Notes: a model not told the origin generated them from the letters alone. A stretch of 64,000 nt of DNA from an uncultured Methanolobus sp. (GCA_963675495.1 OY776215.1:480001-544000), one strand, 5' to 3'. Shown: positions 1 to 64,000, counted from the first letter of the stretch. Translations and numbers: made by a program.

Positions 1-80
1 TAAATATCCTGAACCTAATCTAAAATATAATATAATTTAAAACCAAATACAGATTAAGAATAAATGAACGGTAGAAATCT

Positions 81-1292
81 ATGAGTCCCAAGGAAATAAA
101 ATATGTTCCACGCAATCTCAAAGACCTTTTAACAGAGATGAAGGATACATCAGAACTCATGGTAGACCTTGCATATTCAGCTATGGTCTATGATGATGAG
201 GATATTGCAGAAGAAGTGATCCGCCTTGAAGAAAAGATGGATACACTTGATTATCACATGAAAATTGGAGCCATGCTCAGCACAAGACGTGTTGAAGAAG
301 CAGAAGAGATGTCCGGTGTACTTCAGGTTGCCCGTGCATCGGAAAATATATCCAACGCAGCTGGTGACATTGCCAAAATAGTTCTAATGGATATGGGTAT
401 CCCCAGGGAACTTAATCTTGCAATGAGGGAAGCTGACGAGACCATTGCCAGAGCAACTGTAGGCGAAGACTCGATAATTGCAGGCCGAAACCTGGAAGAT
501 ATTGAATTCGATACTGAAGCCGGAATGTGGATAATCGCTATTCGCAGAAATGATGAATGGATATATGATCCGAGCCATAATACCCGCATAAGACCTGATG
601 ATGTGCTTTTTGCACGTGGTCACGATGAAGGTGTTCCTCTTTTTATGGAACTTGTAACAAATATCAAGTATGTACCCAGGGAAATGCAGCATGAGAGATT
701 CCTGATAGATCTTGAGAAAGCTGTTGATGTCATTGTGGAAATGAAGAACATGGGCGAACTTTCCGTAGGACTTGCCTATTCTGCCCTGTTATTTGATAAT
801 GAAGATATTGCACATGAAGTGAAGGCTCTTGAATCCGAAATGGACTCCATGAAGCATGAGCTCCAACACTGGGTACTCGAAACTGCAAAACATGTTCCCG
901 ATGTGAACATTCTTCGTGGACTCCTGCAGCTTGCAAATTCTGCTGAAGCGATCTCGGATGCCGCTTACACCATCGCAGATACAGTTCTCAGGGATATCGA
1001 TCTGCACCCGATAATCACCATAGCTGTCAGGGAATCTGACGAGGTTATCACCAAACTGATAGTTCAGGACTGCTCCCCTATAGTCGAAAAGACATTTGGT
1101 CAGTTAAAACTTGAAACTGAGACTGGCGTACATGTGATGGCCATTAAAAGAGGGGAAAGGTGGGTTTACAGACCTAACAAAAGAACAGTTGTCCATTCAG
1201 GGGATATACTCATAGCCAGAGGTTCACGCACAGGAGAAGAAGCATTGTTTGAAATGTGTGCTTGTCCACTTGACGATAAAAATAATTCCTGA
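81..1292 (+). CDS. Potassium channel family regulatory protein with two PhoU-like/TrkA-C (RCK-C) modules
   Basis: 403-aa ORF with an internal duplication (EMKDTSELMVDLAYSA / EMKNMGELSVGLAYSA helical units, each followed by an IIAIRR..WIY.P / VMAIKR..WVY.P TrkA-C unit). Confidence 0.8.
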   Translation: MSPKEIKYVPRNLKDLLTEMKDTSELMVDLAYSAMVYDDEDIAEEVIRLEEKMDTLDYHMKIGAMLSTRRVEEAEEMSGVLQVARASENISNAAGDIAKIVLMDMGIPRELNLAMREADETIARATVGEDSIIAGRNLEDIEFDTEAGMWIIAIRRNDEWIYDPSHNTRIRPDDVLFARGHDEGVPLFMELVTNIKYVPREMQHERFLIDLEKAVDVIVEMKNMGELSVGLAYSALLFDNEDIAHEVKALESEMDSMKHELQHWVLETAKHVPDVNILRGLLQLANSAEAISDAAYTIADTVLRDIDLHPIITIAVRESDEVITKLIVQDCSPIVEKTFGQLKLETETGVHVMAIKRGERWVYRPNKRTVVHSGDILIARGSRTGEEALFEMCACPLDDKNNS

Positions 1293-1347
1293 TCGAATCG
1301 ATCAGGACATCATTTAATTTATTTAAAACGAATTCTCTTTTTTGACC

Positions 1348-2040
1348 TTATTTCAGTATCGTGACCGAGCCATCTTTATTGCCAATATAGACCTCGTCCG
1401 TATTGGTAAAGATGCCATGTTCAACAATGCCAGTGATCTGCGAAAGAACAGTAGACATAGCAATTGGGTCCTCAATTACACCAAAGCTTGCATCGATAAT
1501 GAAATTGCCATTGTCAGATATAACCGGTCCATCCTTTCTTGATGCGAGACGCAGTACAGGGTCTCCTCCGATCATCCTTATCTCTTTTGACACAAGTTCT
1601 TTTGCATAAGGAAGCACTTCCAGTGGAACATAGTGATTCAATTGTTCACTTACCTTTGAATCGTCAGCAACTATCACAAATCGCTTTGCAGAATGTGAAA
1701 CGACCTTCTCACGTGTGTGTGCAGCACCACCGCCTTTGATAACATTCAAGGCACCATCAACCTGATCAGCACCATCGATCGCGAGATCAAGCTCAGGATG
1801 TTCGGCAAGTGATGTCAGGGTAATACCTGCCTCAATAGCAAGCATTTCTGACTGGTATGAGGTCACAACTGCAATAATGTCAAGCCCGTCAGCAACACGC
1901 CTTCCAAGCTCGGCTATTGTGTAAGCTGTGGTCGAGCCGGTACCAAGACCGACTACCATACCATCTTTGACAAGGTCAGCAGCTGCAAATCCTGCAGCTT
2001 TTTTCTCAGGACTTTCTCCTGATGGATTCCTTTCTTTCAT
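1348..2040 (-). CDS. rpiA: Ribose-5-phosphate isomerase A
   Basis: GLGTGST, DGADQVD and [12 protein letters not shown] signature motifs. Confidence 0.97.
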
Positions 2041-2062
2041 AAAGATTCATCCTGTTAAATTA

Positions 2063-3394
2063 TTATGGGGAAAGTCTTCGCCTGTCTCTTGGGAAGAGTA
2101 CAACATCACGAATGTTCTCAACACCAAGCATGGTCATAACAAGCCTTTCACAGCCGATACCCCATCCTGCATGTGGAGGCATACCGTATCTGAAAGCCTT
2201 GAGATAGAACTCGAAGCCTTCTGGATCAAGACCCTGTGACTCGATCCTGCTTATAAGAAGCTCAGGAATGTGTATACGCTGTGCACCCGATGAGAGTTCC
2301 ATTGTCCTGTGCATCATGTCGAATCCCTTTGAAAGGATCGGGTTGTCCTCATAAGGCATTGCGTAGAACGGCTTTATCTCAGTTGGCCAGTCAATTATGA
2401 AATAGTGTGATTCACCGGTTTCTTTGAAAACATACTCACCAATGGTATGCTCGGCAGCAGTGCCAAGGTCGTCTCCCCAGTTAAGCATCTCGTCAGTGTT
2501 CGCATTGACGATCTCGATAGCTTCATCATAGGTCACTCTCTTGAACGGAAGTGCTGGTACCTTTAACTCGACATCAAGAACTGCAAGAGAATCGGATACA
2601 TTAGCGATTACCTGCTCATAGATGTATGCAACCATGTTCTCAAGGATTTCCATGACATCAAAGTGATCACAGAAACTTGCCTCAATATCAATGGATGTTG
2701 CTTCATTGAGGTGTCTGCGGGTGTCGTGCTCCTCTGCCCTGAAGATCGGGCCGATCTCAAATACCCTGTCAAGCCCACCAGACATAAGGATCTGCTTGAA
2801 GAGCTGAGGACTCTGGTTCAGGAAAGCTTCCCTGTCAAAGTATGTGATAGGGAAAAGGGATGTTCCACCTTCTGTTGCTGTTGCAACGACTTTTGGACTG
2901 GAGGTCTCAATGAACCCGGTATCTGTAAGGTAATCCCTGACAGCCTTAAGTACTTCATGTCTTATTCTGAAGATAGCTGTGGTCCTTTCCCTTCTAAGGT
3001 CGATGAACCTTGAATCAAGACGAGTGTCAAGTTCAGCTTCAACCTTTCCGGTTGTGTCCATTGGAAGTGGTGACTCTGCCTCGTTGAGAACTGTTATCTC
3101 ATCAGGGATGAGCTCATATCCATTTGGAGCCTTTCCTTCCGGCTTAACGCTACCTGTAACAGATACTACTGATTCTCTGACAAGCTTCCTTGCCTGGTCC
3201 AGAAGTTCCGGATCAGTCTTCTTTTTCACCAGTGTGATCTGGGCCCTTCCTTCACGGTCCCTGAGCACAACAAAACAAATTCCACCGAGGTCACGTACCT
3301 CATGTACCCATCCGGCGACAGTGACCTTCTGGTCACCCAGTTCCTCCGGGTTGATCTGTGACGTATAATGCGTTCTAAGAGCTGCTAATGACAT
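2063..3394 (-). CDS. aspS: Aspartate--tRNA ligase, archaeal type (probably non-discriminating Asp/Asn)
   Basis: N-terminal OB fold ([12 protein letters not shown]), QSPQLFKQ, motif 2 FRAE, motif 3 [13 protein letters not shown]. Confidence 0.97.
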
Positions 3395-3450
3395 ATATTC
3401 ACCTGATTTAACTAATATTATTGTAATAACTGATTTGCTTCAATACCTAA

Positions 3451-3466
3451 TTTATGCGTTATAAAC
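3451..3466. repeat. Left attachment core (attL), 16-bp direct repeat TTTATGCGTTATAAAC; contains the probable aspS TATA box (TTTATAA on the minus strand)
   Basis: Identical 16-mer at 31464-31479; lies 78 bp before the integrase start and about 60-70 bp upstream of aspS. Confidence 0.88.
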
Positions 3467-3544
3467 GTTTCCCAATAACGGTTTAGCCCCAAATGTTTAT
3501 ATAGTCAAAATGTCTCGGCTATATAAAGAAAGGAGACAAAAACC

Positions 3545-5005
3545 ATGCCTAAAGATTTTGAAACACAGATTCAAGAATACATCGATGCTATAAAAAACCC
3601 AGACCAAAAAAAATCGATTATCAAATTTGTGAGATATTGTAAAGACTCAGGTAAATCAACACATAAAGGTAAGCCACAATCCCTAAAAACAGTATATTAT
3701 AAGGTGATGTGTGCAACAGCAATTGGCGCAATATATGACAAACCTTTCAACGAGTTCACAAGGGGAGACCTTGAAGACTACGTGGATTCAGATGAATTCC
3801 GTCTATATAAGAAGGTTGGAAAGGATGGAAAGCGGAAAGAGGTTGCACAATCATCACTACAAGCCTACAAGATGCACTTACGAACCTTCTTCAAGTGGGT
3901 GCACTATGGTCGTGACCGTCAGAAAATGAGAAAGGCAATATATCCTGATGTGGTTGATTGGATTGAAATCCAACTAATTAAAAAGGAAACACGGCCAGAA
4001 GACCTGTTTACCGAAGAAGAGACCTTCAATATGATTAACGGTTGTGACAGGCTCAGAGACCAGCTTTTCATTGCTTTGCTCTATGATACTGGTGGTCGTC
4101 TTGGTGAAATCCTTGATTTGACAGAGGATAGAGTAAAATCAGATTCATATGGGTTCCTTATCCACGTTGATGGAAAAACAGGTATGCGAAATATCAGACT
4201 TTATATGTCAGTTCCATATGTGAAACAGTATCTTCAAACACCTGTTCGTGGTAGACATCTAATCCATACTGTACATGGTAGAATGAGTGATAGCCACGCC
4301 GAAAATATCATCAAAAAAGCTGCAAAAGATGCCGGAATAACACGAGGGGTTTACCCTCATTTGTTCCGTCACACTACGGCAACGAGACTCGCTTCAAAGC
4401 TCACAGAGCCAGAGTTGAAGGCGTTTGCCGGATGGACACCAAGTTCTCAGATGACCGGGCACTACGTCCACATGAACGGTGAGAGAATCGATTCAAGGAT
4501 GAGGGAAATCTATGGAATGAAAGAAGCGGAAGAAGATACTCCATCAATCCTTGCGCCTCAGACTTGTTCACGCTGTCAAGAAATCAACGTAGCTACAAAG
4601 CAGTATTGTAAAAAGTGCGGTTTTAACCTGAAGGATGATATACCATTTGAAAGTGAAGCTGACCTTATGAAGAAGGAATCGGAAAAACAAAATGTCAAGA
4701 TGGAATTGATGCAACGCAACATTGACATGATGCAAAAGAAATTCGAAGAATCGTTGAGGATACGACAATATGAAAGAGATAATGCACCTGTATTGACACC
4801 AGAGCAGCAACGGAAACAAGCTGACGATGTAGCAAGATTACAGGTGCTCTTATCAGGTGAAATTCCACCTCACACACCTTCTAGGGAAGAAATTGAATTT
4901 GATATTGGCACACTAAGGATGTGTCCACAATCATCTGAACGAGACAAAATGTTGCGAGCTTTGCAATCCACGCTGTCATCTCAGGAAGCATCTACAACAG
5001 CGTGA
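3545..5005 (+). CDS. Tyrosine recombinase/integrase with C-terminal zinc ribbon and coiled coil
   Basis: Catalytic set GGRLGE (R), DGKTG (K), HLFRH (HxxR), GW, HY (Y); CSRC..CKKC zinc ribbon; GGAG RBS. Confidence 0.95.
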   Translation: MPKDFETQIQEYIDAIKNPDQKKSIIKFVRYCKDSGKSTHKGKPQSLKTVYYKVMCATAIGAIYDKPFNEFTRGDLEDYVDSDEFRLYKKVGKDGKRKEVAQSSLQAYKMHLRTFFKWVHYGRDRQKMRKAIYPDVVDWIEIQLIKKETRPEDLFTEEETFNMINGCDRLRDQLFIALLYDTGGRLGEILDLTEDRVKSDSYGFLIHVDGKTGMRNIRLYMSVPYVKQYLQTPVRGRHLIHTVHGRMSDSHAENIIKKAAKDAGITRGVYPHLFRHTTATRLASKLTEPELKAFAGWTPSSQMTGHYVHMNGERIDSRMREIYGMKEAEEDTPSILAPQTCSRCQEINVATKQYCKKCGFNLKDDIPFESEADLMKKESEKQNVKMELMQRNIDMMQKKFEESLRIRQYERDNAPVLTPEQQRKQADDVARLQVLLSGEIPPHTPSREEIEFDIGTLRMCPQSSERDKMLRALQSTLSSQEASTTA

Positions 5006-5036
5006 GTGGGGTTCATCCCTCTCCTTCTTTTTTTTA
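5006..5036 (+). terminator. Probable terminator after integrase
   Basis: Short GC hairpin followed by a pyrimidine/T tract (CTTCTTTTTTTT). Confidence 0.5.
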
Positions 5037-5308
5037 TTACCCTTATCAAATAAATAAACACATTTGACGATGTCTTTTTGGCACCCAACATGCTTCGCAA
5101 ATATCAATCACACGACCACTGAACAGTATAAAGCTACCGGTTTCGTTTCTTTTATTTTTTGATTATTATTTTAACAAAATATACACGTATAGCTTAAAGG
5201 AAACGCAATCAGTCGCCACGGTGCGCTTCACAAACGCTTAAATAGACCTTCGCATATACAGAGGTTTGCAGGAAACAAACTGCAATTATTAATGAAGGAG
5301 TAATAAAT

Positions 5309-5863
5309 ATGACAAAAGTAATAACCCGTGGGATATCATTCCAGCCTGCTGTATTCGATTTGATAGAGCAAAAAAGAGGTCAAAGGTTGAGAAGTAAGTA
5401 TGTAAATGGAATTCTCGAAGAGCATTTTAAATTGCTAGATGAAATGAACATTTTGAGAAAAAGAGTGAAGAATATGAACACGGTAACCGGACATCGGTTT
5501 GTACTAATACCAGCAGCGTATGATGATTTCGGTGAATTAAAATATGTATTGAACGATGCTACGTATCACACGTCAAATGAAGATTTAGATTTTAGTTTCA
5601 GTCTCCGATTGGACGACATGTGGTTTCACATACTCACTGTAAAAGCTATATATCAAGATGAAATTATTCACGAATGTGATTTTTGCTATGATGACTTTTT
5701 GAAAGCAAAATCAAAGTCAAAATCGGAGTTCATCAGTCAGATTGAACACAATTCGGATATGAATATTAAGAGTAAGGAAATAACAAAATGTCTGGATGAT
5801 GCTGTATTGAAGTTCCAAAGAGATGAAGAAATCCATTATCACGAACTGAGAAAAGAAATATGA
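5309..5863 (+). CDS. Protein with N-terminal ribbon-helix-helix (CopG-like) domain
   Basis: TRGISFQPAVFDLIEQKRG..RSKYVNGILEEH fits the RHH strand-helix-helix pattern; AAGGAG RBS; possible internal start at 5474. Confidence 0.6.
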   Translation: MTKVITRGISFQPAVFDLIEQKRGQRLRSKYVNGILEEHFKLLDEMNILRKRVKNMNTVTGHRFVLIPAAYDDFGELKYVLNDATYHTSNEDLDFSFSLRLDDMWFHILTVKAIYQDEIIHECDFCYDDFLKAKSKSKSEFISQIEHNSDMNIKSKEITKCLDDAVLKFQRDEEIHYHELRKEI

Positions 5864-5912
5864 AGTCACCGATTTTTGCCCCCGGTGACTTGCATAAAAA
5901 CATTGTGATAGA

Positions 5913-8561
5913 ATGAATAGTATTAACATAGGTGCATATAAATGTACCGCTGATACAGTACACAGTACTGTTTGCTTTAATAGCACTGAGTTTGATGCTG
6001 ACGTTAATATTGCTCCCAGCAGCAACGACCCACGAAATATCGCAGCATTCAACATTCTAAGCCAAACTCAAAATGCCGTAAATTTATGCCACAAGACAAC
6101 ACGTTGTGGTGGTACTACTTCAACAATAATGGAAATTCTCAATCAGGGTGAAACATTTCTAGCTATCGTACCGACAACAGATATCGGCAAAAAGACCATT
6201 CAAAAAGCAGCAACGGATTTCATCGAGAAGCCACGTGATGCGGTGTACCACGTTCCTCCTAATCGTGAATGCCCGGATATTAAAAGTTTATATAAAAACT
6301 ATCCATATCTAGAAGAATTACCCTTCCTACTTCTGGGCAATTGCAATGAGTGCTTAGAATCCGGTACAAAAAGTCCACAAAATCTGTTGAAGTATATCCG
6401 TTGCCCAATAATGAAGGCTGCAAACTCTGTAGCCTCAAAGACTAGTTATTCCGTAACAATTCAAAAACTAGCAGCGATTCTTCTTTCGAAATACAAAAAA
6501 ATGTCAGCACCGGATGATGGGCGTCCTAAAAAGCTTAATGCAGCTGAGAGGTTTTACTTCCAATTTAATTTTGTGAACACTATTCTCATTGATGAATGCC
6601 ATAAATTCTTAACTGAAAAAACCTCAACAATTGAAGCTGCTATATTTGAAAAAGGCAAATCGTTTCATTTCGATACTGCTCAATATGATTTCCTTTTTTC
6701 ATTTGATAAATACGAAGCTCTCAAAGAAATGGTATTAAATTTCAAGAAAATTTGGAATCAAGAAACTCTTACTGAATCAATAGAAAAAGCTATGGAAGAA
6801 GGTAAGAGTGACATCAAACCGCGTGGAAAGAAGTATTCAAATGTAGTGAAAAACGAATTCATAATTGATGATTCAATAGAATTTGTGTCATCCATATTTG
6901 GGGAAATTGAAGATTTGGTTATTGAATTATCTGACAAAGGCACGATAAAAGATAAAATAAATAGCATCGCCACTTTATATGAGATTTTAAGCTTTACCTT
7001 TGCTGAAAATATACAGGTGACTTACAAATTAGAAAAGATTGCTGTTGACCTCGATAAAGACAAATACCGAGAAAAAATAACAATTATGAATACTGTCATA
7101 GACCCATTGTATAACATGCTTTTAGAAGATTTTGTGCAGGACATGGCTAGTAAGAGGAAACGCATTATCTTTACTTCAGCAACTCCAGCCGGCTGGTATG
7201 ATTACAACCAATGTTGCCCACCAAATCGAGTGATAAATAATATTCTGTTTGGTGAAAATGGAGACCCCCTTAAAACAAATGACATATTCTATATTGTACC
7301 CGACACTCGAAAATTGAGAGGATGGGGAAATGATTCTCTGTATAAAAAGTCGGTGCGAGAAAAATATGCCCAGCGAATAATTCAAATTATAGAGATGTAT
7401 GGGCCTGAAAACTGTCTTATTGTAGCTATGAACAAGAAGATGGCATCCTACATAGAAAAAAATCTCAAAGACATGGGCCATCCATGTTCTGTAGATTACT
7501 ACAATTCTAAAAATATGATTGGCGTTGAATCAGATTCAAGGGTGATGATTGCCCTTGGTCGAGCAGAAAAACCAGGAGATGCATACGACCTATTCACAGA
7601 TTCCGAGATTAAATCCGAAAATAGGAGATTGGAGACAGTACATGCTGACACCTTTCAAGCATGGTCCCGAGTTAAAGACCCAAATGGCAAGGTTCCTTCA
7701 ATCGTGTTCGCACTCGGATGCACTTACAAGCAATGCGTGAATGTATGCAAGTGGGGCTATGGTCGAGAAGTAGAGCACATCAAAACAATTCCTTTCAACA
7801 AAGAGAATGTTACAATCGTTCATCTCCGGGAAAACTGTATTTCAGTACCACAAATAATTAAACCAAAACTCAAAGGTCGTAACATTGATTTCCCTACAAC
7901 TCTTGATTCCATGGCACTTTATAAAAAACCATCCGAAGAATTTTGGTCTTCAGTCTGTATAGATATATATACAGACTCAAGCATCCAATACTTCGAAAAT
8001 ATATATTTAAACACTTGCTCAGATTCTTTCCCAAATATCTTTGCTAAACTTTATGGAACGGATTCTCTTCTTTGTGACATCATGGATGCCGATGTCTCAT
8101 TACTGGAGTCAAAGATACCTATCACAAATGAAGTAATCCGGGACCACATTGAAGGTAGGAAACAAATCCATGGCTACCTGCTTCATTCAGGTATCAAAAC
8201 GAACGCAGTTTGTGTAGAGTTTTCTGATAAACAAAGCCTAATACGTTTCCGAGGATTCCTCGATTTGCTGGAACCAACGATAAAGACTTTGCTAACCGAA
8301 GAAGATGGTTCATACAACGTTTGGTTCTTCTTCAATGAAACAACAGCAAAAGATGCAATTAATTTTGTGAAAGACCTATTGAATTCAGAGGTGCTTGATT
8401 TCAAAAATAAAGATTACAAAATTTATCCAACACAGTCGTGCAAGAATAGCAAGGGAATCGGGGGACCTGTTTTGCTTCCCTTCTTTGATGCATATCAGAA
8501 TGGCAAAATGGATGACATTGAAGTTAATATCTTTCACGTATGCTCAGACAAGCAGGAATGA
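5913..8561 (+). CDS. Putative replication protein: divergent SF2 (DExH) helicase fused to a C-terminal AEP primase-like domain
   Basis: TTRCGGTT (Walker A variant), ILIDECH, IFTSATP, QAWSRV; the C-terminus DHIEGRKQIHGY..YNVWFFF..IYPTQ..GIGGPVLLPF resembles TOTE-type AEP primase. Confidence 0.65.
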   Translation: MNSINIGAYKCTADTVHSTVCFNSTEFDADVNIAPSSNDPRNIAAFNILSQTQNAVNLCHKTTRCGGTTSTIMEILNQGETFLAIVPTTDIGKKTIQKAATDFIEKPRDAVYHVPPNRECPDIKSLYKNYPYLEELPFLLLGNCNECLESGTKSPQNLLKYIRCPIMKAANSVASKTSYSVTIQKLAAILLSKYKKMSAPDDGRPKKLNAAERFYFQFNFVNTILIDECHKFLTEKTSTIEAAIFEKGKSFHFDTAQYDFLFSFDKYEALKEMVLNFKKIWNQETLTESIEKAMEEGKSDIKPRGKKYSNVVKNEFIIDDSIEFVSSIFGEIEDLVIELSDKGTIKDKINSIATLYEILSFTFAENIQVTYKLEKIAVDLDKDKYREKITIMNTVIDPLYNMLLEDFVQDMASKRKRIIFTSATPAGWYDYNQCCPPNRVINNILFGENGDPLKTNDIFYIVPDTRKLRGWGNDSLYKKSVREKYAQRIIQIIEMYGPENCLIVAMNKKMASYIEKNLKDMGHPCSVDYYNSKNMIGVESDSRVMIALGRAEKPGDAYDLFTDSEIKSENRRLETVHADTFQAWSRVKDPNGKVPSIVFALGCTYKQCVNVCKWGYGREVEHIKTIPFNKENVTIVHLRENCISVPQIIKPKLKGRNIDFPTTLDSMALYKKPSEEFWSSVCIDIYTDSSIQYFENIYLNTCSDSFPNIFAKLYGTDSLLCDIMDADVSLLESKIPITNEVIRDHIEGRKQIHGYLLHSGIKTNAVCVEFSDKQSLIRFRGFLDLLEPTIKTLLTEEDGSYNVWFFFNETTAKDAINFVKDLLNSEVLDFKNKDYKIYPTQSCKNSKGIGGPVLLPFFDAYQNGKMDDIEVNIFHVCSDKQE

Positions 8562-8756
8562 AATAAGTCATGCAATCACCCTCATCCCTTACACGTCTCT
8601 TTGATTTGAGAATTTTTAAGTTAATCTTAATCAATACCTTTTGAGACCTTCTCAGAATAATCAGGGTAAAGTGTGCGGGTTTATCAGATTTAAATTAAAA
8701 GACGCACCTCTTTCCAGGAACAGCATTTGCCATCCTGTACGCAATACCTTCAAAGC

Positions 8757-8960
8757 CTAGTGAAATTTGATGGGCAAACAGTGCCTCTCTATGAGCTTCT
8801 GATTCAACCAATCAAGCTCTTCTGAACTAAGCAAATACTCCTCACCTATGTAGAATAACTTATCTTCCAGCATGTAACCCTTTTTCGCCAATAGGTCGAA
8901 CATCCCAGCATGACGTTTCTGCACAGCATCGCCGTGTTTTTTATAATTCTCCCGAGTCAA
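8757..8960 (-). CDS. Small hypothetical protein (start uncertain)
   Basis: 67-aa ORF with protein-like composition; an upstream ATG at 8994 is out of frame by one base across an A7 run. Confidence 0.4.
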   Translation of the reverse strand: MTRENYKKHGDAVQKRHAGMFDLLAKKGYMLEDKLFYIGEEYLLSSEELDWLNQKLIERHCLPIKFH

Positions 8961-9602
8961 TCGACCAGCTTCGACGGGCGTTTTTTTGTTTCATAATCCA
9001 CTATTTATTTGCATTGCAAATAAATTTTGCCTATTGATTTTGTCCCCAAAATACCTTCTTCTAAGCATTTGAAATAGTGACACAGGGGTTTGTACAGATT
9101 GATGATTGAAATCACCGTGATGGGTAAAATTCACAAGAATATAGCATGAATATGATGAATCAATTAACCCAAAAAATCCCGTCAACGCCCCTCACAATTC
9201 ATTCAATATCAATGACCTTGTGCCCAAAATCGGCATAGCACTCAACCATCCACAGTCAGTATTATATTCTGAAGTTAGTAACGTATCCATGTTTCAACAT
9301 CTCAGTCATTCCATGAATCAGTAAACACGAACCTCGTGCCAGGAAAGCACATTTTCATTTAATAATTAAATACTGCACATATCCGAGACGCCGTTGGGTA
9401 TTTGTTCACACTCCATTCAATTTCCTAAAATCACCACATCCTTCAACCACGACAGCAGAAGAAGTTTTGCAAATAACCTAAACGCCTATCACTTTTGATT
9501 TCTATCATCCAAGTACCTGAATATCATCGTAAACACTTTTTGCACTTCAAGTCTCAACAGACTGATAAATAGTATCACATCATCCTCAAATACGGTGATT
9601 AA

Positions 9603-10010
9603 ATGACTGAAAAAATTGGAAGAAACGACCCTTGTCCATGTGGTTCTGGTAAGAAGTACAAGAAATGTTGCATGGGTAAAGACAAAGAACAGAAAAAAGA
9701 ATTCCTTGAAAAAGTGGAGAGCATGAACCGGATAAGCATGTCAGCAGGTCTTGCAGGTCGTGATAAAGATATATTCGACTCTAAGGAAGAAATCCTTGAG
9801 TCCATACGTGCTGAAGGGCTTGAACCAGTAACCACTGAAGAAACCTACGATATAGATGATGAACCTGTCACTACTTTGACAGTTGAGTTATACTGCAAGC
9901 ATGGTCATTCTGAAGTAGAAAGAGTCTATGTTCTTCTGGATGATGGCAAGTGGGAGTTAATCGAAGAAGGATATGGTACACCATGTCCTGAATGTGAGAA
10001 TGAAGAGTAA
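9603..10010 (+). CDS. SEC-C motif protein
   Basis: [20 protein letters not shown] at the N-terminus; further CKHGH..CPEC metal motif; GGTGA RBS. Confidence 0.85.
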
Positions 10011-10017
10011 TTGGCTA

Positions 10018-10386
10018 TCACAGCAAATGATGAATCAATGATATCAGATAGGATGAATTTTGACTAGATTGCATCTGTTGCCTCATTCCTGTCACACGTG
10101 AGACGTATTCATTATAGTTACTTGCAACAATCTCGAATTCCTTGAAACAAACAGACCTCTCAACAGTAATCTTTGATGAGTTCACATGCGTCCTCGCAAC
10201 GTCTATGACAATATGCTGTCTTTCAACTCTAGCATTGAAGTACTTTGCATCATTCCTGGGTCTGATACCATACATCTGAAAATCATTGCCGGCTGGACTG
10301 AGCTGGTCTAACAATGTACTCCACGACTTTTCAATGTCACTGAAATCTTTTGCTTCGTTCATAGCACATTCCTCCAACGTATACAA
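10018..10386 (-). CDS. Hypothetical protein
   Basis: 122-aa ORF (probable ATG start 10362) downstream of the 685-aa gene. Confidence 0.6.
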   Translation of the reverse strand: MYTLEECAMNEAKDFSDIEKSWSTLLDQLSPAGNDFQMYGIRPRNDAKYFNARVERQHIVIDVARTHVNSSKITVERSVCFKEFEIVASNYNEYVSRVTGMRQQMQSSQNSSYLISLIHHLL

Positions 10387-10440
10387 ATATCACATATATG
10401 CATGTTATTGTGCCACCATAATTACAAACTAATCATCAAT

Positions 10441-12498
10441 TTATTTATCCAATTTATCTGGATTCTTCCTAATATAACCCAAGATTTTCGTCTTCAGCTT
10501 CTCTGGGAACGTAGCAATGTTCACACATTTATCTGAGTATTTTTGAATATCTTCTTCTATCTCTGAATATGCTATCGATTTAATTGGTATTGTAATAACA
10601 TGTTGGGCTCCAGTGCCCATAGCTGATGCACCTACAGTAACCTGAATAGCTTCCTGAATCCCAGGTTTAAGTGAAATTTGTATTTCTTCTATTGATTCCA
10701 AGATTTGGTCCATAGTTACACATATATATCCAGTATCTTTCTTGATTTCATCCAATTTATGATTCACATAAATTGTTGGAATCAAAAGAATTACGGTTCC
10801 TATCATTGCAATTTGGTCTTCAACAATCTTGCATTCACTTATTTCATCAATTTTGTCAATAATTAATTTATTTTCAGCAACATCGGGAACCAATGCACGA
10901 ATAGAGAAAATTAAATTAACAAGATTTTTTTCCAATTGCTTTGGATTTTCAACTTGTAACTTTTGAATTTCTTCCTTTACCTTATTTGCAATAGATTCAA
11001 TAGGAGTGCCTTTTGTCTGTTCAGATATAAACGAAGCTTCATTTCTGATTCTCTGAACAATCGACATGATGCCTTTATCTAAATAATCTTGGAAGAATTC
11101 TTTGTCGATAACGAATTCTCTTATATTGATTGCGTCTTGTTCAGCATAATGTTCTATGACAGCCTCCGCCCTTTGATGCAAACTACCCCCATATCCAGAA
11201 TAATCAGTTGCACAATTAAAGAATACATACCATACAGAGTAATCACTGAGAAAGCCATACCTTTCAATGAGAACTGCATAGCTGTAAGCAAAGCCGTTGG
11301 TATATTTTACAGGATGCTTAATTCTGAGAACTTCGGCCTTTTCCATTGTTTTATGCATTTTCTTAGTCTGAATAGTGCCTAATAATAAAGCAGTAAACGC
11401 ACTAATACCATCTCTTATTACTTGATGGCAATCCAATTTGTAAATCATTTCCCAATAAAAATAAGAATCAAGCTTCCGTACTTTTAGTTCAGGCGTGCTG
11501 TCGTCAAGCAAATACTCAGGAGTGGAAACAGTATCTTTTCTCAATAATGAACCAAATTTGTTTTTATTAAACTTTTCTTTTAACAATAGCATTGCATCAA
11601 CAGTTTTGATATTGAATTCATTCTCCAATGGTTTAACTATCTCTTCATTTATTGATTCAAAAAACCTATCCAAACATTTCCATTTTACTTCTGTAGGTGA
11701 CACACTTATGTCTGAATGTTCCCATTTTATTATTGGCAAGACTTCTTCGATAAAACCACCAAAAAGAGATGGTTCACTTTCCAGCTCATCTATTACTTCT
11801 TGGGTATAGAGTTCTGTAGATTGATGCATTCTTTTTAAACAAGTGGATTCATATTTATCTCTGCCAAGAAGAACATACCAAAGATACTGCAAACAAAATG
11901 CATATCCATTGAAGCTTTCATCAAGCCTTTCTTGAGATATTTCTCTTTCTAGAATTGACATAGGATATGTATATTGAACTCCTCTATCGAGGTCATTAAA
12001 ATGGATATGTGTATCCAAAATAGTTACAATTTTCAAAGATAGATTTTTATCTGGAATCTTGCCAGACACTACATCTTCAAGGAAAATCCTATCAAAGACT
12101 GTGAAAACTTCTTGTGCATTAGCCCAGTAATTGGCAATATCATCCCATGAAGCCTGTTCATTTATATGTTTCAACCTGTTCCATAGGTTTTTTATAAATA
12201 TGGTTTTTTCACTTGTATTAGGGATGTCATCAATATACACACCAACAGAATTTGCTCTGTAGTATGCCATATCGTCATCAAAATCAAAGGTAGAGTCATC
12301 ATGAAAGGCATCAAGTAAATCGCTAATCACAACTTCAGTAAAGAACTTATATCCCTCTATCAAAAAAGAATCATCGTCTATTTGATGATATGATTTTAGC
12401 CATTCCCTATATTCACCTAAATTGGAGATAATTTTCAATATGTTGTAGAATGAGAATACTCTGTCAACTTTGTTAGGCTGAATGTGATTTAAATCCAT
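10441..12498 (-). CDS. Large hypothetical protein (685 aa), AT-rich cargo
   Basis: Long uninterrupted ORF; no motif I recognise; TTTAAA TATA-like elements upstream. Confidence 0.75.
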   Translation of the reverse strand: MDLNHIQPNKVDRVFSFYNILKIISNLGEYREWLKSYHQIDDDSFLIEGYKFFTEVVISDLLDAFHDDSTFDFDDDMAYYRANSVGVYIDDIPNTSEKTIFIKNLWNRLKHINEQASWDDIANYWANAQEVFTVFDRIFLEDVVSGKIPDKNLSLKIVTILDTHIHFNDLDRGVQYTYPMSILEREISQERLDESFNGYAFCLQYLWYVLLGRDKYESTCLKRMHQSTELYTQEVIDELESEPSLFGGFIEEVLPIIKWEHSDISVSPTEVKWKCLDRFFESINEEIVKPLENEFNIKTVDAMLLLKEKFNKNKFGSLLRKDTVSTPEYLLDDSTPELKVRKLDSYFYWEMIYKLDCHQVIRDGISAFTALLLGTIQTKKMHKTMEKAEVLRIKHPVKYTNGFAYSYAVLIERYGFLSDYSVWYVFFNCATDYSGYGGSLHQRAEAVIEHYAEQDAINIREFVIDKEFFQDYLDKGIMSIVQRIRNEASFISEQTKGTPIESIANKVKEEIQKLQVENPKQLEKNLVNLIFSIRALVPDVAENKLIIDKIDEISECKIVEDQIAMIGTVILLIPTIYVNHKLDEIKKDTGYICVTMDQILESIEEIQISLKPGIQEAIQVTVGASAMGTGAQHVITIPIKSIAYSEIEEDIQKYSDKCVNIATFPEKLKTKILGYIRKNPDKLDK

Positions 12499-12717
12499 TA
12501 ATATCTAATTTACTATTAGAAATTTAAATATTTAAATAGTCTTCTAGTTTTTAGCACCCGATACGTATACAACTTTGCTTACGCACAGATTTCATGAATC
12601 TCCTAAATTATGCCATACATCACAGCTTTTTCATCAATAAGTGTCCAATAGTAAACACAAACAATAGCCATGTTCATGACCTAAATGTTTTTAATGTCTG
12701 AAATTCACCTGAGATGC

Positions 12718-12742
12718 AAGTCAACACCTATGGTGTCGACTT
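12718..12742. promoter_or_regulatory. Imperfect palindrome AAGTCAACACC-TAT-GGTGTCGACTT, putative operator
   Basis: 11-bp arms with one mismatch, 14 bp upstream of the wHTH gene. Confidence 0.5.
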
Positions 12743-12756
12743 AGGGTCGGTGACGC

Positions 12757-13614
12757 ATGAAACAATACAAGGACTGTCAACTGAAAGGCCAAATATTAGC
12801 AACTCTTCTCCGAGAAGACCTTTCATCCCGTGAAATCCAAGAAATAGTTCAACACCCATCAAATCGTTCATTTTGGTCAGAGCTCTATGCACTCCGACGT
12901 CGGGGTTACCTCACCACGACGAGCACCATGAAACCATATCTTTATTCTCTGACGAAGAAGGGCGAGATTCATGCCGCTGACCCTTTCATCATGAAGAAGC
13001 ACAAGCAAGAATACTTGCAAAGAAGAGTGAGCGCCATTTTGAACAATGATGAAAGTTTCAAGCAGGCACTTGAAATAGAACTTGAAAAACATCCCTCTGG
13101 AACAACTTCAACGCCTGCGAGTATTACATCATCTCCCAATGCAAACCGCAACGAAGAGACCTCGCAACTTATTAAAGAGCTAAAAGCCAAGGACGATGAG
13201 GTGGCTCTACTTCAATTTCAAGTTCAGGAGATGCGTCGGCAGAAAAGTGACATACGTCAAAGAGAATCATTGAAGCGTCCCTCACCGGAAGAGCAGAAGA
13301 AGGAAAAAGCACGTATCGAAAAAAGAAGGAAGATAGCAACAGCGTATGCATCCCGAAACCGGTTATTAGATATGGAATTCTTCCGGGTTTGGGGTGACCT
13401 CAGACCATATCGTCTCAAATATATGCAGTTATTCAAACCCGGTAGTGTTGAAATCATGAGCAGAAGCAACCCAGAACATGCACGAGGGCACACTGGAGGT
13501 GTGTTGAGTCCCTCTGAGGTCATTGGTGCGAAATTATTCATAAAACAGTACCGCAATGATGGAATTATCGTAAGTGGGCAATGTATGCGTGATGAGAAGT
13601 TATTGAGGTGGTGA
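12757..13614 (+). CDS. Winged-helix DNA-binding protein with coiled coil
   Basis: ILATLLREDLSSREIQE..ELYALRRRGYL..YSLTKKG is wHTH-like; central coiled coil; GGTGA RBS. Confidence 0.7.
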   Translation: MKQYKDCQLKGQILATLLREDLSSREIQEIVQHPSNRSFWSELYALRRRGYLTTTSTMKPYLYSLTKKGEIHAADPFIMKKHKQEYLQRRVSAILNNDESFKQALEIELEKHPSGTTSTPASITSSPNANRNEETSQLIKELKAKDDEVALLQFQVQEMRRQKSDIRQRESLKRPSPEEQKKEKARIEKRRKIATAYASRNRLLDMEFFRVWGDLRPYRLKYMQLFKPGSVEIMSRSNPEHARGHTGGVLSPSEVIGAKLFIKQYRNDGIIVSGQCMRDEKLLRW

Positions 13615-14079
13615 TATGATTAAACATCTGTGGATTAACCATGAAAACTCCATATGTTTGTGATATTAGTCCACATGACACGGAAATTGAATCGTAACGA
13701 GGGAATCTTAAAAACAGAAACAAATAATTGAAATCATGCAGCGTGACATGGAGATAATGCAGGAACGGTTCGATGAATCGAGGAAAATAAAACAATATAA
13801 AATAAAGAATGCGTCAATCCTGAAGGAAGAGCCGAAATAGGCACAAGAGACAGCAAGATTGCAGAAAATACTGCAAAATCATTGGGATGGGAAACCCGTA
13901 GGTATACCAAAATAGACAATTCAACACATTTTCTTACACTGCAAATAGATAAAAAAACATCGCCTGTTTATTTATATAGTCGTTACATTTATATTTATTA
14001 ACATTATGCATAAGTACTAGTTATATGTAAAAATATCACGTTTGGAAAATGTAAGTAAAAAATCGTATAAGGTGAAAAA

Positions 14080-14406
14080 ATGAAAGTGAATTTAGCAGAA
14101 ATATTAGATAAAAGGGAAAAGAGTCCGTCTCTTGAAGAGAAAATGTTGCAATTGCTCGAAGATGCTATATTGAACATTGAAGGCATAGAGAAATCACATT
14201 CATCTGGGGAGATAGATGATGGTGAATATTATTCACTTATAAAAGCGGCAGTGGTTAAGCTGGAAATGATTCAACAAGAAATCCTGGAGTATGATGAGGT
14301 AAACGACACTACTTTAATTCCACCTCCGTATAATAAAGTGATGATTAATGGAGTAGATTATCACTTATCTCCCCAAGACTGCCATTTCCTATATGGAGTT
14401 AAGTGA
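14080..14406 (+). CDS. Hypothetical acidic protein
   Basis: 108-aa ORF with AGGTGA RBS and a downstream hairpin. Confidence 0.7.
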   Translation: MKVNLAEILDKREKSPSLEEKMLQLLEDAILNIEGIEKSHSSGEIDDGEYYSLIKAAVVKLEMIQQEILEYDEVNDTTLIPPPYNKVMINGVDYHLSPQDCHFLYGVK

Positions 14407-14416
14407 GTAAAACGAT

Positions 14417-14447
14417 TGAAGTGCAAGCTTGGCGGTTTTGCACTTCA
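14417..14447. terminator. Stem-loop TGAAGTGCAA..TTGCACTTCA between convergent genes
   Basis: Perfect 10-bp inverted repeat just after the 14406 stop. Confidence 0.55.
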
Positions 14448-14608
14448 TTGTATTGACTTACTTGATATGGGTTACCCTGGTGCTCACATAATGTTAGGTC
14501 GTCATGATGCACCGTATTTCATTGAATATATCAAAGAAATTAGAAAAAATAAAGATAGTGCAAACTGAAAAGAAAAAGAATGAAGGTATTTGATAACCCA
14601 ACGAATAC

Positions 14609-15010
14609 CTACTTTTTATTCTTAAGAAGGAACTTGAGTAAGTCTGGACCCATATGCAGTTCTCGTTCCATCTTTGCTATAACTTCATCATCAGATAGTC
14701 CATTTACTTTGTACTGGTCTATGCTGTCATAGATGGTCTGTGAGACTTCAGAGTATTCATTGATATCTTTCCTGTGACCCCAGACATCTCCTTCCAGAAG
14801 GGCTATACCTTTCATATCCAGGAACATCTTGGTAGAAGTGGAGATGCTTTTCATGTACGATGGAGGTATGTGAAGTGCTTTTACATTAGGGGATTTTGTC
14901 ACAAGGGTAAGGATATCTGTATTTGATGGTCTGAATGCAAGATGAATCATTTCTTCTTTATCTGTGAGGCTATCGATTTCTTCTTTGGAACTTACTACTC
15001 TTATTTTCAT
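14609..15010 (-). CDS. DUF1699 family protein
   Basis: MKIRVVSSKEEI..IHLAFRPSN..EGDVWGHRKDINEY matches this Methanosarcinales family; ATG at 15010 follows an AGGTG RBS. Confidence 0.85.
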   Translation of the reverse strand: MKIRVVSSKEEIDSLTDKEEMIHLAFRPSNTDILTLVTKSPNVKALHIPPSYMKSISTSTKMFLDMKGIALLEGDVWGHRKDINEYSEVSQTIYDSIDQYKVNGLSDDEVIAKMERELHMGPDLLKFLLKNKK

Positions 15011-15282
15011 GTTTTTCACCTATATATCCTGAAAAGTAACTTATTATATTGGAGGGATTAAGAATATTTAAAAGTTGTTGTATATACAACACATACTTTG
15101 AATCACTTAATCTATGATTATTTATTCAACAGATTGTTTTAAAAAGACCTTCATTTCCAATGCATCAATTCGTATCCTTTGTTGCGTTTTGAGTTTATCT
15201 GTATTTGGTCTAAATCCTAAACACGAATAGCTCGCAGCAATCCGATTATTCGCAAATACAAGAAGGAAACGTTTATAAGCAC

Positions 15283-15876
15283 ATGTTGTATTTCCAAAGT
15301 ATGAAGCAAAAATACTCCAAGGAGTGGCTCAGGGTTGATGAGCTAAAATCTATGCTAGCATTACCAACACTCTGTGAAAAATATGAGGTGTGGATACTTT
15401 TACTTTATACTCCTGCTCTTAGGGTATCGGAAGCTATCAATGTAAGAGTCCGTGACCTTGACGTGCATAACCAATGCGTTGAAATCTGGGGTGGTAAGGG
15501 TTATGATGACACTGAACTTAGGAAAACACCCTGTGAAATCGCTGTACTTAAGCGTATCAAGCGGTTCTGTGAGCATAACAACCTAAGGGCGAATGATTAT
15601 ATCATGTTCAGTAACAAATCGCCTCAGGTCCACAGGTCACAGGTATACCGGGTTTTGAATACGATAGTCCAAGATGCCGGTATTGACAAAAAGACAGGGA
15701 CGCATACCCTGCGAAGAAGCCGTGCTGAGCATCTTCTTGACCAGGGACTACCCTTAACATTTGTGAGCAAATTCCTGAGACACAAGAATCTTTCAACAAC
15801 GATGGCGTACTTAGATGTCAGTGTCGCCGACATCAATCGAGAATTAGATAAAATAGAGTTACCCGTGGTGATTTGA
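15283..15876 (+). CDS. Small tyrosine recombinase (catalytic domain only, XerC-like)
   Basis: ALRVSE (R), GGKG (K), HTLRRS, LRH, MAY (Y) all intact; start may be 15301. Confidence 0.9.
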   Translation: MLYFQSMKQKYSKEWLRVDELKSMLALPTLCEKYEVWILLLYTPALRVSEAINVRVRDLDVHNQCVEIWGGKGYDDTELRKTPCEIAVLKRIKRFCEHNNLRANDYIMFSNKSPQVHRSQVYRVLNTIVQDAGIDKKTGTHTLRRSRAEHLLDQGLPLTFVSKFLRHKNLSTTMAYLDVSVADINRELDKIELPVVI

Positions 15877-16364
15877 TGTCAAATGACCTCAACGAAAAAC
15901 TGAAGAAGGCAGAAGCAGAATGCAAGGAATTATTTAGATATTGGGACGACATTTCGTGGTTTGAACGGGACATTGTAATTGATTCTATGATGGACTTTTT
16001 CAGGGATAATGAGCTCAAGGATATATCTTATGACATGAGGGATAGAATTGATGAAATGCTTCATTACGTTCTTGATTTCCAAATGCTCAATGCACCCTGT
16101 CGACCTTCACGTTTGCAACTATTGTTAGACCGAAAGAGGAAGCTCAGATTTGACGGTCAGGAGAGACCACAGCACACAGTCATGATGAACGTAATTAAGG
16201 GACTCACCTATGAGCAGCAATGCGAGCTAGCTGATTACGTGGGCGTAAATGACCGCATAGACATATGCGAATCATTAGCACATGCAGGAGATGACTCATC
16301 AGTGCGATTTTTTGCTTTGAGAGGTATGGTTGGACGTCTGCACATGGAGTTCACGCACGGTTAA
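15873..16364 (+). CDS. Hypothetical protein coupled to the recombinase
   Basis: Start overlaps the recombinase stop (TGATG); 163 aa. Confidence 0.65.
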   Translation: MMSNDLNEKLKKAEAECKELFRYWDDISWFERDIVIDSMMDFFRDNELKDISYDMRDRIDEMLHYVLDFQMLNAPCRPSRLQLLLDRKRKLRFDGQERPQHTVMMNVIKGLTYEQQCELADYVGVNDRIDICESLAHAGDDSSVRFFALRGMVGRLHMEFTHG

Positions 16365-16842
16365 TGTTCGAGGGTGAATACGGGGGTACATATCCATCAC
16401 CATCATGAGGGCAAATACAAACGGGTCGCTGCCTTCGCCTCCATCAGCCAAGGGCTGTCTCCCCGTTCTCGTCTCCAAGTGTCCAATCTGAGGATTGTGC
16501 GCTCTTCGCTCTCACTACACATAAAGCAAGGAATTTATATTCATGAGCTGATATTTAAAATCACCATTGAAGGATATCGATTGTTGCAATTAATTTGCAA
16601 TAACCCGCATCATTGACCAATGTCATCCATACCGATATGTCCGACCTGAACGGATGGTATGGTGTTTTCAGGTTTGATTTGGAGTACAACCTAACGTATG
16701 TTGATTCCAGGGACATTCCGCGGGAACAGATGAAGAAAGTGGTGAGTGTTTTCCTGCTGGTGGATGAAAGTTGGGATAAGTTATTTTCTCATCATTTAAT
16801 TTTTTAGGAATATAAATATAACATAAAATATGTAGTTGTATC

Positions 16843-17949
16843 ATGATAAAATCGCTTGAGATTCAAAATTATAAAAGTATAAAGCATCAAATTGTTAATT
16901 TTGGTGAAGTCAATATTTTAATAGGGGCGAATAATTCTGGAAAATCAAATCTCCTGGATAGCATATTTACAATTCAGAGTATTTTAAGACGACCACTCGA
17001 TGAGGTTTTTACAAGAGGACCTTTTAGTTTTGGTGGTGTCTTTTGCAAAAGCTCCCGTTATCATGAAGGTATGAGCTTTAAAATGGTTGGAGACATTGAT
17101 TTCAAAGATTTTGAATATTTTATTAAATTGAGTACTAAAAGGGATAGTAATCGCTATAAACCAATAATCATAGAAGAAAAACTAAAATATGATGGAGAAA
17201 CGCACAGTAACACTAATTTAGAAGAATCTTTTGTTTATAAGTCAGAAAATATCCCAAAAGATTTAAGGTACAATATCAACTCAAAAAATTATCAATTTGT
17301 ACCAAAATTAATAAAAAAAGACCATTCAATAGTGGATTTTGATGTTGACTATGAATCTAGATATGTTCCATACCTCCTTCATGATGGAAGCAATCTAATT
17401 GATGTTTTATATTATATTCGAGAGTATGAAATCATAAGGTATTCACATATAATCCAAGAATGCCAAAAATTTTTCCCAAATCTACAGGACATAAAAGTGG
17501 AATCAGGGCTTGGAACCAATTCTGTTCTCCAAGTAATAATGAAAAATAGGAGGGGAAAAGATTGGCGTTTTATAGGTCCACAATTATCCGATGGGTTTGT
17601 AATTATTCTTTCAATAATAACGTTGCTATCATCTGAAAGACTTCCAAACATGATTTTATTTGAAGAGTTGGAAAATGGATTAAACCCTTCGTCAATTGAT
17701 AAGCTATTGAATATAATGTTTGAAGTTGCTCGAAAAAAAAATATTCAATTTTTAATAACAACACATTCTCCAATGTTTTTACAATTGATGCGGAATAGCC
17801 CAGAATCTGTTATTATTTGTGAACAAGATGAAAATGGTTTATCTCACTATATTTCTTTAAAAGAAAGGCTTGAAGTATTCAAAGAAGATTATGAAGAAGG
17901 TGATTCTTTGATAGATTTATGGTTCTCTGGTTTAATAGGGGGGCTATAA
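16843..17949 (+). CDS. ABC/AAA ATPase (AAA_21 / OLD-type), probable defence ATPase
   Basis: IKSLEIQNYKSI, Walker A GANNSGKS, signature LSDG, Walker B FEELENGLNP, ITTHSP. Confidence 0.9.
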   Translation: MIKSLEIQNYKSIKHQIVNFGEVNILIGANNSGKSNLLDSIFTIQSILRRPLDEVFTRGPFSFGGVFCKSSRYHEGMSFKMVGDIDFKDFEYFIKLSTKRDSNRYKPIIIEEKLKYDGETHSNTNLEESFVYKSENIPKDLRYNINSKNYQFVPKLIKKDHSIVDFDVDYESRYVPYLLHDGSNLIDVLYYIREYEIIRYSHIIQECQKFFPNLQDIKVESGLGTNSVLQVIMKNRRGKDWRFIGPQLSDGFVIILSIITLLSSERLPNMILFEELENGLNPSSIDKLLNIMFEVARKKNIQFLITTHSPMFLQLMRNSPESVIICEQDENGLSHYISLKERLEVFKEDYEEGDSLIDLWFSGLIGGL

Positions 17950-18572
17950 TGAGAGTACATATTATTTGTGAGGGACCTACAGACCAACGAATTCTTGAAA
18001 AAATCATACAAATTATTTCGAAACAAAAAATTTATTTTCTTGAACCAAGCAATACACAGCGTAAGAATCGAGGAGTAAATTCCATATTAAATCCTAAAAC
18101 CTTAAACCGTTTTTTGCGTTATTCTTTCAACGAAAGAGCAGATTGTATTATTGTTTGTGTTGATAATGATGATGCACCTATAACATCAGAAGGAATCCCT
18201 GAAAGGTATAATTCCGTGCACAAAATTTTTGCTGACTTTGCTGAAAGAAACGCAGCGAGTTATGATCTTTATCCTGCAGCATGTATTGTTGTCCCAATTA
18301 AAACAATTGATTACTGGATGTTAGCGGGCTTGATGAACGATTCTGGTGTTGGCACAATAAGGGGCATTGAAACTTACGATAAGGCTTCTATTAAGGATAA
18401 AGTATACGGAAAAGAGAATTTAAATCCAATTGGTTCACCCTTTGAAAGTATATTTGAAGAAAAACTTCAAAGCGCCATCAATGAACATACAGTGTACAAT
18501 ATTCTCCCTAATCTATCTAGTTATTCTAGGTTTTTTGAATCAATTACTAAGATTTGTTGTGATGAACGATAA
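17949..18572 (+). CDS. TOPRIM-like putative nuclease (DUF4276/RloB-like)
   Basis: IICEGPTD and CVDND acidic motifs, IDYWML; ATG overlaps the ATPase stop (TAATG). Confidence 0.7.
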   Translation: MRVHIICEGPTDQRILEKIIQIISKQKIYFLEPSNTQRKNRGVNSILNPKTLNRFLRYSFNERADCIIVCVDNDDAPITSEGIPERYNSVHKIFADFAERNAASYDLYPAACIVVPIKTIDYWMLAGLMNDSGVGTIRGIETYDKASIKDKVYGKENLNPIGSPFESIFEEKLQSAINEHTVYNILPNLSSYSRFFESITKICCDER

Positions 18573-18738
18573 TACTACAATGGCCACAAAAATACTCCTT
18601 TACATAATTAGATAAAATGTAAACATTAAGGCGCTCTTTCTCAAAATAGCCTTTAAAATCCATCCCGTTAATACCTACCATAGTTATATACTTCTTTACA
18701 TTTTGTGTTATTGTAAACTTTTAAAATGTGAGGATACA

Positions 18739-19385
18739 ATGGCAGAAATTATTCCATTTCAAACAAGAGACCTAGTGCTACAAGAGTAGACCGACTATCT
18801 GACCATAGGTGAGTATCATGCATTGTTGGAGGCTGTAGGAAGGAAATATGAGGGGTTGAAACGGAAGTCAATAAGGAACCTTCAGATTAAGGAAAGGAAC
18901 AAGCTCCTCCTTCAGATGATGTGGATAACTGATGGGAGGATTAGTGATGTTCTTAGTATCAGGACCGAGGATATCGACTTCCATGGCCTGACAATCAAGT
19001 TCTATGTCAAGAAGAGGAGTGTCTGGCACACACTGAGCATTGACTCTGATATTGCACTGCTTATATCCAATTACATTCGTACTTGGAAGATTGAAGGCCC
19101 ATTGTTCACAGGGTTTGGTAAGGATGAGAGCATTCTCACTCGGCAGTATGTGAACCAGATGCTTAAGGAGTACTGTGAGCTTGCTGGAATAAGGAAAATC
19201 CATCCTCCCCTGTCATACATGAACTGGCAATTGATTTGCTCTCACAGGGCGTTCCTATGGAGGTTATTTCGTTTAGATTGAATCATAGTAGCACGTTGAC
19301 CACTGCGAAGTATTATACCAGGATAACGCCGGATATTGAAAGGGATTTGATTAAGCAGCATGTGGTTAGTTTGATGGGGCAGTGA
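18739..19385 (+). pseudogene. Frameshifted tyrosine recombinase pseudogene
   Basis: ATG 18739 frame stops after 16 codons; second frame DYLTIGEYHALLEA..DGRISD..KIHP; third frame HELAIDLLSQGVP..LNHSS..TTAKYY; HxxR motif is disrupted. Confidence 0.85.
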
Positions 19386-19418
19386 ATGCGTAAAGTGCTT
19401 CAAAAAATTAAACTTCCG

Positions 19419-19934
19419 TCATATACTTTTTGAAAAACTAATACACGTTTTAACTTCATTCCAACAGAATCCTAATGAAATTTTTATTTTTTTCCAAAGT
19501 ATGTCCTTTTTAGCTGTATTTAATCCTCGGTTCACATCTCTACAAGCAAGATGAATATTAAAAATAATATCGTATAACACTTGATGTGATTTACATACTT
19601 TATCGATGAAGAAACCCTTTTTGAAATATAAAGCATCCTGAGGAATATCAAATGAAAATTCGGTTTTACTGTCACTGACTTCACAATTGGTAGTTACAAC
19701 AAAAGCAGGGACCGAATCAATTCCAAAATATTTACGGCATGGTTCAAACCCATCATCCTGTGGGAGAAAGATTTTTACCAAACAATCTTTTGTGTTTCTA
19801 CCCATATCTACAAAAGTATCATAAATTAATTTATCTCGCTCATTTTCACGAGATGGGAGTAAAACGAAAAAATATGAATTAAACACAGGCTCAGATGCAA
19901 AACCACCAGCGATATTTACTTCATAAAACCCCAT
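19419..19934 (-). CDS. Hypothetical protein, possible thioredoxin-like fold without CxxC
   Basis: 171-aa AT-rich ORF; KYFGIDSVPAFVV resembles the thioredoxin cis-Pro segment. Confidence 0.55.
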   Translation of the reverse strand: MGFYEVNIAGGFASEPVFNSYFFVLLPSRENERDKLIYDTFVDMGRNTKDCLVKIFLPQDDGFEPCRKYFGIDSVPAFVVTTNCEVSDSKTEFSFDIPQDALYFKKGFFIDKVCKSHQVLYDIIFNIHLACRDVNRGLNTAKKDILWKKIKISLGFCWNEVKTCISFSKSI

Positions 19935-20170
19935 AAGCTATCACTTCCCATTAAATGTTAGGTATGTAGGAATATAGTATGAATTTAACCTGGCTCTGCA
20001 AAGCCATTAACTTAGTATTAGTAGTTTCAATTGTTAATAGTTTCTATCTTAGACAAATTTTATTCCTAGGATAATATATATTAAGGCAACTTTCGTGATT
20101 TATGTGTACCCTGTCAACGTCATTGAGAAATTACCAAAATTATTTAATCAGAATAGATTATATTACGTTC

Positions 20171-23100
20171 ATGGTTTCTCTAGATGAACTTAAACAAGGC
20201 GTTATTATCAAAGGTTCAAGATGGTCAGAACCTGTTTCACTTGATAATGTTAATGAAATGAATGGCTTTGTTCATCTGAAAGGAGCTACTGTACATTCAA
20301 AGCAATACATCAACCAGATAATTCCTTATTCTGAACTTGAAAATATTAATGTTGAATCTTTGGACCTTGTTTTTTCAGAGGAACCTTGGAAGGTATTCCT
20401 GGCTCTTGAAATGCTGAGATATCGTTTTGCATCCATGTACGACCCTCTTATTGCTATGAGCACATCGAAAGTCAATCCATTACCACACCAGATTGATGCA
20501 GTTTATGGGCGCATACTCAAATTGCCTCGTATCCGTTTCCTCATAGCAGATGACCCTGGTGCAGGTAAGACTATCATGGCAGGGCTCATTATCAAAGAGC
20601 TCAAAATCCGTAATCTTGTAAAACGCATTCTCATTGTCGTTCCTGGGCATCTGAAGGACCAATGGCGAAGGGAGATGAAGGAAAGATTCGAAGAGTCATT
20701 TATGGTTATTGATAGGTCCGCAATAGATGCTCTGTATGCTGAGAATGTATGGTCTAAAGAGAATCAGGCCATCACATCTTTAGACTTTGTGAAGCAAGAG
20801 GATATAATTACCTCTTTAGCAGCAGCCGAATTTGACCTTGTAATAGTTGATGAAGCTCACAAGCTCAGTGCTTATCAGTATGGCGATAAGGTCCACAAGA
20901 CAGCAAGATATAAGGTAGGTCAGGTTCTCTCACATCAGTCCGAGCACATTCTCTTCCTTACAGCAACCCCACATAGAGGTGATTCTGATAACTTCAGGCT
21001 GTTCTTGGATTTGCTCAATGAGGGCTTCTTCGCCACAAATGAGTTATTGGAAGAATCAATCGTAAGTAAGGATAATCCATTGTTCATAAGACGCATCAAG
21101 GAAGACCTTAGAGATTTTGATGGCACACCACTTTTTCTTCCGAGGCATGTAAAAACCTCGTTCTTTAACCTTGAGTCTGATGATGAAAGAGGGCTCTACA
21201 ATGATTTATCACAGTACGTGGAGCATCAGTACAATCGTGCACTATCACGTGACAAAAAGAGAAACGTTGCTTTTGCTCTTGTCATTCTGCAGAGAAGGTT
21301 TGCTTCAAGTATCTATGCTGTTCTTCAGTCTCTTAAAAGAAGGAAAAAACGTCTTAAAGACCTTCTTGAAGGTGCTAATGAAAGAGTTACAAATCCTCGT
21401 AACTTTGATTCCGAGGATTATGACGAGATGAGTGAAGAAGACCGATGGAAAGAAGAAGAGATATGGGAAACACTCAGTGTTGCGGAAAATAGGGAGGAGT
21501 TGAAGGGCGAAATCAGTACAATCGAGTCCCTAATAAATCAATGTCAGAATATAATTGATGAAGAAAAAGAAGTCAAGATAAAGGAACTCAAGAAAGCCCT
21601 TGTTGAATTGGAAAGCATATACTCTGATAAAAGTGACCAGAAAATCCTAATCTTCACAGAATCCAGAGACACTCTCGACTATCTGGAAGAAAAAATAAAA
21701 TTATGGGGATATTCATCTAGCGTTATACATGGTGGTATGAAGCTTGAGGAACGTATCCTTGCAGAGAAGACTTTCAAGCAAGAGACACAGGTTCTCATAG
21801 CAACTGAGGCTGCAGGTGAAGGTATCAACCTACAGTTCTGTCATCTTATGATTAATTATGACCTTCCTTGGAATCCAAATCGTCTTGAGCAGAGAATGGG
21901 ACGTATTCATCGTTATGGTCAAAGAAAAGAAGTTCATATTATCAATCTCGTAGCTGAAGATACAAGGGAAGGAAAGGTTTTTGCTGCATTGCTTCAGAAG
22001 CTTGAGGATATCAAAGGAGCTCTTGGGCCCGACAAAGTTTTCGATTGCCTTGGAGACCTTATGTACGAGACTAACTTATCACAAATACTCACAGAGGTTG
22101 CAGCAAATGCAAGAGATGTTAATGTGGTCATAGCTGAAATGACCCAAACACTGGATGAGGATTACGTTGCAGGTGTGAAAGAGAGCCTTTCCGAGAGTCT
22201 GGCAACAAGGAATATTGATTATACTCAAATCAAAGAATTAGAGATAAAAGCCAGAGAGCAACGTTTAATTCCCGAATATACTGAGCACTTCTTCAGAAAA
22301 GCAATTGAAAATGCAGATGGCAAGATTATGGACAGAAAGGACGGTATGCTTTCAATGGAGTCCATACCCCTCGTAATACGTCGCATAAGCAAAGAGGATA
22401 ATTTCAGAAAGAGCTATGGTGAAATGCTGAAAGCATACAGAAAATTTACATTTGATAAGAATGAAGCATTCAAAAATCCTGATGCTGAATTCATATCCTT
22501 GGGTCATCCTTTGTTTGAGGCTGTAATGGCATGGGTGCGAGATAACTTCAATGATGCTATACGCAACGGAGCTGTTTTCGTTGACCCAGATGGAGAAATG
22601 GATGGTTATGTCCTGTTCTACGAAGGTGAAATCTCCGATGGTAAAGGTGATGTTGCAGGTAAGAGATTGTTTTCAATCTACAATAATGGTACAGCGGTCA
22701 GACCAGTGTCGCCTTCATTTATCTGGGATATGGAGTATGGAAAGGCTCCTGACCACGTGAGTATTGATATTGATGCTTTGAAGGATTCTTCAAATATGGA
22801 AATCATCACATCTCTTCAAGGGTACCTAGAGGAACTTTTGACTGAACGTGTTCGACAGAGCGATATCAAAGAAAAATATGGTATAAATTCACTGTATTTC
22901 CTAATTGATAGACTGGATGGTGAACTGATAGACCTGTATGACCGCAGGGACAATGGCGAGAATGTAGACCTTCCTATACATAACAAAGAAGAAAGGATGG
23001 CAAATTACAGAAAAGCAAGGGATGACCTGCAAACCCTTATTGAAAAGGAAAAGAGCTTGACAATGTCAATGCCTTCATTCCTCGGTATCATCAGAGTGGT

Positions 23101-23497
23101 ACCTGGTGAGGTATTGCCAGGAATGAAGAATGACCCTGAGGTAGAACGTATTGCAGTAGAGTTTGCTATGGACTATGAGAGAAAATATGGTTGGACGCCT
23201 GAAAGTGTAGAAGACCAAAACCTTGGATTTGATATAAGGTCTACTAAAGGTGAAGAAGTTAGGTACATTGAAGTTAAAGGAAGAGCTCAGAGAGGGCCAG
23301 TATCACTTACACAGAATGAGCAATTCAAAGCACAAAGATTCAAGGATGATTACTATTTGTATGTTGTCTTGAATACAAAAACACACCCTGAGCTGTATGT
23401 GCATCAAAACCCTGCAGAGACCCTTGAATTCCAGGAAGTGATGGGTGTTGTGAGATACATAGTACCACTGGACCAGATTGTAAGTTCAAAGGTATAA
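20171..23497 (+). CDS. SNF2-family helicase with C-terminal DUF3883 (PD-(D/E)xK-like) nuclease domain
   Basis: ADDPGAGKT, VDEAH, LTATPH, EGINLQ, EQRMGRIHRYGQ; C-terminal GFDIRS..YIEVKG..LTQNE; ORF track extends to 20102. Confidence 0.92.
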   Translation: MVSLDELKQGVIIKGSRWSEPVSLDNVNEMNGFVHLKGATVHSKQYINQIIPYSELENINVESLDLVFSEEPWKVFLALEMLRYRFASMYDPLIAMSTSKVNPLPHQIDAVYGRILKLPRIRFLIADDPGAGKTIMAGLIIKELKIRNLVKRILIVVPGHLKDQWRREMKERFEESFMVIDRSAIDALYAENVWSKENQAITSLDFVKQEDIITSLAAAEFDLVIVDEAHKLSAYQYGDKVHKTARYKVGQVLSHQSEHILFLTATPHRGDSDNFRLFLDLLNEGFFATNELLEESIVSKDNPLFIRRIKEDLRDFDGTPLFLPRHVKTSFFNLESDDERGLYNDLSQYVEHQYNRALSRDKKRNVAFALVILQRRFASSIYAVLQSLKRRKKRLKDLLEGANERVTNPRNFDSEDYDEMSEEDRWKEEEIWETLSVAENREELKGEISTIESLINQCQNIIDEEKEVKIKELKKALVELESIYSDKSDQKILIFTESRDTLDYLEEKIKLWGYSSSVIHGGMKLEERILAEKTFKQETQVLIATEAAGEGINLQFCHLMINYDLPWNPNRLEQRMGRIHRYGQRKEVHIINLVAEDTREGKVFAALLQKLEDIKGALGPDKVFDCLGDLMYETNLSQILTEVAANARDVNVVIAEMTQTLDEDYVAGVKESLSESLATRNIDYTQIKELEIKAREQRLIPEYTEHFFRKAIENADGKIMDRKDGMLSMESIPLVIRRISKEDNFRKSYGEMLKAYRKFTFDKNEAFKNPDAEFISLGHPLFEAVMAWVRDNFNDAIRNGAVFVDPDGEMDGYVLFYEGEISDGKGDVAGKRLFSIYNNGTAVRPVSPSFIWDMEYGKAPDHVSIDIDALKDSSNMEIITSLQGYLEELLTERVRQSDIKEKYGINSLYFLIDRLDGELIDLYDRRDNGENVDLPIHNKEERMANYRKARDDLQTLIEKEKSLTMSMPSFLGIIRVVPGEVLPGMKNDPEVERIAVEFAMDYERKYGWTPESVEDQNLGFDIRSTKGEEVRYIEVKGRAQRGPVSLTQNEQFKAQRFKDDYYLYVVLNTKTHPELYVHQNPAETLEFQEVMGVVRYIVPLDQIVSSKV

Positions 23498-23526
23498 ATT
23501 GAAAAATGGATTTATGAGGATTACTA

Positions 23527-26229
23527 ATGGATACAAAAGACCGTCGTCTGATTGAAGATTCATTTCCTGTCAAAGAGGTCAGTGTAGCATCTGCCAAAGA
23601 AAAAAACATACGTCATGGACATATTTCCACCTTGCACATCTGGTGGGCACGACGTCCTCTTGCAGCATCTAGAGCAACTGCTTATGCCGCACTTGTTCCC
23701 CCTCCAGAGAATATTGATGAGTGGGAAAAACAACGTAATTTCATCATTGAACTTTGCAAGTGGGAGAACTCCAATGACATAGGCTTATTGCAAAAGGCTC
23801 GTGAGGATATCCTTAAAGCAAATGGTGGTGTGCCTCCAAAAGTATTGGACCCATTTTCTGGCGGAGGGTCAATTCCCCTAGAAACCTTACGTCTTGGATG
23901 TGAGACATATTTTAATGATTACAATCCTGTTGCAGTACTCCTTGAGAAATGTATCCTAGAATACCCACAAAAATATGGTATACCCAAGGAAACCATAAAT
24001 GGAGTGCTAACTGGAAATCAGAAGAATCCACTACTTGAGGCAGTCAAAAAGTGGGGTGGCTGGATACTCGAGGAAGTAAAAACCGAAATTGGTAGATTTT
24101 ATCCTAATGACTCAGATGGCTCAGTACCAGTAGGATACATATGGGCACGTACTATCCCTTGTCAGAATCCTGCCTGCGGTGTAGATATACCACTTTTTCG
24201 ACAGTACTGGCTGGCCAAAAAGCCTAACAAACAAGTTTCTCTGTATCCTTATGTACAAGATGGAAATGTTTTATTTAAGCTAGTTGGCGATGGTTATGAA
24301 CCTATGCCTGAAAATTTTAACCCAAAAGAAGGCACTGTATCCCGAGCCATTGCAATTTGTCCTGTATGTGGTGCAGCTGTGGAAGCAAAAGATACACGTA
24401 GACTCTTCCAAGAAGGCAAGTCTAGCGCACGCATGATTGCTGTGGTACTTACCAAACCTGGGGAACGAGGTAAAATTTATCGTATATCAACACAAGAAGA
24501 TGTAATAGTATTTCAAGAAGCTGCTAAGTATCTACAGGAGAAGATACAGACATTGAGAAAAGGATTTGATATGGAGCCAGTGCCGGATGAACCTTTACCC
24601 CCTAAAGGAACACTTGGTTTTCGTGTACAAGGATATGGCCTTGATACATGGGGTTCTCTCTTCAACTCTCGCCAACAGCTTGCACTAGTGACTTTCTGTG
24701 AAAAAGTCCGGGCTACACATGAGAATATGTTGCATGATGGTTATGAAGAGAATTTTGCTAAAGGAGTCTCTACATACTTAGGTTTTCTTCTCGATAAATT
24801 AGCTTCTTCTTCTAATACATTGGCAAGGTGGCAATCCAATGGAGAAAAAATTGCCGATGTTTTTGGGAGGCAGATTTTGCCAATGCTATGGGATTATACG
24901 GAAGTAAATTTAATAAATGGTAAATCAAGAAGTTTTAATGAATTAAGTGGAGATGTTTATCGTGTAATTGAGAAATACTCAAGTTTACCTGAAAACTCGG
25001 GCTACAGTATTCATTCCTCTGCTACATCACTCCCCATCCCTGATAATTATTTAGATGCAGTCATTACCGACCCACCTTATTATGATAATGTTCCTTATTC
25101 CCATCTTTCTGATTTTTTTTATGTTTGGCTAAAGCGTAGCGTGGGTGACCTATATCCAGAGCTATTTTCAACCCCACTGACTCCAAAATCCAATGAAATT
25201 GTTGCTTATTCAAATGGACCAGGCGGATTTGAAGAAGGGAAAAGAAAGTTTGAGACAATGCTCGCAGATTCTTTCAAGGAAATGCACCGTATCCTCAAGC
25301 CAAATGGGGTTGCTGTCATTGTATACGCTCATAAATCAACTGAAGGCTGGGAAACCCTAATTAATTCACTTTTAGATTCTGGACTTGTTATTACCGCTGC
25401 TTGGCCAATAAATACTGAAATGCAATCACGGCTAAGAGCAAGAGAATCAGCGGCTCTTGCATCATCCATCTATATTGTAGCCAGAAAGTGGGAGAGGGAA
25501 TCAACTGGTTTCTACAAAGAAGTGAAAGATGAATTGGAAACCCACCTTAATATGAAGCTGGACAAATTATGGAAGGAGGACATCTCTGGTGCGGATTTCT
25601 ATATATCAGCCATCGGCTCTGCTATTGAAGTCTATGGGAAATACTCTCAGGTCATGGACTATGAAGGTAACATTGTGCGTGCAGACAGACTTCTTCAGGA
25701 TGTAGAGGATATAGCTACCGATTATTCTGTGAAGAAAATCCTCAAGAATGGTTTCTCTGGTACAATTTCAGGGCTTACAAGATTCTACGTAATATGGCGA
25801 TGGTACTATGGAAATACCAGCGTGCCTTTTGATGAAGCCCGTAAACTTGCTACATCATGTGGTCTTGACCTTTCGGTTGAATGGAGCAAGAATGATTCAT
25901 TCATCAAAAAACAGAAAGAGAATATAGCAGTCATTGACCCAAAAGGACGTGAAAAGCATATAGATGGCCTGAAGAAGTCATCAGAACTCATAGATGTGTT
26001 ACATGCAGTCTTGCTACTTTGGGAGAACAGTAAACAACAGGAAATATTAGATGTCTTACGTACCAGTGGCTTTGGAAGACATGATGTATTTTTCAGAGTA
26101 GCTCAAGCTATATCGGAAACACTTCCAAACGATGCAAAAGAAAAGAAACTATTGGACGGATTCCTTGCTGGAAGAGGCAGAATAATGGAAAAAATGAGAA
26201 AAGATACAGGACAACAGACTTTATTTTAA
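23527..26229 (+). CDS. DUF1156-domain DNA amino-methyltransferase (probably N6-adenine)
   Basis: LHIWWARRPLA (DUF1156), DPFSGGGS SAM-binding motif, DPPYY catalytic motif, Zn-finger CxxC pairs. Confidence 0.93.
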   Translation: MDTKDRRLIEDSFPVKEVSVASAKEKNIRHGHISTLHIWWARRPLAASRATAYAALVPPPENIDEWEKQRNFIIELCKWENSNDIGLLQKAREDILKANGGVPPKVLDPFSGGGSIPLETLRLGCETYFNDYNPVAVLLEKCILEYPQKYGIPKETINGVLTGNQKNPLLEAVKKWGGWILEEVKTEIGRFYPNDSDGSVPVGYIWARTIPCQNPACGVDIPLFRQYWLAKKPNKQVSLYPYVQDGNVLFKLVGDGYEPMPENFNPKEGTVSRAIAICPVCGAAVEAKDTRRLFQEGKSSARMIAVVLTKPGERGKIYRISTQEDVIVFQEAAKYLQEKIQTLRKGFDMEPVPDEPLPPKGTLGFRVQGYGLDTWGSLFNSRQQLALVTFCEKVRATHENMLHDGYEENFAKGVSTYLGFLLDKLASSSNTLARWQSNGEKIADVFGRQILPMLWDYTEVNLINGKSRSFNELSGDVYRVIEKYSSLPENSGYSIHSSATSLPIPDNYLDAVITDPPYYDNVPYSHLSDFFYVWLKRSVGDLYPELFSTPLTPKSNEIVAYSNGPGGFEEGKRKFETMLADSFKEMHRILKPNGVAVIVYAHKSTEGWETLINSLLDSGLVITAAWPINTEMQSRLRARESAALASSIYIVARKWERESTGFYKEVKDELETHLNMKLDKLWKEDISGADFYISAIGSAIEVYGKYSQVMDYEGNIVRADRLLQDVEDIATDYSVKKILKNGFSGTISGLTRFYVIWRWYYGNTSVPFDEARKLATSCGLDLSVEWSKNDSFIKKQKENIAVIDPKGREKHIDGLKKSSELIDVLHAVLLLWENSKQQEILDVLRTSGFGRHDVFFRVAQAISETLPNDAKEKKLLDGFLAGRGRIMEKMRKDTGQQTLF

Positions 26230-26240
26230 AGAGGGAAAAC

Positions 26241-28814
26241 ATGAGAGCGTTTCATACAATAGCAGTTCCGCATAAGGATATTCTGGAAGGAAGACTTTCA
26301 CTTGATACCTTTGCAGCGGATTTGTGGGAAGTCTATCAAAATAGGGGAATAGATGAATACAGAGATGCAGATACTTTCTTTAAGAAAACCTATCTCACTC
26401 AAGGTCTGCAAAATCTCATTGATATTGTTGAGAAACGTCTGCAAGGGAAAGGCAGTGACCCTGTCATTCAGATACAAACTCCCTTTGGTGGGGGCAAAAC
26501 CCATGCTCTCATAGCCCTCTATCACAGTGCAAAGAGGTGGGGTGCAAATGTAGTGGTCATTGATGGTACAGCTCTTTCTGCAGAGACTACCTTCTGGGCA
26601 TTGATGGAGGAACAGCTTACAGGAAAGGTCAGTGCATTCTCACAAAATACATCTCCCGGTAAGGATAAAATAAGGGCGTTTCTGGAACATCAGCAACCTG
26701 TGCTCTTACTTATGGATGAAGTACTGGAATATACCACTAAAGCGGCAGGAATGAAGGTAGGAGATAGTAACCTTGCCTCCCAGACAATCGCTTTCATGCA
26801 AGAGCTCACTGAAGTCGCAAGTACATTACCTCAAGTATGCTTAGTAGCCACATTACCTTCCAGTATAATTGAGCACTATGACAATGCTGCTGAGGACCTA
26901 TATCAGAAGTTGCAGAAGGTCTCTGGTAGGAAAGAGATTATTTACACACCCGTTGAAGATAATGAGATAACTAAAATCATACGTCGCAGGCTTTTCAGTA
27001 ACATCGATGAACAGGCTGCAAAAGATATAGTTGACCAATTCGTGAGCTTTGCTGAAGAGCATAGCATTTTGCCTGCCGGGGTACAGCCCAGTCAATATCG
27101 TGAGAAGTTCATGGAATCTTATCCATTCCTTCCTGATGTAGTTGATACCCTTTATCATAGGTGGGGTAGTTTCCCTACTTTCCAGCGAACCCGTGGAGTA
27201 CTCAGGCTTCTTTCATTGGTGATTTATTCCATGAAAGAGACCACTTCACCATACCTTACGTTAGCAGACTTCGAACTTGGAAATCAGGAGATTCGCCAAG
27301 AGCTTATCAAACATATAGGTCAACAATACAATGGTATTATCAGTCAGGACATAACCAACTATGCGTCTGGAGCAGTAAAGGTAAACAAAACCCTTGGAAA
27401 TGCTTTCATGGGTCTTTGTCTCGGAGAAAGAGCAGCAAAAGCAATCTTTTTATTTTCATTTTCAGGTGCAGGTGGGAGAGGTAGTACCCTAACTGAGATT
27501 AAAAGAAACTCAACTACTCTTGACAATCCTCCAAGTGTCATTGCAGAAGCTTTGGAGCAGTTCAAAAGACAACTCCTTTATTTGCATGAAAGGAATGATA
27601 TGTATTTCTTCAGCACAGAAATCACCCTAAATAAGTTGCTTCTCATCAGCATGGAGAATGTAAAAGAGGATAAAATCCAAGAAAGGGAAAGTCTTCTGTT
27701 ACAGTCCAGTCTTGACCGAGGAAAGCTTGAAGTATATCTGTGGAATGAAGGTTCGGGGATACCTGATACTGATTCTTTGAAGTTGATAATTCTTGATTCA
27801 AGTTCAGCTTATAAGAAAAAAGATATTCTAAGTAAGCGTGGACAAACACAGCGCATATACAAGAATACACTATTTTTCTTGATTCCTATGGATTCAGAGT
27901 ATCCTGCAGTTTCCAAGGACATCAGAGAAAATATAGCACTAAATAATATTGAATCAGACCCTACATTGAAATTATCTACAGAGCAGAAGAGGGAGATTAA
28001 GGATAAATTAAAAGTATCTAATGATAACCTCAAAACCTCTATCAGAAAGCTCTATCGCCTTCTGTATGTCCCCTCAAAGGGTGGTGAACTTACCGAAATA
28101 GACCTTGGTATTCCTCTTTATGGAAGCGTTTCCAAACTCAACGAAGAAGTGTATGATACTCTTCGGAAGAAGAATGAAATATTGGAAAACATAACTCCGA
28201 TATTGATAAGGGAGAAATACCTGTCTAAAAATGATTATGCATTAACAGAGCAGATATACTATTCAGCATACAGGACACCGGGAGAAGCAAGACCAATTAA
28301 TAGGTCGGTTCTTGAAAAAGGTATTTCTGATGGTGTCCAAAAAGGTCTTTTCGGACTTGGTGCCATTGATGAAAATGACTTGCCTCTCTGCGCTTATTTC
28401 AAGGAACCTGCTTCTATTTCATTGTCTGGTAAAGAAGTTATCATAAAAGATAGTATTTGTACTGAACAAAAGGGAAAGAATGAAAGCGAGGACGCTCCTA
28501 CTCCTGATAGTGGTAAAGGAGGACAGAGTACAATCACCCCACCAGTTTCTCCCGTTGATACAACGGATGATGGTGGCGAAGGACCTGAGCCTCCAATGCA
28601 TGCAGTTACCAAAAAGAAAACTGTTCAATTGACTTTGAATCTGTCCAAAGGCCAGTCATCTACATTGAGCCACGTATTGAGATATCTTAGTGACAAGTTC
28701 CAAGATGTTACAATAGAGATAAAAGCTAAAGATGGTGAGATAACAGAAAGCGATTATGAGAATAAAATCAAAGAGGCATTCGAGCAAAGCAGTATCGATT
28801 ATGCAGAATCTTGA
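26241..28814 (+). CDS. DUF499 family AAA+ ATPase
   Basis: FAADL, TPFGGGKTH Walker A, LLMDE Walker B, SYPFLP, FQRTRGVLRLL. Confidence 0.92.
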   Translation: MRAFHTIAVPHKDILEGRLSLDTFAADLWEVYQNRGIDEYRDADTFFKKTYLTQGLQNLIDIVEKRLQGKGSDPVIQIQTPFGGGKTHALIALYHSAKRWGANVVVIDGTALSAETTFWALMEEQLTGKVSAFSQNTSPGKDKIRAFLEHQQPVLLLMDEVLEYTTKAAGMKVGDSNLASQTIAFMQELTEVASTLPQVCLVATLPSSIIEHYDNAAEDLYQKLQKVSGRKEIIYTPVEDNEITKIIRRRLFSNIDEQAAKDIVDQFVSFAEEHSILPAGVQPSQYREKFMESYPFLPDVVDTLYHRWGSFPTFQRTRGVLRLLSLVIYSMKETTSPYLTLADFELGNQEIRQELIKHIGQQYNGIISQDITNYASGAVKVNKTLGNAFMGLCLGERAAKAIFLFSFSGAGGRGSTLTEIKRNSTTLDNPPSVIAEALEQFKRQLLYLHERNDMYFFSTEITLNKLLLISMENVKEDKIQERESLLLQSSLDRGKLEVYLWNEGSGIPDTDSLKLIILDSSSAYKKKDILSKRGQTQRIYKNTLFFLIPMDSEYPAVSKDIRENIALNNIESDPTLKLSTEQKREIKDKLKVSNDNLKTSIRKLYRLLYVPSKGGELTEIDLGIPLYGSVSKLNEEVYDTLRKKNEILENITPILIREKYLSKNDYALTEQIYYSAYRTPGEARPINRSVLEKGISDGVQKGLFGLGAIDENDLPLCAYFKEPASISLSGKEVIIKDSICTEQKGKNESEDAPTPDSGKGGQSTITPPVSPVDTTDDGGEGPEPPMHAVTKKKTVQLTLNLSKGQSSTLSHVLRYLSDKFQDVTIEIKAKDGEITESDYENKIKEAFEQSSIDYAES

Positions 28815-29023
28815 TACTACTTCTCTTTTTCTTTACGTGTAGAAATCAATGCATTAGTATTTCAGAAATTTGATGTACAAACAAGTTTAGCTTTGAGATG
28901 ATAATAGGGTGGAAAATAACGCTGTGTACAACGAGATAATGCCTCAACCCATACATTGACCCGTCCAATAACTTTAGTTCGATATCGTCCAATGATAAAA
29001 CTGCATAAATTTCCTTGCATCCT

Positions 29024-29195
29024 ATGCAGCATTCACGTATGGACGGTGCGTACGAGGTGGACTCTGAGGACTTAGGTCACCTGTGTGGACAGCATTGAAC
29101 TTTGTACGCAATGTCCATAGATGATGTAGGTGAGGACAGTAGCAGCTCAGGTCCGCAATTGAGGACCGTGAGGATGATGTGGACAAGTGCTGTAT
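29024..29195 (+). ncRNA. Candidate structured RNA (or ssDNA hairpin element), about 172 nt
   Basis: Closing stem 29024-29033/29186-29195, 21-bp stem 29038-29058/29099-29119 with G-U wobbles favouring the + strand, hairpin CTCAGGTCC..GGACCGTGAG 29146-29172; no ORF. Confidence 0.5.
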
Positions 29196-29250
29196 CATTT
29201 CAGTGAAGCTGTTGCAAGTAAACGATTATGAGTGGAAATAAGTTTAAAAA

Positions 29251-29352
29251 TGGATTGCAGAGGAGGGAATCGAACCCCCGTGTATCCCGGAACAGAAAAT
29301 CTCATGCTATCATAGTACCTGTCAGTAGGAATGACCGACCAGGTCCTCCGCA
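29251..29352 (-). ncRNA. tRNA-like RNA with non-canonical D and anticodon arms (tRNA mimic, intron-containing tRNA or tRNA relic)
   Basis: Acceptor TGCGGAG/CTCTGCA, T-arm GGGGG-TTCGATT-CCCTC, D-like GACC-TGGTC-GGTC, stem ATTCC/GGGAT enclosing a 39-nt insert, 3' ATCCA; TTTAAG about 21 nt upstream and T5 downstream. Confidence 0.65.
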
Positions 29353-29848
29353 CCGATGATACTTCCTAACAACTTAAACACAATCATTTGGATTTGTTTT
29401 ACCATGATATCAACTCCCTTTTGAATTATTGATTTGACGATTTTTTCAACAACTTTTAGGGCAAAGGACCATAGTGTCATTCCAAACTTGGTGAGATACT
29501 CAAGAACAATGAGATGTTGCTCTGCCTTTATGATTTCTGTAACATTGATGTAAAAATATTTAAAGATAATGTTTTTTTTAATTATCTACATCTCCACCAA
29601 TCACAAATTCAGCAAACACGGGATAATGGTTCGAGACAACGGTTGCTAGTTCCGCATCAAGCCCATACTCATGGTCGCATCTGAAGATACTCGATTTGCC
29701 CATTAGGTCTAAATCAACAATTAAAATGATGCGGCCATACGTGTAGTCTGTAGACTTTGTAGTTGTGTCCTAGGAATCATCAAGAACCCAATAATAACTT
29801 TCGAGGTACAATGTTCTATCTTCGTCGAAGTAGCTCCATCTACACATT

Positions 29849-30529
29849 TTATGAAATGAGTCCTAGTTCATGCAATTTCCCATATATCTCAATGTAACCT
29901 TCTACATCTGGGTATATCCAGAGAGCTTTGTCTAACTCACGAAAGGAAACATCTAATTCGTTTTTCAGATTGTAGCATATATCAAAATAAGTATTCCAAT
30001 CATAGTTATCAGTTACTTTATATCCGTATTTCTGCAATGTCTTAACTGCCCGGACATCTATTATAGGACAGTTTTGTTGACTAAAGAAAAACGCAATCGT
30101 AGACGCAATAGGAAACGAAATACCGTTGTAATCAGTTAATTGTGTGACCACATCTTTATTCTTCAATGGATTATTTGATAGTTGCTTTATCAGGGCATAT
30201 AATTCATATTTTCTGTCAAGTGTCCCGTACTCAGTATCTTGGAAATATCGCTTTATTCTTAATGCGCCCTTCCATCGCAGAATACTGTTTTCATCATCTA
30301 CTATGAGATGGAACAACTGGTCGGCACTATCAATGGATTTTACCTTATCCAAAATGCACTTCTCACGAGAGTTTTCCTCTGGATTCATATAATCATAGAA
30401 CTGAGCAAGTGCGACAACTTGTTTTCGTGATAAATTTAAGCTATTGGGTATATTCATATGAATGAAATTCTTTGATGAATATATACGGCTTTTCATTTTA
30501 TCCTGAGACTTCAGCTTAAGTACTTGCAA
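29849..30529 (-). CDS. Helix-hairpin-helix (HhH-GPD glycosylase-like) protein
   Basis: LTDYNGISFPIASTI HhH-like motif followed by PIIDVR (conserved Asp) and RELDKALW; true start may be 30496. Confidence 0.6.
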   Translation of the reverse strand: MQVLKLKSQDKMKSRIYSSKNFIHMNIPNSLNLSRKQVVALAQFYDYMNPEENSREKCILDKVKSIDSADQLFHLIVDDENSILRWKGALRIKRYFQDTEYGTLDRKYELYALIKQLSNNPLKNKDVVTQLTDYNGISFPIASTIAFFFSQQNCPIIDVRAVKTLQKYGYKVTDNYDWNTYFDICYNLKNELDVSFRELDKALWIYPDVEGYIEIYGKLHELGLIS

Positions 30530-30714
30530 ATGTCAGTATACCCTTGCTCCCGAAGCTTGCAATCGCTTCTTTTATCGCATGAACCACATTTCCCCTGTAA
30601 AGATACAGCCGGGGCACTGGACCTGATTCGAGTATACTGTTTCCTTTTCTCCCTCGTTGATTTCCTCATGCGATGCTTGTAGTTATCTGCGAATATCGGA
30701 TTTGATGATTCCAT
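30511..30714 (-). CDS. Small basic Cys-rich hypothetical protein
   Basis: 67 aa, CGSC..C..C possible metal site. Confidence 0.45.
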   Translation of the reverse strand: MESSNPIFADNYKHRMRKSTREKRKQYTRIRSSAPAVSLQGKCGSCDKRSDCKLREQGYTDICKYLS

Positions 30715-31174
30715 GAATAGTGATTTGACTTGTGGATATAAGCTGATGAGCCAAGTAGAGTGAAAGTGATGTTCATTCCATCTGATGGATACTCATTTCA
30801 AGCACTGAAAACACTGCCAAATTCATCTCGAGAGGGGATATAATGACCATTGACGATACATTACACCTGAGTGACAATACAAGCTCTTAGAAACGAAATA
30901 TAAAGCACCACTTCGTTACTTTGTTTGTTAAATCCTCACTGGTATCACCTGTTGACAGTATCGAATGCTGTGGATGGTGAAGACAGGGTTTACATGTGTT
31001 GACAGTACGTACATAGTCATATCAAGTCAACATGCGCTGAATGTATCATCATAGGTTTGCGTGGTTCGCATGTGCGGATAGTGTGAACGATGTTGTTAGC
31101 ATGCTTTTAGATGATGAAGAGAGTGAGCATGACTATGAAAATAGATTTAAAATATGTTTCAAATCGATACATGG

Positions 31175-31318
31175 CTATACTATCGGCTTAAGGGCAAGGT
31201 AGCCTTGGACTTTGATTATCTCAAACATTTGTCCTTTCTTGTATCCCTCTAATTCCATGATATTTTTTGGCATTGTCAGTCTGTATTGACCGTTGAATTC
31301 CTGTAATGTAACTTTCAT
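31175..31318 (-). CDS. 47-aa AbrB/MazE/SpoVT-type DNA-binding protein (absent from the ORF track)
   Basis: MKVTLQEFNGQYRLTMPKNIMELEGYKKGQMFEIIKVQGYLALKPIV; AAGGTG RBS; swapped-hairpin pattern GQxxLTxPKxI..G.KKG. Confidence 0.8.
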   Translation of the reverse strand: MKVTLQEFNGQYRLTMPKNIMELEGYKKGQMFEIIKVQGYLALKPIV

Positions 31319-31339
31319 GATTTACACCTTTTAATATTA

Positions 31340-31370
31340 AGTACTAATATTAGTACTAAATTAAGTACTA
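31340..31370. promoter_or_regulatory. Three AGTACTA boxes at 12-bp period overlapping the promoter of the AbrB-like gene
   Basis: AGTACT at 31340, 31352 and 31364; 31340-31357 is a perfect 18-bp palindrome; adjacent TTTATA on the minus strand. Confidence 0.65.
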
Positions 31371-31463
31371 TAAATACATTTTATAGAATGTAAATCTTTC
31401 CAAAAACTAAAAATAGGGTTAAAATCAATTAGGAAACAGTGACTAAACCCTTTTTTACAATCG

Positions 31464-31479
31464 TTTATGCGTTATAAAC
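31464..31479. repeat. Right attachment core (attR), 16-bp direct repeat
   Basis: Identical to 3451-3466; 53 bp from the gatD stop. Confidence 0.88.
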
Positions 31480-31532
31480 CTAATTACTAAAAATGATAGT
31501 AATTTGCTCCTGTCAGGAACAAATATTAAGAT

Positions 31533-32813
31533 TCACTCACAGCTCCTTTCATTAATCTCGGACCTGATATTACTTTTTAGCATATCCAGTGCAGTATCAT
31601 AACTATCTGACTGCCCAAGTACCCACATCATCTTGACAAGAGCGACTTCAGGTAGCATATCCCCACCTTCGATTACACCGGCTTTCAATATGTCCCTGCC
31701 TGTGTCATAGACCCTGTCACATATCCGGCCATTAAGGCATTGGGAAGTGATTATCACAGGAATATTTTGTGATGCAGCTCTTTCTAACTGTGGTACCCAG
31801 TCAGTTGAAACATGACCAAGTCCAGTACCTTCGATAACTATGCCTTTGTAACCTGCATCAATGAAGTAGGCAAGTATATCAGGGCTTGACCCCGGAGTGA
31901 ACTTCACAAGAGCGCATTTCGGTTCAAGTGAATCACTAAGTTTTAGTTCCTTTTCCCCTCTTTTAACGTAAGGAAGTGACGCGAGAATTTCTCCAGTGGA
32001 ATAATCTACATAGCCGATTGGCTCGGAGTTTATAGACCGGAATGCATCCCTTCTGGATGTGTGCATCTTACGTACCTTGGTTGCACGATGAATTGAACAT
32101 TTATCGTCTGATGCTTCACTATGCATGACAACTGTAACCTCGGCAATGTCACTTACAGCAACCTTTGCAGCACATATTGCATTCATGGCATTGTCACTGC
32201 TTGGCCTGTCAGCACTTCTCTGTGAACCTACAAACACAATTGGCACAGGAGTATCTATCATAAATGACAATGCTGCGGCAGAGTACATCATAGTGTCAGT
32301 ACCATGGGCAATCATTATACCATCAGCACCATCTTTAATCTCTTCCACAACAGCCCGTGAAAGTTCCTGCCAGTACTCAGCCTTCATGTTCTCAGAAAGT
32401 ATATTGTAGATAGCCTTTCCACTGAAATTTGCGATCTCAGTAAGTTCAGGAATAGCCTGCAAAATATCATCTGCCGAGAACTGTGAGGTCACAGCGCCGG
32501 TCCTGTAATCGATCTTACTGGCAATAGTTCCTCCTGTGGATAGAATAGAAACTTTCGGAAGACCTTTTTTAGGTTTTATTTCCACTTCATCTGCAATTTT
32601 TGAGGAAACTTCCATATCCTCTTTTAGTTGTACCACTGAAACAGTAGCACCTCGTGGATCAATACCTGCATTGTAACCACTGACCATCTTGATCACAATA
32701 TGTCCGGTGGTGCTGGGCATTGCTATACCTTCATACTCAACACCATCTTTCTCAACCTTTACTCGGTCGCCTTCTTCAAATGTTCTGCTATGCAACATAC
32801 AATTCTTTGACAT
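31533..32813 (-). CDS. gatD: Glu-tRNA(Gln) amidotransferase subunit D
   Basis: N-terminal KMVSGYNAG domain, [43 protein letters not shown]. Confidence 0.96.
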
Positions 32814-32838
32814 GATATCCCTTCAATGATAACGATAA

Positions 32839-34323
32839 TTATTTTCCCTGCTGATCAATACATTCCTGCGCTGCTGCAAATAATCGATCAAGAGAATTCT
32901 CGATCCTGTTGTTCAACTCAGCTATTGCAAACTTCTCTTCTTCAAGAATATCTTCACGTGCAGCGATCGCCCTGCTGATCTCATCCGGGGCTGGGCCGCC
33001 AGTCACACTTCTCTTATCAATATTCAGTATTGGATCCAGAGCTTCAGTGATCATCTCTGCAGTCAGGCCTCTGGAACTTAGACTTTCACCGAGAACATCC
33101 TGTGCGACTTCATCGATCTCAGCAAGAGAAGGATTTCCGTCACCCTTTGCAAGAACTCCAACTATCTGATGTGCGGTCCTGAATGGAATCCCAGCCCCCC
33201 TTACCATTGTGTCAGCAAGTTCTGTAGCAGTTGTGAAACCTGTACTTGATTGTGCTGCCATGACCTCAGCATTCACCTTCATAGTCCCGATCATTCCTGC
33301 CATGATACGAACAGCACTTCGAGTCGTTTCAACTGAACGCCATGCATTTGGAGTGGCTTCCTGAAGGTCTCGGTTATAGCTTAGTGGAAGACCTTTGCAA
33401 ATGGTCAAAAGTGTCATAAGAGAACCCACAGCAACACCTGATTTACCTCGCATGAGTTCGGCAGTATCAGGATTTTTCTTCTGGGGCATAATTGATGATG
33501 TAGAAGCATACATATCATCTAATTCTATGAAATTGAATTCTGTACTGGACCATATAACGATCTCCTCTGCCATCTTACTGAGATTTATCATGATATTGGC
33601 CATCACAGAAGCGGATTCTATTAGAAAATCACGGCTGCTCACAGCATCCATTGAATTTTCAATAATTCCTCCAAAACCAAGAAGAGAACAAGTTCGTTCC
33701 CTGTTCAGATCAAAACCAGTTGATGCAAAAGCTGCTGCTCCAAGAGGGCTTTTATTTACCCTTGAAAATGCATCTGAAACACGGGCTGTATCCCTTGACA
33801 GAGCATCAGAATGTGCGATCAGATGATGAGCCAATGTTGTTGGTTGTGCATGTTGCAGGTGTGTAAAACCCGGCATAAGAGTATTTATGTTATCTGCAGC
33901 TTTATCGATAAGAGAAGCACGCAATGCAGTCAGCTCTTCCATAAGAGAAAGCAACTCATCCCTTAATCTGATCCTCATACAAGTTGCAACTTCATCATTG
34001 CGGGAGCGACCAGAATGCATTCTGCCACCTACCTCTTCACCGACCATGTCAATAAGTCTGGCCTCAAGTGAGATATGAATATCTTCATAACTATAGTCAA
34101 GAGCCTCTATTCCTTCACCTTTAATCTTTAAAAGACCCTGAAGAATAGCACTGCAATCTTCTTCCTTGATAATTCCCTGCTCTTTTAGCATGATGCTATG
34201 TGCCATATCCACCAGAACATCAGCCTCAAATATCCATTTGTCAGCTGCCATTGAAGATGTAAAATCCATTATATCCTTATCAGGAGTGGAAGACAGGCGC
34301 CCTCTGCGTAAAATATCGCTCAT
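32839..34323 (-). CDS. argH: Argininosuccinate lyase
   Basis: GRSRNDEVAT, PGFTHLQHAQP, SSIMPQKKNPD, YNRDLQE. Confidence 0.97.
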   Translation of the reverse strand: MSDILRRGRLSSTPDKDIMDFTSSMAADKWIFEADVLVDMAHSIMLKEQGIIKEEDCSAILQGLLKIKGEGIEALDYSYEDIHISLEARLIDMVGEEVGGRMHSGRSRNDEVATCMRIRLRDELLSLMEELTALRASLIDKAADNINTLMPGFTHLQHAQPTTLAHHLIAHSDALSRDTARVSDAFSRVNKSPLGAAAFASTGFDLNRERTCSLLGFGGIIENSMDAVSSRDFLIESASVMANIMINLSKMAEEIVIWSSTEFNFIELDDMYASTSSIMPQKKNPDTAELMRGKSGVAVGSLMTLLTICKGLPLSYNRDLQEATPNAWRSVETTRSAVRIMAGMIGTMKVNAEVMAAQSSTGFTTATELADTMVRGAGIPFRTAHQIVGVLAKGDGNPSLAEIDEVAQDVLGESLSSRGLTAEMITEALDPILNIDKRSVTGGPAPDEISRAIAAREDILEEEKFAIAELNNRIENSLDRLFAAAQECIDQQGK

Positions 34324-34538
34324 TTGAACCCTCGTGATTATAAAACATAGTAAAAAGTAATCCTGATTTGTAGCGTGCTATTGGTCTAAATACTTAAATA
34401 AGAATCGGTTTTTTAGACGTTCACAAACCATTTGCAGCATCCTTACAACTTAAGAGAATCTGTATATACTATTTACAATATAATAACACAAACATATAAT
34501 CAGTTGATTCATAAAGCAATCAATATTGAGGAAATGAA

Positions 34539-35381
34539 ATGAGAACAAGAAACATGTACTTCTTCATCCTGCTTATCTTTCTGTCAATTGTAGCAGGAGG
34601 GTGTATCAGTGAAGATAATGAAAACACCGAATCTGTGAATCAGGCTGCAGGTATCGATAATAAATCAAGTGATTTGGAAAACGATACATTATATCAGTTC
34701 TCTATAATAGATGCTCTCCTTGAAGGCGTATATGACGGAGAAATAAGCTGTGCAGAGCTCAAAGAAAAAGGTGACTTCGGACTTGGAACATTTGACAAAC
34801 TTGACGGGGAAATGCTGGAACTTGATGGCATAATCTATCAGGTCAAAGCAGATGGCCAGATATATGAAGTCGAAGATTCCGTAACATCACCTTTTGCAGC
34901 TGTCACTTTCTTTGAGACTGACATCGAAGATACAATAGATGAGCAAATGAACAGCCAGCAGTTAGCAGAACACATTAAAGCACTTTTCCCAGGCCAGAAT
35001 GTAATGTATGCTGTAAAGATAACAGGCAAGTTCGACTACATGAAAACACGTAGTGTAGCAGCACAGGAAAAACCTTATCCCAGACTTGTTGAAGTAACTA
35101 AGGATCAGTCTGTTTTCGAGTTCAATGATACTGAAGGCACAATAATCGGATACTGGATGCCTGAATACGTTGATGGCATAAATGTACCGGGTTATCACCT
35201 GCACTTCATCACACAGGACAGGACAGGAGGCGGACATATACTGGATTATACAATCAGTTCAGGAAATGTAGAAATAGACAGTACAGATAATTTCTATCTG
35301 GAGCTTCCAACAAACAATAATTATCTTAGCAAAGGTCTTTCACAGGACACAGAAGGTGAACTTGAAGAAGCTGAAAATTGA
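34539..35381 (+). CDS. budA: Alpha-acetolactate decarboxylase family protein with lipoprotein signal
   Basis: GDFGLGTFDKLDGEM, PFAAVTFF, GYHLHFI..GGHILD zinc ligands; N-terminal hydrophobic stretch + AGGC lipobox. Confidence 0.85.
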   Translation: MRTRNMYFFILLIFLSIVAGGCISEDNENTESVNQAAGIDNKSSDLENDTLYQFSIIDALLEGVYDGEISCAELKEKGDFGLGTFDKLDGEMLELDGIIYQVKADGQIYEVEDSVTSPFAAVTFFETDIEDTIDEQMNSQQLAEHIKALFPGQNVMYAVKITGKFDYMKTRSVAAQEKPYPRLVEVTKDQSVFEFNDTEGTIIGYWMPEYVDGINVPGYHLHFITQDRTGGGHILDYTISSGNVEIDSTDNFYLELPTNNNYLSKGLSQDTEGELEEAEN

Positions 35382-37270
35382 GCTTGCCTTAAAGGGACAC
35401 GCACATGAACTTTTGTCCCCTTCCCTTCTTTACTTTCAATCCATATTTTTCCATCGTGGTTTTCCACAATTATTTTGCTTATGTAAAGCCCAAGACCATT
35501 CCCACCATAATTCCTGGTTGATGAACTATCTATCTGATAGAATTTCTGGAACAGGTTTTGAAGATCCTTTTCGGAAATACCAATGCCAGTATCTTCTATT
35601 ACCACATGGACCTCCTTATGCTCTTTAAATGCCAAGAGATGGATCGCCCCATGATCAGGTGTGAATTTTATTGCGTTATCCATCAAACTGGTGAATACCT
35701 GAGGAAGATAGGTCCTGTCAGCATCAATTAAACATGTTTCAAAATCAACATCTGTGTGAATATGCATGTTTTTCTCTTTGATCGTATCAAAGAAAAGGTT
35801 CACAATGTTAGTTAGAAGAGAAGAAAGCTCGATCTGCTCGAAATTGTACCTTATAGTTCCGTTCTGGTTAGTACTTACAAAAAGCAGGGAATCAATCAAA
35901 TTCTGCAGCTTGCTTGATTTTGTCACAACACGCCCAATCGCATCCATTTGTCCATCGTTCAGTGAACCGAGAGTACCATCATACAAAAGCTCGCTGAATC
36001 CTTTTATGGAAGTAAGCGGTGTGTTAAGTTCATGTCGCAGGTTAGAAAGGAATTCATCCTTGAGCTGGTCAAGAGACTTTAACTCCTCATATGCCCGTTC
36101 TAATTCACTTGTTGACTGCTTTAAGGCATCCTCTGTTTCCTTGCGTTCGGTAATGTCACGTATGTGGCTCACAGCCATTATTACATCACCTTTTGTATCA
36201 TAGACAGGGAATATACGGAAATCCCTCACTTTGTTGTTAACGGAGTCAATGTGCTCGAATTCTTTCATGCTGCCTGTTGAGAAAACATCCTTTACAGGAC
36301 AGGGGTCACAAGGCATCAGATTATGGGTAAAACAGTCATAGATCTGTGGATGCATTTCTTCACTCTGCGGAGGAGAGATTATGTCACTCTTCCAGTTGCT
36401 GGTAACGATCTTCATTTCTCTGTCCACAACAACAATAAGGTCCTGCAAGGCATTGAAAGTGCTTGTTAGAAGTTCTTTCTGGTTTTGTAATTCTTCTTCT
36501 GAATTCTTGTTTGAGGTTACATCAGCAATAAGACCGATGCCACCATCTATAGTATTGTCTTTTGACCTCAAAGGAACATAATAAGATTTCAGATAGATCT
36601 CCCTGCCTGATACCCGTGCAGAGTATTCATTTTCATAAAATGGACTTGAAGACTCCAAATATCCGGCAAGAAGCTGATTTAAACGGTCATCATTTACAAA
36701 ATCAAAAATCTCTGCACCTACAACATCATTTTTTGAAACTCCAAAGATGTTGAGGAAACTTCTGTTGCAGTGGCTTATAGTCCCCTGTTGATCCATAAAT
36801 ATCCCAAGGGGAGAAACATCGAATATCATCCTGTATCTTTTCTCAGAATTAAGAAGAGCCTCTTCTACATGTTTTCTTTCTATAACTTTACAGAGACGTG
36901 ATGTTATTACATTCAGTAACCGTTGCTCATCTTCCAGAAATGGACCAATATCATGTAAAGGGCATTCCTCACGGTAAGATACACTAAGAAAACCACGTTT
37001 ATTGCCATGAACTATAATATTACTGGACAAGGATTGCTTGTTCTTTTCAAACATACTTGTTTGGTATAATTCCCCATCCAGACCTATACAAGACTCAGCA
37101 AGTTCAGCATAAATAAAAGCTGGTGGCAGTCTTTGTATTATACCTTTTAGAAGGGACTCGAGCGGTACATGCAGATCGAACAGATCTGATATACTATAGA
37201 TACATTCAAGTTCCCTTTCCCTCTTTTTCATAATGTCTATTTTTTCTTCGAAAGTAATGATCCACACCAC
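35321..37270 (-). CDS. Cytoplasmic PAS-domain sensor histidine kinase
   Basis: Two PAS-like segments, H-box RHELNTPL, N-box DNAIKFT, G1 DTGIGI, G2 GNGLGL; start possibly 37231. Confidence 0.92.
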   Translation of the reverse strand: MVWIITFEEKIDIMKKRERELECIYSISDLFDLHVPLESLLKGIIQRLPPAFIYAELAESCIGLDGELYQTSMFEKNKQSLSSNIIVHGNKRGFLSVSYREECPLHDIGPFLEDEQRLLNVITSRLCKVIERKHVEEALLNSEKRYRMIFDVSPLGIFMDQQGTISHCNRSFLNIFGVSKNDVVGAEIFDFVNDDRLNQLLAGYLESSSPFYENEYSARVSGREIYLKSYYVPLRSKDNTIDGGIGLIADVTSNKNSEEELQNQKELLTSTFNALQDLIVVVDREMKIVTSNWKSDIISPPQSEEMHPQIYDCFTHNLMPCDPCPVKDVFSTGSMKEFEHIDSVNNKVRDFRIFPVYDTKGDVIMAVSHIRDITERKETEDALKQSTSELERAYEELKSLDQLKDEFLSNLRHELNTPLTSIKGFSELLYDGTLGSLNDGQMDAIGRVVTKSSKLQNLIDSLLFVSTNQNGTIRYNFEQIELSSLLTNIVNLFFDTIKEKNMHIHTDVDFETCLIDADRTYLPQVFTSLMDNAIKFTPDHGAIHLLAFKEHKEVHVVIEDTGIGISEKDLQNLFQKFYQIDSSSTRNYGGNGLGLYISKIIVENHDGKIWIESKEGKGTKVHVRVPLRQAQFSASSSSPSVSCERPLLR

Positions 37271-37452
37271 ATATTGATTAAAAATATAATATTGTAATTT
37301 ATATTATTAATATTAATAGATTTTGTTTGGACATAACTTTTCAAATACCCGGAAAGAAATTGCTTATACTATGCTATTAAATAGATAGGAATCCATAAAT
37401 GAGTTCCATAAATGCCATATGGCACAAAAATGATTGGATAATAGGTGAATAA

Positions 37453-38610
37453 ATGTATTCTGACAGGATAAACTCATTGCCCCCGTATTTGTTTGCAACA
37501 ATAGACGAGTCTAAAGCAGCTATGAAAGCAAAAGGAGTAGATGTTATAGACCTGGGAGTCGGTGACCCGGACCAGCCAACACCTGCCCATATTGTTGATT
37601 CAATGTGCGAAGCTGTGCGCAACCCTGAAACTCACAAATACCCTTCATACGCAGGAATGCCTGCCTTCAGGAAAGCTGCTGCTGACTGGTGTAAAGAAAG
37701 CAGAGGACTGGATTTAGACCCTGCATCTGAGGCTCTTACCTTTATCGGATCAAAAGAAGGTATTGCACATATACCACTTGCTTTTATCAACCCGGGTGAT
37801 ATAGCACTTTGCCCGGATCCCGCATATCCCGTATACAAAATAGGAACAGAGTTCGCTGGTGGAGAAGCCCATATTATGCCGCTTCTCGAAGAAAATGGCT
37901 TCCTGCCTGATCTGGATGCAATTCCAAAGGACAAACTTGAAAAAGCAAAGTTGATGTTCCTGAACTATCCAAATAACCCAACAGCAGCAATTGCTGATAA
38001 CAAGTTCTTTGAAGAGGTTGTACAGTTTGCACGCGATAATGATATCGTTGTCGTACATGACAATGCTTACTCTGAAATGACCTACGATAACTACAAGGCA
38101 CCAAGTTTTTTGAGTGTCGACGGCGCAATGGACGTGGGAATTGAGATCTACTCCCTTTCCAAGACATATAATATGACAGGATGGAGACTTGCCTTTGCAG
38201 TTGGTAACAAACAAATAATATCCGGTATCGGAAAGGTCAAATCCAATGTGGACTCGGGGGCTTTCGACGCTATCCAGATGGCAGGTATTACAGCGCTTAG
38301 CAGCTCCCAGCAATGTGTTTCAGACATGAATCAGATCTATGTGAAAAGAAGAGATACCCTGTTAAAAGGACTTCACGAACTGGGACTTGATGTCAAGCCA
38401 CCTAAAGCAACATTCTACGTATGGGCACCTGTCCCTGATGGCTATGATTCAGTAGGATTTGCAAAACTGCTGCTTGAGACCGCAGGAATTGTGGCAACGC
38501 CTGGCGTTGGATTTGGAACTTACGGTGAAGGCTACATAAGGTTTGCACTTACACGCTCAGTTGAGAGAATTGATGAAGCAGTAGAAAGGATGAGCAAATT
38601 AAATATATAA
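37453..38610 (+). CDS. dapL: LL-diaminopimelate aminotransferase
   Basis: [41 protein letters not shown] lysine motif. Confidence 0.9.
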
Positions 38611-38868
38611 TGTTGCTTACCTTTTCCTCTATCTTTTTTATCCTTAGTTTTTTTTATTTTTAGCTTAACAGTACAATTAGTATCCCCATTATCGAAGAGA
38701 GATATCTATTTAGACTGAACAGCCAAATAAGGAGTATATATAAGTATATAATATAAAAATAAAATATATATTTAAATTGTATTTATGTTGCTGAAAATAA
38801 ATATATGAACATAACTCCCTAAAATAACTACATTCCACCAATATACATGAGCACACTTCTATGCAGGT

Positions 38869-39264
38869 ATGCTCTCCAAAAACATCAATAAAGAGTGGTT
38901 GCGTACAGAAGAGATATCAGACTTCCTGCATGATGCCAGATACATAATCCTGCTTTACATAGCAGGAGATTTCCTGACTACATTCCATGCACTCAACAAC
39001 GGATACGGGTTTGAGGAAAATGGTTTGCTTTCAGGCATAATGGCAGATAATGGGATCTGGTCATTGCTACTTATTAAAATGCTTATCCTGCTTGTAATAT
39101 ACTGGAATTACAGAGCAATAAAGACATCCGTACATTCCTATGCAAAGAAACTATGGGACTTTTCCAGAACAGGGATCAGTCTTTTCGGACTTATACTTGT
39201 GATCAATAACATGATGGTAATTCTTGTAAGATTAAGCCTGTTCGAGTACCTGGGCCTCTCCTGA
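38869..39264 (+). CDS. Small membrane protein (DUF5658-like)
   Basis: GDFLTT..G.EEN..K..NN pattern with about three TM helices. Confidence 0.65.
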   Translation: MLSKNINKEWLRTEEISDFLHDARYIILLYIAGDFLTTFHALNNGYGFEENGLLSGIMADNGIWSLLLIKMLILLVIYWNYRAIKTSVHSYAKKLWDFSRTGISLFGLILVINNMMVILVRLSLFEYLGLS

Positions 39265-40263
39265 AAGAGACTCTTTTAGATCAGTGGCTTTCATGTTTAT
39301 CACCATTTCAGCAATATCAGAACTATATTCAGCAATACGATGGAAGCTTGCAATTATTTTTCTTTTTCGTTCACCAGAAAGACAGTAGGTTTCCCCGGAA
39401 ACTTCAGACTTCTGACTAATCTTGTTACCAAGTGTAGAGATCATTCTGGATGTCCTTATTACATGGTTGGCAAGGTCAGTATTCATTTCCAGTAGAGACC
39501 TGAAGGAATCCTGGAATAGCTTCTGGGAAAGCAATCCCATCTCAACTACATCCTTATTTTCTTCGCTGTTACCGTCCATCTGAATAACAGTATTTGCTAT
39601 TTCCTGAACGTGATCACCTATACGTTCCATCAATTTAATGATCAAGCGATATCCAAGACAATCCTTGGAGTTCTCTATACCTATTTTCCGGGCAAGGTTT
39701 GAATCATCAAGAGCTGCTTTTATCTGCCTGACGCTTAATAGATAGAATTTATCAACATCATTATCCCTCTGGGCGATATCTCTGGCAAGTTCGATATCAA
39801 CTTCCCTCAAAGCAACAATTGAATCTTCCATCATGGAAAAAATAATACGGAACATGCTTTGCAGGGATTTTTCCAGGGTTATATCCTGGAACTTCAGAAG
39901 ATTTTGAAGTACTACTTCTGTCCTGGATTCTTCAACTATCTCAATTCCGATGAGACGTTTGCGTGCGGAATCCTTGAGATATTTGCGCTCAGCTGCCGTA
40001 AAACCTCTAGAAGAAACAACACGGATAATATCATATCCAACAAGATAATTCGCAACAAGGAATCTGAAATTCTCCTCTTGGTCGTCAGAAATGGTCATTT
40101 CTACCATTGAACGACGAGCCAGTTTCTTGTTACCTGAATCAGGAGTTATAGATAGCGAACGGTCTGGTTTTATATTAAGGAGAACAGTATCTCCTGCACC
40201 AAGTCCGCCCTCCCTTACCCACTCAATAGGAAGGGAAACTATGTATGTCGAACCGCCTGTCAA
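39232..40263 (-). CDS. phoU: Phosphate uptake regulator, AbrB-PhoU-PhoU
   Basis: (RKIQL)TGGSTYIVSLP AbrB domain, RDNDVDKFY, ERIGDH, RIAEYSSDIAE; homology extends 5' of the TTG start. Confidence 0.9.
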   Translation of the reverse strand: MTGGSTYIVSLPIEWVREGGLGAGDTVLLNIKPDRSLSITPDSGNKKLARRSMVEMTISDDQEENFRFLVANYLVGYDIIRVVSSRGFTAAERKYLKDSARKRLIGIEIVEESRTEVVLQNLLKFQDITLEKSLQSMFRIIFSMMEDSIVALREVDIELARDIAQRDNDVDKFYLLSVRQIKAALDDSNLARKIGIENSKDCLGYRLIIKLMERIGDHVQEIANTVIQMDGNSEENKDVVEMGLLSQKLFQDSFRSLLEMNTDLANHVIRTSRMISTLGNKISQKSEVSGETYCLSGERKRKIIASFHRIAEYSSDIAEMVINMKATDLKESLSGEAQVLEQA

Positions 40264-40313
40264 CTGAATCTTTCTTTTATGAGATATGTATATCCATCCT
40301 TTATTTTGTGATC

Positions 40314-41429
40314 TTAAGAGATTGTCAGGTTGCCCGAAACATGACTGAGTTTGGAGGTCATACCGTCGTCATCTATAACCATCAGGTCAATAGTCAGATT
40401 GTTAGCAGTATTAGGATAATTAGTGATAACGGGCCTTACAACCATCCCAGAGAGACTAGTATAATTATAAATTTGATTAGAGTCTTCCCATATAGCCCAT
40501 CTGTAACCTGTTATGAAACCATCTGAATCCACTGAATCCGATGCATCCAGTATCCAATAATTTTTAATCGTGGGAGTTCCATTTCCATCGAGAATTGATT
40601 CCACTTTGAACTGCACTTCGGCCACCGGCATTGGTGGAGTGAAAAGCTCCCTGAATACGTTGATATAGGATGTTATCATTTCGATTTTAAGAGGGTCGTT
40701 TTCAGAAGGAGCATTTCCCACATATGAAAGGAAGTCAATTGTGTATGAGATATCGTAAGCAGACGTGTTTGTAAGACTGCCGCCAAAATCTGAACCGAAG
40801 AATGTTATCTGTCTGCTCTCATTATCTATCAAATAATTGCCTGCTTCGGTACATGTTGTTGAATTAACAGAATCGTTCACATGGTAATCGTAATGAATAT
40901 CGCCGTAGGCAGGCCATGGATGTTTTTGCAGTGAATATGTGAAATTAATGCTGTTATTAGTCCATGTAGAATTGTCTATGATTTCTGTGCCCTCTACAGT
41001 AATATCCGAAAAGTTAAGGTGAACGGTCTTGCTTTTTGTTGCAGGTATCTTTAACCTATGGTTTGCACTATAAACTGCAGGGTAGTTCCTGTAAACATCG
41101 AATGTACCTGGACTGTCATATGCTTTGAAATGTAGAAAATACCCGTTATTCACGCTTATTGAAGAAATATAGGAATCCTCAATATTGAGATTTAGTATTT
41201 TCAGGTCAATGGACTGCCATGTGGAACCATTGCCAACTGGATCCATAGAAACAATTTTAAGATCCTCGTTCTCAACAGATGTTTGATGGCTTTCAAGTTC
41301 CATAGCTTGTTTCTGCGTTGTAGAGATCATGTAAGCAACGCTTGAAGCGGCGATTATTGTAATTAGTATCAGAAGTAGCGTGCCAAATATGACTGAAACT
41401 CCACGTGTATCCTTTAAAAACGCTTTCAT
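40314..41429 (-). CDS. Large type IV pilin/archaellin-like protein with class III signal peptide and C-terminal PKD-like domain
   Basis: MKAFLKDTRG|VSVIFGTLLLILITIIAAS; C-terminal LDASDSVDSDGFITGYRW..LMVIDDDG; many N-x-S/T sequons. Confidence 0.85.
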   Translation of the reverse strand: MKAFLKDTRGVSVIFGTLLLILITIIAASSVAYMISTTQKQAMELESHQTSVENEDLKIVSMDPVGNGSTWQSIDLKILNLNIEDSYISSISVNNGYFLHFKAYDSPGTFDVYRNYPAVYSANHRLKIPATKSKTVHLNFSDITVEGTEIIDNSTWTNNSINFTYSLQKHPWPAYGDIHYDYHVNDSVNSTTCTEAGNYLIDNESRQITFFGSDFGGSLTNTSAYDISYTIDFLSYVGNAPSENDPLKIEMITSYINVFRELFTPPMPVAEVQFKVESILDGNGTPTIKNYWILDASDSVDSDGFITGYRWAIWEDSNQIYNYTSLSGMVVRPVITNYPNTANNLTIDLMVIDDDGMTSKLSHVSGNLTIS

Positions 41430-41549
41430 ATCGTTACCAACCATCTGTGATGAGAAAGCCGATTACTGATTATATACTTTATTCCTATAATATATATAGG
41501 CCACCATAATCTATTTACTTAGCATGATTATTCCAAAACCATTTAAGCA

Positions 41550-42245
41550 ATGATTACTTTTAGAGCTTTGATGGTGCTTACTAGCTTCGGTTTGAAAAAC
41601 GTACCTGCCAATGTGGTACTGTTAATAGAGGAAGATATAGGAGATGTAAAGAGTGTATTCTTCCGCAAGATAAGCTCCGATGCACTAACGCTCGGAAAAA
41701 AAGTACATTACATATCAACAAGAAGTTCCGGAAAGGATATTACGGCTGAACTAAGTGAATCTGCCACCACGAGCCTGTCGGAGAACTTTACAATCATAGG
41801 TAACTTTTCAGACCCTGTGGCATTGCTTGATATGTGTTACAGAAGACATAATCTATGCAATAGGCTTTATGGAGAAAATGCAGGCCCATTGCACAATATA
41901 ATCGATGCAGATGTTTGCATCATAGACATGTTCTCCTCACTTTTCATTCATGAGGAAATCGAGGTCATTTCCGAGGCAATTAGATCACTCATCAATATCA
42001 GCAGGGAAGCAAACATCACATTCCTGCTCTCGGCAGACATGGGCATACTTCCCGAGAGGGCTGAGAAGATCATCCGCTCCATGGTTGACGGCGTAATCCA
42101 GTTCAGGACAGAGTACACCGGGGACAAGATTAACAGATTCATAAACATCCCTAAAATGAAAGGCAGTCTCCCCCTGAATAAAATGATAGCCTACAATGTC
42201 ACCAGACAGGGAATCACCATGGATACAAGGGAAAGGGTTGGTTAA
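41550..42245 (+). CDS. RecA/KaiC-superfamily (FlaH/ArlH-like) protein with degenerate Walker A
   Basis: VLLIEEDIGDVKSVF, YISTR, CIIDMFS, MVDGVIQFR, IPKMKG, GITMDTRERV. Confidence 0.75.
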   Translation: MITFRALMVLTSFGLKNVPANVVLLIEEDIGDVKSVFFRKISSDALTLGKKVHYISTRSSGKDITAELSESATTSLSENFTIIGNFSDPVALLDMCYRRHNLCNRLYGENAGPLHNIIDADVCIIDMFSSLFIHEEIEVISEAIRSLINISREANITFLLSADMGILPERAEKIIRSMVDGVIQFRTEYTGDKINRFINIPKMKGSLPLNKMIAYNVTRQGITMDTRERVG

Positions 42246-42270
42246 TATTCCATGAAGAATTCTACCGGGT

Positions 42271-42750
42271 CTATGATTGTATACCTTGCTTTTCTTCCGC
42301 ATCATTGTATCTTATAAATGAGGGAGGGTTCAAACCATCCGTTGGATGGTAATTGATAGAGATGAACCTCATTATACTCAATACTAACAATAAAGCAGAA
42401 AAGACCAGCAAAACATCAGTCTTAAAATTATTACTGTATACCAGCACAGTGATCTCACGCATGATTGTCAGAATAGTAGCATCAGCCACATAGGTAAGCC
42501 TTATTCTCTCATGAACACGATAATCAGCGAAGGTCTTGAAGAGGTCAATGAGAACAAAGATCGTCAGAATACCGTATACTACCTGACTCAGATCACCTGT
42601 TTTCAACAATACATACCATATAGTCCGGAAAATATTGAACGTTTCTATGATTATTGCCAGCAAGAGTATGTAAAGTACTGTAACCGTCACTGCGTAAATT
42701 ACTTTTTTGTATATTTTATCATGTAATTGCATTTCGATTTTCCATGGCAA
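42271..42750 (-). CDS. Phosphate-starvation-inducible PsiE family membrane protein
   Basis: Four TM segments; ILTIFVLIDLFKTF.DY..HERIRLTYVADATILTIMRE pattern. Confidence 0.8.
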   Translation of the reverse strand: MPWKIEMQLHDKIYKKVIYAVTVTVLYILLLAIIIETFNIFRTIWYVLLKTGDLSQVVYGILTIFVLIDLFKTFADYRVHERIRLTYVADATILTIMREITVLVYSNNFKTDVLLVFSALLLVLSIMRFISINYHPTDGLNPPSFIRYNDAEEKQGIQS

Positions 42751-42848
42751 CCAGAATACAGTGTAAAAACAATTCTATTTTTCAAACAACAATTACAATC
42801 AACATCCAGATGAAGTTGGAAAATCAGTTAACCTGAATATTGAGAATC

Positions 42849-43013
42849 TCACTCCATTATCCCTTCGATCTTAGCACCATCATAATTGCAGCGGGTGTTG
42901 ATCACTCCCTGAAGGATGGGCTTATACTCTGCATCATCATCATCGTTTTGAACTTTGACGGAAGCGCTATACTCAGAACCATTTGTTTTTATCCATGTTT
43001 TTACTGATTTCAT
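42849..43013 (-). CDS. 54-aa hypothetical protein (absent from the ORF track)
   Basis: MKSVKTWIKTNGSEYSASVKVQNDDDDAEYKPILQGVINTRCNYDGAKIEGIME; GGAGG RBS 7 nt upstream and TATATAA further upstream. Confidence 0.65.
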   Translation of the reverse strand: MKSVKTWIKTNGSEYSASVKVQNDDDDAEYKPILQGVINTRCNYDGAKIEGIME

Positions 43014-43312
43014 TTTATTTCCTCCACATGTGAGTGATATTTATTACTCGTGGAATATTATATAGGATTTACACCAATATTTTAGTAGAACTATGATTGC
43101 CTATATATATTATAGAAAATAAAATTCATAGAAATCATGATTGGATAGAACCCCCCGATTCCCAGCCAGTAAAACAAGTTAACGATACGTTTAAGCATCC
43201 TTCTAATCATCAGGAATGACTGAGACGTTTGCCAGCTGATATTGATCGTTTTTCTACAGAGCCATAGTTTCACAGGGTTTTTTATTTTTTGAATACAAGC
43301 TGGAAGAGAGGA

Positions 43313-44698
43313 TTATTCACCCCCTCCATTAACTATTATCGTTGCTGTACCTTTTGATTCACCTGCCGTTGCGGTGACAATGTATGTCCCGGCATCTGAG
43401 CCCGGAATCGGCGTTATTGCTACCGTACCATCCTCTTCTGTCATGGAACTTGTTATCACACCATCTGGTGATATTGACATTTTGACAAAGGTACCAGAAA
43501 CAGGATTCCCATCCATATCAGTTACGTTGAATACGATAGGTTGCTGCAGTGGAATACCACCAAACACTTCCTGCCCATTACCGGAAACGACATTGAGCAT
43601 ATAAGAATCCCCGACACCTGCAGGCAACAGAAGTGTTACACATGCAACATAGCTAAGGATTATCAATAATGCTGAATGCTTGAACCCATGTTTTATCTCA
43701 CCTTCTGTGATCTGGCCGATAATAAGACCACCAAAAAGAGCGTTCAGTATGATCATGTGGAAAAAACCGCGCTCAAAATCAATATCTGAAAGACCTGCAC
43801 CCCCGAGCATTTCCATGCCCACACCCTGAATTAGTGGAAGCAGGGATGTAGAAAGGATGTACGTGAGCATCACAATGATACCCTGAGCAAGGTAGAAAAT
43901 GACAATGTACTGTTTCAGATTCGCCTCCTTTTCTTTCTGTATGTTTATTACCGCCCTCATATCCTCTGAAGTGCGAAACAGCAGGTCAGCAACATTTCCT
44001 CCTGTATATGCTGCCTGGACAACCACGTCGATATATCTGGCAACAAGGCGGCTTTTCATAGACTTTGACATCTTGTGCATGGATTCATCGAACGATTTAC
44101 CCAGCACCATTGAAGAAGCTGCATCCTGTGCATTCTTACTTATCACACCAAGATTGGTTTTTGAGAGATTAATGAACCCTTTTACAGGATCAATTCCTCC
44201 CCTCATGAGTTCTGAAAGCTTGTAAAGGAACTCACTGAAAGCCAGTTCCCTCTTTTGCAGAAGCCTTTTCTGAAGATATGAATCAATTGAAAATGGAATC
44301 AATGCCACCAGTATGGCAAATACCATTATGTGATCCAGATCGTCCCTGGCCTTATCCTCCTCAGATTCCAGTTCTATTTCCTCTTCTTCAACAGCTACGA
44401 CTTCACCCCTTTCTGCTGCCTCCGCAGCTTCCATCTCAGCCACAAGAGCTTCATATGCAGCCTGTTTTGAAGCAGCTTCATCGCTCACAGGAGTACTGCC
44501 CTGCGAATCATCAGTCACAAAAGAGTGACCGCCAAGAATAGCCATTAATATTATCATCAACGCGATAAAAATTGGAATACCAAGGGTTAGATACTCACGC
44601 TTGATATCATAGCGTATTGTCAATATCTGTACGTAACGTTGTATTGTAAGACGATATTTTTCAATATTCATAAAGTACTCCTTGAATATTTCATCCAC
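43313..44698 (-). CDS. Type II/IV secretion F-family platform protein (TadC/ArlJ-like) with C-terminal Ig-like domain
   Basis: FSEFLYKLSELMRGG, AAYTGGNVADLL, GQITEGEIKHGFKH; tail VSGNGQ..VTDMDGNPVSG..GTYIVTAT; start may be 44671. Confidence 0.88.
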   Translation of the reverse strand: MDEIFKEYFMNIEKYRLTIQRYVQILTIRYDIKREYLTLGIPIFIALMIILMAILGGHSFVTDDSQGSTPVSDEAASKQAAYEALVAEMEAAEAAERGEVVAVEEEEIELESEEDKARDDLDHIMVFAILVALIPFSIDSYLQKRLLQKRELAFSEFLYKLSELMRGGIDPVKGFINLSKTNLGVISKNAQDAASSMVLGKSFDESMHKMSKSMKSRLVARYIDVVVQAAYTGGNVADLLFRTSEDMRAVINIQKEKEANLKQYIVIFYLAQGIIVMLTYILSTSLLPLIQGVGMEMLGGAGLSDIDFERGFFHMIILNALFGGLIIGQITEGEIKHGFKHSALLIILSYVACVTLLLPAGVGDSYMLNVVSGNGQEVFGGIPLQQPIVFNVTDMDGNPVSGTFVKMSISPDGVITSSMTEEDGTVAITPIPGSDAGTYIVTATAGESKGTATIIVNGGGE

Positions 44699-45585
44699 AA
44701 TAAAATCAGGAAAACAATGTTAATGAACGGTAGCATGAAGTAGACAAAGAACTGGAACATCTGTTTGGCTGTAAATGGTCCCAGATCAATACCAAGTGCA
44801 CTTGTTACCACTATCATCAGTACCACAAGTACAACGCTCATAACGACACCACTAAGGTAGCCTTCTCCATATACACCCAGAGATTCAACAAACTCCTGCT
44901 GCATCTGTCGCCTCATGTCCATGAGTTCCCTGGACTTCATATCAAGATACGTACGCAGACCTCCACCTGACTGCATGGAGTTGGCAAGATCGATACATAT
45001 GGTTCGCAGTGATTCGGAGGAAGTATTGCGAATAAGGTGATTCATAGCACTAACACCATCTTCCCCCAGAACATCCACACGGTACATTACCTTACCAAAT
45101 TCAACTGAAACATCACCATAATCCTCTATGGCAACTGTTCTGATAACATCCATAGGAGTTGAACCTGCACTCGCAAGGATAGTCATATATCCCAATGCGA
45201 AAGGCATCTCATGTTCAATGTTCATATCCTTGCTGGATATCTTATTGTAGAGCATAAAAGGAAAGCTACTCACGGAAAGACCAAATGTAATGAAAGTCAG
45301 GATACTGATGTAAACAAGCGGCGAAGAGGAAGTGCGAAAGAAAAGTAGAGAAAAGAGAAAAACTACAAATGAAGCAAAGGCAGCTGTTACCAGTGCAAGA
45401 GAAATAAACATACCAGGAGTCATCACCAAATCTGCCTGATAGAGTGATCTTGCAATCTCATCCTGCGGTTTTTTATCAATATATTTTCCAAATGCATAAC
45501 ACAACATTTTATATTTTTCAATATACTTGTTAGTATTTTCATCATTGAAAGCCTGGTGAACATCAACATTCTCGGTCTTGACCAT
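44668..45585 (-). CDS. Type II/IV secretion F-family platform protein (TadB/TadC-like)
   Basis: IEHEMPFALGYMTILASAG, YGDVSVEF, SGGGLRTYL; several TM helices. Confidence 0.9.
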   Translation of the reverse strand: MVKTENVDVHQAFNDENTNKYIEKYKMLCYAFGKYIDKKPQDEIARSLYQADLVMTPGMFISLALVTAAFASFVVFLFSLLFFRTSSSPLVYISILTFITFGLSVSSFPFMLYNKISSKDMNIEHEMPFALGYMTILASAGSTPMDVIRTVAIEDYGDVSVEFGKVMYRVDVLGEDGVSAMNHLIRNTSSESLRTICIDLANSMQSGGGLRTYLDMKSRELMDMRRQMQQEFVESLGVYGEGYLSGVVMSVVLVVLMIVVTSALGIDLGPFTAKQMFQFFVYFMLPFINIVFLILLWMKYSRSTL

Positions 45586-47769
45586 TTAATGCGTCATCTC
45601 CAGCAGTTCATCTTTCTGCCTTGAGTATTTCCTGATGGCTTTTGCAACTGATTCATATTCATGAATACCGTCACGTGCCATACTTTCAAGGTACTTTGCC
45701 CTCAGATCCATTTCCCGGACAAGTTCAGCCGGATCGATACCGAATTCTTCATTTATGTCGTCAAAAAGAGCACTGCTGCCACTGAACTCATATTCATCGG
45801 TAACCGGATTCCATTTAAATACCGGGTTTGTTATCAAATCGCCACGTTCAGGATCAAGTTCTGCAATTTCCACAATCCTCAGTGCACGTCTGAGGAAGTG
45901 TTCACCAACCTTGATCATGGAATTGAAAATGACCATGTCCACACTGGCAAAAAGGTTCCTGGGCACATTCATAGGCTCAGATTCCACTCTTGAGAGCAGT
46001 TCATGTATGGAACCTGCGTGTATTGTACCCATACAGGGGTGACCGACGGAGATAGCCTGGAAGAGAGTGCCGGCTTCAGCACCACGAACCTCACCAACCA
46101 CTATGTATTCAGGTCTTTGTCTCAAAGCAGCCTTAAGCAGGTCGAAGAGTTCGATATCGCCTGCGGTTTTACCGCCTTCACTACCACCAAAACCAGCCCT
46201 TGTGATGGACTGGGTCCAGTTAGGATGCATGAGGTTCATCTCGGCAGTATCCTCAATGGAGACTATCTTATACTCCGGTGGAATGAACGCTCCAAGGGCA
46301 TTGAGTGTTGTTGTCTTACCGGAAGCAGTTCCACCTGCTGCCAGCACGGAACGTTTGTATTCCACCATGAGCCAGAAATAGGCGAGTACGGTTGAATCGT
46401 AGGTCTTGTAATTCATCAGGTCGATACAGGATACAGGATTTGATTTGAAACGCCTGATAGTAAAAGTCGAACCCCTTTTGGTAACCTCTTTTCCAAGAGT
46501 GAGGTTTGCTCGGCTCCCATCCACAAGGGTAGCATCCCTGATGGGCTCCAGCACGGAAATATGCCTGCCTGCTGCCTGTGCCATTCTCATGACGAAGTTG
46601 TTTAGCTCTATTTCTTCATAAATAACATCAGTAGCCACGGAACCATATACCCTGTGATTGACATACAGTGGCGTGAAAGGACCATTGCAAGTGATATCCT
46701 CAAGATAAGGGTCTTTCATAAGGAGATCCATCCTGTCAAATCCCATGTATTTTTTATGCAGGTAGTAGAAGAATTTGTCTTTCTGAGTTTCAGTAAGTTT
46801 CAAGCGATATATATCGACAATCAGATCAAATCTGTCCCTTAGAGCATCAACACGATCCTCTTCCTCTACTAGAAGGATCTCTGAGTGAGCCATTTTGTCA
46901 AATGCATTCTGTATGATGAAGAAAGCTTCCTTTTCAGTTTCACTTAAAGGAGGCTCAAGACATTGATATTGAAGGGATTCCCCATCAAATTCAATATGAA
47001 CATACTGGTTTTTAGGAGTTACTTCATAAGTAATATTCACTTCCTTTTGAGGAACTCCGGGAGCAGGAACAGACAGTTCACCAAAAATGAACTCAGCTTC
47101 TTCGATAGTTTCAGGTTTTGGGGTTATCATCTGCTCTATTTTTTTAAGAAGTAAAGAAGAGGAGGGCTCTTTTATGGACTCCTGTTCCTGCCCATTTACG
47201 GATGTGGATTCATCGTGATCTGTGATTTCAGTAGACGTTTTCTTGTTCTTTCGGAGATTTAAACCGAACTTCCGTTTCTTTTTAACGGGTTTGTTGTTCT
47301 GTTTTTCATCATCCAGTAGAGTACCTGCATCTTCTGATGTAGTTTTAGTTTGTTTATGCGGTTTTTTATCTTTGGAGGATTTCCTGTTTTTCTTCTTCAA
47401 GCTCAAGCCAAATTTTTTCTTTTTAGTAGGCTCTTCTTCCCCTTCAATTAAAATGGAAGAAAATTCATCTTCACCCATAACTTCATTGTCAGGAATTACA
47501 TCATTGACAGTCTGTTTACCAGATTTCTTATCAACATAGTCCAGACTATATCCAGCATCAACTTCATCCTCGTCTTTCAGGAGAGAGGTCAGTTCTTCTT
47601 TTTCTATGTGCCCGTTGCCGGAGATGAGATTGTTATCTACTCGTTCCCGGGTTTCTTCTCCGGCATGAACCGGCGTATCTTCGACACCGGTTTCTTCCGG
47701 AATGGACATAACAGGTTCAGAAGATGATTTTTTTCTACTGAACCTAGATTTTAATCGGAGTTTAGCCAA
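45586..47769 (-). CDS. Type IV pilus assembly ATPase (ArlI/FlaI/TadA family) with long charged N-terminal extension
   Basis: DPYLEDITCNG, FTIRRF, Walker A GGTASGKTT, IEDTAE, ALRQRPEYIVVGEVRGAE, GH..TIHA; probable TTG start 47769 after GGAGG, overlapping the end of pstA. Confidence 0.95.
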   Translation of the reverse strand: MAKLRLKSRFSRKKSSSEPVMSIPEETGVEDTPVHAGEETRERVDNNLISGNGHIEKEELTSLLKDEDEVDAGYSLDYVDKKSGKQTVNDVIPDNEVMGEDEFSSILIEGEEEPTKKKKFGLSLKKKNRKSSKDKKPHKQTKTTSEDAGTLLDDEKQNNKPVKKKRKFGLNLRKNKKTSTEITDHDESTSVNGQEQESIKEPSSSLLLKKIEQMITPKPETIEEAEFIFGELSVPAPGVPQKEVNITYEVTPKNQYVHIEFDGESLQYQCLEPPLSETEKEAFFIIQNAFDKMAHSEILLVEEEDRVDALRDRFDLIVDIYRLKLTETQKDKFFYYLHKKYMGFDRMDLLMKDPYLEDITCNGPFTPLYVNHRVYGSVATDVIYEEIELNNFVMRMAQAAGRHISVLEPIRDATLVDGSRANLTLGKEVTKRGSTFTIRRFKSNPVSCIDLMNYKTYDSTVLAYFWLMVEYKRSVLAAGGTASGKTTTLNALGAFIPPEYKIVSIEDTAEMNLMHPNWTQSITRAGFGGSEGGKTAGDIELFDLLKAALRQRPEYIVVGEVRGAEAGTLFQAISVGHPCMGTIHAGSIHELLSRVESEPMNVPRNLFASVDMVIFNSMIKVGEHFLRRALRIVEIAELDPERGDLITNPVFKWNPVTDEYEFSGSSALFDDINEEFGIDPAELVREMDLRAKYLESMARDGIHEYESVAKAIRKYSRQKDELLEMTH

Positions 47770-48655
47770 TTCTGCGCCTCCAGACAATTAGACGTGTGAC
47801 AGCGTTTATTATCATGACAATCAGAATTAACACAAATGCGGCTGCGAAACCTTCTGAAGGTGACACCATACTTGGGAATTCAAATGCATGATACACAGTG
47901 ATTGGAAGTGATGCGACCAGATTCTGGAAAGGAGAAAAACGTATTCCAAAAAGAATACCTTCCTTTGCCGTCACACCAAATTCCGGCATGAACTGTGTGT
48001 ATCCTGCGGTCAAAACAACAACAGCTGATTCCTCGGCAGCTCTTCCTATGCTCAGAACTATACCGGTAACGATACCTGTCAGTGCATAAGGAAGAGTTAT
48101 CTTGCTCATTGTTTCCCATTTTGTAGCCCCCAGTGCATAGCTTGCCTCTTCCAGTTCATGAGGAACTGATTTTATAGCCTCTTCCGAAGCACGCTCAATC
48201 ACAGGAATTATCAGAATGGTAAGGGCAATAGCACCTGAAATAAGAGAAAAACCGCCTGTTATGAAACGCATATGATATACAAGGAACATTAATCCGAATA
48301 TCCCAAGCACGATAGAAGGAGTTCCGGAAAGTACATCTATCACAAAACTGAAGGTGCTTACCAGACGCTCGTTCTTTGCATATTTTTTCATGTATATTGC
48401 AGTCCCTACAGCCAACGGAGCTGCCAGAATTGTAGAAGTAAGAGACAGCAAAATAGTGCCTATAATTGCATTGGCAATTCCACCTCCAAAGCCTTTCGCC
48501 TCGTTTTCAGGAGTAAAGATAAATTCGGGTGTCAGGCTTGGAAGAGCTTCAAAGGCAATTTTACCAAGAATACCGAAAAGAGTAAGTGTTGCAACTGTTG
48601 CTGAAAAATAGCACAGGAATATATAAAATGTTTCTTTCATCTTTCTATGATTCAT
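47762..48655 (-). CDS. pstA: Phosphate ABC transporter permease PstA
   Basis: GGIANAIIGT, LSGTPSIVLGIFG, EAA loop ELEEASYALGATKWET, IGRAAEESA. Confidence 0.95.
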   Translation of the reverse strand: MNHRKMKETFYIFLCYFSATVATLTLFGILGKIAFEALPSLTPEFIFTPENEAKGFGGGIANAIIGTILLSLTSTILAAPLAVGTAIYMKKYAKNERLVSTFSFVIDVLSGTPSIVLGIFGLMFLVYHMRFITGGFSLISGAIALTILIIPVIERASEEAIKSVPHELEEASYALGATKWETMSKITLPYALTGIVTGIVLSIGRAAEESAVVVLTAGYTQFMPEFGVTAKEGILFGIRFSPFQNLVASLPITVYHAFEFPSMVSPSEGFAAAFVLILIVMIINAVTRLIVWRRRIG

Positions 48656-49650
48656 TTACTGCCCCCCAATGACCTTGAAACAGCAACAAATATGATCTCT
48701 ATTGCAAAAAGTACTGCTGCAATTCCAAAAAGTGCAGCTCTTGGCTCGGGTTCTGAAAAGTGGTGACCTATATCATTGAGAATCTTTGAGGTCATTGCAT
48801 AGCCCGGAGCCATTATAGAAGACGGGATACAGTTGGAATTACCCAGTAACATGACAATGGCCATTGTTTCACCCATTGCACGCATCATGCCAAGTACTAC
48901 TGCAGACATGATACCACCTGATGATGCTGGCAGCACAACCCTTCTTATGGTCTCCCATCTGTTAGCTCCCAGAGAATAAGAAGCATGCCTGTTCTCAATA
49001 GAAACCGAGCGGATAGCATTTTCGGAAATAGTTGTGATAGTGGGGAAAACCATAATAGCAAGAACTGTGGAAGCCAGGAGTACCCCAACACCGGAACCAG
49101 GATTCACATCGACAAATATAGGAATAAAACCCAGGAGTGAATCGATTAGTGGTTCAATGCTGTTCTGAAATATGTTTTCCAGGACGAACAAACCAAATAT
49201 CCCGTAAACAACCGAAGGTATGCCCACCAGTAGTTCTATAAAAGGCCTGATCGTGGATGCCAGACGAGGAGATGCAATTTCCGATAGGAAAATTGCTGTG
49301 AAAATGCTTAACGGGACTGCCATTATTAATGTTACGACCGTCATTATAATGGTACCGGATATATAGGTCCTGATGCCGTATATGTTTTTACCGTAGTTCC
49401 ATTGATCACCGGTTATGAAATACAGACCCTGACTTTTAAAAACCGGTAATGCCGTGTAAAAGATGAATCCTACAAAGAAAATTACAATGAATGTTATGAA
49501 TATACTGCACATTAGAAAGAGCAGTTTTGTTGCAGTATTGTACAGTCCTCTCTGATTTGAACTGTAAGAACCGAATCCAAAAGTACTAAAAGTTTGATTC
49601 CAGGATGATTCCTTATTTGTAATCTGTTCAAAAAATTCTCTGCTGCCCAT
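48652..49650 (-). CDS. pstC: Phosphate ABC transporter permease PstC
   Basis: IELLVGIPSVVYGIFG, ASYSLGANRWETI, RAMGETMAI. Confidence 0.95.
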   Translation of the reverse strand: MGSREFFEQITNKESSWNQTFSTFGFGSYSSNQRGLYNTATKLLFLMCSIFITFIVIFFVGFIFYTALPVFKSQGLYFITGDQWNYGKNIYGIRTYISGTIIMTVVTLIMAVPLSIFTAIFLSEIASPRLASTIRPFIELLVGIPSVVYGIFGLFVLENIFQNSIEPLIDSLLGFIPIFVDVNPGSGVGVLLASTVLAIMVFPTITTISENAIRSVSIENRHASYSLGANRWETIRRVVLPASSGGIMSAVVLGMMRAMGETMAIVMLLGNSNCIPSSIMAPGYAMTSKILNDIGHHFSEPEPRAALFGIAAVLFAIEIIFVAVSRSLGGSK

Positions 49651-49675
49651 GATAATCGTTGTAAAAATAAAAGAT

Positions 49676-49699
49676 AGATTTGTGCATCAGCACAAATCT
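49676..49699 (-). terminator. Stem-loop between pstS and pstC (partial terminator or mRNA stabiliser)
   Basis: Perfect 10-bp arms AGATTTGTGC/GCACAAATCT followed by T-rich sequence on the minus strand. Confidence 0.65.
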
Positions 49700-49717
49700 T
49701 TATTCAGATTTTCAGGC

Positions 49718-50701
49718 TTAACTGAAGTCAATGATTGAGAAGTATCCTACTTCTTCGAAGTATTCCATTGATGCTGGAGACTTTGCGAAGTTGATGAAGG
49801 ACTGCTCAATTGAGGATGGGTTTCCGTTTGTAAGGTAGTTGAGTGGTCTTGTAAGGTCGCTCTGGTAGGTGTCCTCACCTGAGAGACAGTCAAGTATTGC
49901 ATCTTCATCTACTACATTGTATCCATCTACACCAATGATTACTACTGCATCTGAGGAAGCTGCAAATCCATAGTCAACAAATCCGATTGATTCTGTTGTG
50001 TCTTCCACTGCTGCAAGCACACCAGCATTTCCTACTGCACCTGTAGCTTCAGAATCGTCAACATCCTTTGCGCTCGCGTAGTCGCCACCAAGGTACTTTG
50101 CGAATGTCTCTTCTGTACCACTTGCTTCTGATCTCTGGTAGACTGTGGTTACTGTACCTGATGCCTGAGTGATGTTTCCACTAGAAATTGCTACATCTAC
50201 TGTACCATCAGTACAGTTACCGTATATGTTGAAAAGCTCAGTCTGTGTAATGTTACCACCAGCGATATTGCTGTTTGCGTTGGTGATTACTACTACAGCG
50301 CTTCCACCGATCTGGTGTGCCTGGAGTGTTGGATAGTCAGTGACTGTGTCAACTTCTTTGGATGCTGAACCGATGTCAATGATGTCGAGTTCGGTTGATG
50401 TGATACCTGCACCGGATCCACCGCCCTGTACTGTTACCTTGATACCGTTGTGGTCTGCCATGTATGCTTCTGCGAGAAGTTCAGAGACTGGCTGAACTGT
50501 GGTTGAACCTGCGATAAGAAGTTCGGTTGATGCTGCAGATGTTGCGTCTGATGCACTTGCGGAGTCTGAAACGTCACTTGAGAATGATCCCATGATCGTA
50601 CCTACAGCTGCTGCACCAGCGATTGCTACCACTACTAAAACGAGGGTTGCAACGATTGGAGAAACACCAGCTTCATCGTTGAAAATTTTCTTTAAATTCA
50701 T
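49718..50701 (-). CDS. pstS: Phosphate-binding protein PstS with archaeal type IV pilin (class III) N-terminus
   Basis: MNLKKIFNDEAG|VSPIVATLVLVVVAIAGAAAVG, Ser/Ala linker, then GSTTVQP, GGGSGAGI, RSEASGT, IGFV and RPL PstS motifs. Confidence 0.92.
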   Translation of the reverse strand: MNLKKIFNDEAGVSPIVATLVLVVVAIAGAAAVGTIMGSFSSDVSDSASASDATSAASTELLIAGSTTVQPVSELLAEAYMADHNGIKVTVQGGGSGAGITSTELDIIDIGSASKEVDTVTDYPTLQAHQIGGSAVVVITNANSNIAGGNITQTELFNIYGNCTDGTVDVAISSGNITQASGTVTTVYQRSEASGTEETFAKYLGGDYASAKDVDDSEATGAVGNAGVLAAVEDTTESIGFVDYGFAASSDAVVIIGVDGYNVVDEDAILDCLSGEDTYQSDLTRPLNYLTNGNPSSIEQSFINFAKSPASMEYFEEVGYFSIIDFS

Positions 50702-51009
50702 ATTTATCGTACACCAATTTTGTTTATGTTCCTATTTGCGAGCGGGGTTTAATCGCTCTGGCATCTAATTGGATGGTGAATATATAATACTTATACAAAT
50801 GATGTATATAGGCAAATAATCAATATAGATTTCTTTTTTCTCTATATACAAGTGCATATACAACAATGGATTTTACTTAAGTGTTGAATGATAAACAAAT
50901 ATAATAAAAAATAAAAGTTAGCAATCAAAAAAGAGCTAAACATAACGATAAATGTTATTGGATTGAAAACTAAAAAGAAATACAATAAAGTATTTGCGAA
51001 CTACAGTAA

Positions 51010-53058
51010 TTACTTTGCAATCAAAGTATAAGCAAGCGAAAATACAGTCAGTGCAATAACAATAATTATCAAAAATAGATAATTTTCAACGGCATTTACA
51101 GCAGCATTTTCAACCAGGGAAAACAATGAAAGTATACCATCTAACATCCCTTCAAATGGACCAGTGACAGCTCGTTGCCCTTTGTCAAAAATAGTTCCAA
51201 TATCGTCTGCTTTCTCTGAGAAATAATTACGTGTTGCAGGTAACTGATACACATCTGAGGATTCATCAGTAATATCTTCATTGATAGAATACAGAGCTTC
51301 ATCACCACTATTAACTTCTTTCTCAGATCGTACAGCAATTGGAATTTGGGCTGCTACATTATCAATACCATCAGTATCAGAAACCCACCCACTATCAAAA
51401 GGACTCCAGTATTGTTTAATCTCCTTACCACTATCATAATGTGAAGACTGTGCTTCCCCATCATAACCTCCAATCCCCCTGAACTCACATACTGCAGGGG
51501 GAAGGTCAGGTGCATTAGAAGAGCTGAAATCATAGCCAAAAGTAAGTGTTGAGCCTGGCGGGAGAAGTACCCCCTCTACAGAGACAATTTGTGTACCATT
51601 GACCCTTGAAACGCTAAGATCCCATTCACTTAGCGGCAAATCGCTCCCTTCCAGGCTCTTTTCCAAACTACCACCCACATAGCTTAGTTCATCGGGAATA
51701 ATATCTGTCAGGTTTACCCAGGATGCACGGTCTCCATCATTGTACGCTTTAAGAGTGACCGAGTAATCAGTGCCTGAACCAGACAGAGATTTGGACAGGA
51801 TCACATGAGGACCATGGACTGTTATACTGCCTGATTCGGAATTCCAGGTGAATTCCTTTCCAAAAAAATTTGCAGTGGCAACTACGCTGTCAAAAGAGTA
51901 TTCACCCTGCCTTATTGGAATCAGCTTTTGCCCGAGATAATACTGTCCGTCAGGAGCCATTCCATTATAACTACCAGACTCATATGTTTCATAGATAACA
52001 AATTCATCAGGTACCTGTGTAAAGTCTATAGTCAGATCATCAACTGTGTACAGACCTGTATTGTAAACATGGGTCCGGAGGAATGAATACTCCCAGGCAT
52101 CCCAAATCTCATAGTCTTTAGAGTTACGGTTATCAATACTACTTTCAAATTCCTGGACATACCAGGAAGTCATATTGATCTCTTCATTCACGATTTTAAA
52201 AACAACCTTTATATCAGGCTCTGTACAACCAAATGAGTAGGAATTATTGGCATCAAAGTAACCATCTTTTATGTCATACCCACCAGCCGTTGCGTTGACA
52301 TAATAGATAAGGTCATAAGGAGATGTCTTACCATCCCATTCAGGTGCAACTATAGTAAAATTGATGCTGGTAGTATCACCGACTTCAAGGCAGCCAAGGT
52401 TCTTTTTTATAATTCCATCCCTGTACTCAAAATCCCCTTTAGCTTTAAGTCTGAACTCACCAATATCAACATTAAGGATTGCATTCTCAATCCAGGCTTC
52501 GCCAGTATTTTTCACTTCCACATCAATGTGTTTCTCTTCACCCGGAGCGTATTGTTCTGATGAGACATCAACATCATCGACCGTCTCAGAACTTGCTTCA
52601 ATAATTATTTCAAGTTCCGGCCATCCTCTTGAAAAGATTTCCACATGAGCAGAAGGTGTTTTCTGACTATCTTCTGTGATATCAGTGAGTTCAACTTTAA
52701 CCTCATTATCCCACTCGAACCACTTTCGATCGTAATCACCATTCAAAAAAAGGAATTCTCCCCTGACAACTCCGGCTTTCTCGATTGATATCAAAGCTGC
52801 ACTCAGATCTTCATCGAAGTCATCTGCCCTGAAAGTATAATCGATACCGTTGACTTCTATATTTTCTATTTGTCCCCACTGGATACTAAGTGAACCTTCA
52901 CTGACCCACTCCACGCAGGTATCAAGGTCATCACATGGACAATTGGTATTTGCAGATGCAAAAGGAAGGCATGAAGAGAATAGTAATACCAGTGCTGTGA
53001 GGTAGAACAGACTAAGTATATGTCCAGACGTTTTTTTCACTAAGCCCACTCTCCACAA
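51010..53058 (-). CDS. Secreted, C-terminally membrane-anchored cell-surface protein (S-layer/BatD/DUF11-like beta domains)
   Basis: Sec signal ending ASA, acidic beta-rich repeats (VEVKNTGEA, LKAYNDGDRA..LTDIIP), C-terminal TM helix. Confidence 0.75.
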   Translation of the reverse strand: MWRVGLVKKTSGHILSLFYLTALVLLFSSCLPFASANTNCPCDDLDTCVEWVSEGSLSIQWGQIENIEVNGIDYTFRADDFDEDLSAALISIEKAGVVRGEFLFLNGDYDRKWFEWDNEVKVELTDITEDSQKTPSAHVEIFSRGWPELEIIIEASSETVDDVDVSSEQYAPGEEKHIDVEVKNTGEAWIENAILNVDIGEFRLKAKGDFEYRDGIIKKNLGCLEVGDTTSINFTIVAPEWDGKTSPYDLIYYVNATAGGYDIKDGYFDANNSYSFGCTEPDIKVVFKIVNEEINMTSWYVQEFESSIDNRNSKDYEIWDAWEYSFLRTHVYNTGLYTVDDLTIDFTQVPDEFVIYETYESGSYNGMAPDGQYYLGQKLIPIRQGEYSFDSVVATANFFGKEFTWNSESGSITVHGPHVILSKSLSGSGTDYSVTLKAYNDGDRASWVNLTDIIPDELSYVGGSLEKSLEGSDLPLSEWDLSVSRVNGTQIVSVEGVLLPPGSTLTFGYDFSSSNAPDLPPAVCEFRGIGGYDGEAQSSHYDSGKEIKQYWSPFDSGWVSDTDGIDNVAAQIPIAVRSEKEVNSGDEALYSINEDITDESSDVYQLPATRNYFSEKADDIGTIFDKGQRAVTGPFEGMLDGILSLFSLVENAAVNAVENYLFLIIIVIALTVFSLAYTLIAK

Positions 53059-53253
53059 TTATGACTTACTAGATACTTTTTTAGACAGAATATATATCAG
53101 CAGGGCATACCCGGACAAAGTAACAAAAACAAAGGGTACAGCCATATTAAAGAAAGACGATGGAGTGTACCAGCATGTCGAATAGAAGGTATACAGGGAA
53201 AGTACCACTGCTGCCAGCAAACTGACTATTCTCTTCATGGTGGGTAAAATCAC
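53059..53253 (-). CDS. Small two-TM membrane protein
   Basis: 64 aa, two hydrophobic helices, abuts the next gene. Confidence 0.6.
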   Translation of the reverse strand: MILPTMKRIVSLLAAVVLSLYTFYSTCWYTPSSFFNMAVPFVFVTLSGYALLIYILSKKVSSKS

Positions 53254-53347
53254 AGTTAATCATATATCCCTTTCACAAAGGAAATACATACTGCACTTTT
53301 AACTATTGGGAACTAAATAGAATATGTGAAAATATGAAAAGATAATT

Positions 53348-53782
53348 CTATCCTCTTTTCAGCACTTCATATCCAAATACGGATATCGCTATTATAATAG
53401 ATGTCATGGAAAGCATGAATATCATGTTGGAATACATTTCTTCCAGAACGAACCATGAAAGACCCCCCAAGACATGCGTGACGCTCATAAGTAAGATAAT
53501 AAAAACACCAATTGGATAGATTTCTTCATTCTCCAGGAATTTGAGAATGGTGTAACCCATGACATAATAGAAAATGACAGTTAAAGCCAGGTACGGGATA
53601 ACAATTCCATTTTTCACTGCAAATACCAATGTTGGACTGAACTCGTGTGCAAGTATATTCTCTATGCTACCGGCAAAATAGAATGTAAAGGAGTAATCAA
53701 TGATCACTCCCACGCAGAGAAAAATAGGAATGAGCCTATAATTGTGATAGATCGATCGCAGACTCTGCAATATTTGACGCAT
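53348..53782 (-). CDS. Membrane protein (four TM helices, weak DUF5658-like pattern)
   Basis: IDYSFT..HEFSP motif parallels the GDFLTT..EEN motif of 38869; overlaps the phoU 3' end. Confidence 0.65.
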   Translation of the reverse strand: MRQILQSLRSIYHNYRLIPIFLCVGVIIDYSFTFYFAGSIENILAHEFSPTLVFAVKNGIVIPYLALTVIFYYVMGYTILKFLENEEIYPIGVFIILLMSVTHVLGGLSWFVLEEMYSNMIFMLSMTSIIIAISVFGYEVLKRG

Positions 53783-54698
53783 AATCTTTTATCCTGCTAA
53801 AACTGTCAATTATCAACTCAACGGAATCCTCGGTCGGCAACTGGCTGGCCTGGATTAGTTTTTCGTTGAACTTTTTTTCCCTGCCAAGGACATCATTTGC
53901 AAGCTCACTGTTGGATTCCCTGAGTGCTTCGGTGCTGTCCATGAAGAGAGATCGGCACTCCTGACATAATTCTACCAACATAGAAAGCACACTTTCTGGC
54001 AACGTGATATAAGAAAAATGTAATGATATCTTAGATATGTGATCACCAATACGCTCTATATCATTTGCAGCAAGACGATAATAGAAAGACTCAACAAGAT
54101 TCAGATTATCATGCTTTGAAGGTTTTTTCAGATTCAGGCGTTCCACATGTTGCCTGGATACAAGAAGGAACATACGGTCCAGATCATCGTCACGGGATAT
54201 TATATGGCCACACATTTCCCGATCATTTTCCATAAATACAGTAGCAAGCTCATCAAGCATGAGATAGACAAGCGAGGACATCCTTTTGAGACCCTTTTCG
54301 ATTGTGAAATCCTCAGTATCAAGGAAATTCTTTATCACTATTTTCTTATCACTGCTTTCAACGATCTCAAGTCCCACAAGACGATGACATAATTCTTTGA
54401 TCTCGCGGCGTACCTCTCCAGAGATATCATCGCCAATAAGTTCTATTGCCTGATAGTCCTTAACAATATAAAGGCCCACTATATCCCTTATTATATGATC
54501 TAATTGCTTGTTTAACTTTATTTTTTTAGCCTTCTTTGAAGGCTTTGCTGCAGGAGGTTTGAGGAGTAAGGAACCATCATCCTGGTAAAAAATAGAGATA
54601 TGAGAGCCAGCTTCAAGTTTTGAGTTAAGCGCCCATTTCTTAGGCAGGGTCATAACATAAGTGGATTTGCCTGTTATCTGCACTTTTCTGCTATCCAT
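53736..54698 (-). CDS. phoU: Phosphate uptake regulator, AbrB-PhoU-PhoU
   Basis: MDSRKVQITGKSTYVMTLPKKW, RDDDLDRMF, ERIGDH, RIKDYASNIAE. Confidence 0.92.
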   Translation of the reverse strand: MDSRKVQITGKSTYVMTLPKKWALNSKLEAGSHISIFYQDDGSLLLKPPAAKPSKKAKKIKLNKQLDHIIRDIVGLYIVKDYQAIELIGDDISGEVRREIKELCHRLVGLEIVESSDKKIVIKNFLDTEDFTIEKGLKRMSSLVYLMLDELATVFMENDREMCGHIISRDDDLDRMFLLVSRQHVERLNLKKPSKHDNLNLVESFYYRLAANDIERIGDHISKISLHFSYITLPESVLSMLVELCQECRSLFMDSTEALRESNSELANDVLGREKKFNEKLIQASQLPTEDSVELIIDSFSRIKDYASNIAESAIDLSQL

Positions 54699-54852
54699 GT
54701 GTTTTCACGTTCCAATGGGATGTTAAGACTATTGAACCGGAATTTGGCTATAAACTTTATCTCTATACATCTATAGCTTCTATGTAAAATATATAGTCGA
54801 AGCAAGAGCAAATATGACAGAGTGAAAAATTCCTTGTAGAAACACAGGAAAA

Positions 54853-56667
54853 TCATTCATTTCCTTTATTCTGACAAGGTACACTAAAATAAAATGTGCT
54901 TCCTTCTCCAAGCCTGGATTCCACCCACAGTTTGCCTTCATGCTGATCGACAATGTGCTTTGCTATAGATAATCCCAGACCATTTCCTCCAAACTTTCGA
55001 GTTGAAGTACCATCAACCTGGTAGAACTTCTCGAATATATGCTCCAGGTTTTCCTTGGGAATGCCTACTCCGGTATCTTTAACGTAGATTACGCTTTCTT
55101 GTTCATTGGGTATTGTACCAATCTCAACATAACCACCTTTGTCGGTGAATTTTAATGCATTGTCTATGAGTTTCGTAAGAGCATATGCAAGCTTTTCGGG
55201 GTCTGCTTTCACAAGCTGGTCCTTCTCGAGTTTTTTAACAACATCCACACCTGAAGTCTCAAGTTTTCCATTAAAAGTTTTACAGGCAGTTTCCACAACT
55301 CCATTAAGACTTGTTTTTACCAGATCCAATGTTCCCAGCTCATCTTCACTCCGGGCAATTTCCAGAAGGTCCTGGATCATCCAATTCTGCTTTTCAAGAG
55401 CTTGCAGTGATTTACCAAGATAAACACTTCGTTTTTCATAATTGGCCTCATCCATGGAAATCTCCACATATCCTTTCATAATATTAAGAGGAGTGCGCAA
55501 TTCATGCGAGATGTTGGAAATAATGTTGCGTTTCATTTGTTCAAGTTTCTTTACTTCCGTCATATCTTTGGCAACAGCCACATATTTTACCTCGTCTCTG
55601 TATTCCACGCTGCCCATACTCATTATAACGGACTTCATTTTACCACTAGAGGTAATGAAACTTAGCTCATGTATAAAATTGACATTGCCACCATCGGGGT
55701 TGTTGAAAACTGATTTCAGGTTTTCATCTTGTTCTTTAAAGAAGGAGTAAATATCATTACCTATGATTTCATCTTTCTGTGACTCGGCGATTTTTATGAA
55801 TGCCTCATTGATAAATTCGATCTTCCCTAAATCATCGGTAACAATAATCCCATCAAGACTGCCAGAAACTATTTTGATGAGATAGTTCCTTGTATCAAGT
55901 ATTTCCTTTGTGTTTTTTTCTTTCTCTTTGATAAGATAACCTATATGTTCTGCCATATCGTTAAAAGAACTAGCAAGTTGACCTACTTCATTTCTGGATT
56001 GGATCGTGACTTTGTGATCAAGATTTCCTTCGCCGAATATTTTCACACCTTCCTTCAATTCCAATATCGGCCTGGAAACAACAGAACCTGCAAAATATGC
56101 TACATTAGAACCCACAAGCATAAGCAAAAGAACGAACAGTCCCAGAGAGATCGTGAACTTGTCAACTGTAGTCCTTATACTTTCCTGGGACATACCCACA
56201 TGAACTTCACCTGCCGTTCCATCAAGTATAGGATATGAAATATCCCTGACAGAGCCCATTTCAGTATCAAGTAAAAGGCTACTGCTTTTTCCAATGGAAG
56301 GGTTTATCCCCTTAAGATCTATGGGAAACCCACCTTTGAAAGTATGGACCATGACCTCACCGCGTTCATCAACTATAAAAACGTACACCACTTCAGCTTC
56401 ACTTTCCTTGATCGTTTCCACAAACCATTGAAGTCGAACCTGATTATCCGTAAGAATTGGGTTCACGCTATTTTCCGCCAGATTACGTGTAATAGAGATA
56501 CCTTTTTCGTTTAATTCCGTCTTCATCATATTTGTCTGCACTACATTCAGATAAGAACCCATTAAAACACCAAGTATCAGAATAATACCTACCACAGTAA
56601 GTATCAGTTTGGCTCTGATGCTAAAATTATCAAAATTTGAAATAATGTTTTTTAACGTTTTTTGCAT
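54853..56667 (-). CDS. Membrane HAMP-PAS sensor histidine kinase
   Basis: Two TM helices, HAMP (RPILEL..NEVGQLASSFNDM), PAS, SHELRTPL, DNALKFT, GNGLGL. Confidence 0.93.
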   Translation of the reverse strand: MQKTLKNIISNFDNFSIRAKLILTVVGIILILGVLMGSYLNVVQTNMMKTELNEKGISITRNLAENSVNPILTDNQVRLQWFVETIKESEAEVVYVFIVDERGEVMVHTFKGGFPIDLKGINPSIGKSSSLLLDTEMGSVRDISYPILDGTAGEVHVGMSQESIRTTVDKFTISLGLFVLLLMLVGSNVAYFAGSVVSRPILELKEGVKIFGEGNLDHKVTIQSRNEVGQLASSFNDMAEHIGYLIKEKEKNTKEILDTRNYLIKIVSGSLDGIIVTDDLGKIEFINEAFIKIAESQKDEIIGNDIYSFFKEQDENLKSVFNNPDGGNVNFIHELSFITSSGKMKSVIMSMGSVEYRDEVKYVAVAKDMTEVKKLEQMKRNIISNISHELRTPLNIMKGYVEISMDEANYEKRSVYLGKSLQALEKQNWMIQDLLEIARSEDELGTLDLVKTSLNGVVETACKTFNGKLETSGVDVVKKLEKDQLVKADPEKLAYALTKLIDNALKFTDKGGYVEIGTIPNEQESVIYVKDTGVGIPKENLEHIFEKFYQVDGTSTRKFGGNGLGLSIAKHIVDQHEGKLWVESRLGEGSTFYFSVPCQNKGNE

Positions 56668-56693
56668 GTTTGTACCTGATCATTTACAAATCA

Positions 56694-57620
56694 TCATTCT
56701 TGGACAGCATATACACCGTGGTCCATCTCAACGAACATGTTGAACTGCATGTTTTTCAGAATATTTCTTCCTTCAGGGGAATCATGCATACTGAATAAAG
56801 AGGACTTAAGCTTTCCCTCCAGTTCCCTGTCAATTTCCGGATGTACTGCAATTACAGGAGCAAGCTGAGGAGGTGATGAATAGATTATTTTCAAATTTGA
56901 AGAATAATCAAGAGAATCTTCCACAATATATTCCCACATGGTACAATCTATCTCGGCACCATCAAGTGTTCCCTGAACGATCATATCAATAAAATTATCC
57001 TGGCTGTTGCTATAAATATAGTTGGAAAAGAAAGAATCCGGAGACCCATTAATCGTCACTCGCATGTATTCAGGGACGACCTCCCCCTGCTCAAAACGAT
57101 AACTGTTGAATGCAACCCTTTTGTTTCGTAGATCCTCCAGCGAGTCGATATCATCATCAGATCTTGTAATTACATAAGAATAATAATGTATATCGCCATG
57201 AATAACAGGAATTGCTATGATATCCATTCCAAAGTCATCATGACCTTTTAGATAATCATCTTCCCTCACAAATACTGCATCCAGATATTTTGTTTCCAGC
57301 AGATAATTTAGCTCTTTCGGATTGTCCCTCTGGACTAGTTCAAAATCAAGCCCCGTATCCTCTGAAAGGTAGCCAATGAAGTCCTGATAGTAGCCCATGG
57401 TCGTTTTAGGAGATGCCATTGCAAAAACACCAATGCGGACTGATTTGTTGTTAGTATCCAAATTTTCCAGGGCCTCTGTTTTTTCAAGAGATACTGCTAA
57501 AGCCTCCTCTCCTTCAAAGCATCCGCTTGAAGCCGTTATCACTACAAAAGATAAAAGCAGAGGGACTAAAAAAAAGTATTTACCATAATGTAACATTCGT
57601 TTTTTCATTCTTTGGCTCAC
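56694..57620 (-). CDS. PhnD-like phosphate/phosphite/phosphonate-binding lipoprotein
   Basis: SSGC lipobox, YYSYVITR..I.SLEDLRNKRVAF, KLKSSLFSMH..GRNIL pattern of the PhnD family. Confidence 0.8.
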   Translation of the reverse strand: MSQRMKKRMLHYGKYFFLVPLLLSFVVITASSGCFEGEEALAVSLEKTEALENLDTNNKSVRIGVFAMASPKTTMGYYQDFIGYLSEDTGLDFELVQRDNPKELNYLLETKYLDAVFVREDDYLKGHDDFGMDIIAIPVIHGDIHYYSYVITRSDDDIDSLEDLRNKRVAFNSYRFEQGEVVPEYMRVTINGSPDSFFSNYIYSNSQDNFIDMIVQGTLDGAEIDCTMWEYIVEDSLDYSSNLKIIYSSPPQLAPVIAVHPEIDRELEGKLKSSLFSMHDSPEGRNILKNMQFNMFVEMDHGVYAVQE

Positions 57621-57758
57621 AACAACATCATTTTTACTTAAGCATATCTACCTAATTATGATACATAAGCCACTTAGTATATATAAATTGTTCATCATAA
57701 ATAAATAATGCATAGATATATATGTACGTGATATCACTACATACATTGGTGGATAGAT

Positions 57759-58685
57759 TTGAATTCAAAAAACAAATACATATTAATTATTAGTGTTTGT
57801 GCATTATTGATTTCTGTTTTGTTCCTGGTGGGTCAGTTAAATTCCCATGAAAAGGACACATTTACAAAAGGGAATGCACTCCTGATATCGACAACAACAG
57901 ACGAACCTGAAAATCCAGACCTGACCGTAAGCAAGATATTCATCAAAGGATCGGACACAATTTTGCCGGTATCTATTGCAGAGTCCGAGGCTTACATGGA
58001 ACTACACCCACAAACAGAGATTATTGTAATAGGTGGTGGGTCGTCACTGGGAATTGCCAGTTTTATAGAAGGCGAGGTTGAGATAGCAATGGCCTCCAGA
58101 AAAATAAAAGAATCAGAACTTGCAAGTGCAACAAGTAATGGAATCAATCCTGTGGAGAGTGTCATCGCCTGGGACGGAATATCCATAATTGTAAACGAGG
58201 ACAATCCGCTGGAGAGTTTAAGCATCGAGCAACTCCAAAGTATCTATATGGGAAAAATTACAAATTGGAGTGAACTTGGAGGAAGTGACGAAGAAATTGA
58301 AGTCTTAGTGCGTGACAGCAGCTCAGGAACCTACGGATTCTTTAAGGAGCATGTGCTGCAGGATGAAGAATACACATTAAGTGCGATCACAGAACCAAAT
58401 ACGGAAGCTGTAGTTGGAGACGTGGCATCAAACAGCGCTGCTATCGGATATATAGGGCTTGCCTATATGGATGACAGTGTCAAGATGCTCGGGCTTGGAA
58501 CACCAGAAAACTTCTTTTATCCTGAGTCTGAATCCATCACAAACGGAAACTACCCGCTTTCCAGGCCGCTTCAGTATTATACAAACGGACAGCCTGAAGG
58601 AACTACGAAAGAATATATAGAGTTTGTATTGAGTAACAGTGGACAGGAAATTCTTACTGAAGTGGGATATCTTCCGGTTAGCTGA
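57759..58685 (+). CDS. pstS: Conventional membrane-anchored phosphate-binding protein PstS
   Basis: GSDTILP, GGGSSLGI, MASR, RDSSSGT, IGYIG, YPLSRPL; simple N-terminal TM anchor. Confidence 0.93.
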   Translation: MNSKNKYILIISVCALLISVLFLVGQLNSHEKDTFTKGNALLISTTTDEPENPDLTVSKIFIKGSDTILPVSIAESEAYMELHPQTEIIVIGGGSSLGIASFIEGEVEIAMASRKIKESELASATSNGINPVESVIAWDGISIIVNEDNPLESLSIEQLQSIYMGKITNWSELGGSDEEIEVLVRDSSSGTYGFFKEHVLQDEEYTLSAITEPNTEAVVGDVASNSAAIGYIGLAYMDDSVKMLGLGTPENFFYPESESITNGNYPLSRPLQYYTNGQPEGTTKEYIEFVLSNSGQEILTEVGYLPVS

Positions 58686-58762
58686 ACAATAAGATCAAAA
58701 ACGATATATAAATCATGGGACCTGGCTGGAAACGAAAGCAAAAATAAGAAAGAACGGAGCGC

Positions 58763-59860
58763 TTATCCCAACAATGAGTCAGGACCTATACGCCCACTCT
58801 TCACCATATGATCCGCAAGCACCAATGCCATCATAGACTCTGCCACAGGCACCATTCTTGGAGGAATTGTCGGGTCATGTCTGCCATGGACTTCAAGATC
58901 GATCTCTTTCATTGCAGCCATGTCAACGCTCTTCTGGGTCTTTGAAATAGAAGGTGTGGGTTTTACGGCTATCCTGCAGATTATTGGCAGCCCTGTGGAT
59001 ATACCACCTATCATACCACCGGCGTTATTAGTACTTGGAACTACCTTGCCATTTTCAAGTATGAATGGATCGTTCATCTGGCTACCCTTCATCCGGGAGC
59101 ATTCAAAACCAGCGCCTATTTCAACACCTTTCACGGCACCAATTCCCATCATCGCACAGGCAATATCAGCATCCAGCTTGCCGAATACTGGTTCGCCAAG
59201 ACCTGTAGGTACGCCCGTGGCTATTATTTCCACGATTCCACCAATACTATCACCTTCAAGACGGGCAGTATTCACCTGATCAAGCATCTTTTCAGCAGCT
59301 TCAGGGTCAGCACAGCGGACAACATTTTTTTCCACGTTCAAGCGTATCTCATCAAAGGAAAGCTGCTTTGCTTTTACACCACCAAGCTCAACAACATGGG
59401 CAAATACCTCAATACCTGCCTGAGAGAGGATTTTTTTGGCAACAGCACCTCCGGCAACCCTGCCAATGGTTTCCCTGCCGGATGACCTTCCGCCACCTCT
59501 GTGGTCACGGATTCCATATTTCTCAGAATAGAAGAGGTCGGCATGCCCCGGACGAGGGATGTTCTTTATGTAATCGTATGCGCTGGATTTAGCATTCTTG
59601 TTCCATACAAGCATGGATACGGGCATTCCCGTTGTAACGCCATCGATCACACCGGACAATATCTCCACTGAATCGGATTCTGAGCGGGGTGTGGATACTT
59701 CACTCTGCCCCGGACGACGGCGGTCGAGGTCTTCCTGAATATCAGCTTCTGATAATTCAAGTCCTGCCGGTACTCCATCAACAACAACTCCCAGGGCTTT
59801 ACCATGGGATTCACCCCATGTAGTTATCTTGAAAGAGTGTCCAAATGTATTTCCTGGCAT
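58763..59860 (-). CDS. aroC: Chorismate synthase
   Basis: [33 protein letters not shown]. Confidence 0.97.
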
Positions 59861-59885
59861 AATCGTATAGAGTTCCTGATAATAT

Positions 59886-60770
59886 TTATATCGACCGTGT
59901 GTGAGCCGGTTCTATGTGTACCAATACATCCTCAATTCCTTCAAAGTTTTCCTTGATCCGGTACTGGACGATATGAGAAATTGTGTGAGATTTATAGGTA
60001 GTCATATTAGGATCAACTTCGACATGAAGGTCCACGTAGACACTCCCCGGAGGACCACGTGTGCGTATATTGTGACAATCCATGACACCTTCTATATTAT
60101 GGACTACCCGAGCGATATCTTCCGGATCGATCCGAGATTCATCAATCAGGATAGAGATACTGCGGAATATTATTTCTGCACCTGCATGAAGTATAACTAA
60201 GGCTATCAATATCGAAACTACAGGATCAATGACAGGATAACCGAACCGGATAGCTATCAGGCCTATAATGACAGAAAGTGAAACGTATATGTCACTTTTG
60301 GTATGAGCAGAATCAGCAAGGAGTAACTCGCTGTTTAATTCTTTACCTTTTTTGCTTTCATAGGTAGTCACTGAATAATTGACTAACATTGTTCCAAGCA
60401 TAACTGCAAAACTGATTACAGTTACCTCCGGATGACTGCCATTTCCAAAACGGGTAAATGCCGAATGGACTATTTCAAAGGCAACAATGGCCAATATCAC
60501 AGCGATCATTATAGAAGCCAATGTTTCGAACTTACGATGCCCGTAAGGATGCTCCTTGTCAGGAGGTTTGGCTGCTATTTGGATTCCTATGAGACCCACA
60601 ATGTTTGAAACACCATCAAAAAGAGAATGAAAACCATCTGACTGCATACTGAGCACATTGGTATAAAAGCCGTACGCAATCTTGGCAAATGAAACAGCCA
60701 AATTCAGGAAAAGCACGTAGACCATCACTTTTCGTATTTGTCTGAAACGTGAGTCTATGTCATGCATCAA
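59886..60770 (-). CDS. Cation diffusion facilitator (CDF) transporter
   Basis: [28 protein letters not shown]-terminal VHIEP. Confidence 0.93.
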
Positions 60771-60890
60771 TAAGAATATTGAACATCAACAATATAAAGT
60801 ATATGATTTTTATGTCTAAAAAAAGAAGGTTAGCCAACAATCGTTAACACTAAGTGCTTTAATATATTAATAAATACATCATGTATTCAG

Positions 60891-61616
60891 GTGATATTTT
60901 TGGCTCGCAATACAAAGAAAGCTTATTTATTGATTTCATTATTACTCATTATTTCCCTGGGCTCAGGATGTCTTGAAACTCCCCGGGCAACTCCTGCAGC
61001 TATCGATGAGAATGCATTGCTGGCCTACGGATGGTCACAATTATCCATTGAGGAAAACTCATTGGAGCACACAGTTACCGATTCAACAAGCATAGTTCTT
61101 AATTCCACGACTGTAAAATATCATAATGACAGACTTACAGCAGATATCAATGATCAAGTGCTTTATTTTAAAGAATCCAATAACCTGCCGGTTTCCATAG
61201 ATATACCTGAGAGTCTGAGTGCCCAGATAATCACGTATCGTCTATCTTTGCCTTCCGGAGCGAAACTACCTACAGAACTTGTTTCCAAAATAATGGAAAG
61301 CAAGATCGATGAAATGGAAGAAAATAATGATGTCACAAGCGTAGAGGAAACAAGCACAAAAAAACTTATACTTAATGATGGGACGGAGACAATTGTGAAG
61401 ATATTCTCCGCAGCTGGCAATTCAACAGATTCAGGAATGAGGATGTTGGGTTTTGTCACTGCCTTTGAAAATGAGGATACAAGCACTATTGTTATTGGAA
61501 TTGTACCGGATGGAGAGTACAATATTGATGCCGGAATAGTAAATGGCACACTATTTTCAATTGATGGGAACAGTGAACTGGACGAAATGCTGGAACTTGT
61601 AAGTACCATAGAATGA
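60891..61616 (+). CDS. Hypothetical lipoprotein
   Basis: Hydrophobic signal with GSGC lipobox; 241 aa. Confidence 0.7.
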   Translation: MIFLARNTKKAYLLISLLLIISLGSGCLETPRATPAAIDENALLAYGWSQLSIEENSLEHTVTDSTSIVLNSTTVKYHNDRLTADINDQVLYFKESNNLPVSIDIPESLSAQIITYRLSLPSGAKLPTELVSKIMESKIDEMEENNDVTSVEETSTKKLILNDGTETIVKIFSAAGNSTDSGMRMLGFVTAFENEDTSTIVIGIVPDGEYNIDAGIVNGTLFSIDGNSELDEMLELVSTIE

Positions 61617-61737
61617 GCAGATCTATGAAGTATATATTTCACTTCAAAATACAGGCGAAATATAGTATAATATAGAGAACTGTAAGGAATACAAATTCAA
61701 TAGAATACCTTTTTATACGATTTTTTGAATCGAGTGA

Positions 61738-62571
61738 TTGGTGTTCGATTTGAGAAGCCCGTTAAAAAAATATATATCAAAAATGCTACCGGTTTTTCTT
61801 GTATTCATTACAGTAATCCTTTTTTCCGGCTGCATTGCCGACGAAAGCGTACAGATGTCCGAAAATCTCAACAACTCGATAGGAATGGAATTCGTGCTCA
61901 TTCCTGCCGGTGAATTCTACATGGGCTCGGATTCAACACCTATTGTAGCCTTTGATAATCCCCTTCATAAAGTGACAATAAGTAAAGCGTTCTACATGGC
62001 AAATTACGAGGTAACACAGGCACAATGGAAAATCATTATGGGAAACAACCCTTCGTTTTTTGAAGGAGATGAACTTCCTGTTGAACAAGTTTCCTGGTAC
62101 GATGCACAGGAATTCATAGACAAAATGAATGAAATCGAAAACACCGACATGTACAGGCTTCCAACAGAGGCTGAATGGGAGTATGCATGCCGGGCAGGAA
62201 CAACAACTGATTTCTCGTTCACAGAAGAGGCCACCAATCTGGATACATACGGATGGTCCGATGAACATGGATGGTGCGCTATTAACTCAAACAGCACAAC
62301 GAACCCGGTGGGTCAGAAAGAACCTAATTCATGGGGTCTTTATGATATGCATGGGAACGTATGGGAATGGGTTCAGGACACATGGAATGGGAACTATGAA
62401 GGAGCACCTGTTGATAACACTGCATGGGAAGAAGGTGACCCGAGCAACAGAGTTGGACGTGGAGGAAGCTGGATGGATGGCCCCAACATTTGCGAAAGTG
62501 CTTTCCGCGGGAGCCTTGAAGCAGACAGTACATCCAACGTCCTGGGGTTCAGAGTAGTGAAAGATATCTGA
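61738..62571 (+). CDS. Formylglycine-generating enzyme (FGE/SUMF1) family lipoprotein
   Basis: FSGC lipobox, RLPTEAEWEYACRAG, GLYDMHGNVWEW, RGGSW, GFRV. Confidence 0.92.
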   Translation: MVFDLRSPLKKYISKMLPVFLVFITVILFSGCIADESVQMSENLNNSIGMEFVLIPAGEFYMGSDSTPIVAFDNPLHKVTISKAFYMANYEVTQAQWKIIMGNNPSFFEGDELPVEQVSWYDAQEFIDKMNEIENTDMYRLPTEAEWEYACRAGTTTDFSFTEEATNLDTYGWSDEHGWCAINSNSTTNPVGQKEPNSWGLYDMHGNVWEWVQDTWNGNYEGAPVDNTAWEEGDPSNRVGRGGSWMDGPNICESAFRGSLEADSTSNVLGFRVVKDI

Positions 62572-62660
62572 ATATCCATGAACAAGAGAAAAGGAAAGTA
62601 TGAACACAATTTACCCGTGCAACCGGAAAATATAATTCATATAAATTCTCAGTTCTGAGC

Positions 62661-63431
62661 ATGGTAAAAATTGCAGTCACAGGAAAAGGTGGAGTAGGCA
62701 AGACAACACTGTCCGGAACTCTTGCAAGAATGCTGGCAAGGGACGGATATGACGTGCTTGCCATTGATGCTGATGCCGATATGAACCTTGCTTCCTCCCT
62801 GGGAATAGAAAAAGCTCCGGAACCACTCACTGACTATCAGGATCTTATTGAAGAGAGAGCAGGAGAAAAGGGAGGAATGTTCAAATTCAACCCGAAAGTC
62901 GATGATATTGTAGACAGGTTCGGTGTTGTTGGCCCCGATAATGTGAAAATGCTTGTCATGGGCACAGTTGAAACAGGCGGAAGTGGTTGCATGTGCCCTG
63001 CTTCAGCATTCCTGAAAGCTTTCCTTAGACATGTGGTGCTAAAAGATTCCAGTGCAGTTATACTGGACATGGAAGCAGGTATAGAGCATCTTGGAAGAGG
63101 CACCACCCGTGGGATAGATCTTATGATAATAGTTGTTGAACCTGGAATGCGGTCAATTGAAACTGCTCAGAGGATTAAGCAGCTTTCCGAGGGTATTGAT
63201 GTAAAGCATCTTGCTGCAATCATCAACAAAGGCACTTCCGCAAACATAAAACCAAAACTGGAAGAACTTGGCATTCCTGTTCTCGGAGAAATACCATATG
63301 ATCCTGACCTCATGGAAGCTGACTTCAATGGTCTTGCACCGATTGATGTAGGAGGCAAGTGGGTGGATTATGTCACAGAGATCAAGAACAGCATGCTTGA
63401 AATGATAGCAAGTTTTGAGAAAGAAAAATAG
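62661..63431 (+). CDS. cooC: CooC/AcsF-type nickel-insertion ATPase (CODH maturation)
   Basis: GKGGVGKT, DADADMNL, GCMCP (CxC), DMEAGIEHLGRGT. Confidence 0.9.
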   Translation: MVKIAVTGKGGVGKTTLSGTLARMLARDGYDVLAIDADADMNLASSLGIEKAPEPLTDYQDLIEERAGEKGGMFKFNPKVDDIVDRFGVVGPDNVKMLVMGTVETGGSGCMCPASAFLKAFLRHVVLKDSSAVILDMEAGIEHLGRGTTRGIDLMIIVVEPGMRSIETAQRIKQLSEGIDVKHLAAIINKGTSANIKPKLEELGIPVLGEIPYDPDLMEADFNGLAPIDVGGKWVDYVTEIKNSMLEMIASFEKEK

Positions 63432-63810
63432 ATTTTTGATATCCATGATGCTCAAGACTTCCTGCAAGACGGCAGAATCCTACATCACAAAAGATGGTTC
63501 ATCGATCAGGGAACTGATGCATCCTCTTGTGCATGGTAACTCTGCACAGAGTCTCGCTGAGGCCACAGTACCTGCGGGAAGCACAACACTTTTGCATCGA
63601 CACAACGTTACAGAAGAGATATATCATATCCTGTCTGGCTGTGGTCTGATGACACTTGGGGATGAATCTATTTACATGGAAGAAGGAGATTCTGTCTGCA
63701 TCCACCCAGGAACTCTCCATAATATCAGAAATACCGGAGAAGAAGAACTCAGATTACTGTGTTGCTGTTCTCCTGCATATTCGCATGATGACACTGAGCT
63801 ATTTGAGTGA
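63415..63810 (+). CDS. Cupin domain protein
   Basis: HRHNVTEEIY..G..IHPGTLH cupin motifs, CCSPAYSHDDT; true start probably 63445-63448. Confidence 0.88.
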   Translation: MRKKNRFLISMMLKTSCKTAESYITKDGSSIRELMHPLVHGNSAQSLAEATVPAGSTTLLHRHNVTEEIYHILSGCGLMTLGDESIYMEEGDSVCIHPGTLHNIRNTGEEELRLLCCCSPAYSHDDTELFE

Positions 63811-64000
63811 GATATGGGATGTCAGAATCGTAAAAGTAGTGAAAGAGTTAGTTCCTGTTGCATGGGAACAACTCTCAAATATAGTCATCCAAATTTATCG
63901 TTTTTTCTGCATTTATAGAGACAACAGTATTGGGAGTTCCATCGTTAAAATGAAAAGTATACTCTCCCGGCATTAACTGCATTCCATCTGAAAATGTTCG

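Follow-up and report, generated by a model that had tools for sequence, protein, structure and literature searches.

The sediments and peat inhabited by methanogens and methane-oxidising archaea are often short of phosphate. To our knowledge, little is understood of how archaea bring scarce solutes through the S-layer; among pilus-served binding proteins, the sugar bindosome of the Sulfolobales is the only studied case that we know of, and we know of no structure for it. In Saccharolobus (Sulfolobus) solfataricus this system consists of the ATPase and platform BasEF, the pilin-like proteins BasABC and the sugar binders GlcS, AraS and TreS. The ABC-importer binding proteins of Sulfolobus that carry a class III-type signal are reported to need this dedicated type IV filament ATPase and platform (PMC13705601, PMC3047682), while the bindosome itself is described as never observed as a long fibre (PMC3047682).

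A survey of such proteins (PLoS Genet 2026, PMC13705601) counts 4397 putative binding proteins that carry class III signals and suggests that type IV filament machines mount binding proteins for substrate scavenging, giving "functionalised" filaments. By its account these proteins lie mostly beside ABC transporters, not filament clusters, and validation of their tie to a specific filament locus is still called for. The words phosphate and PstS do not occur in its main text, and its supplement may list the PBP_like_2 family. In Pseudomonas aeruginosa, abstracts describe PstS displayed on surface appendages and linked to phosphate acquisition (PMC2242829, PMC3949141). A published description of a combined phosphate-uptake and pilus operon was not found in the literature. 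The arrangement described here, which recurs across several orders of methane archaea, points, as far as gene content goes, to an undescribed phosphate-harvesting surface device.

Organisation of the Locus

The window, that is, the whole 64-kb stretch of DNA analysed, carries a tight run of six genes on its minus strand (43313-50701), in the order pstS*, pstC, pstA, a FlaI-like ATPase and a platform protein in two pieces, with all frames open. The first junction, from pstS* to pstC, measures +67 nt and is followed by junctions of -4 nt (pstC to pstA), -26 nt (pstA to ATPase, the pstA stop codon lying inside the ATPase gene), 0 nt (ATPase to first platform gene) and -31 nt (between the two platform genes). 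These values bear out an earlier note on this DNA, according to which the final five genes overlap or abut, and each gene it named was found where it had placed it. It had also claimed the absence of an archaellum or chemotaxis operon; no such family was matched among the window ORFs of at least 110 aa, counted without ORFs overlapped by a longer one. A true archaellum locus is located elsewhere in the genome, at approximately C1:2256981-2260348 (ArlI 772 bits).

The Phosphate-Binding Protein

PstS* (49718..50701, minus strand, 327 aa) is a PstS-type phosphate-binding protein in which a pilin-type, class III-like N-terminus and short helix are joined by a flexible linker to a PstS fold. It matches Pfam PBP_like_2 at 5e-18 and reaches 105.3 bits on the PstS family model TIGR02136, under the cut-off of 206.6; it represents a divergent subfamily. 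A second PstS, an ordinary paralogue anchored plainly in the membrane (57759..58685, plus strand), scores 248 bits on the same model (over the 206 cut-off) and served as a control.

The N-terminus, MNLKKIFNDEAGVSPIVATLVLVVVAIAGAAAVGTIMGSFSSDVS, comprises a short polar leader, a G/A and a hydrophobic helix of 22 residues, with a predicted cleavage point at G|V. The pilin-type start attributed to PstS in the earlier note is readable in the sequence, and the helix appears at residues 15-36 of the AF2 model. Of the 120 best homologues, 117 have the same leader and helix, and three are truncated N-terminally. On Pilin_N (PF07790) the PstS* N-terminus scores 13.7 bits (E 0.12), below the Pfam cut-off of 25.2, and 23 of 59 family members match that model at E <= 0.1 (best 0.0012).

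The AF2 model (pLDDT 87.7) places a disordered linker of ~22 residues (37-58) between the helix and a PBP fold (59-327), with pLDDT above 90 for residues 59-327 and moderate values for the helix (block means 63 and 72). PstS proteins are the top Foldseek matches of this model (4exl at 2.7e-20), and all 31 PDB profile matches of PstS* are phosphate-binding proteins. Four motifs, at residues 65-71, 93-99, 109-114 and 190-196, show no or almost no variation among 59 homologues and align with the corresponding motifs of solved phosphate-binding proteins; these are presumably the phosphate contacts. The model does not sustain the claim that PstS is itself a pilin, as it had been written: it consists of a 22-residue helix, a disordered linker and a free PstS domain, and the filament-forming build, a long N-terminal helix packed on a globular head, is absent from it.

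Such a build would, as modelled, equally serve a plain membrane tether, which counts against a bindosome-like reading. PstS* might then be just the tethered binder of a second Pst permease, and the 376-aa pilin of the locus would form an adhesion pilus whose expression simply coincides with that of PstS* under phosphate scarcity, for instance as a means of gripping phosphate-bearing particles, the promoter being common to both and the mechanism not. The short helix and flexible linker suit a tethered binding protein, as does the sub-threshold Pilin_N match, yet the helix does not evolve as a plain anchor does. In seven genomes the anchor of ordinary PstS is free to vary (0.29 identity, with 0.76 for its body), whereas the PstS* helix is 0.99 identical and its body 0.46; across orders, mean pairwise identity among the 59 homologues is 0.90 for residues 13-38 and 0.51 for the binding domain. 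A constraint on the PstS* helix that is absent from an ordinary membrane anchor is supported by these identities. Furthermore, cargo of other kinds almost never carries the helix module. A search of 1.84 billion representatives with the N-terminal module returned 265 matches at E <= 0.001; among the best 150 of these, 104 are at least 250 aa long and 101 of the 104 bear a PstS*-type body, and judged by these matches the module is specific to PstS-type cargo. We regard a tether with a co-expressed pilus as rather unlikely.

The Permease and the Missing pstB

Both permease subunits are well-scoring members of their families: PstC* (48652..49650, minus strand) reaches 280 bits on TIGR02138, over the cut-off of 196, and PstA* (47762..48655, minus strand) 264 bits on TIGR00974, over 193. 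They share 39% and 37% identity, respectively, with the canonical counterparts in the same genome and keep EAA-type coupling loops (PstC* 222-241, PstA* 169-189) which align with those of the canonical proteins. Neither pstB nor phoU is present in the minus-strand run. The sole PstB over the family cut-off in the genome is encoded ~1 Mb away, inside a normal pstSCAB-phoU operon (C1:1498445-1502590). Without a pstB in the run, the permease must either borrow PstB or work differently; since PstC*A* keep the ATPase-coupling loops and lack a pstB of their own, we infer that they are energised by the PstB of canonical pstSCAB. In several other genomes canonical pstSCAB directly adjoins the module (for example at loci L050, L061, L084, L086 and L089).

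The absent pstB could also mark pstS*CA as a decaying or idle duplicate, a redundant copy lying beside a pilus operon by chance, and the fast-evolving body of PstS* (0.46 against 0.76 in ordinary PstS) and its score under the family cut-off would agree with this. That possibility is extremely remote in our estimation, given that the frames are open, the permeases stand above equivalog cut-offs, the PstS-family motifs are kept invariant in 59 homologues and the arrangement is maintained across several orders.

The Putative Filament Machine

The place usually taken by pstB is occupied by a FlaI-like type IV filament ATPase (45586..47787, minus strand; T2SSE 4.6e-32). It scores 421 bits on the FlaI model and 186 on the BasE model, below the respective cut-offs of 550 and 1000, and has a charged N-terminal extension of ~245 aa with basic repeats at residues 122-133 and 169-180. 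The overlap with pstA and this extension enter a bolder proposal, namely that permease and pilus motor form one supercomplex with a retractable PstS* fibre, transport being mechanically coupled to filament dynamics. The ATPase, translated from a start inside pstA, would be held at PstC*A* by its long charged N-terminal tether, and cycles of fibre extension and retraction would return phosphate-loaded PstS* domains to the permease, in the manner of a "phosphate fishing line". We consider this speculative and very unlikely.

The platform protein is split. Its first half (44668..45585, minus strand; T2SSF 8.6e-12) corresponds to the N-half of ArlJ/FlaJ and covers positions 7-239 of 555 in the ArlJ model with 60.6 bits (cut-off 550), while the second (43313..44698, minus strand; T2SSF 1.5e-14) corresponds to the C-half, covers positions 296-547 of 555 with 22.6 bits against the 550 set for full-length ArlJ, and ends in an Ig-like C-terminal domain (Big_1 at 1.1e-6, below cut-off). 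A FlaH/KaiC-like accessory protein with a degenerate P-loop (41550..42245, plus strand) matches KaiC ATPase with 34.9 bits, over the cut-off of 26.6, and ArlH with 48.7, below 215; the P-loop remnant lies at residues 30-35, and in loci from several orders its gene remains next to those for the platform. The genome carries one Peptidase_A24 gene, at C1:1420929-1421267 (54 bits against a cut-off of 26.5).

The machine has a dedicated pilin candidate, P, of 376 aa (40314..41444, minus strand; TIGR02537 22.5 bits, over the cut-off of 20), with orthologues in the loci of several orders. Its AF2 model (pLDDT 85.3) has the classical build, a 46-residue helix (13-58) packed onto beta domains; Foldseek matches include archaellins at probability 0.95-1.0, and the sequence contains 13 N-glycosylation sequons. 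On these models the 376-aa pilin is likelier to be the structural subunit than PstS*. By itself it could make a filament, a point in favour of PstS* being only tethered.

Neighbouring Genes

Further genes surround the run. Surface protein X (51010..53058, minus strand, 682 aa) has a signal peptide, DUF11/CARDB-like repeats and a C-terminal membrane helix, although all its Pfam matches are sub-threshold (DUF11 0.018, CARDB 0.055) and Atlas leads reach at most 0.86; in the Methanosarcinales it is found directly upstream of PstS*. The presence of adhesin-like surface proteins in the locus would fit an adhesion pilus that is co-expressed with a tethered PstS*. Protein X has also a bearing on another mode of action, in which a short stub of the 376-aa pilin, resembling the pseudopilus of type II secretion, acts as a piston by which PstS*, and the 682-aa protein perhaps as well, is driven or threaded into or across the S-layer, PstS* being released or lodged there instead of serving as a fibre subunit. 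The conserved surface protein upstream, the single ATPase and platform, the absence from PstS* of any sign of a pilin head and the fact that the Sulfolobus bindosome was, as reported, never seen as a long fibre (PMC3047682) are all compatible with a piston. The cargo of secretion systems, however, carries no prepilin-type helix, and the invariant helix of PstS* points to PstS* as being a substrate of peptidase and platform in its own right, so that we think a piston quite unlikely.

Upstream of protein X lies a small membrane protein, m (53348..53782, minus strand), which shares 47 nt with the AbrB-PhoU gene upstream of it. It matches no Pfam family, is conserved with the system and adjoins the module in Methanosarcinales and Methanomicrobiales loci. 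The AbrB-PhoU genes are two in number, regulator 2 (53736..54698, minus strand; MazE/AbrB 4.1e-8, PhoU 3.1e-22) and regulator 1 (39232..40263, minus strand; MazE/AbrB 3.4e-7, PhoU 1.4e-22), the latter kept at the same end of the locus across Methanolobus. That end also holds a small DUF5658-like membrane protein (38869..39264, plus strand; 22.8 bits, under the cut-off of 25.2), likewise kept in Methanolobus loci. At the other side, a PhoR-like sensor histidine kinase (54853..56667, minus strand) shows the Pfam domain order sCache-HAMP-PAS-HisKA-HATPase and scores 218 bits on the PhoR model, below the cut-off of 334; 26 nt upstream of it is encoded a PhnD-like phosphonate/phosphite/phosphate binding protein (56694..57620, minus strand; Phosphonate-bd 3.2e-40). 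PsiE, of a phosphate-starvation-inducible family (42271..42750, minus strand; Pfam PsiE 1.6e-8), occupies the corresponding place in just one of 16 Methanolobus stretches (L033) and, judged by this distribution, is a variable passenger outside the core.

Conservation and Co-inheritance

Among 80 related loci examined, 59 have a pilin-type start (58 by pattern, together with L050, a one-letter variant), a sample that is not unbiased, since patterns derived from PstS* were used to find the loci. Both pstC and pstA are present in 44 of the 49 pilin-type loci with at least 2.5 kb downstream. Behind pstA, pstB occurs in none of the 48 pilin-type loci with pstCA, against 13 of 13 non-pilin bacterial control loci, and 35 of the 38 pilin-type loci with at least 7.4 kb of room carry the ATPase downstream and on the same strand. 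The exceptions are L047, L076 and L102, without an ATPase within reach, and L079, L087, L091, L092 and L094, without pstCA directly behind the matched PstS*, although in L092 they follow a second copy. G027, a relative of another family, has the machine and PstS-like genes without pstCA. Pilin-type loci were found in Methanolobus, Methanomethylovorans, Methanohalobium, ANME-1, ANME-2, Methanoculleus, Methanofollis, Methanolinea, Methanoregula and Methanocellaceae, and the operon occurs in cultured strains.

In a tree whose set of unlinked ATPases is small (8), all 38 pst-linked ATPases fall into one clade (SH-aLRT 99), which leaves out the five other FlaI-like paralogues of this genome and three unlinked neighbours. 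Within Methanolobus, 13 of 24 other genomes encode both PstS* and the ATPase orthologue and nine encode neither; in the remaining two the ATPase is present and the locus is cut by a contig end. Gain and loss of the module as a single unit is supported by this pattern. The linkage of pst genes to a type IV pilus posited in the earlier note extends beyond this genome, being conserved across several orders, and on such co-occurrence it is not due to chance. Across orders, members of this ATPase clade accompany pst genes, and pstA overlaps the start of the ATPase gene, both of which again speak against a tethered PstS* beside an independent pilus.

Proposed Mechanism

The reading that we favour, and hold to be somewhat probable, is that a Pho-linked, bindosome-like type IV filament machine handles PstS* together with the dedicated 376-aa pilin and borrows PstB. 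PstS* would be made with a pilin-type signal and probably cut by the single A24 prepilin peptidase of the genome, encoded elsewhere. The FlaI-like ATPase and split platform, co-transcribed with PstS*, would then act on its invariant helix, the FlaH-like protein acting as an accessory, and PstS* and the 376-aa pilin would together enter a surface structure resembling either a pilus or a short pseudopilus. From it the PstS domains may hang on their ~20-residue linkers within or beyond the S-layer and hand captured phosphate to the operon's own PstC*A* permease, which would be energised by the PstB of the canonical pstSCAB operon. Control by phosphate supply is suggested by the AbrB-PhoU pair, the PhnD-like sensor with its kinase, and PsiE. 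The phosphate bindosome of the earlier note is in this form retained in part: conserved linkage, co-inheritance, the pst-linked ATPase clade and the constraint on the helix speak for it, and the role of PstS as the pilin itself has been dropped. Two further considerations weigh against a bindosome-like machine, namely that the operon could reflect mere co-regulation and that an outward filament alone does not explain how phosphate is delivered to a permease in the membrane.

Significance

The operon, kept across several orders, encodes a binding protein, a permease and their own assembly motor together, and would supply the genetic link between binding proteins that carry class III signals and a particular filament locus that the 2026 survey, by its account, calls needed (PMC13705601). 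It also offers a clean experimental handle, a single operon with a single substrate whose uptake is simple to assay. With pstB systematically lost, one may further ask how two permeases share one ABC ATPase, or whether the pilus motor takes part in transport.

Comparison with Known Systems

Canonical PstSCAB-PhoU is resembled in the permeases, which exceed equivalog cut-offs and have EAA loops, and in the PstS fold and family motifs of PstS*. The run differs in lacking pstB and phoU, and PstS* in having a pilin-type N-terminus in place of a lipoprotein signal or plain anchor. With the archaellum core the likeness is that ArlI, ArlJ and ArlH are the top NCBIfam models for the ATPase, platform halves and accessory protein; identity with an archaellum was rejected, the ATPase, both platform halves and the FlaH-like protein all being below curated cut-offs, and the locus ORFs matched no archaellin family and none of the ArlF, G, C, D, E or X families. 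The P. aeruginosa appendages are bacterial and were seen by microscopy; their abstracts mention neither a pilin-type signal on PstS nor a dedicated pilus operon, and no homology of mechanism is implied.

The closest parallel is the bindosome. [quoted passage not shown] Orthology to BasE and BasF was not found with their models (ATPase 186 bits against 1000, platform 27 against 1300). The substrate is phosphate instead of sugar, and the hosts are methanogens and ANME instead of Sulfolobales; the platform is in two pieces, a FlaH-like protein and one large pilin are present where the bindosome has three small pilins, and the operon is without an ABC ATPase gene. Finally, whereas the Sulfolobus binders are described as encoded with their transporters and distant from basEF (PMC13705601), here binding protein, permeases, ATPase and platform are united in one operon.

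Gene block and operon organisation

The block at 38869–58685 was analysed by means of an ORF listing and two profile libraries. Its core is a run of six minus-strand genes, extending from 50701 down to 43313 and headed by the gene for PstS*, a binding protein with a pilin-type N-terminus (49718–50701, minus strand, 327 aa), which matches PBP_like_2 at 5e-18 and reaches 105 bits on the PstS family model, below the cut-off of 206. The permease proteins PstC* (280 bits, cut-off 196) and PstA* (264 bits, cut-off 193) follow, then a FlaI-like ATPase (45586–47787, minus strand, 733 aa, T2SSE 4.6e-32) and two T2SSF-type platform proteins matching the N-half and the C-half of ArlJ, respectively. Successive junctions measure +67, −4, −26, 0 and −31 nt, from which the run would, by any usual standard, be a single transcription unit.

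Surrounding the run are a FlaH/KaiC-like gene, a 376-aa pilin, PsiE, two AbrB-PhoU proteins, a 682-aa surface protein adjoining PstS* (51010–53058, minus strand), a 144-aa small membrane protein (53348–53782, minus strand) and an ordinary PstS with a plain membrane anchor (57759–58685), while a PhnD-like binding protein is encoded nearby, 26 nt from a PhoR-like kinase. ORFs, profile matches and junction distances bear out as written the gene block described in the earlier note. No extra small pilin genes were seen in the 563-nt gap at 42751–43312. The 682-aa protein gave DUF11/CARDB hints, all sub-threshold, and the 144-aa protein gave an Atlas lead to DUF5658 (0.88) and nothing more; as a relative of the DUF5658-like protein at the end of the locus it was rejected, BLASTP returning no similarity (E 0.48).

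Elsewhere in the window, a PhoU-domain protein fused to two TrkA_C domains is encoded at 81–1292 (plus strand), ca. 38 kb from the locus. A three-gene Hma defence system lies at 20102–28814 (plus strand; PADLOC, Pfam), composed of the SNF2 helicase HmaA, the DUF1156 adenine methylase HmaB and the DUF499 ATPase HmaC (PADLOC 668, 442 and 393 bits, respectively). Three tyrosine-recombinase genes (3545–5005, 15283–15876 and 18823–19281), an AEP primase-domain protein (5913–8561), a HEC-01A/AbiL-like ATPase (16843–17949) and a lower G+C content across 4–22 kb (0.34–0.39) together make 3545–19281 look like an integrated mobile or defence island.

Conservation of the pst-pilus linkage

An orthologue of PstS* is present in 13 of 24 other Methanolobus genomes, and all 12 contiguous loci share one order: surface protein, PstS*, pstC, pstA, ATPase and the two platform genes, followed on the opposite strand by FlaH. 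Beyond FlaH, 10 of these 12 encode the pilin, AbrB-PhoU and the small membrane protein, none of which was found in the other two (L026 and L031), despite room there. An ATPase orthologue of at least 82% identity occurs in the same 13 genomes and in two more where a contig end interrupts the locus; the remaining nine lack both PstS* and an ATPase orthologue, their best ATPase identity being 44%. Among Methanolobus orthologues, the ATPase and platform proteins are better conserved than pstS*CA (74–92% versus 52–86%). A second, divergent PstS* paralogue (37–42% identical by tblastn) with the same N-terminal module stands beside loci L022, L026, L030 and L034–L036 (Methanolobus genomes G006, G008, G009 and G021), divergently oriented and with its own AbrB-PhoU gene; it is absent from the window.

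A cross-species pattern scan, with one genome per species, yielded 97 relatives, from which 80 loci were kept. By pattern, 58 of the 80 have a pilin-type start, and L050 is a one-letter variant. Cultured organisms that carry the operon include Methanolobus profundi, M. tindarius, M. vulcani, M. bombayensis, M. psychrotolerans, M. zinderi and Methanoculleus palmolei DSM 4273. For the earlier note, a linkage between pst and type IV pilus genes that proved not to be conserved would have refuted the idea; the linkage holds both within Methanolobus and across orders. PstC and pstA are next in 44 of 49 loci with at least 2.5 kb downstream, and of 38 loci with at least 7.4 kb of room, 35 encode the ATPase further downstream in the same orientation. 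Exceptions to the ATPase linkage are L047, where an ORF behind pstA shares the first residues of the ATPase and then diverges, L076 and L102. The matched PstS* copy has no pstCA directly behind it in L079, L087, L091, L092 and L094; in L092, pstCA and the machine are found behind a second PstS* copy. Gene order varies between orders, with the Methanomicrobiales placing the platform genes, FlaH and the small membrane protein ahead of PstS*, and Methanoregula carrying PKD-domain genes and a long PstA C-terminal extension between pstA and the ATPase. At L089:12633–14999 (Methanoregulaceae), the module's PstA continues into a C-terminal extension of ca. 490 residues, which has additional membrane helices and matches no Pfam family, and two PKD-domain proteins separate it from the ATPase. 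Locus L120 (genome G027, from another family of the order; 3711–18263) encodes two PstS-like proteins with pilin-type starts, a small membrane protein, AbrB-PhoU, an ATPase of 52% identity, the two halves of the platform, a pilin and a membrane protein possibly akin to prepilin peptidases, with no pstCA.

In a tree of 46 ATPase cores, the 38 pst-linked sequences form one clade (SH-aLRT 99), excluding the five other FlaI-like paralogues of the host genome and three unlinked neighbours, in a sample whose linked set was gathered via PstS* and whose unlinked set is small. Branching within the clade broadly follows taxonomy.

Structure of PstS* and its N-terminal helix

The N-terminal sequence of PstS* is MNLKKIFNDEAGVSPIVATLVLVVVAIAGAAAVGTIMGSFSSDVS. 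An AlphaFold2 model built on 59 homologues (pLDDT 87.7) consists of a helix (15–36), a disordered linker rich in Ser, Ala and Asp (37–58) and a confident two-lobe fold (59–327), to which the closest solved structures are PstS proteins. All 31 sequences matched by the family profile in the PDB are phosphate-binding proteins, and four PstS-family motifs, which we take to be the phosphate contacts, are invariant or nearly so. The Pfam Pilin_N match is weak (E ≤ 0.1 in 23 of 59 members), so the putative pilin label would rest on the N-terminal motif together with helix conservation and linkage, not on a curated threshold. The genome holds one A24 prepilin peptidase gene.

Mean pairwise identity among the 59 homologues is 0.39 in the leader, 0.90 in the helix (13–38), 0.80 in the next eight residues, 0.39 in the linker and 0.51 in the binding domain. 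A matched control was provided by seven Methanolobus genomes in which PstS* is accompanied by the ordinary PstS next to the locus, where the helix of PstS* reaches 0.99 and its body 0.46, compared with 0.29 for the membrane anchor and 0.76 for the body of the ordinary PstS; the plain anchor drifts whereas the PstS* helix does not. The 56 N-terminal residues, searched as a profile against 1.84 billion representatives, recovered 265 proteins at E ≤ 0.001; among the best 150, 104 have at least 250 aa, and 101 of these carry a PstS*-type body. Judged from these matches, the N-terminal module is a dedicated handle of PstS* cargo. The main rival reading, a plainly tethered PstS* accompanied by a co-regulated adhesion pilus, would account for the build of the protein, but it leaves the frozen helix and the cargo-specific module unexplained and is considered rather unlikely. 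As a separate observation, the binding domain has diverged much faster in PstS* than in the ordinary PstS of the seven control genomes, one possibility being an exposed surface position.

The 376-aa pilin scores over the TIGR02537 cut-off, and its model shows beta domains after an N-terminal helix of 46 residues, with archaellins among the structural matches and 13 N-glycosylation sequons in the sequence. Orthologues with the same well-conserved N-terminus occur at loci of Methanosarcinales, ANME-1, ANME-2, Methanomicrobiales and Methanocellaceae. This protein is the likely fibre subunit, while PstS*, whose helix is short and whose linker is free, resembles a passenger sharing the first residues of the pilin's helix; the proposal that PstS is itself a pilin is not upheld.

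The missing pstB and the proposed mechanism

To our knowledge, pstB directly follows pstA in every ordinary pst operon. No pstB was found among the ORFs and profile matches of the six-gene run, where the pilus ATPase occupies its usual place, starting 26 nt inside pstA; the earlier note does not raise this point. Across species, pstB is behind pstA in 0 of 48 pilin-type loci and in 13 of 13 non-pilin loci with pstCA, all of them bacterial with lipoprotein-type signals. One gene in the 2.87-Mb genome exceeds the PstB cut-off (C1:1501193–1501930), within a complete pstS-pstC-pstA-pstB-phoU operon; in other genomes canonical pstSCAB often immediately adjoins the module. The second-best match to the PstB model (254.8 bits, C1:2709067) was rejected as the missing ATPase, since, judging from the ORFs around it, it follows an amino-acid-type binding protein and permease. 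EAA-type loops are the coupling point between ABC permeases and the ABC ATPase; PstC* and PstA* retain them and therefore appear built for an ABC ATPase that is missing from the operon.

A bindosome-like device is, on balance, the favoured reading. The machine would recognise the PstS* helix and pull it out of the membrane, PstS* would take its place beside the 376-aa pilin in a structure at the surface, and phosphate would enter through the operon's own permease, which would draw its PstB from the canonical operon. Cleavage, assembly, geometry, hand-over and regulation we infer throughout. A piston-like positioning role for the machine is considered unlikely. Phosphate control is suggested, with the neighbours (two AbrB-PhoU proteins, PsiE and the PhnD-like sensor with its kinase) as the sole hint.

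Comparison with known systems

A full-text search of the literature turned up no paper describing a PstS pilin or pst-pilus operon in archaea, although such neighbourhoods may be listed in the supplements of the two surveys considered next. In the passages covered, a 2016 survey (Makarova et al., PMC4858521) makes no mention of phosphate, PstS, ABC or transporters. An October 2026 survey proposes that binding proteins with class III signals functionalise type IV filaments, and counts 4397 candidates, most of them located near ABC transporters and not in filament clusters; according to the same survey, their connection to a specific filament locus still awaits validation and the bindosome subsystem 4I is restricted to Sulfolobales. 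Phosphate and PstS are absent from its main text (PMC13705601).

The ATPase of the locus begins with a long, charged and probably disordered extension (residues 1–245) bearing basic repeats at 122–133 and 169–180; orthologous extensions span 56–324 residues and contain comparable short repeats of basic or aromatic character. Its first ca. nine residues are conserved, but they are located in the 20–26 nt overlap with pstA, and their conservation may reflect pstA instead. The true archaellum ATPase of the genome, encoded like the archaellins elsewhere, scores 772 bits on the FlaI model. The locus ATPase, in contrast, reaches 421 bits on that model, below the cut-off of 550, and 186 bits against 1000 for the bindosome protein BasE, scores that exclude it both as an archaellum motor and as a Bas orthologue.
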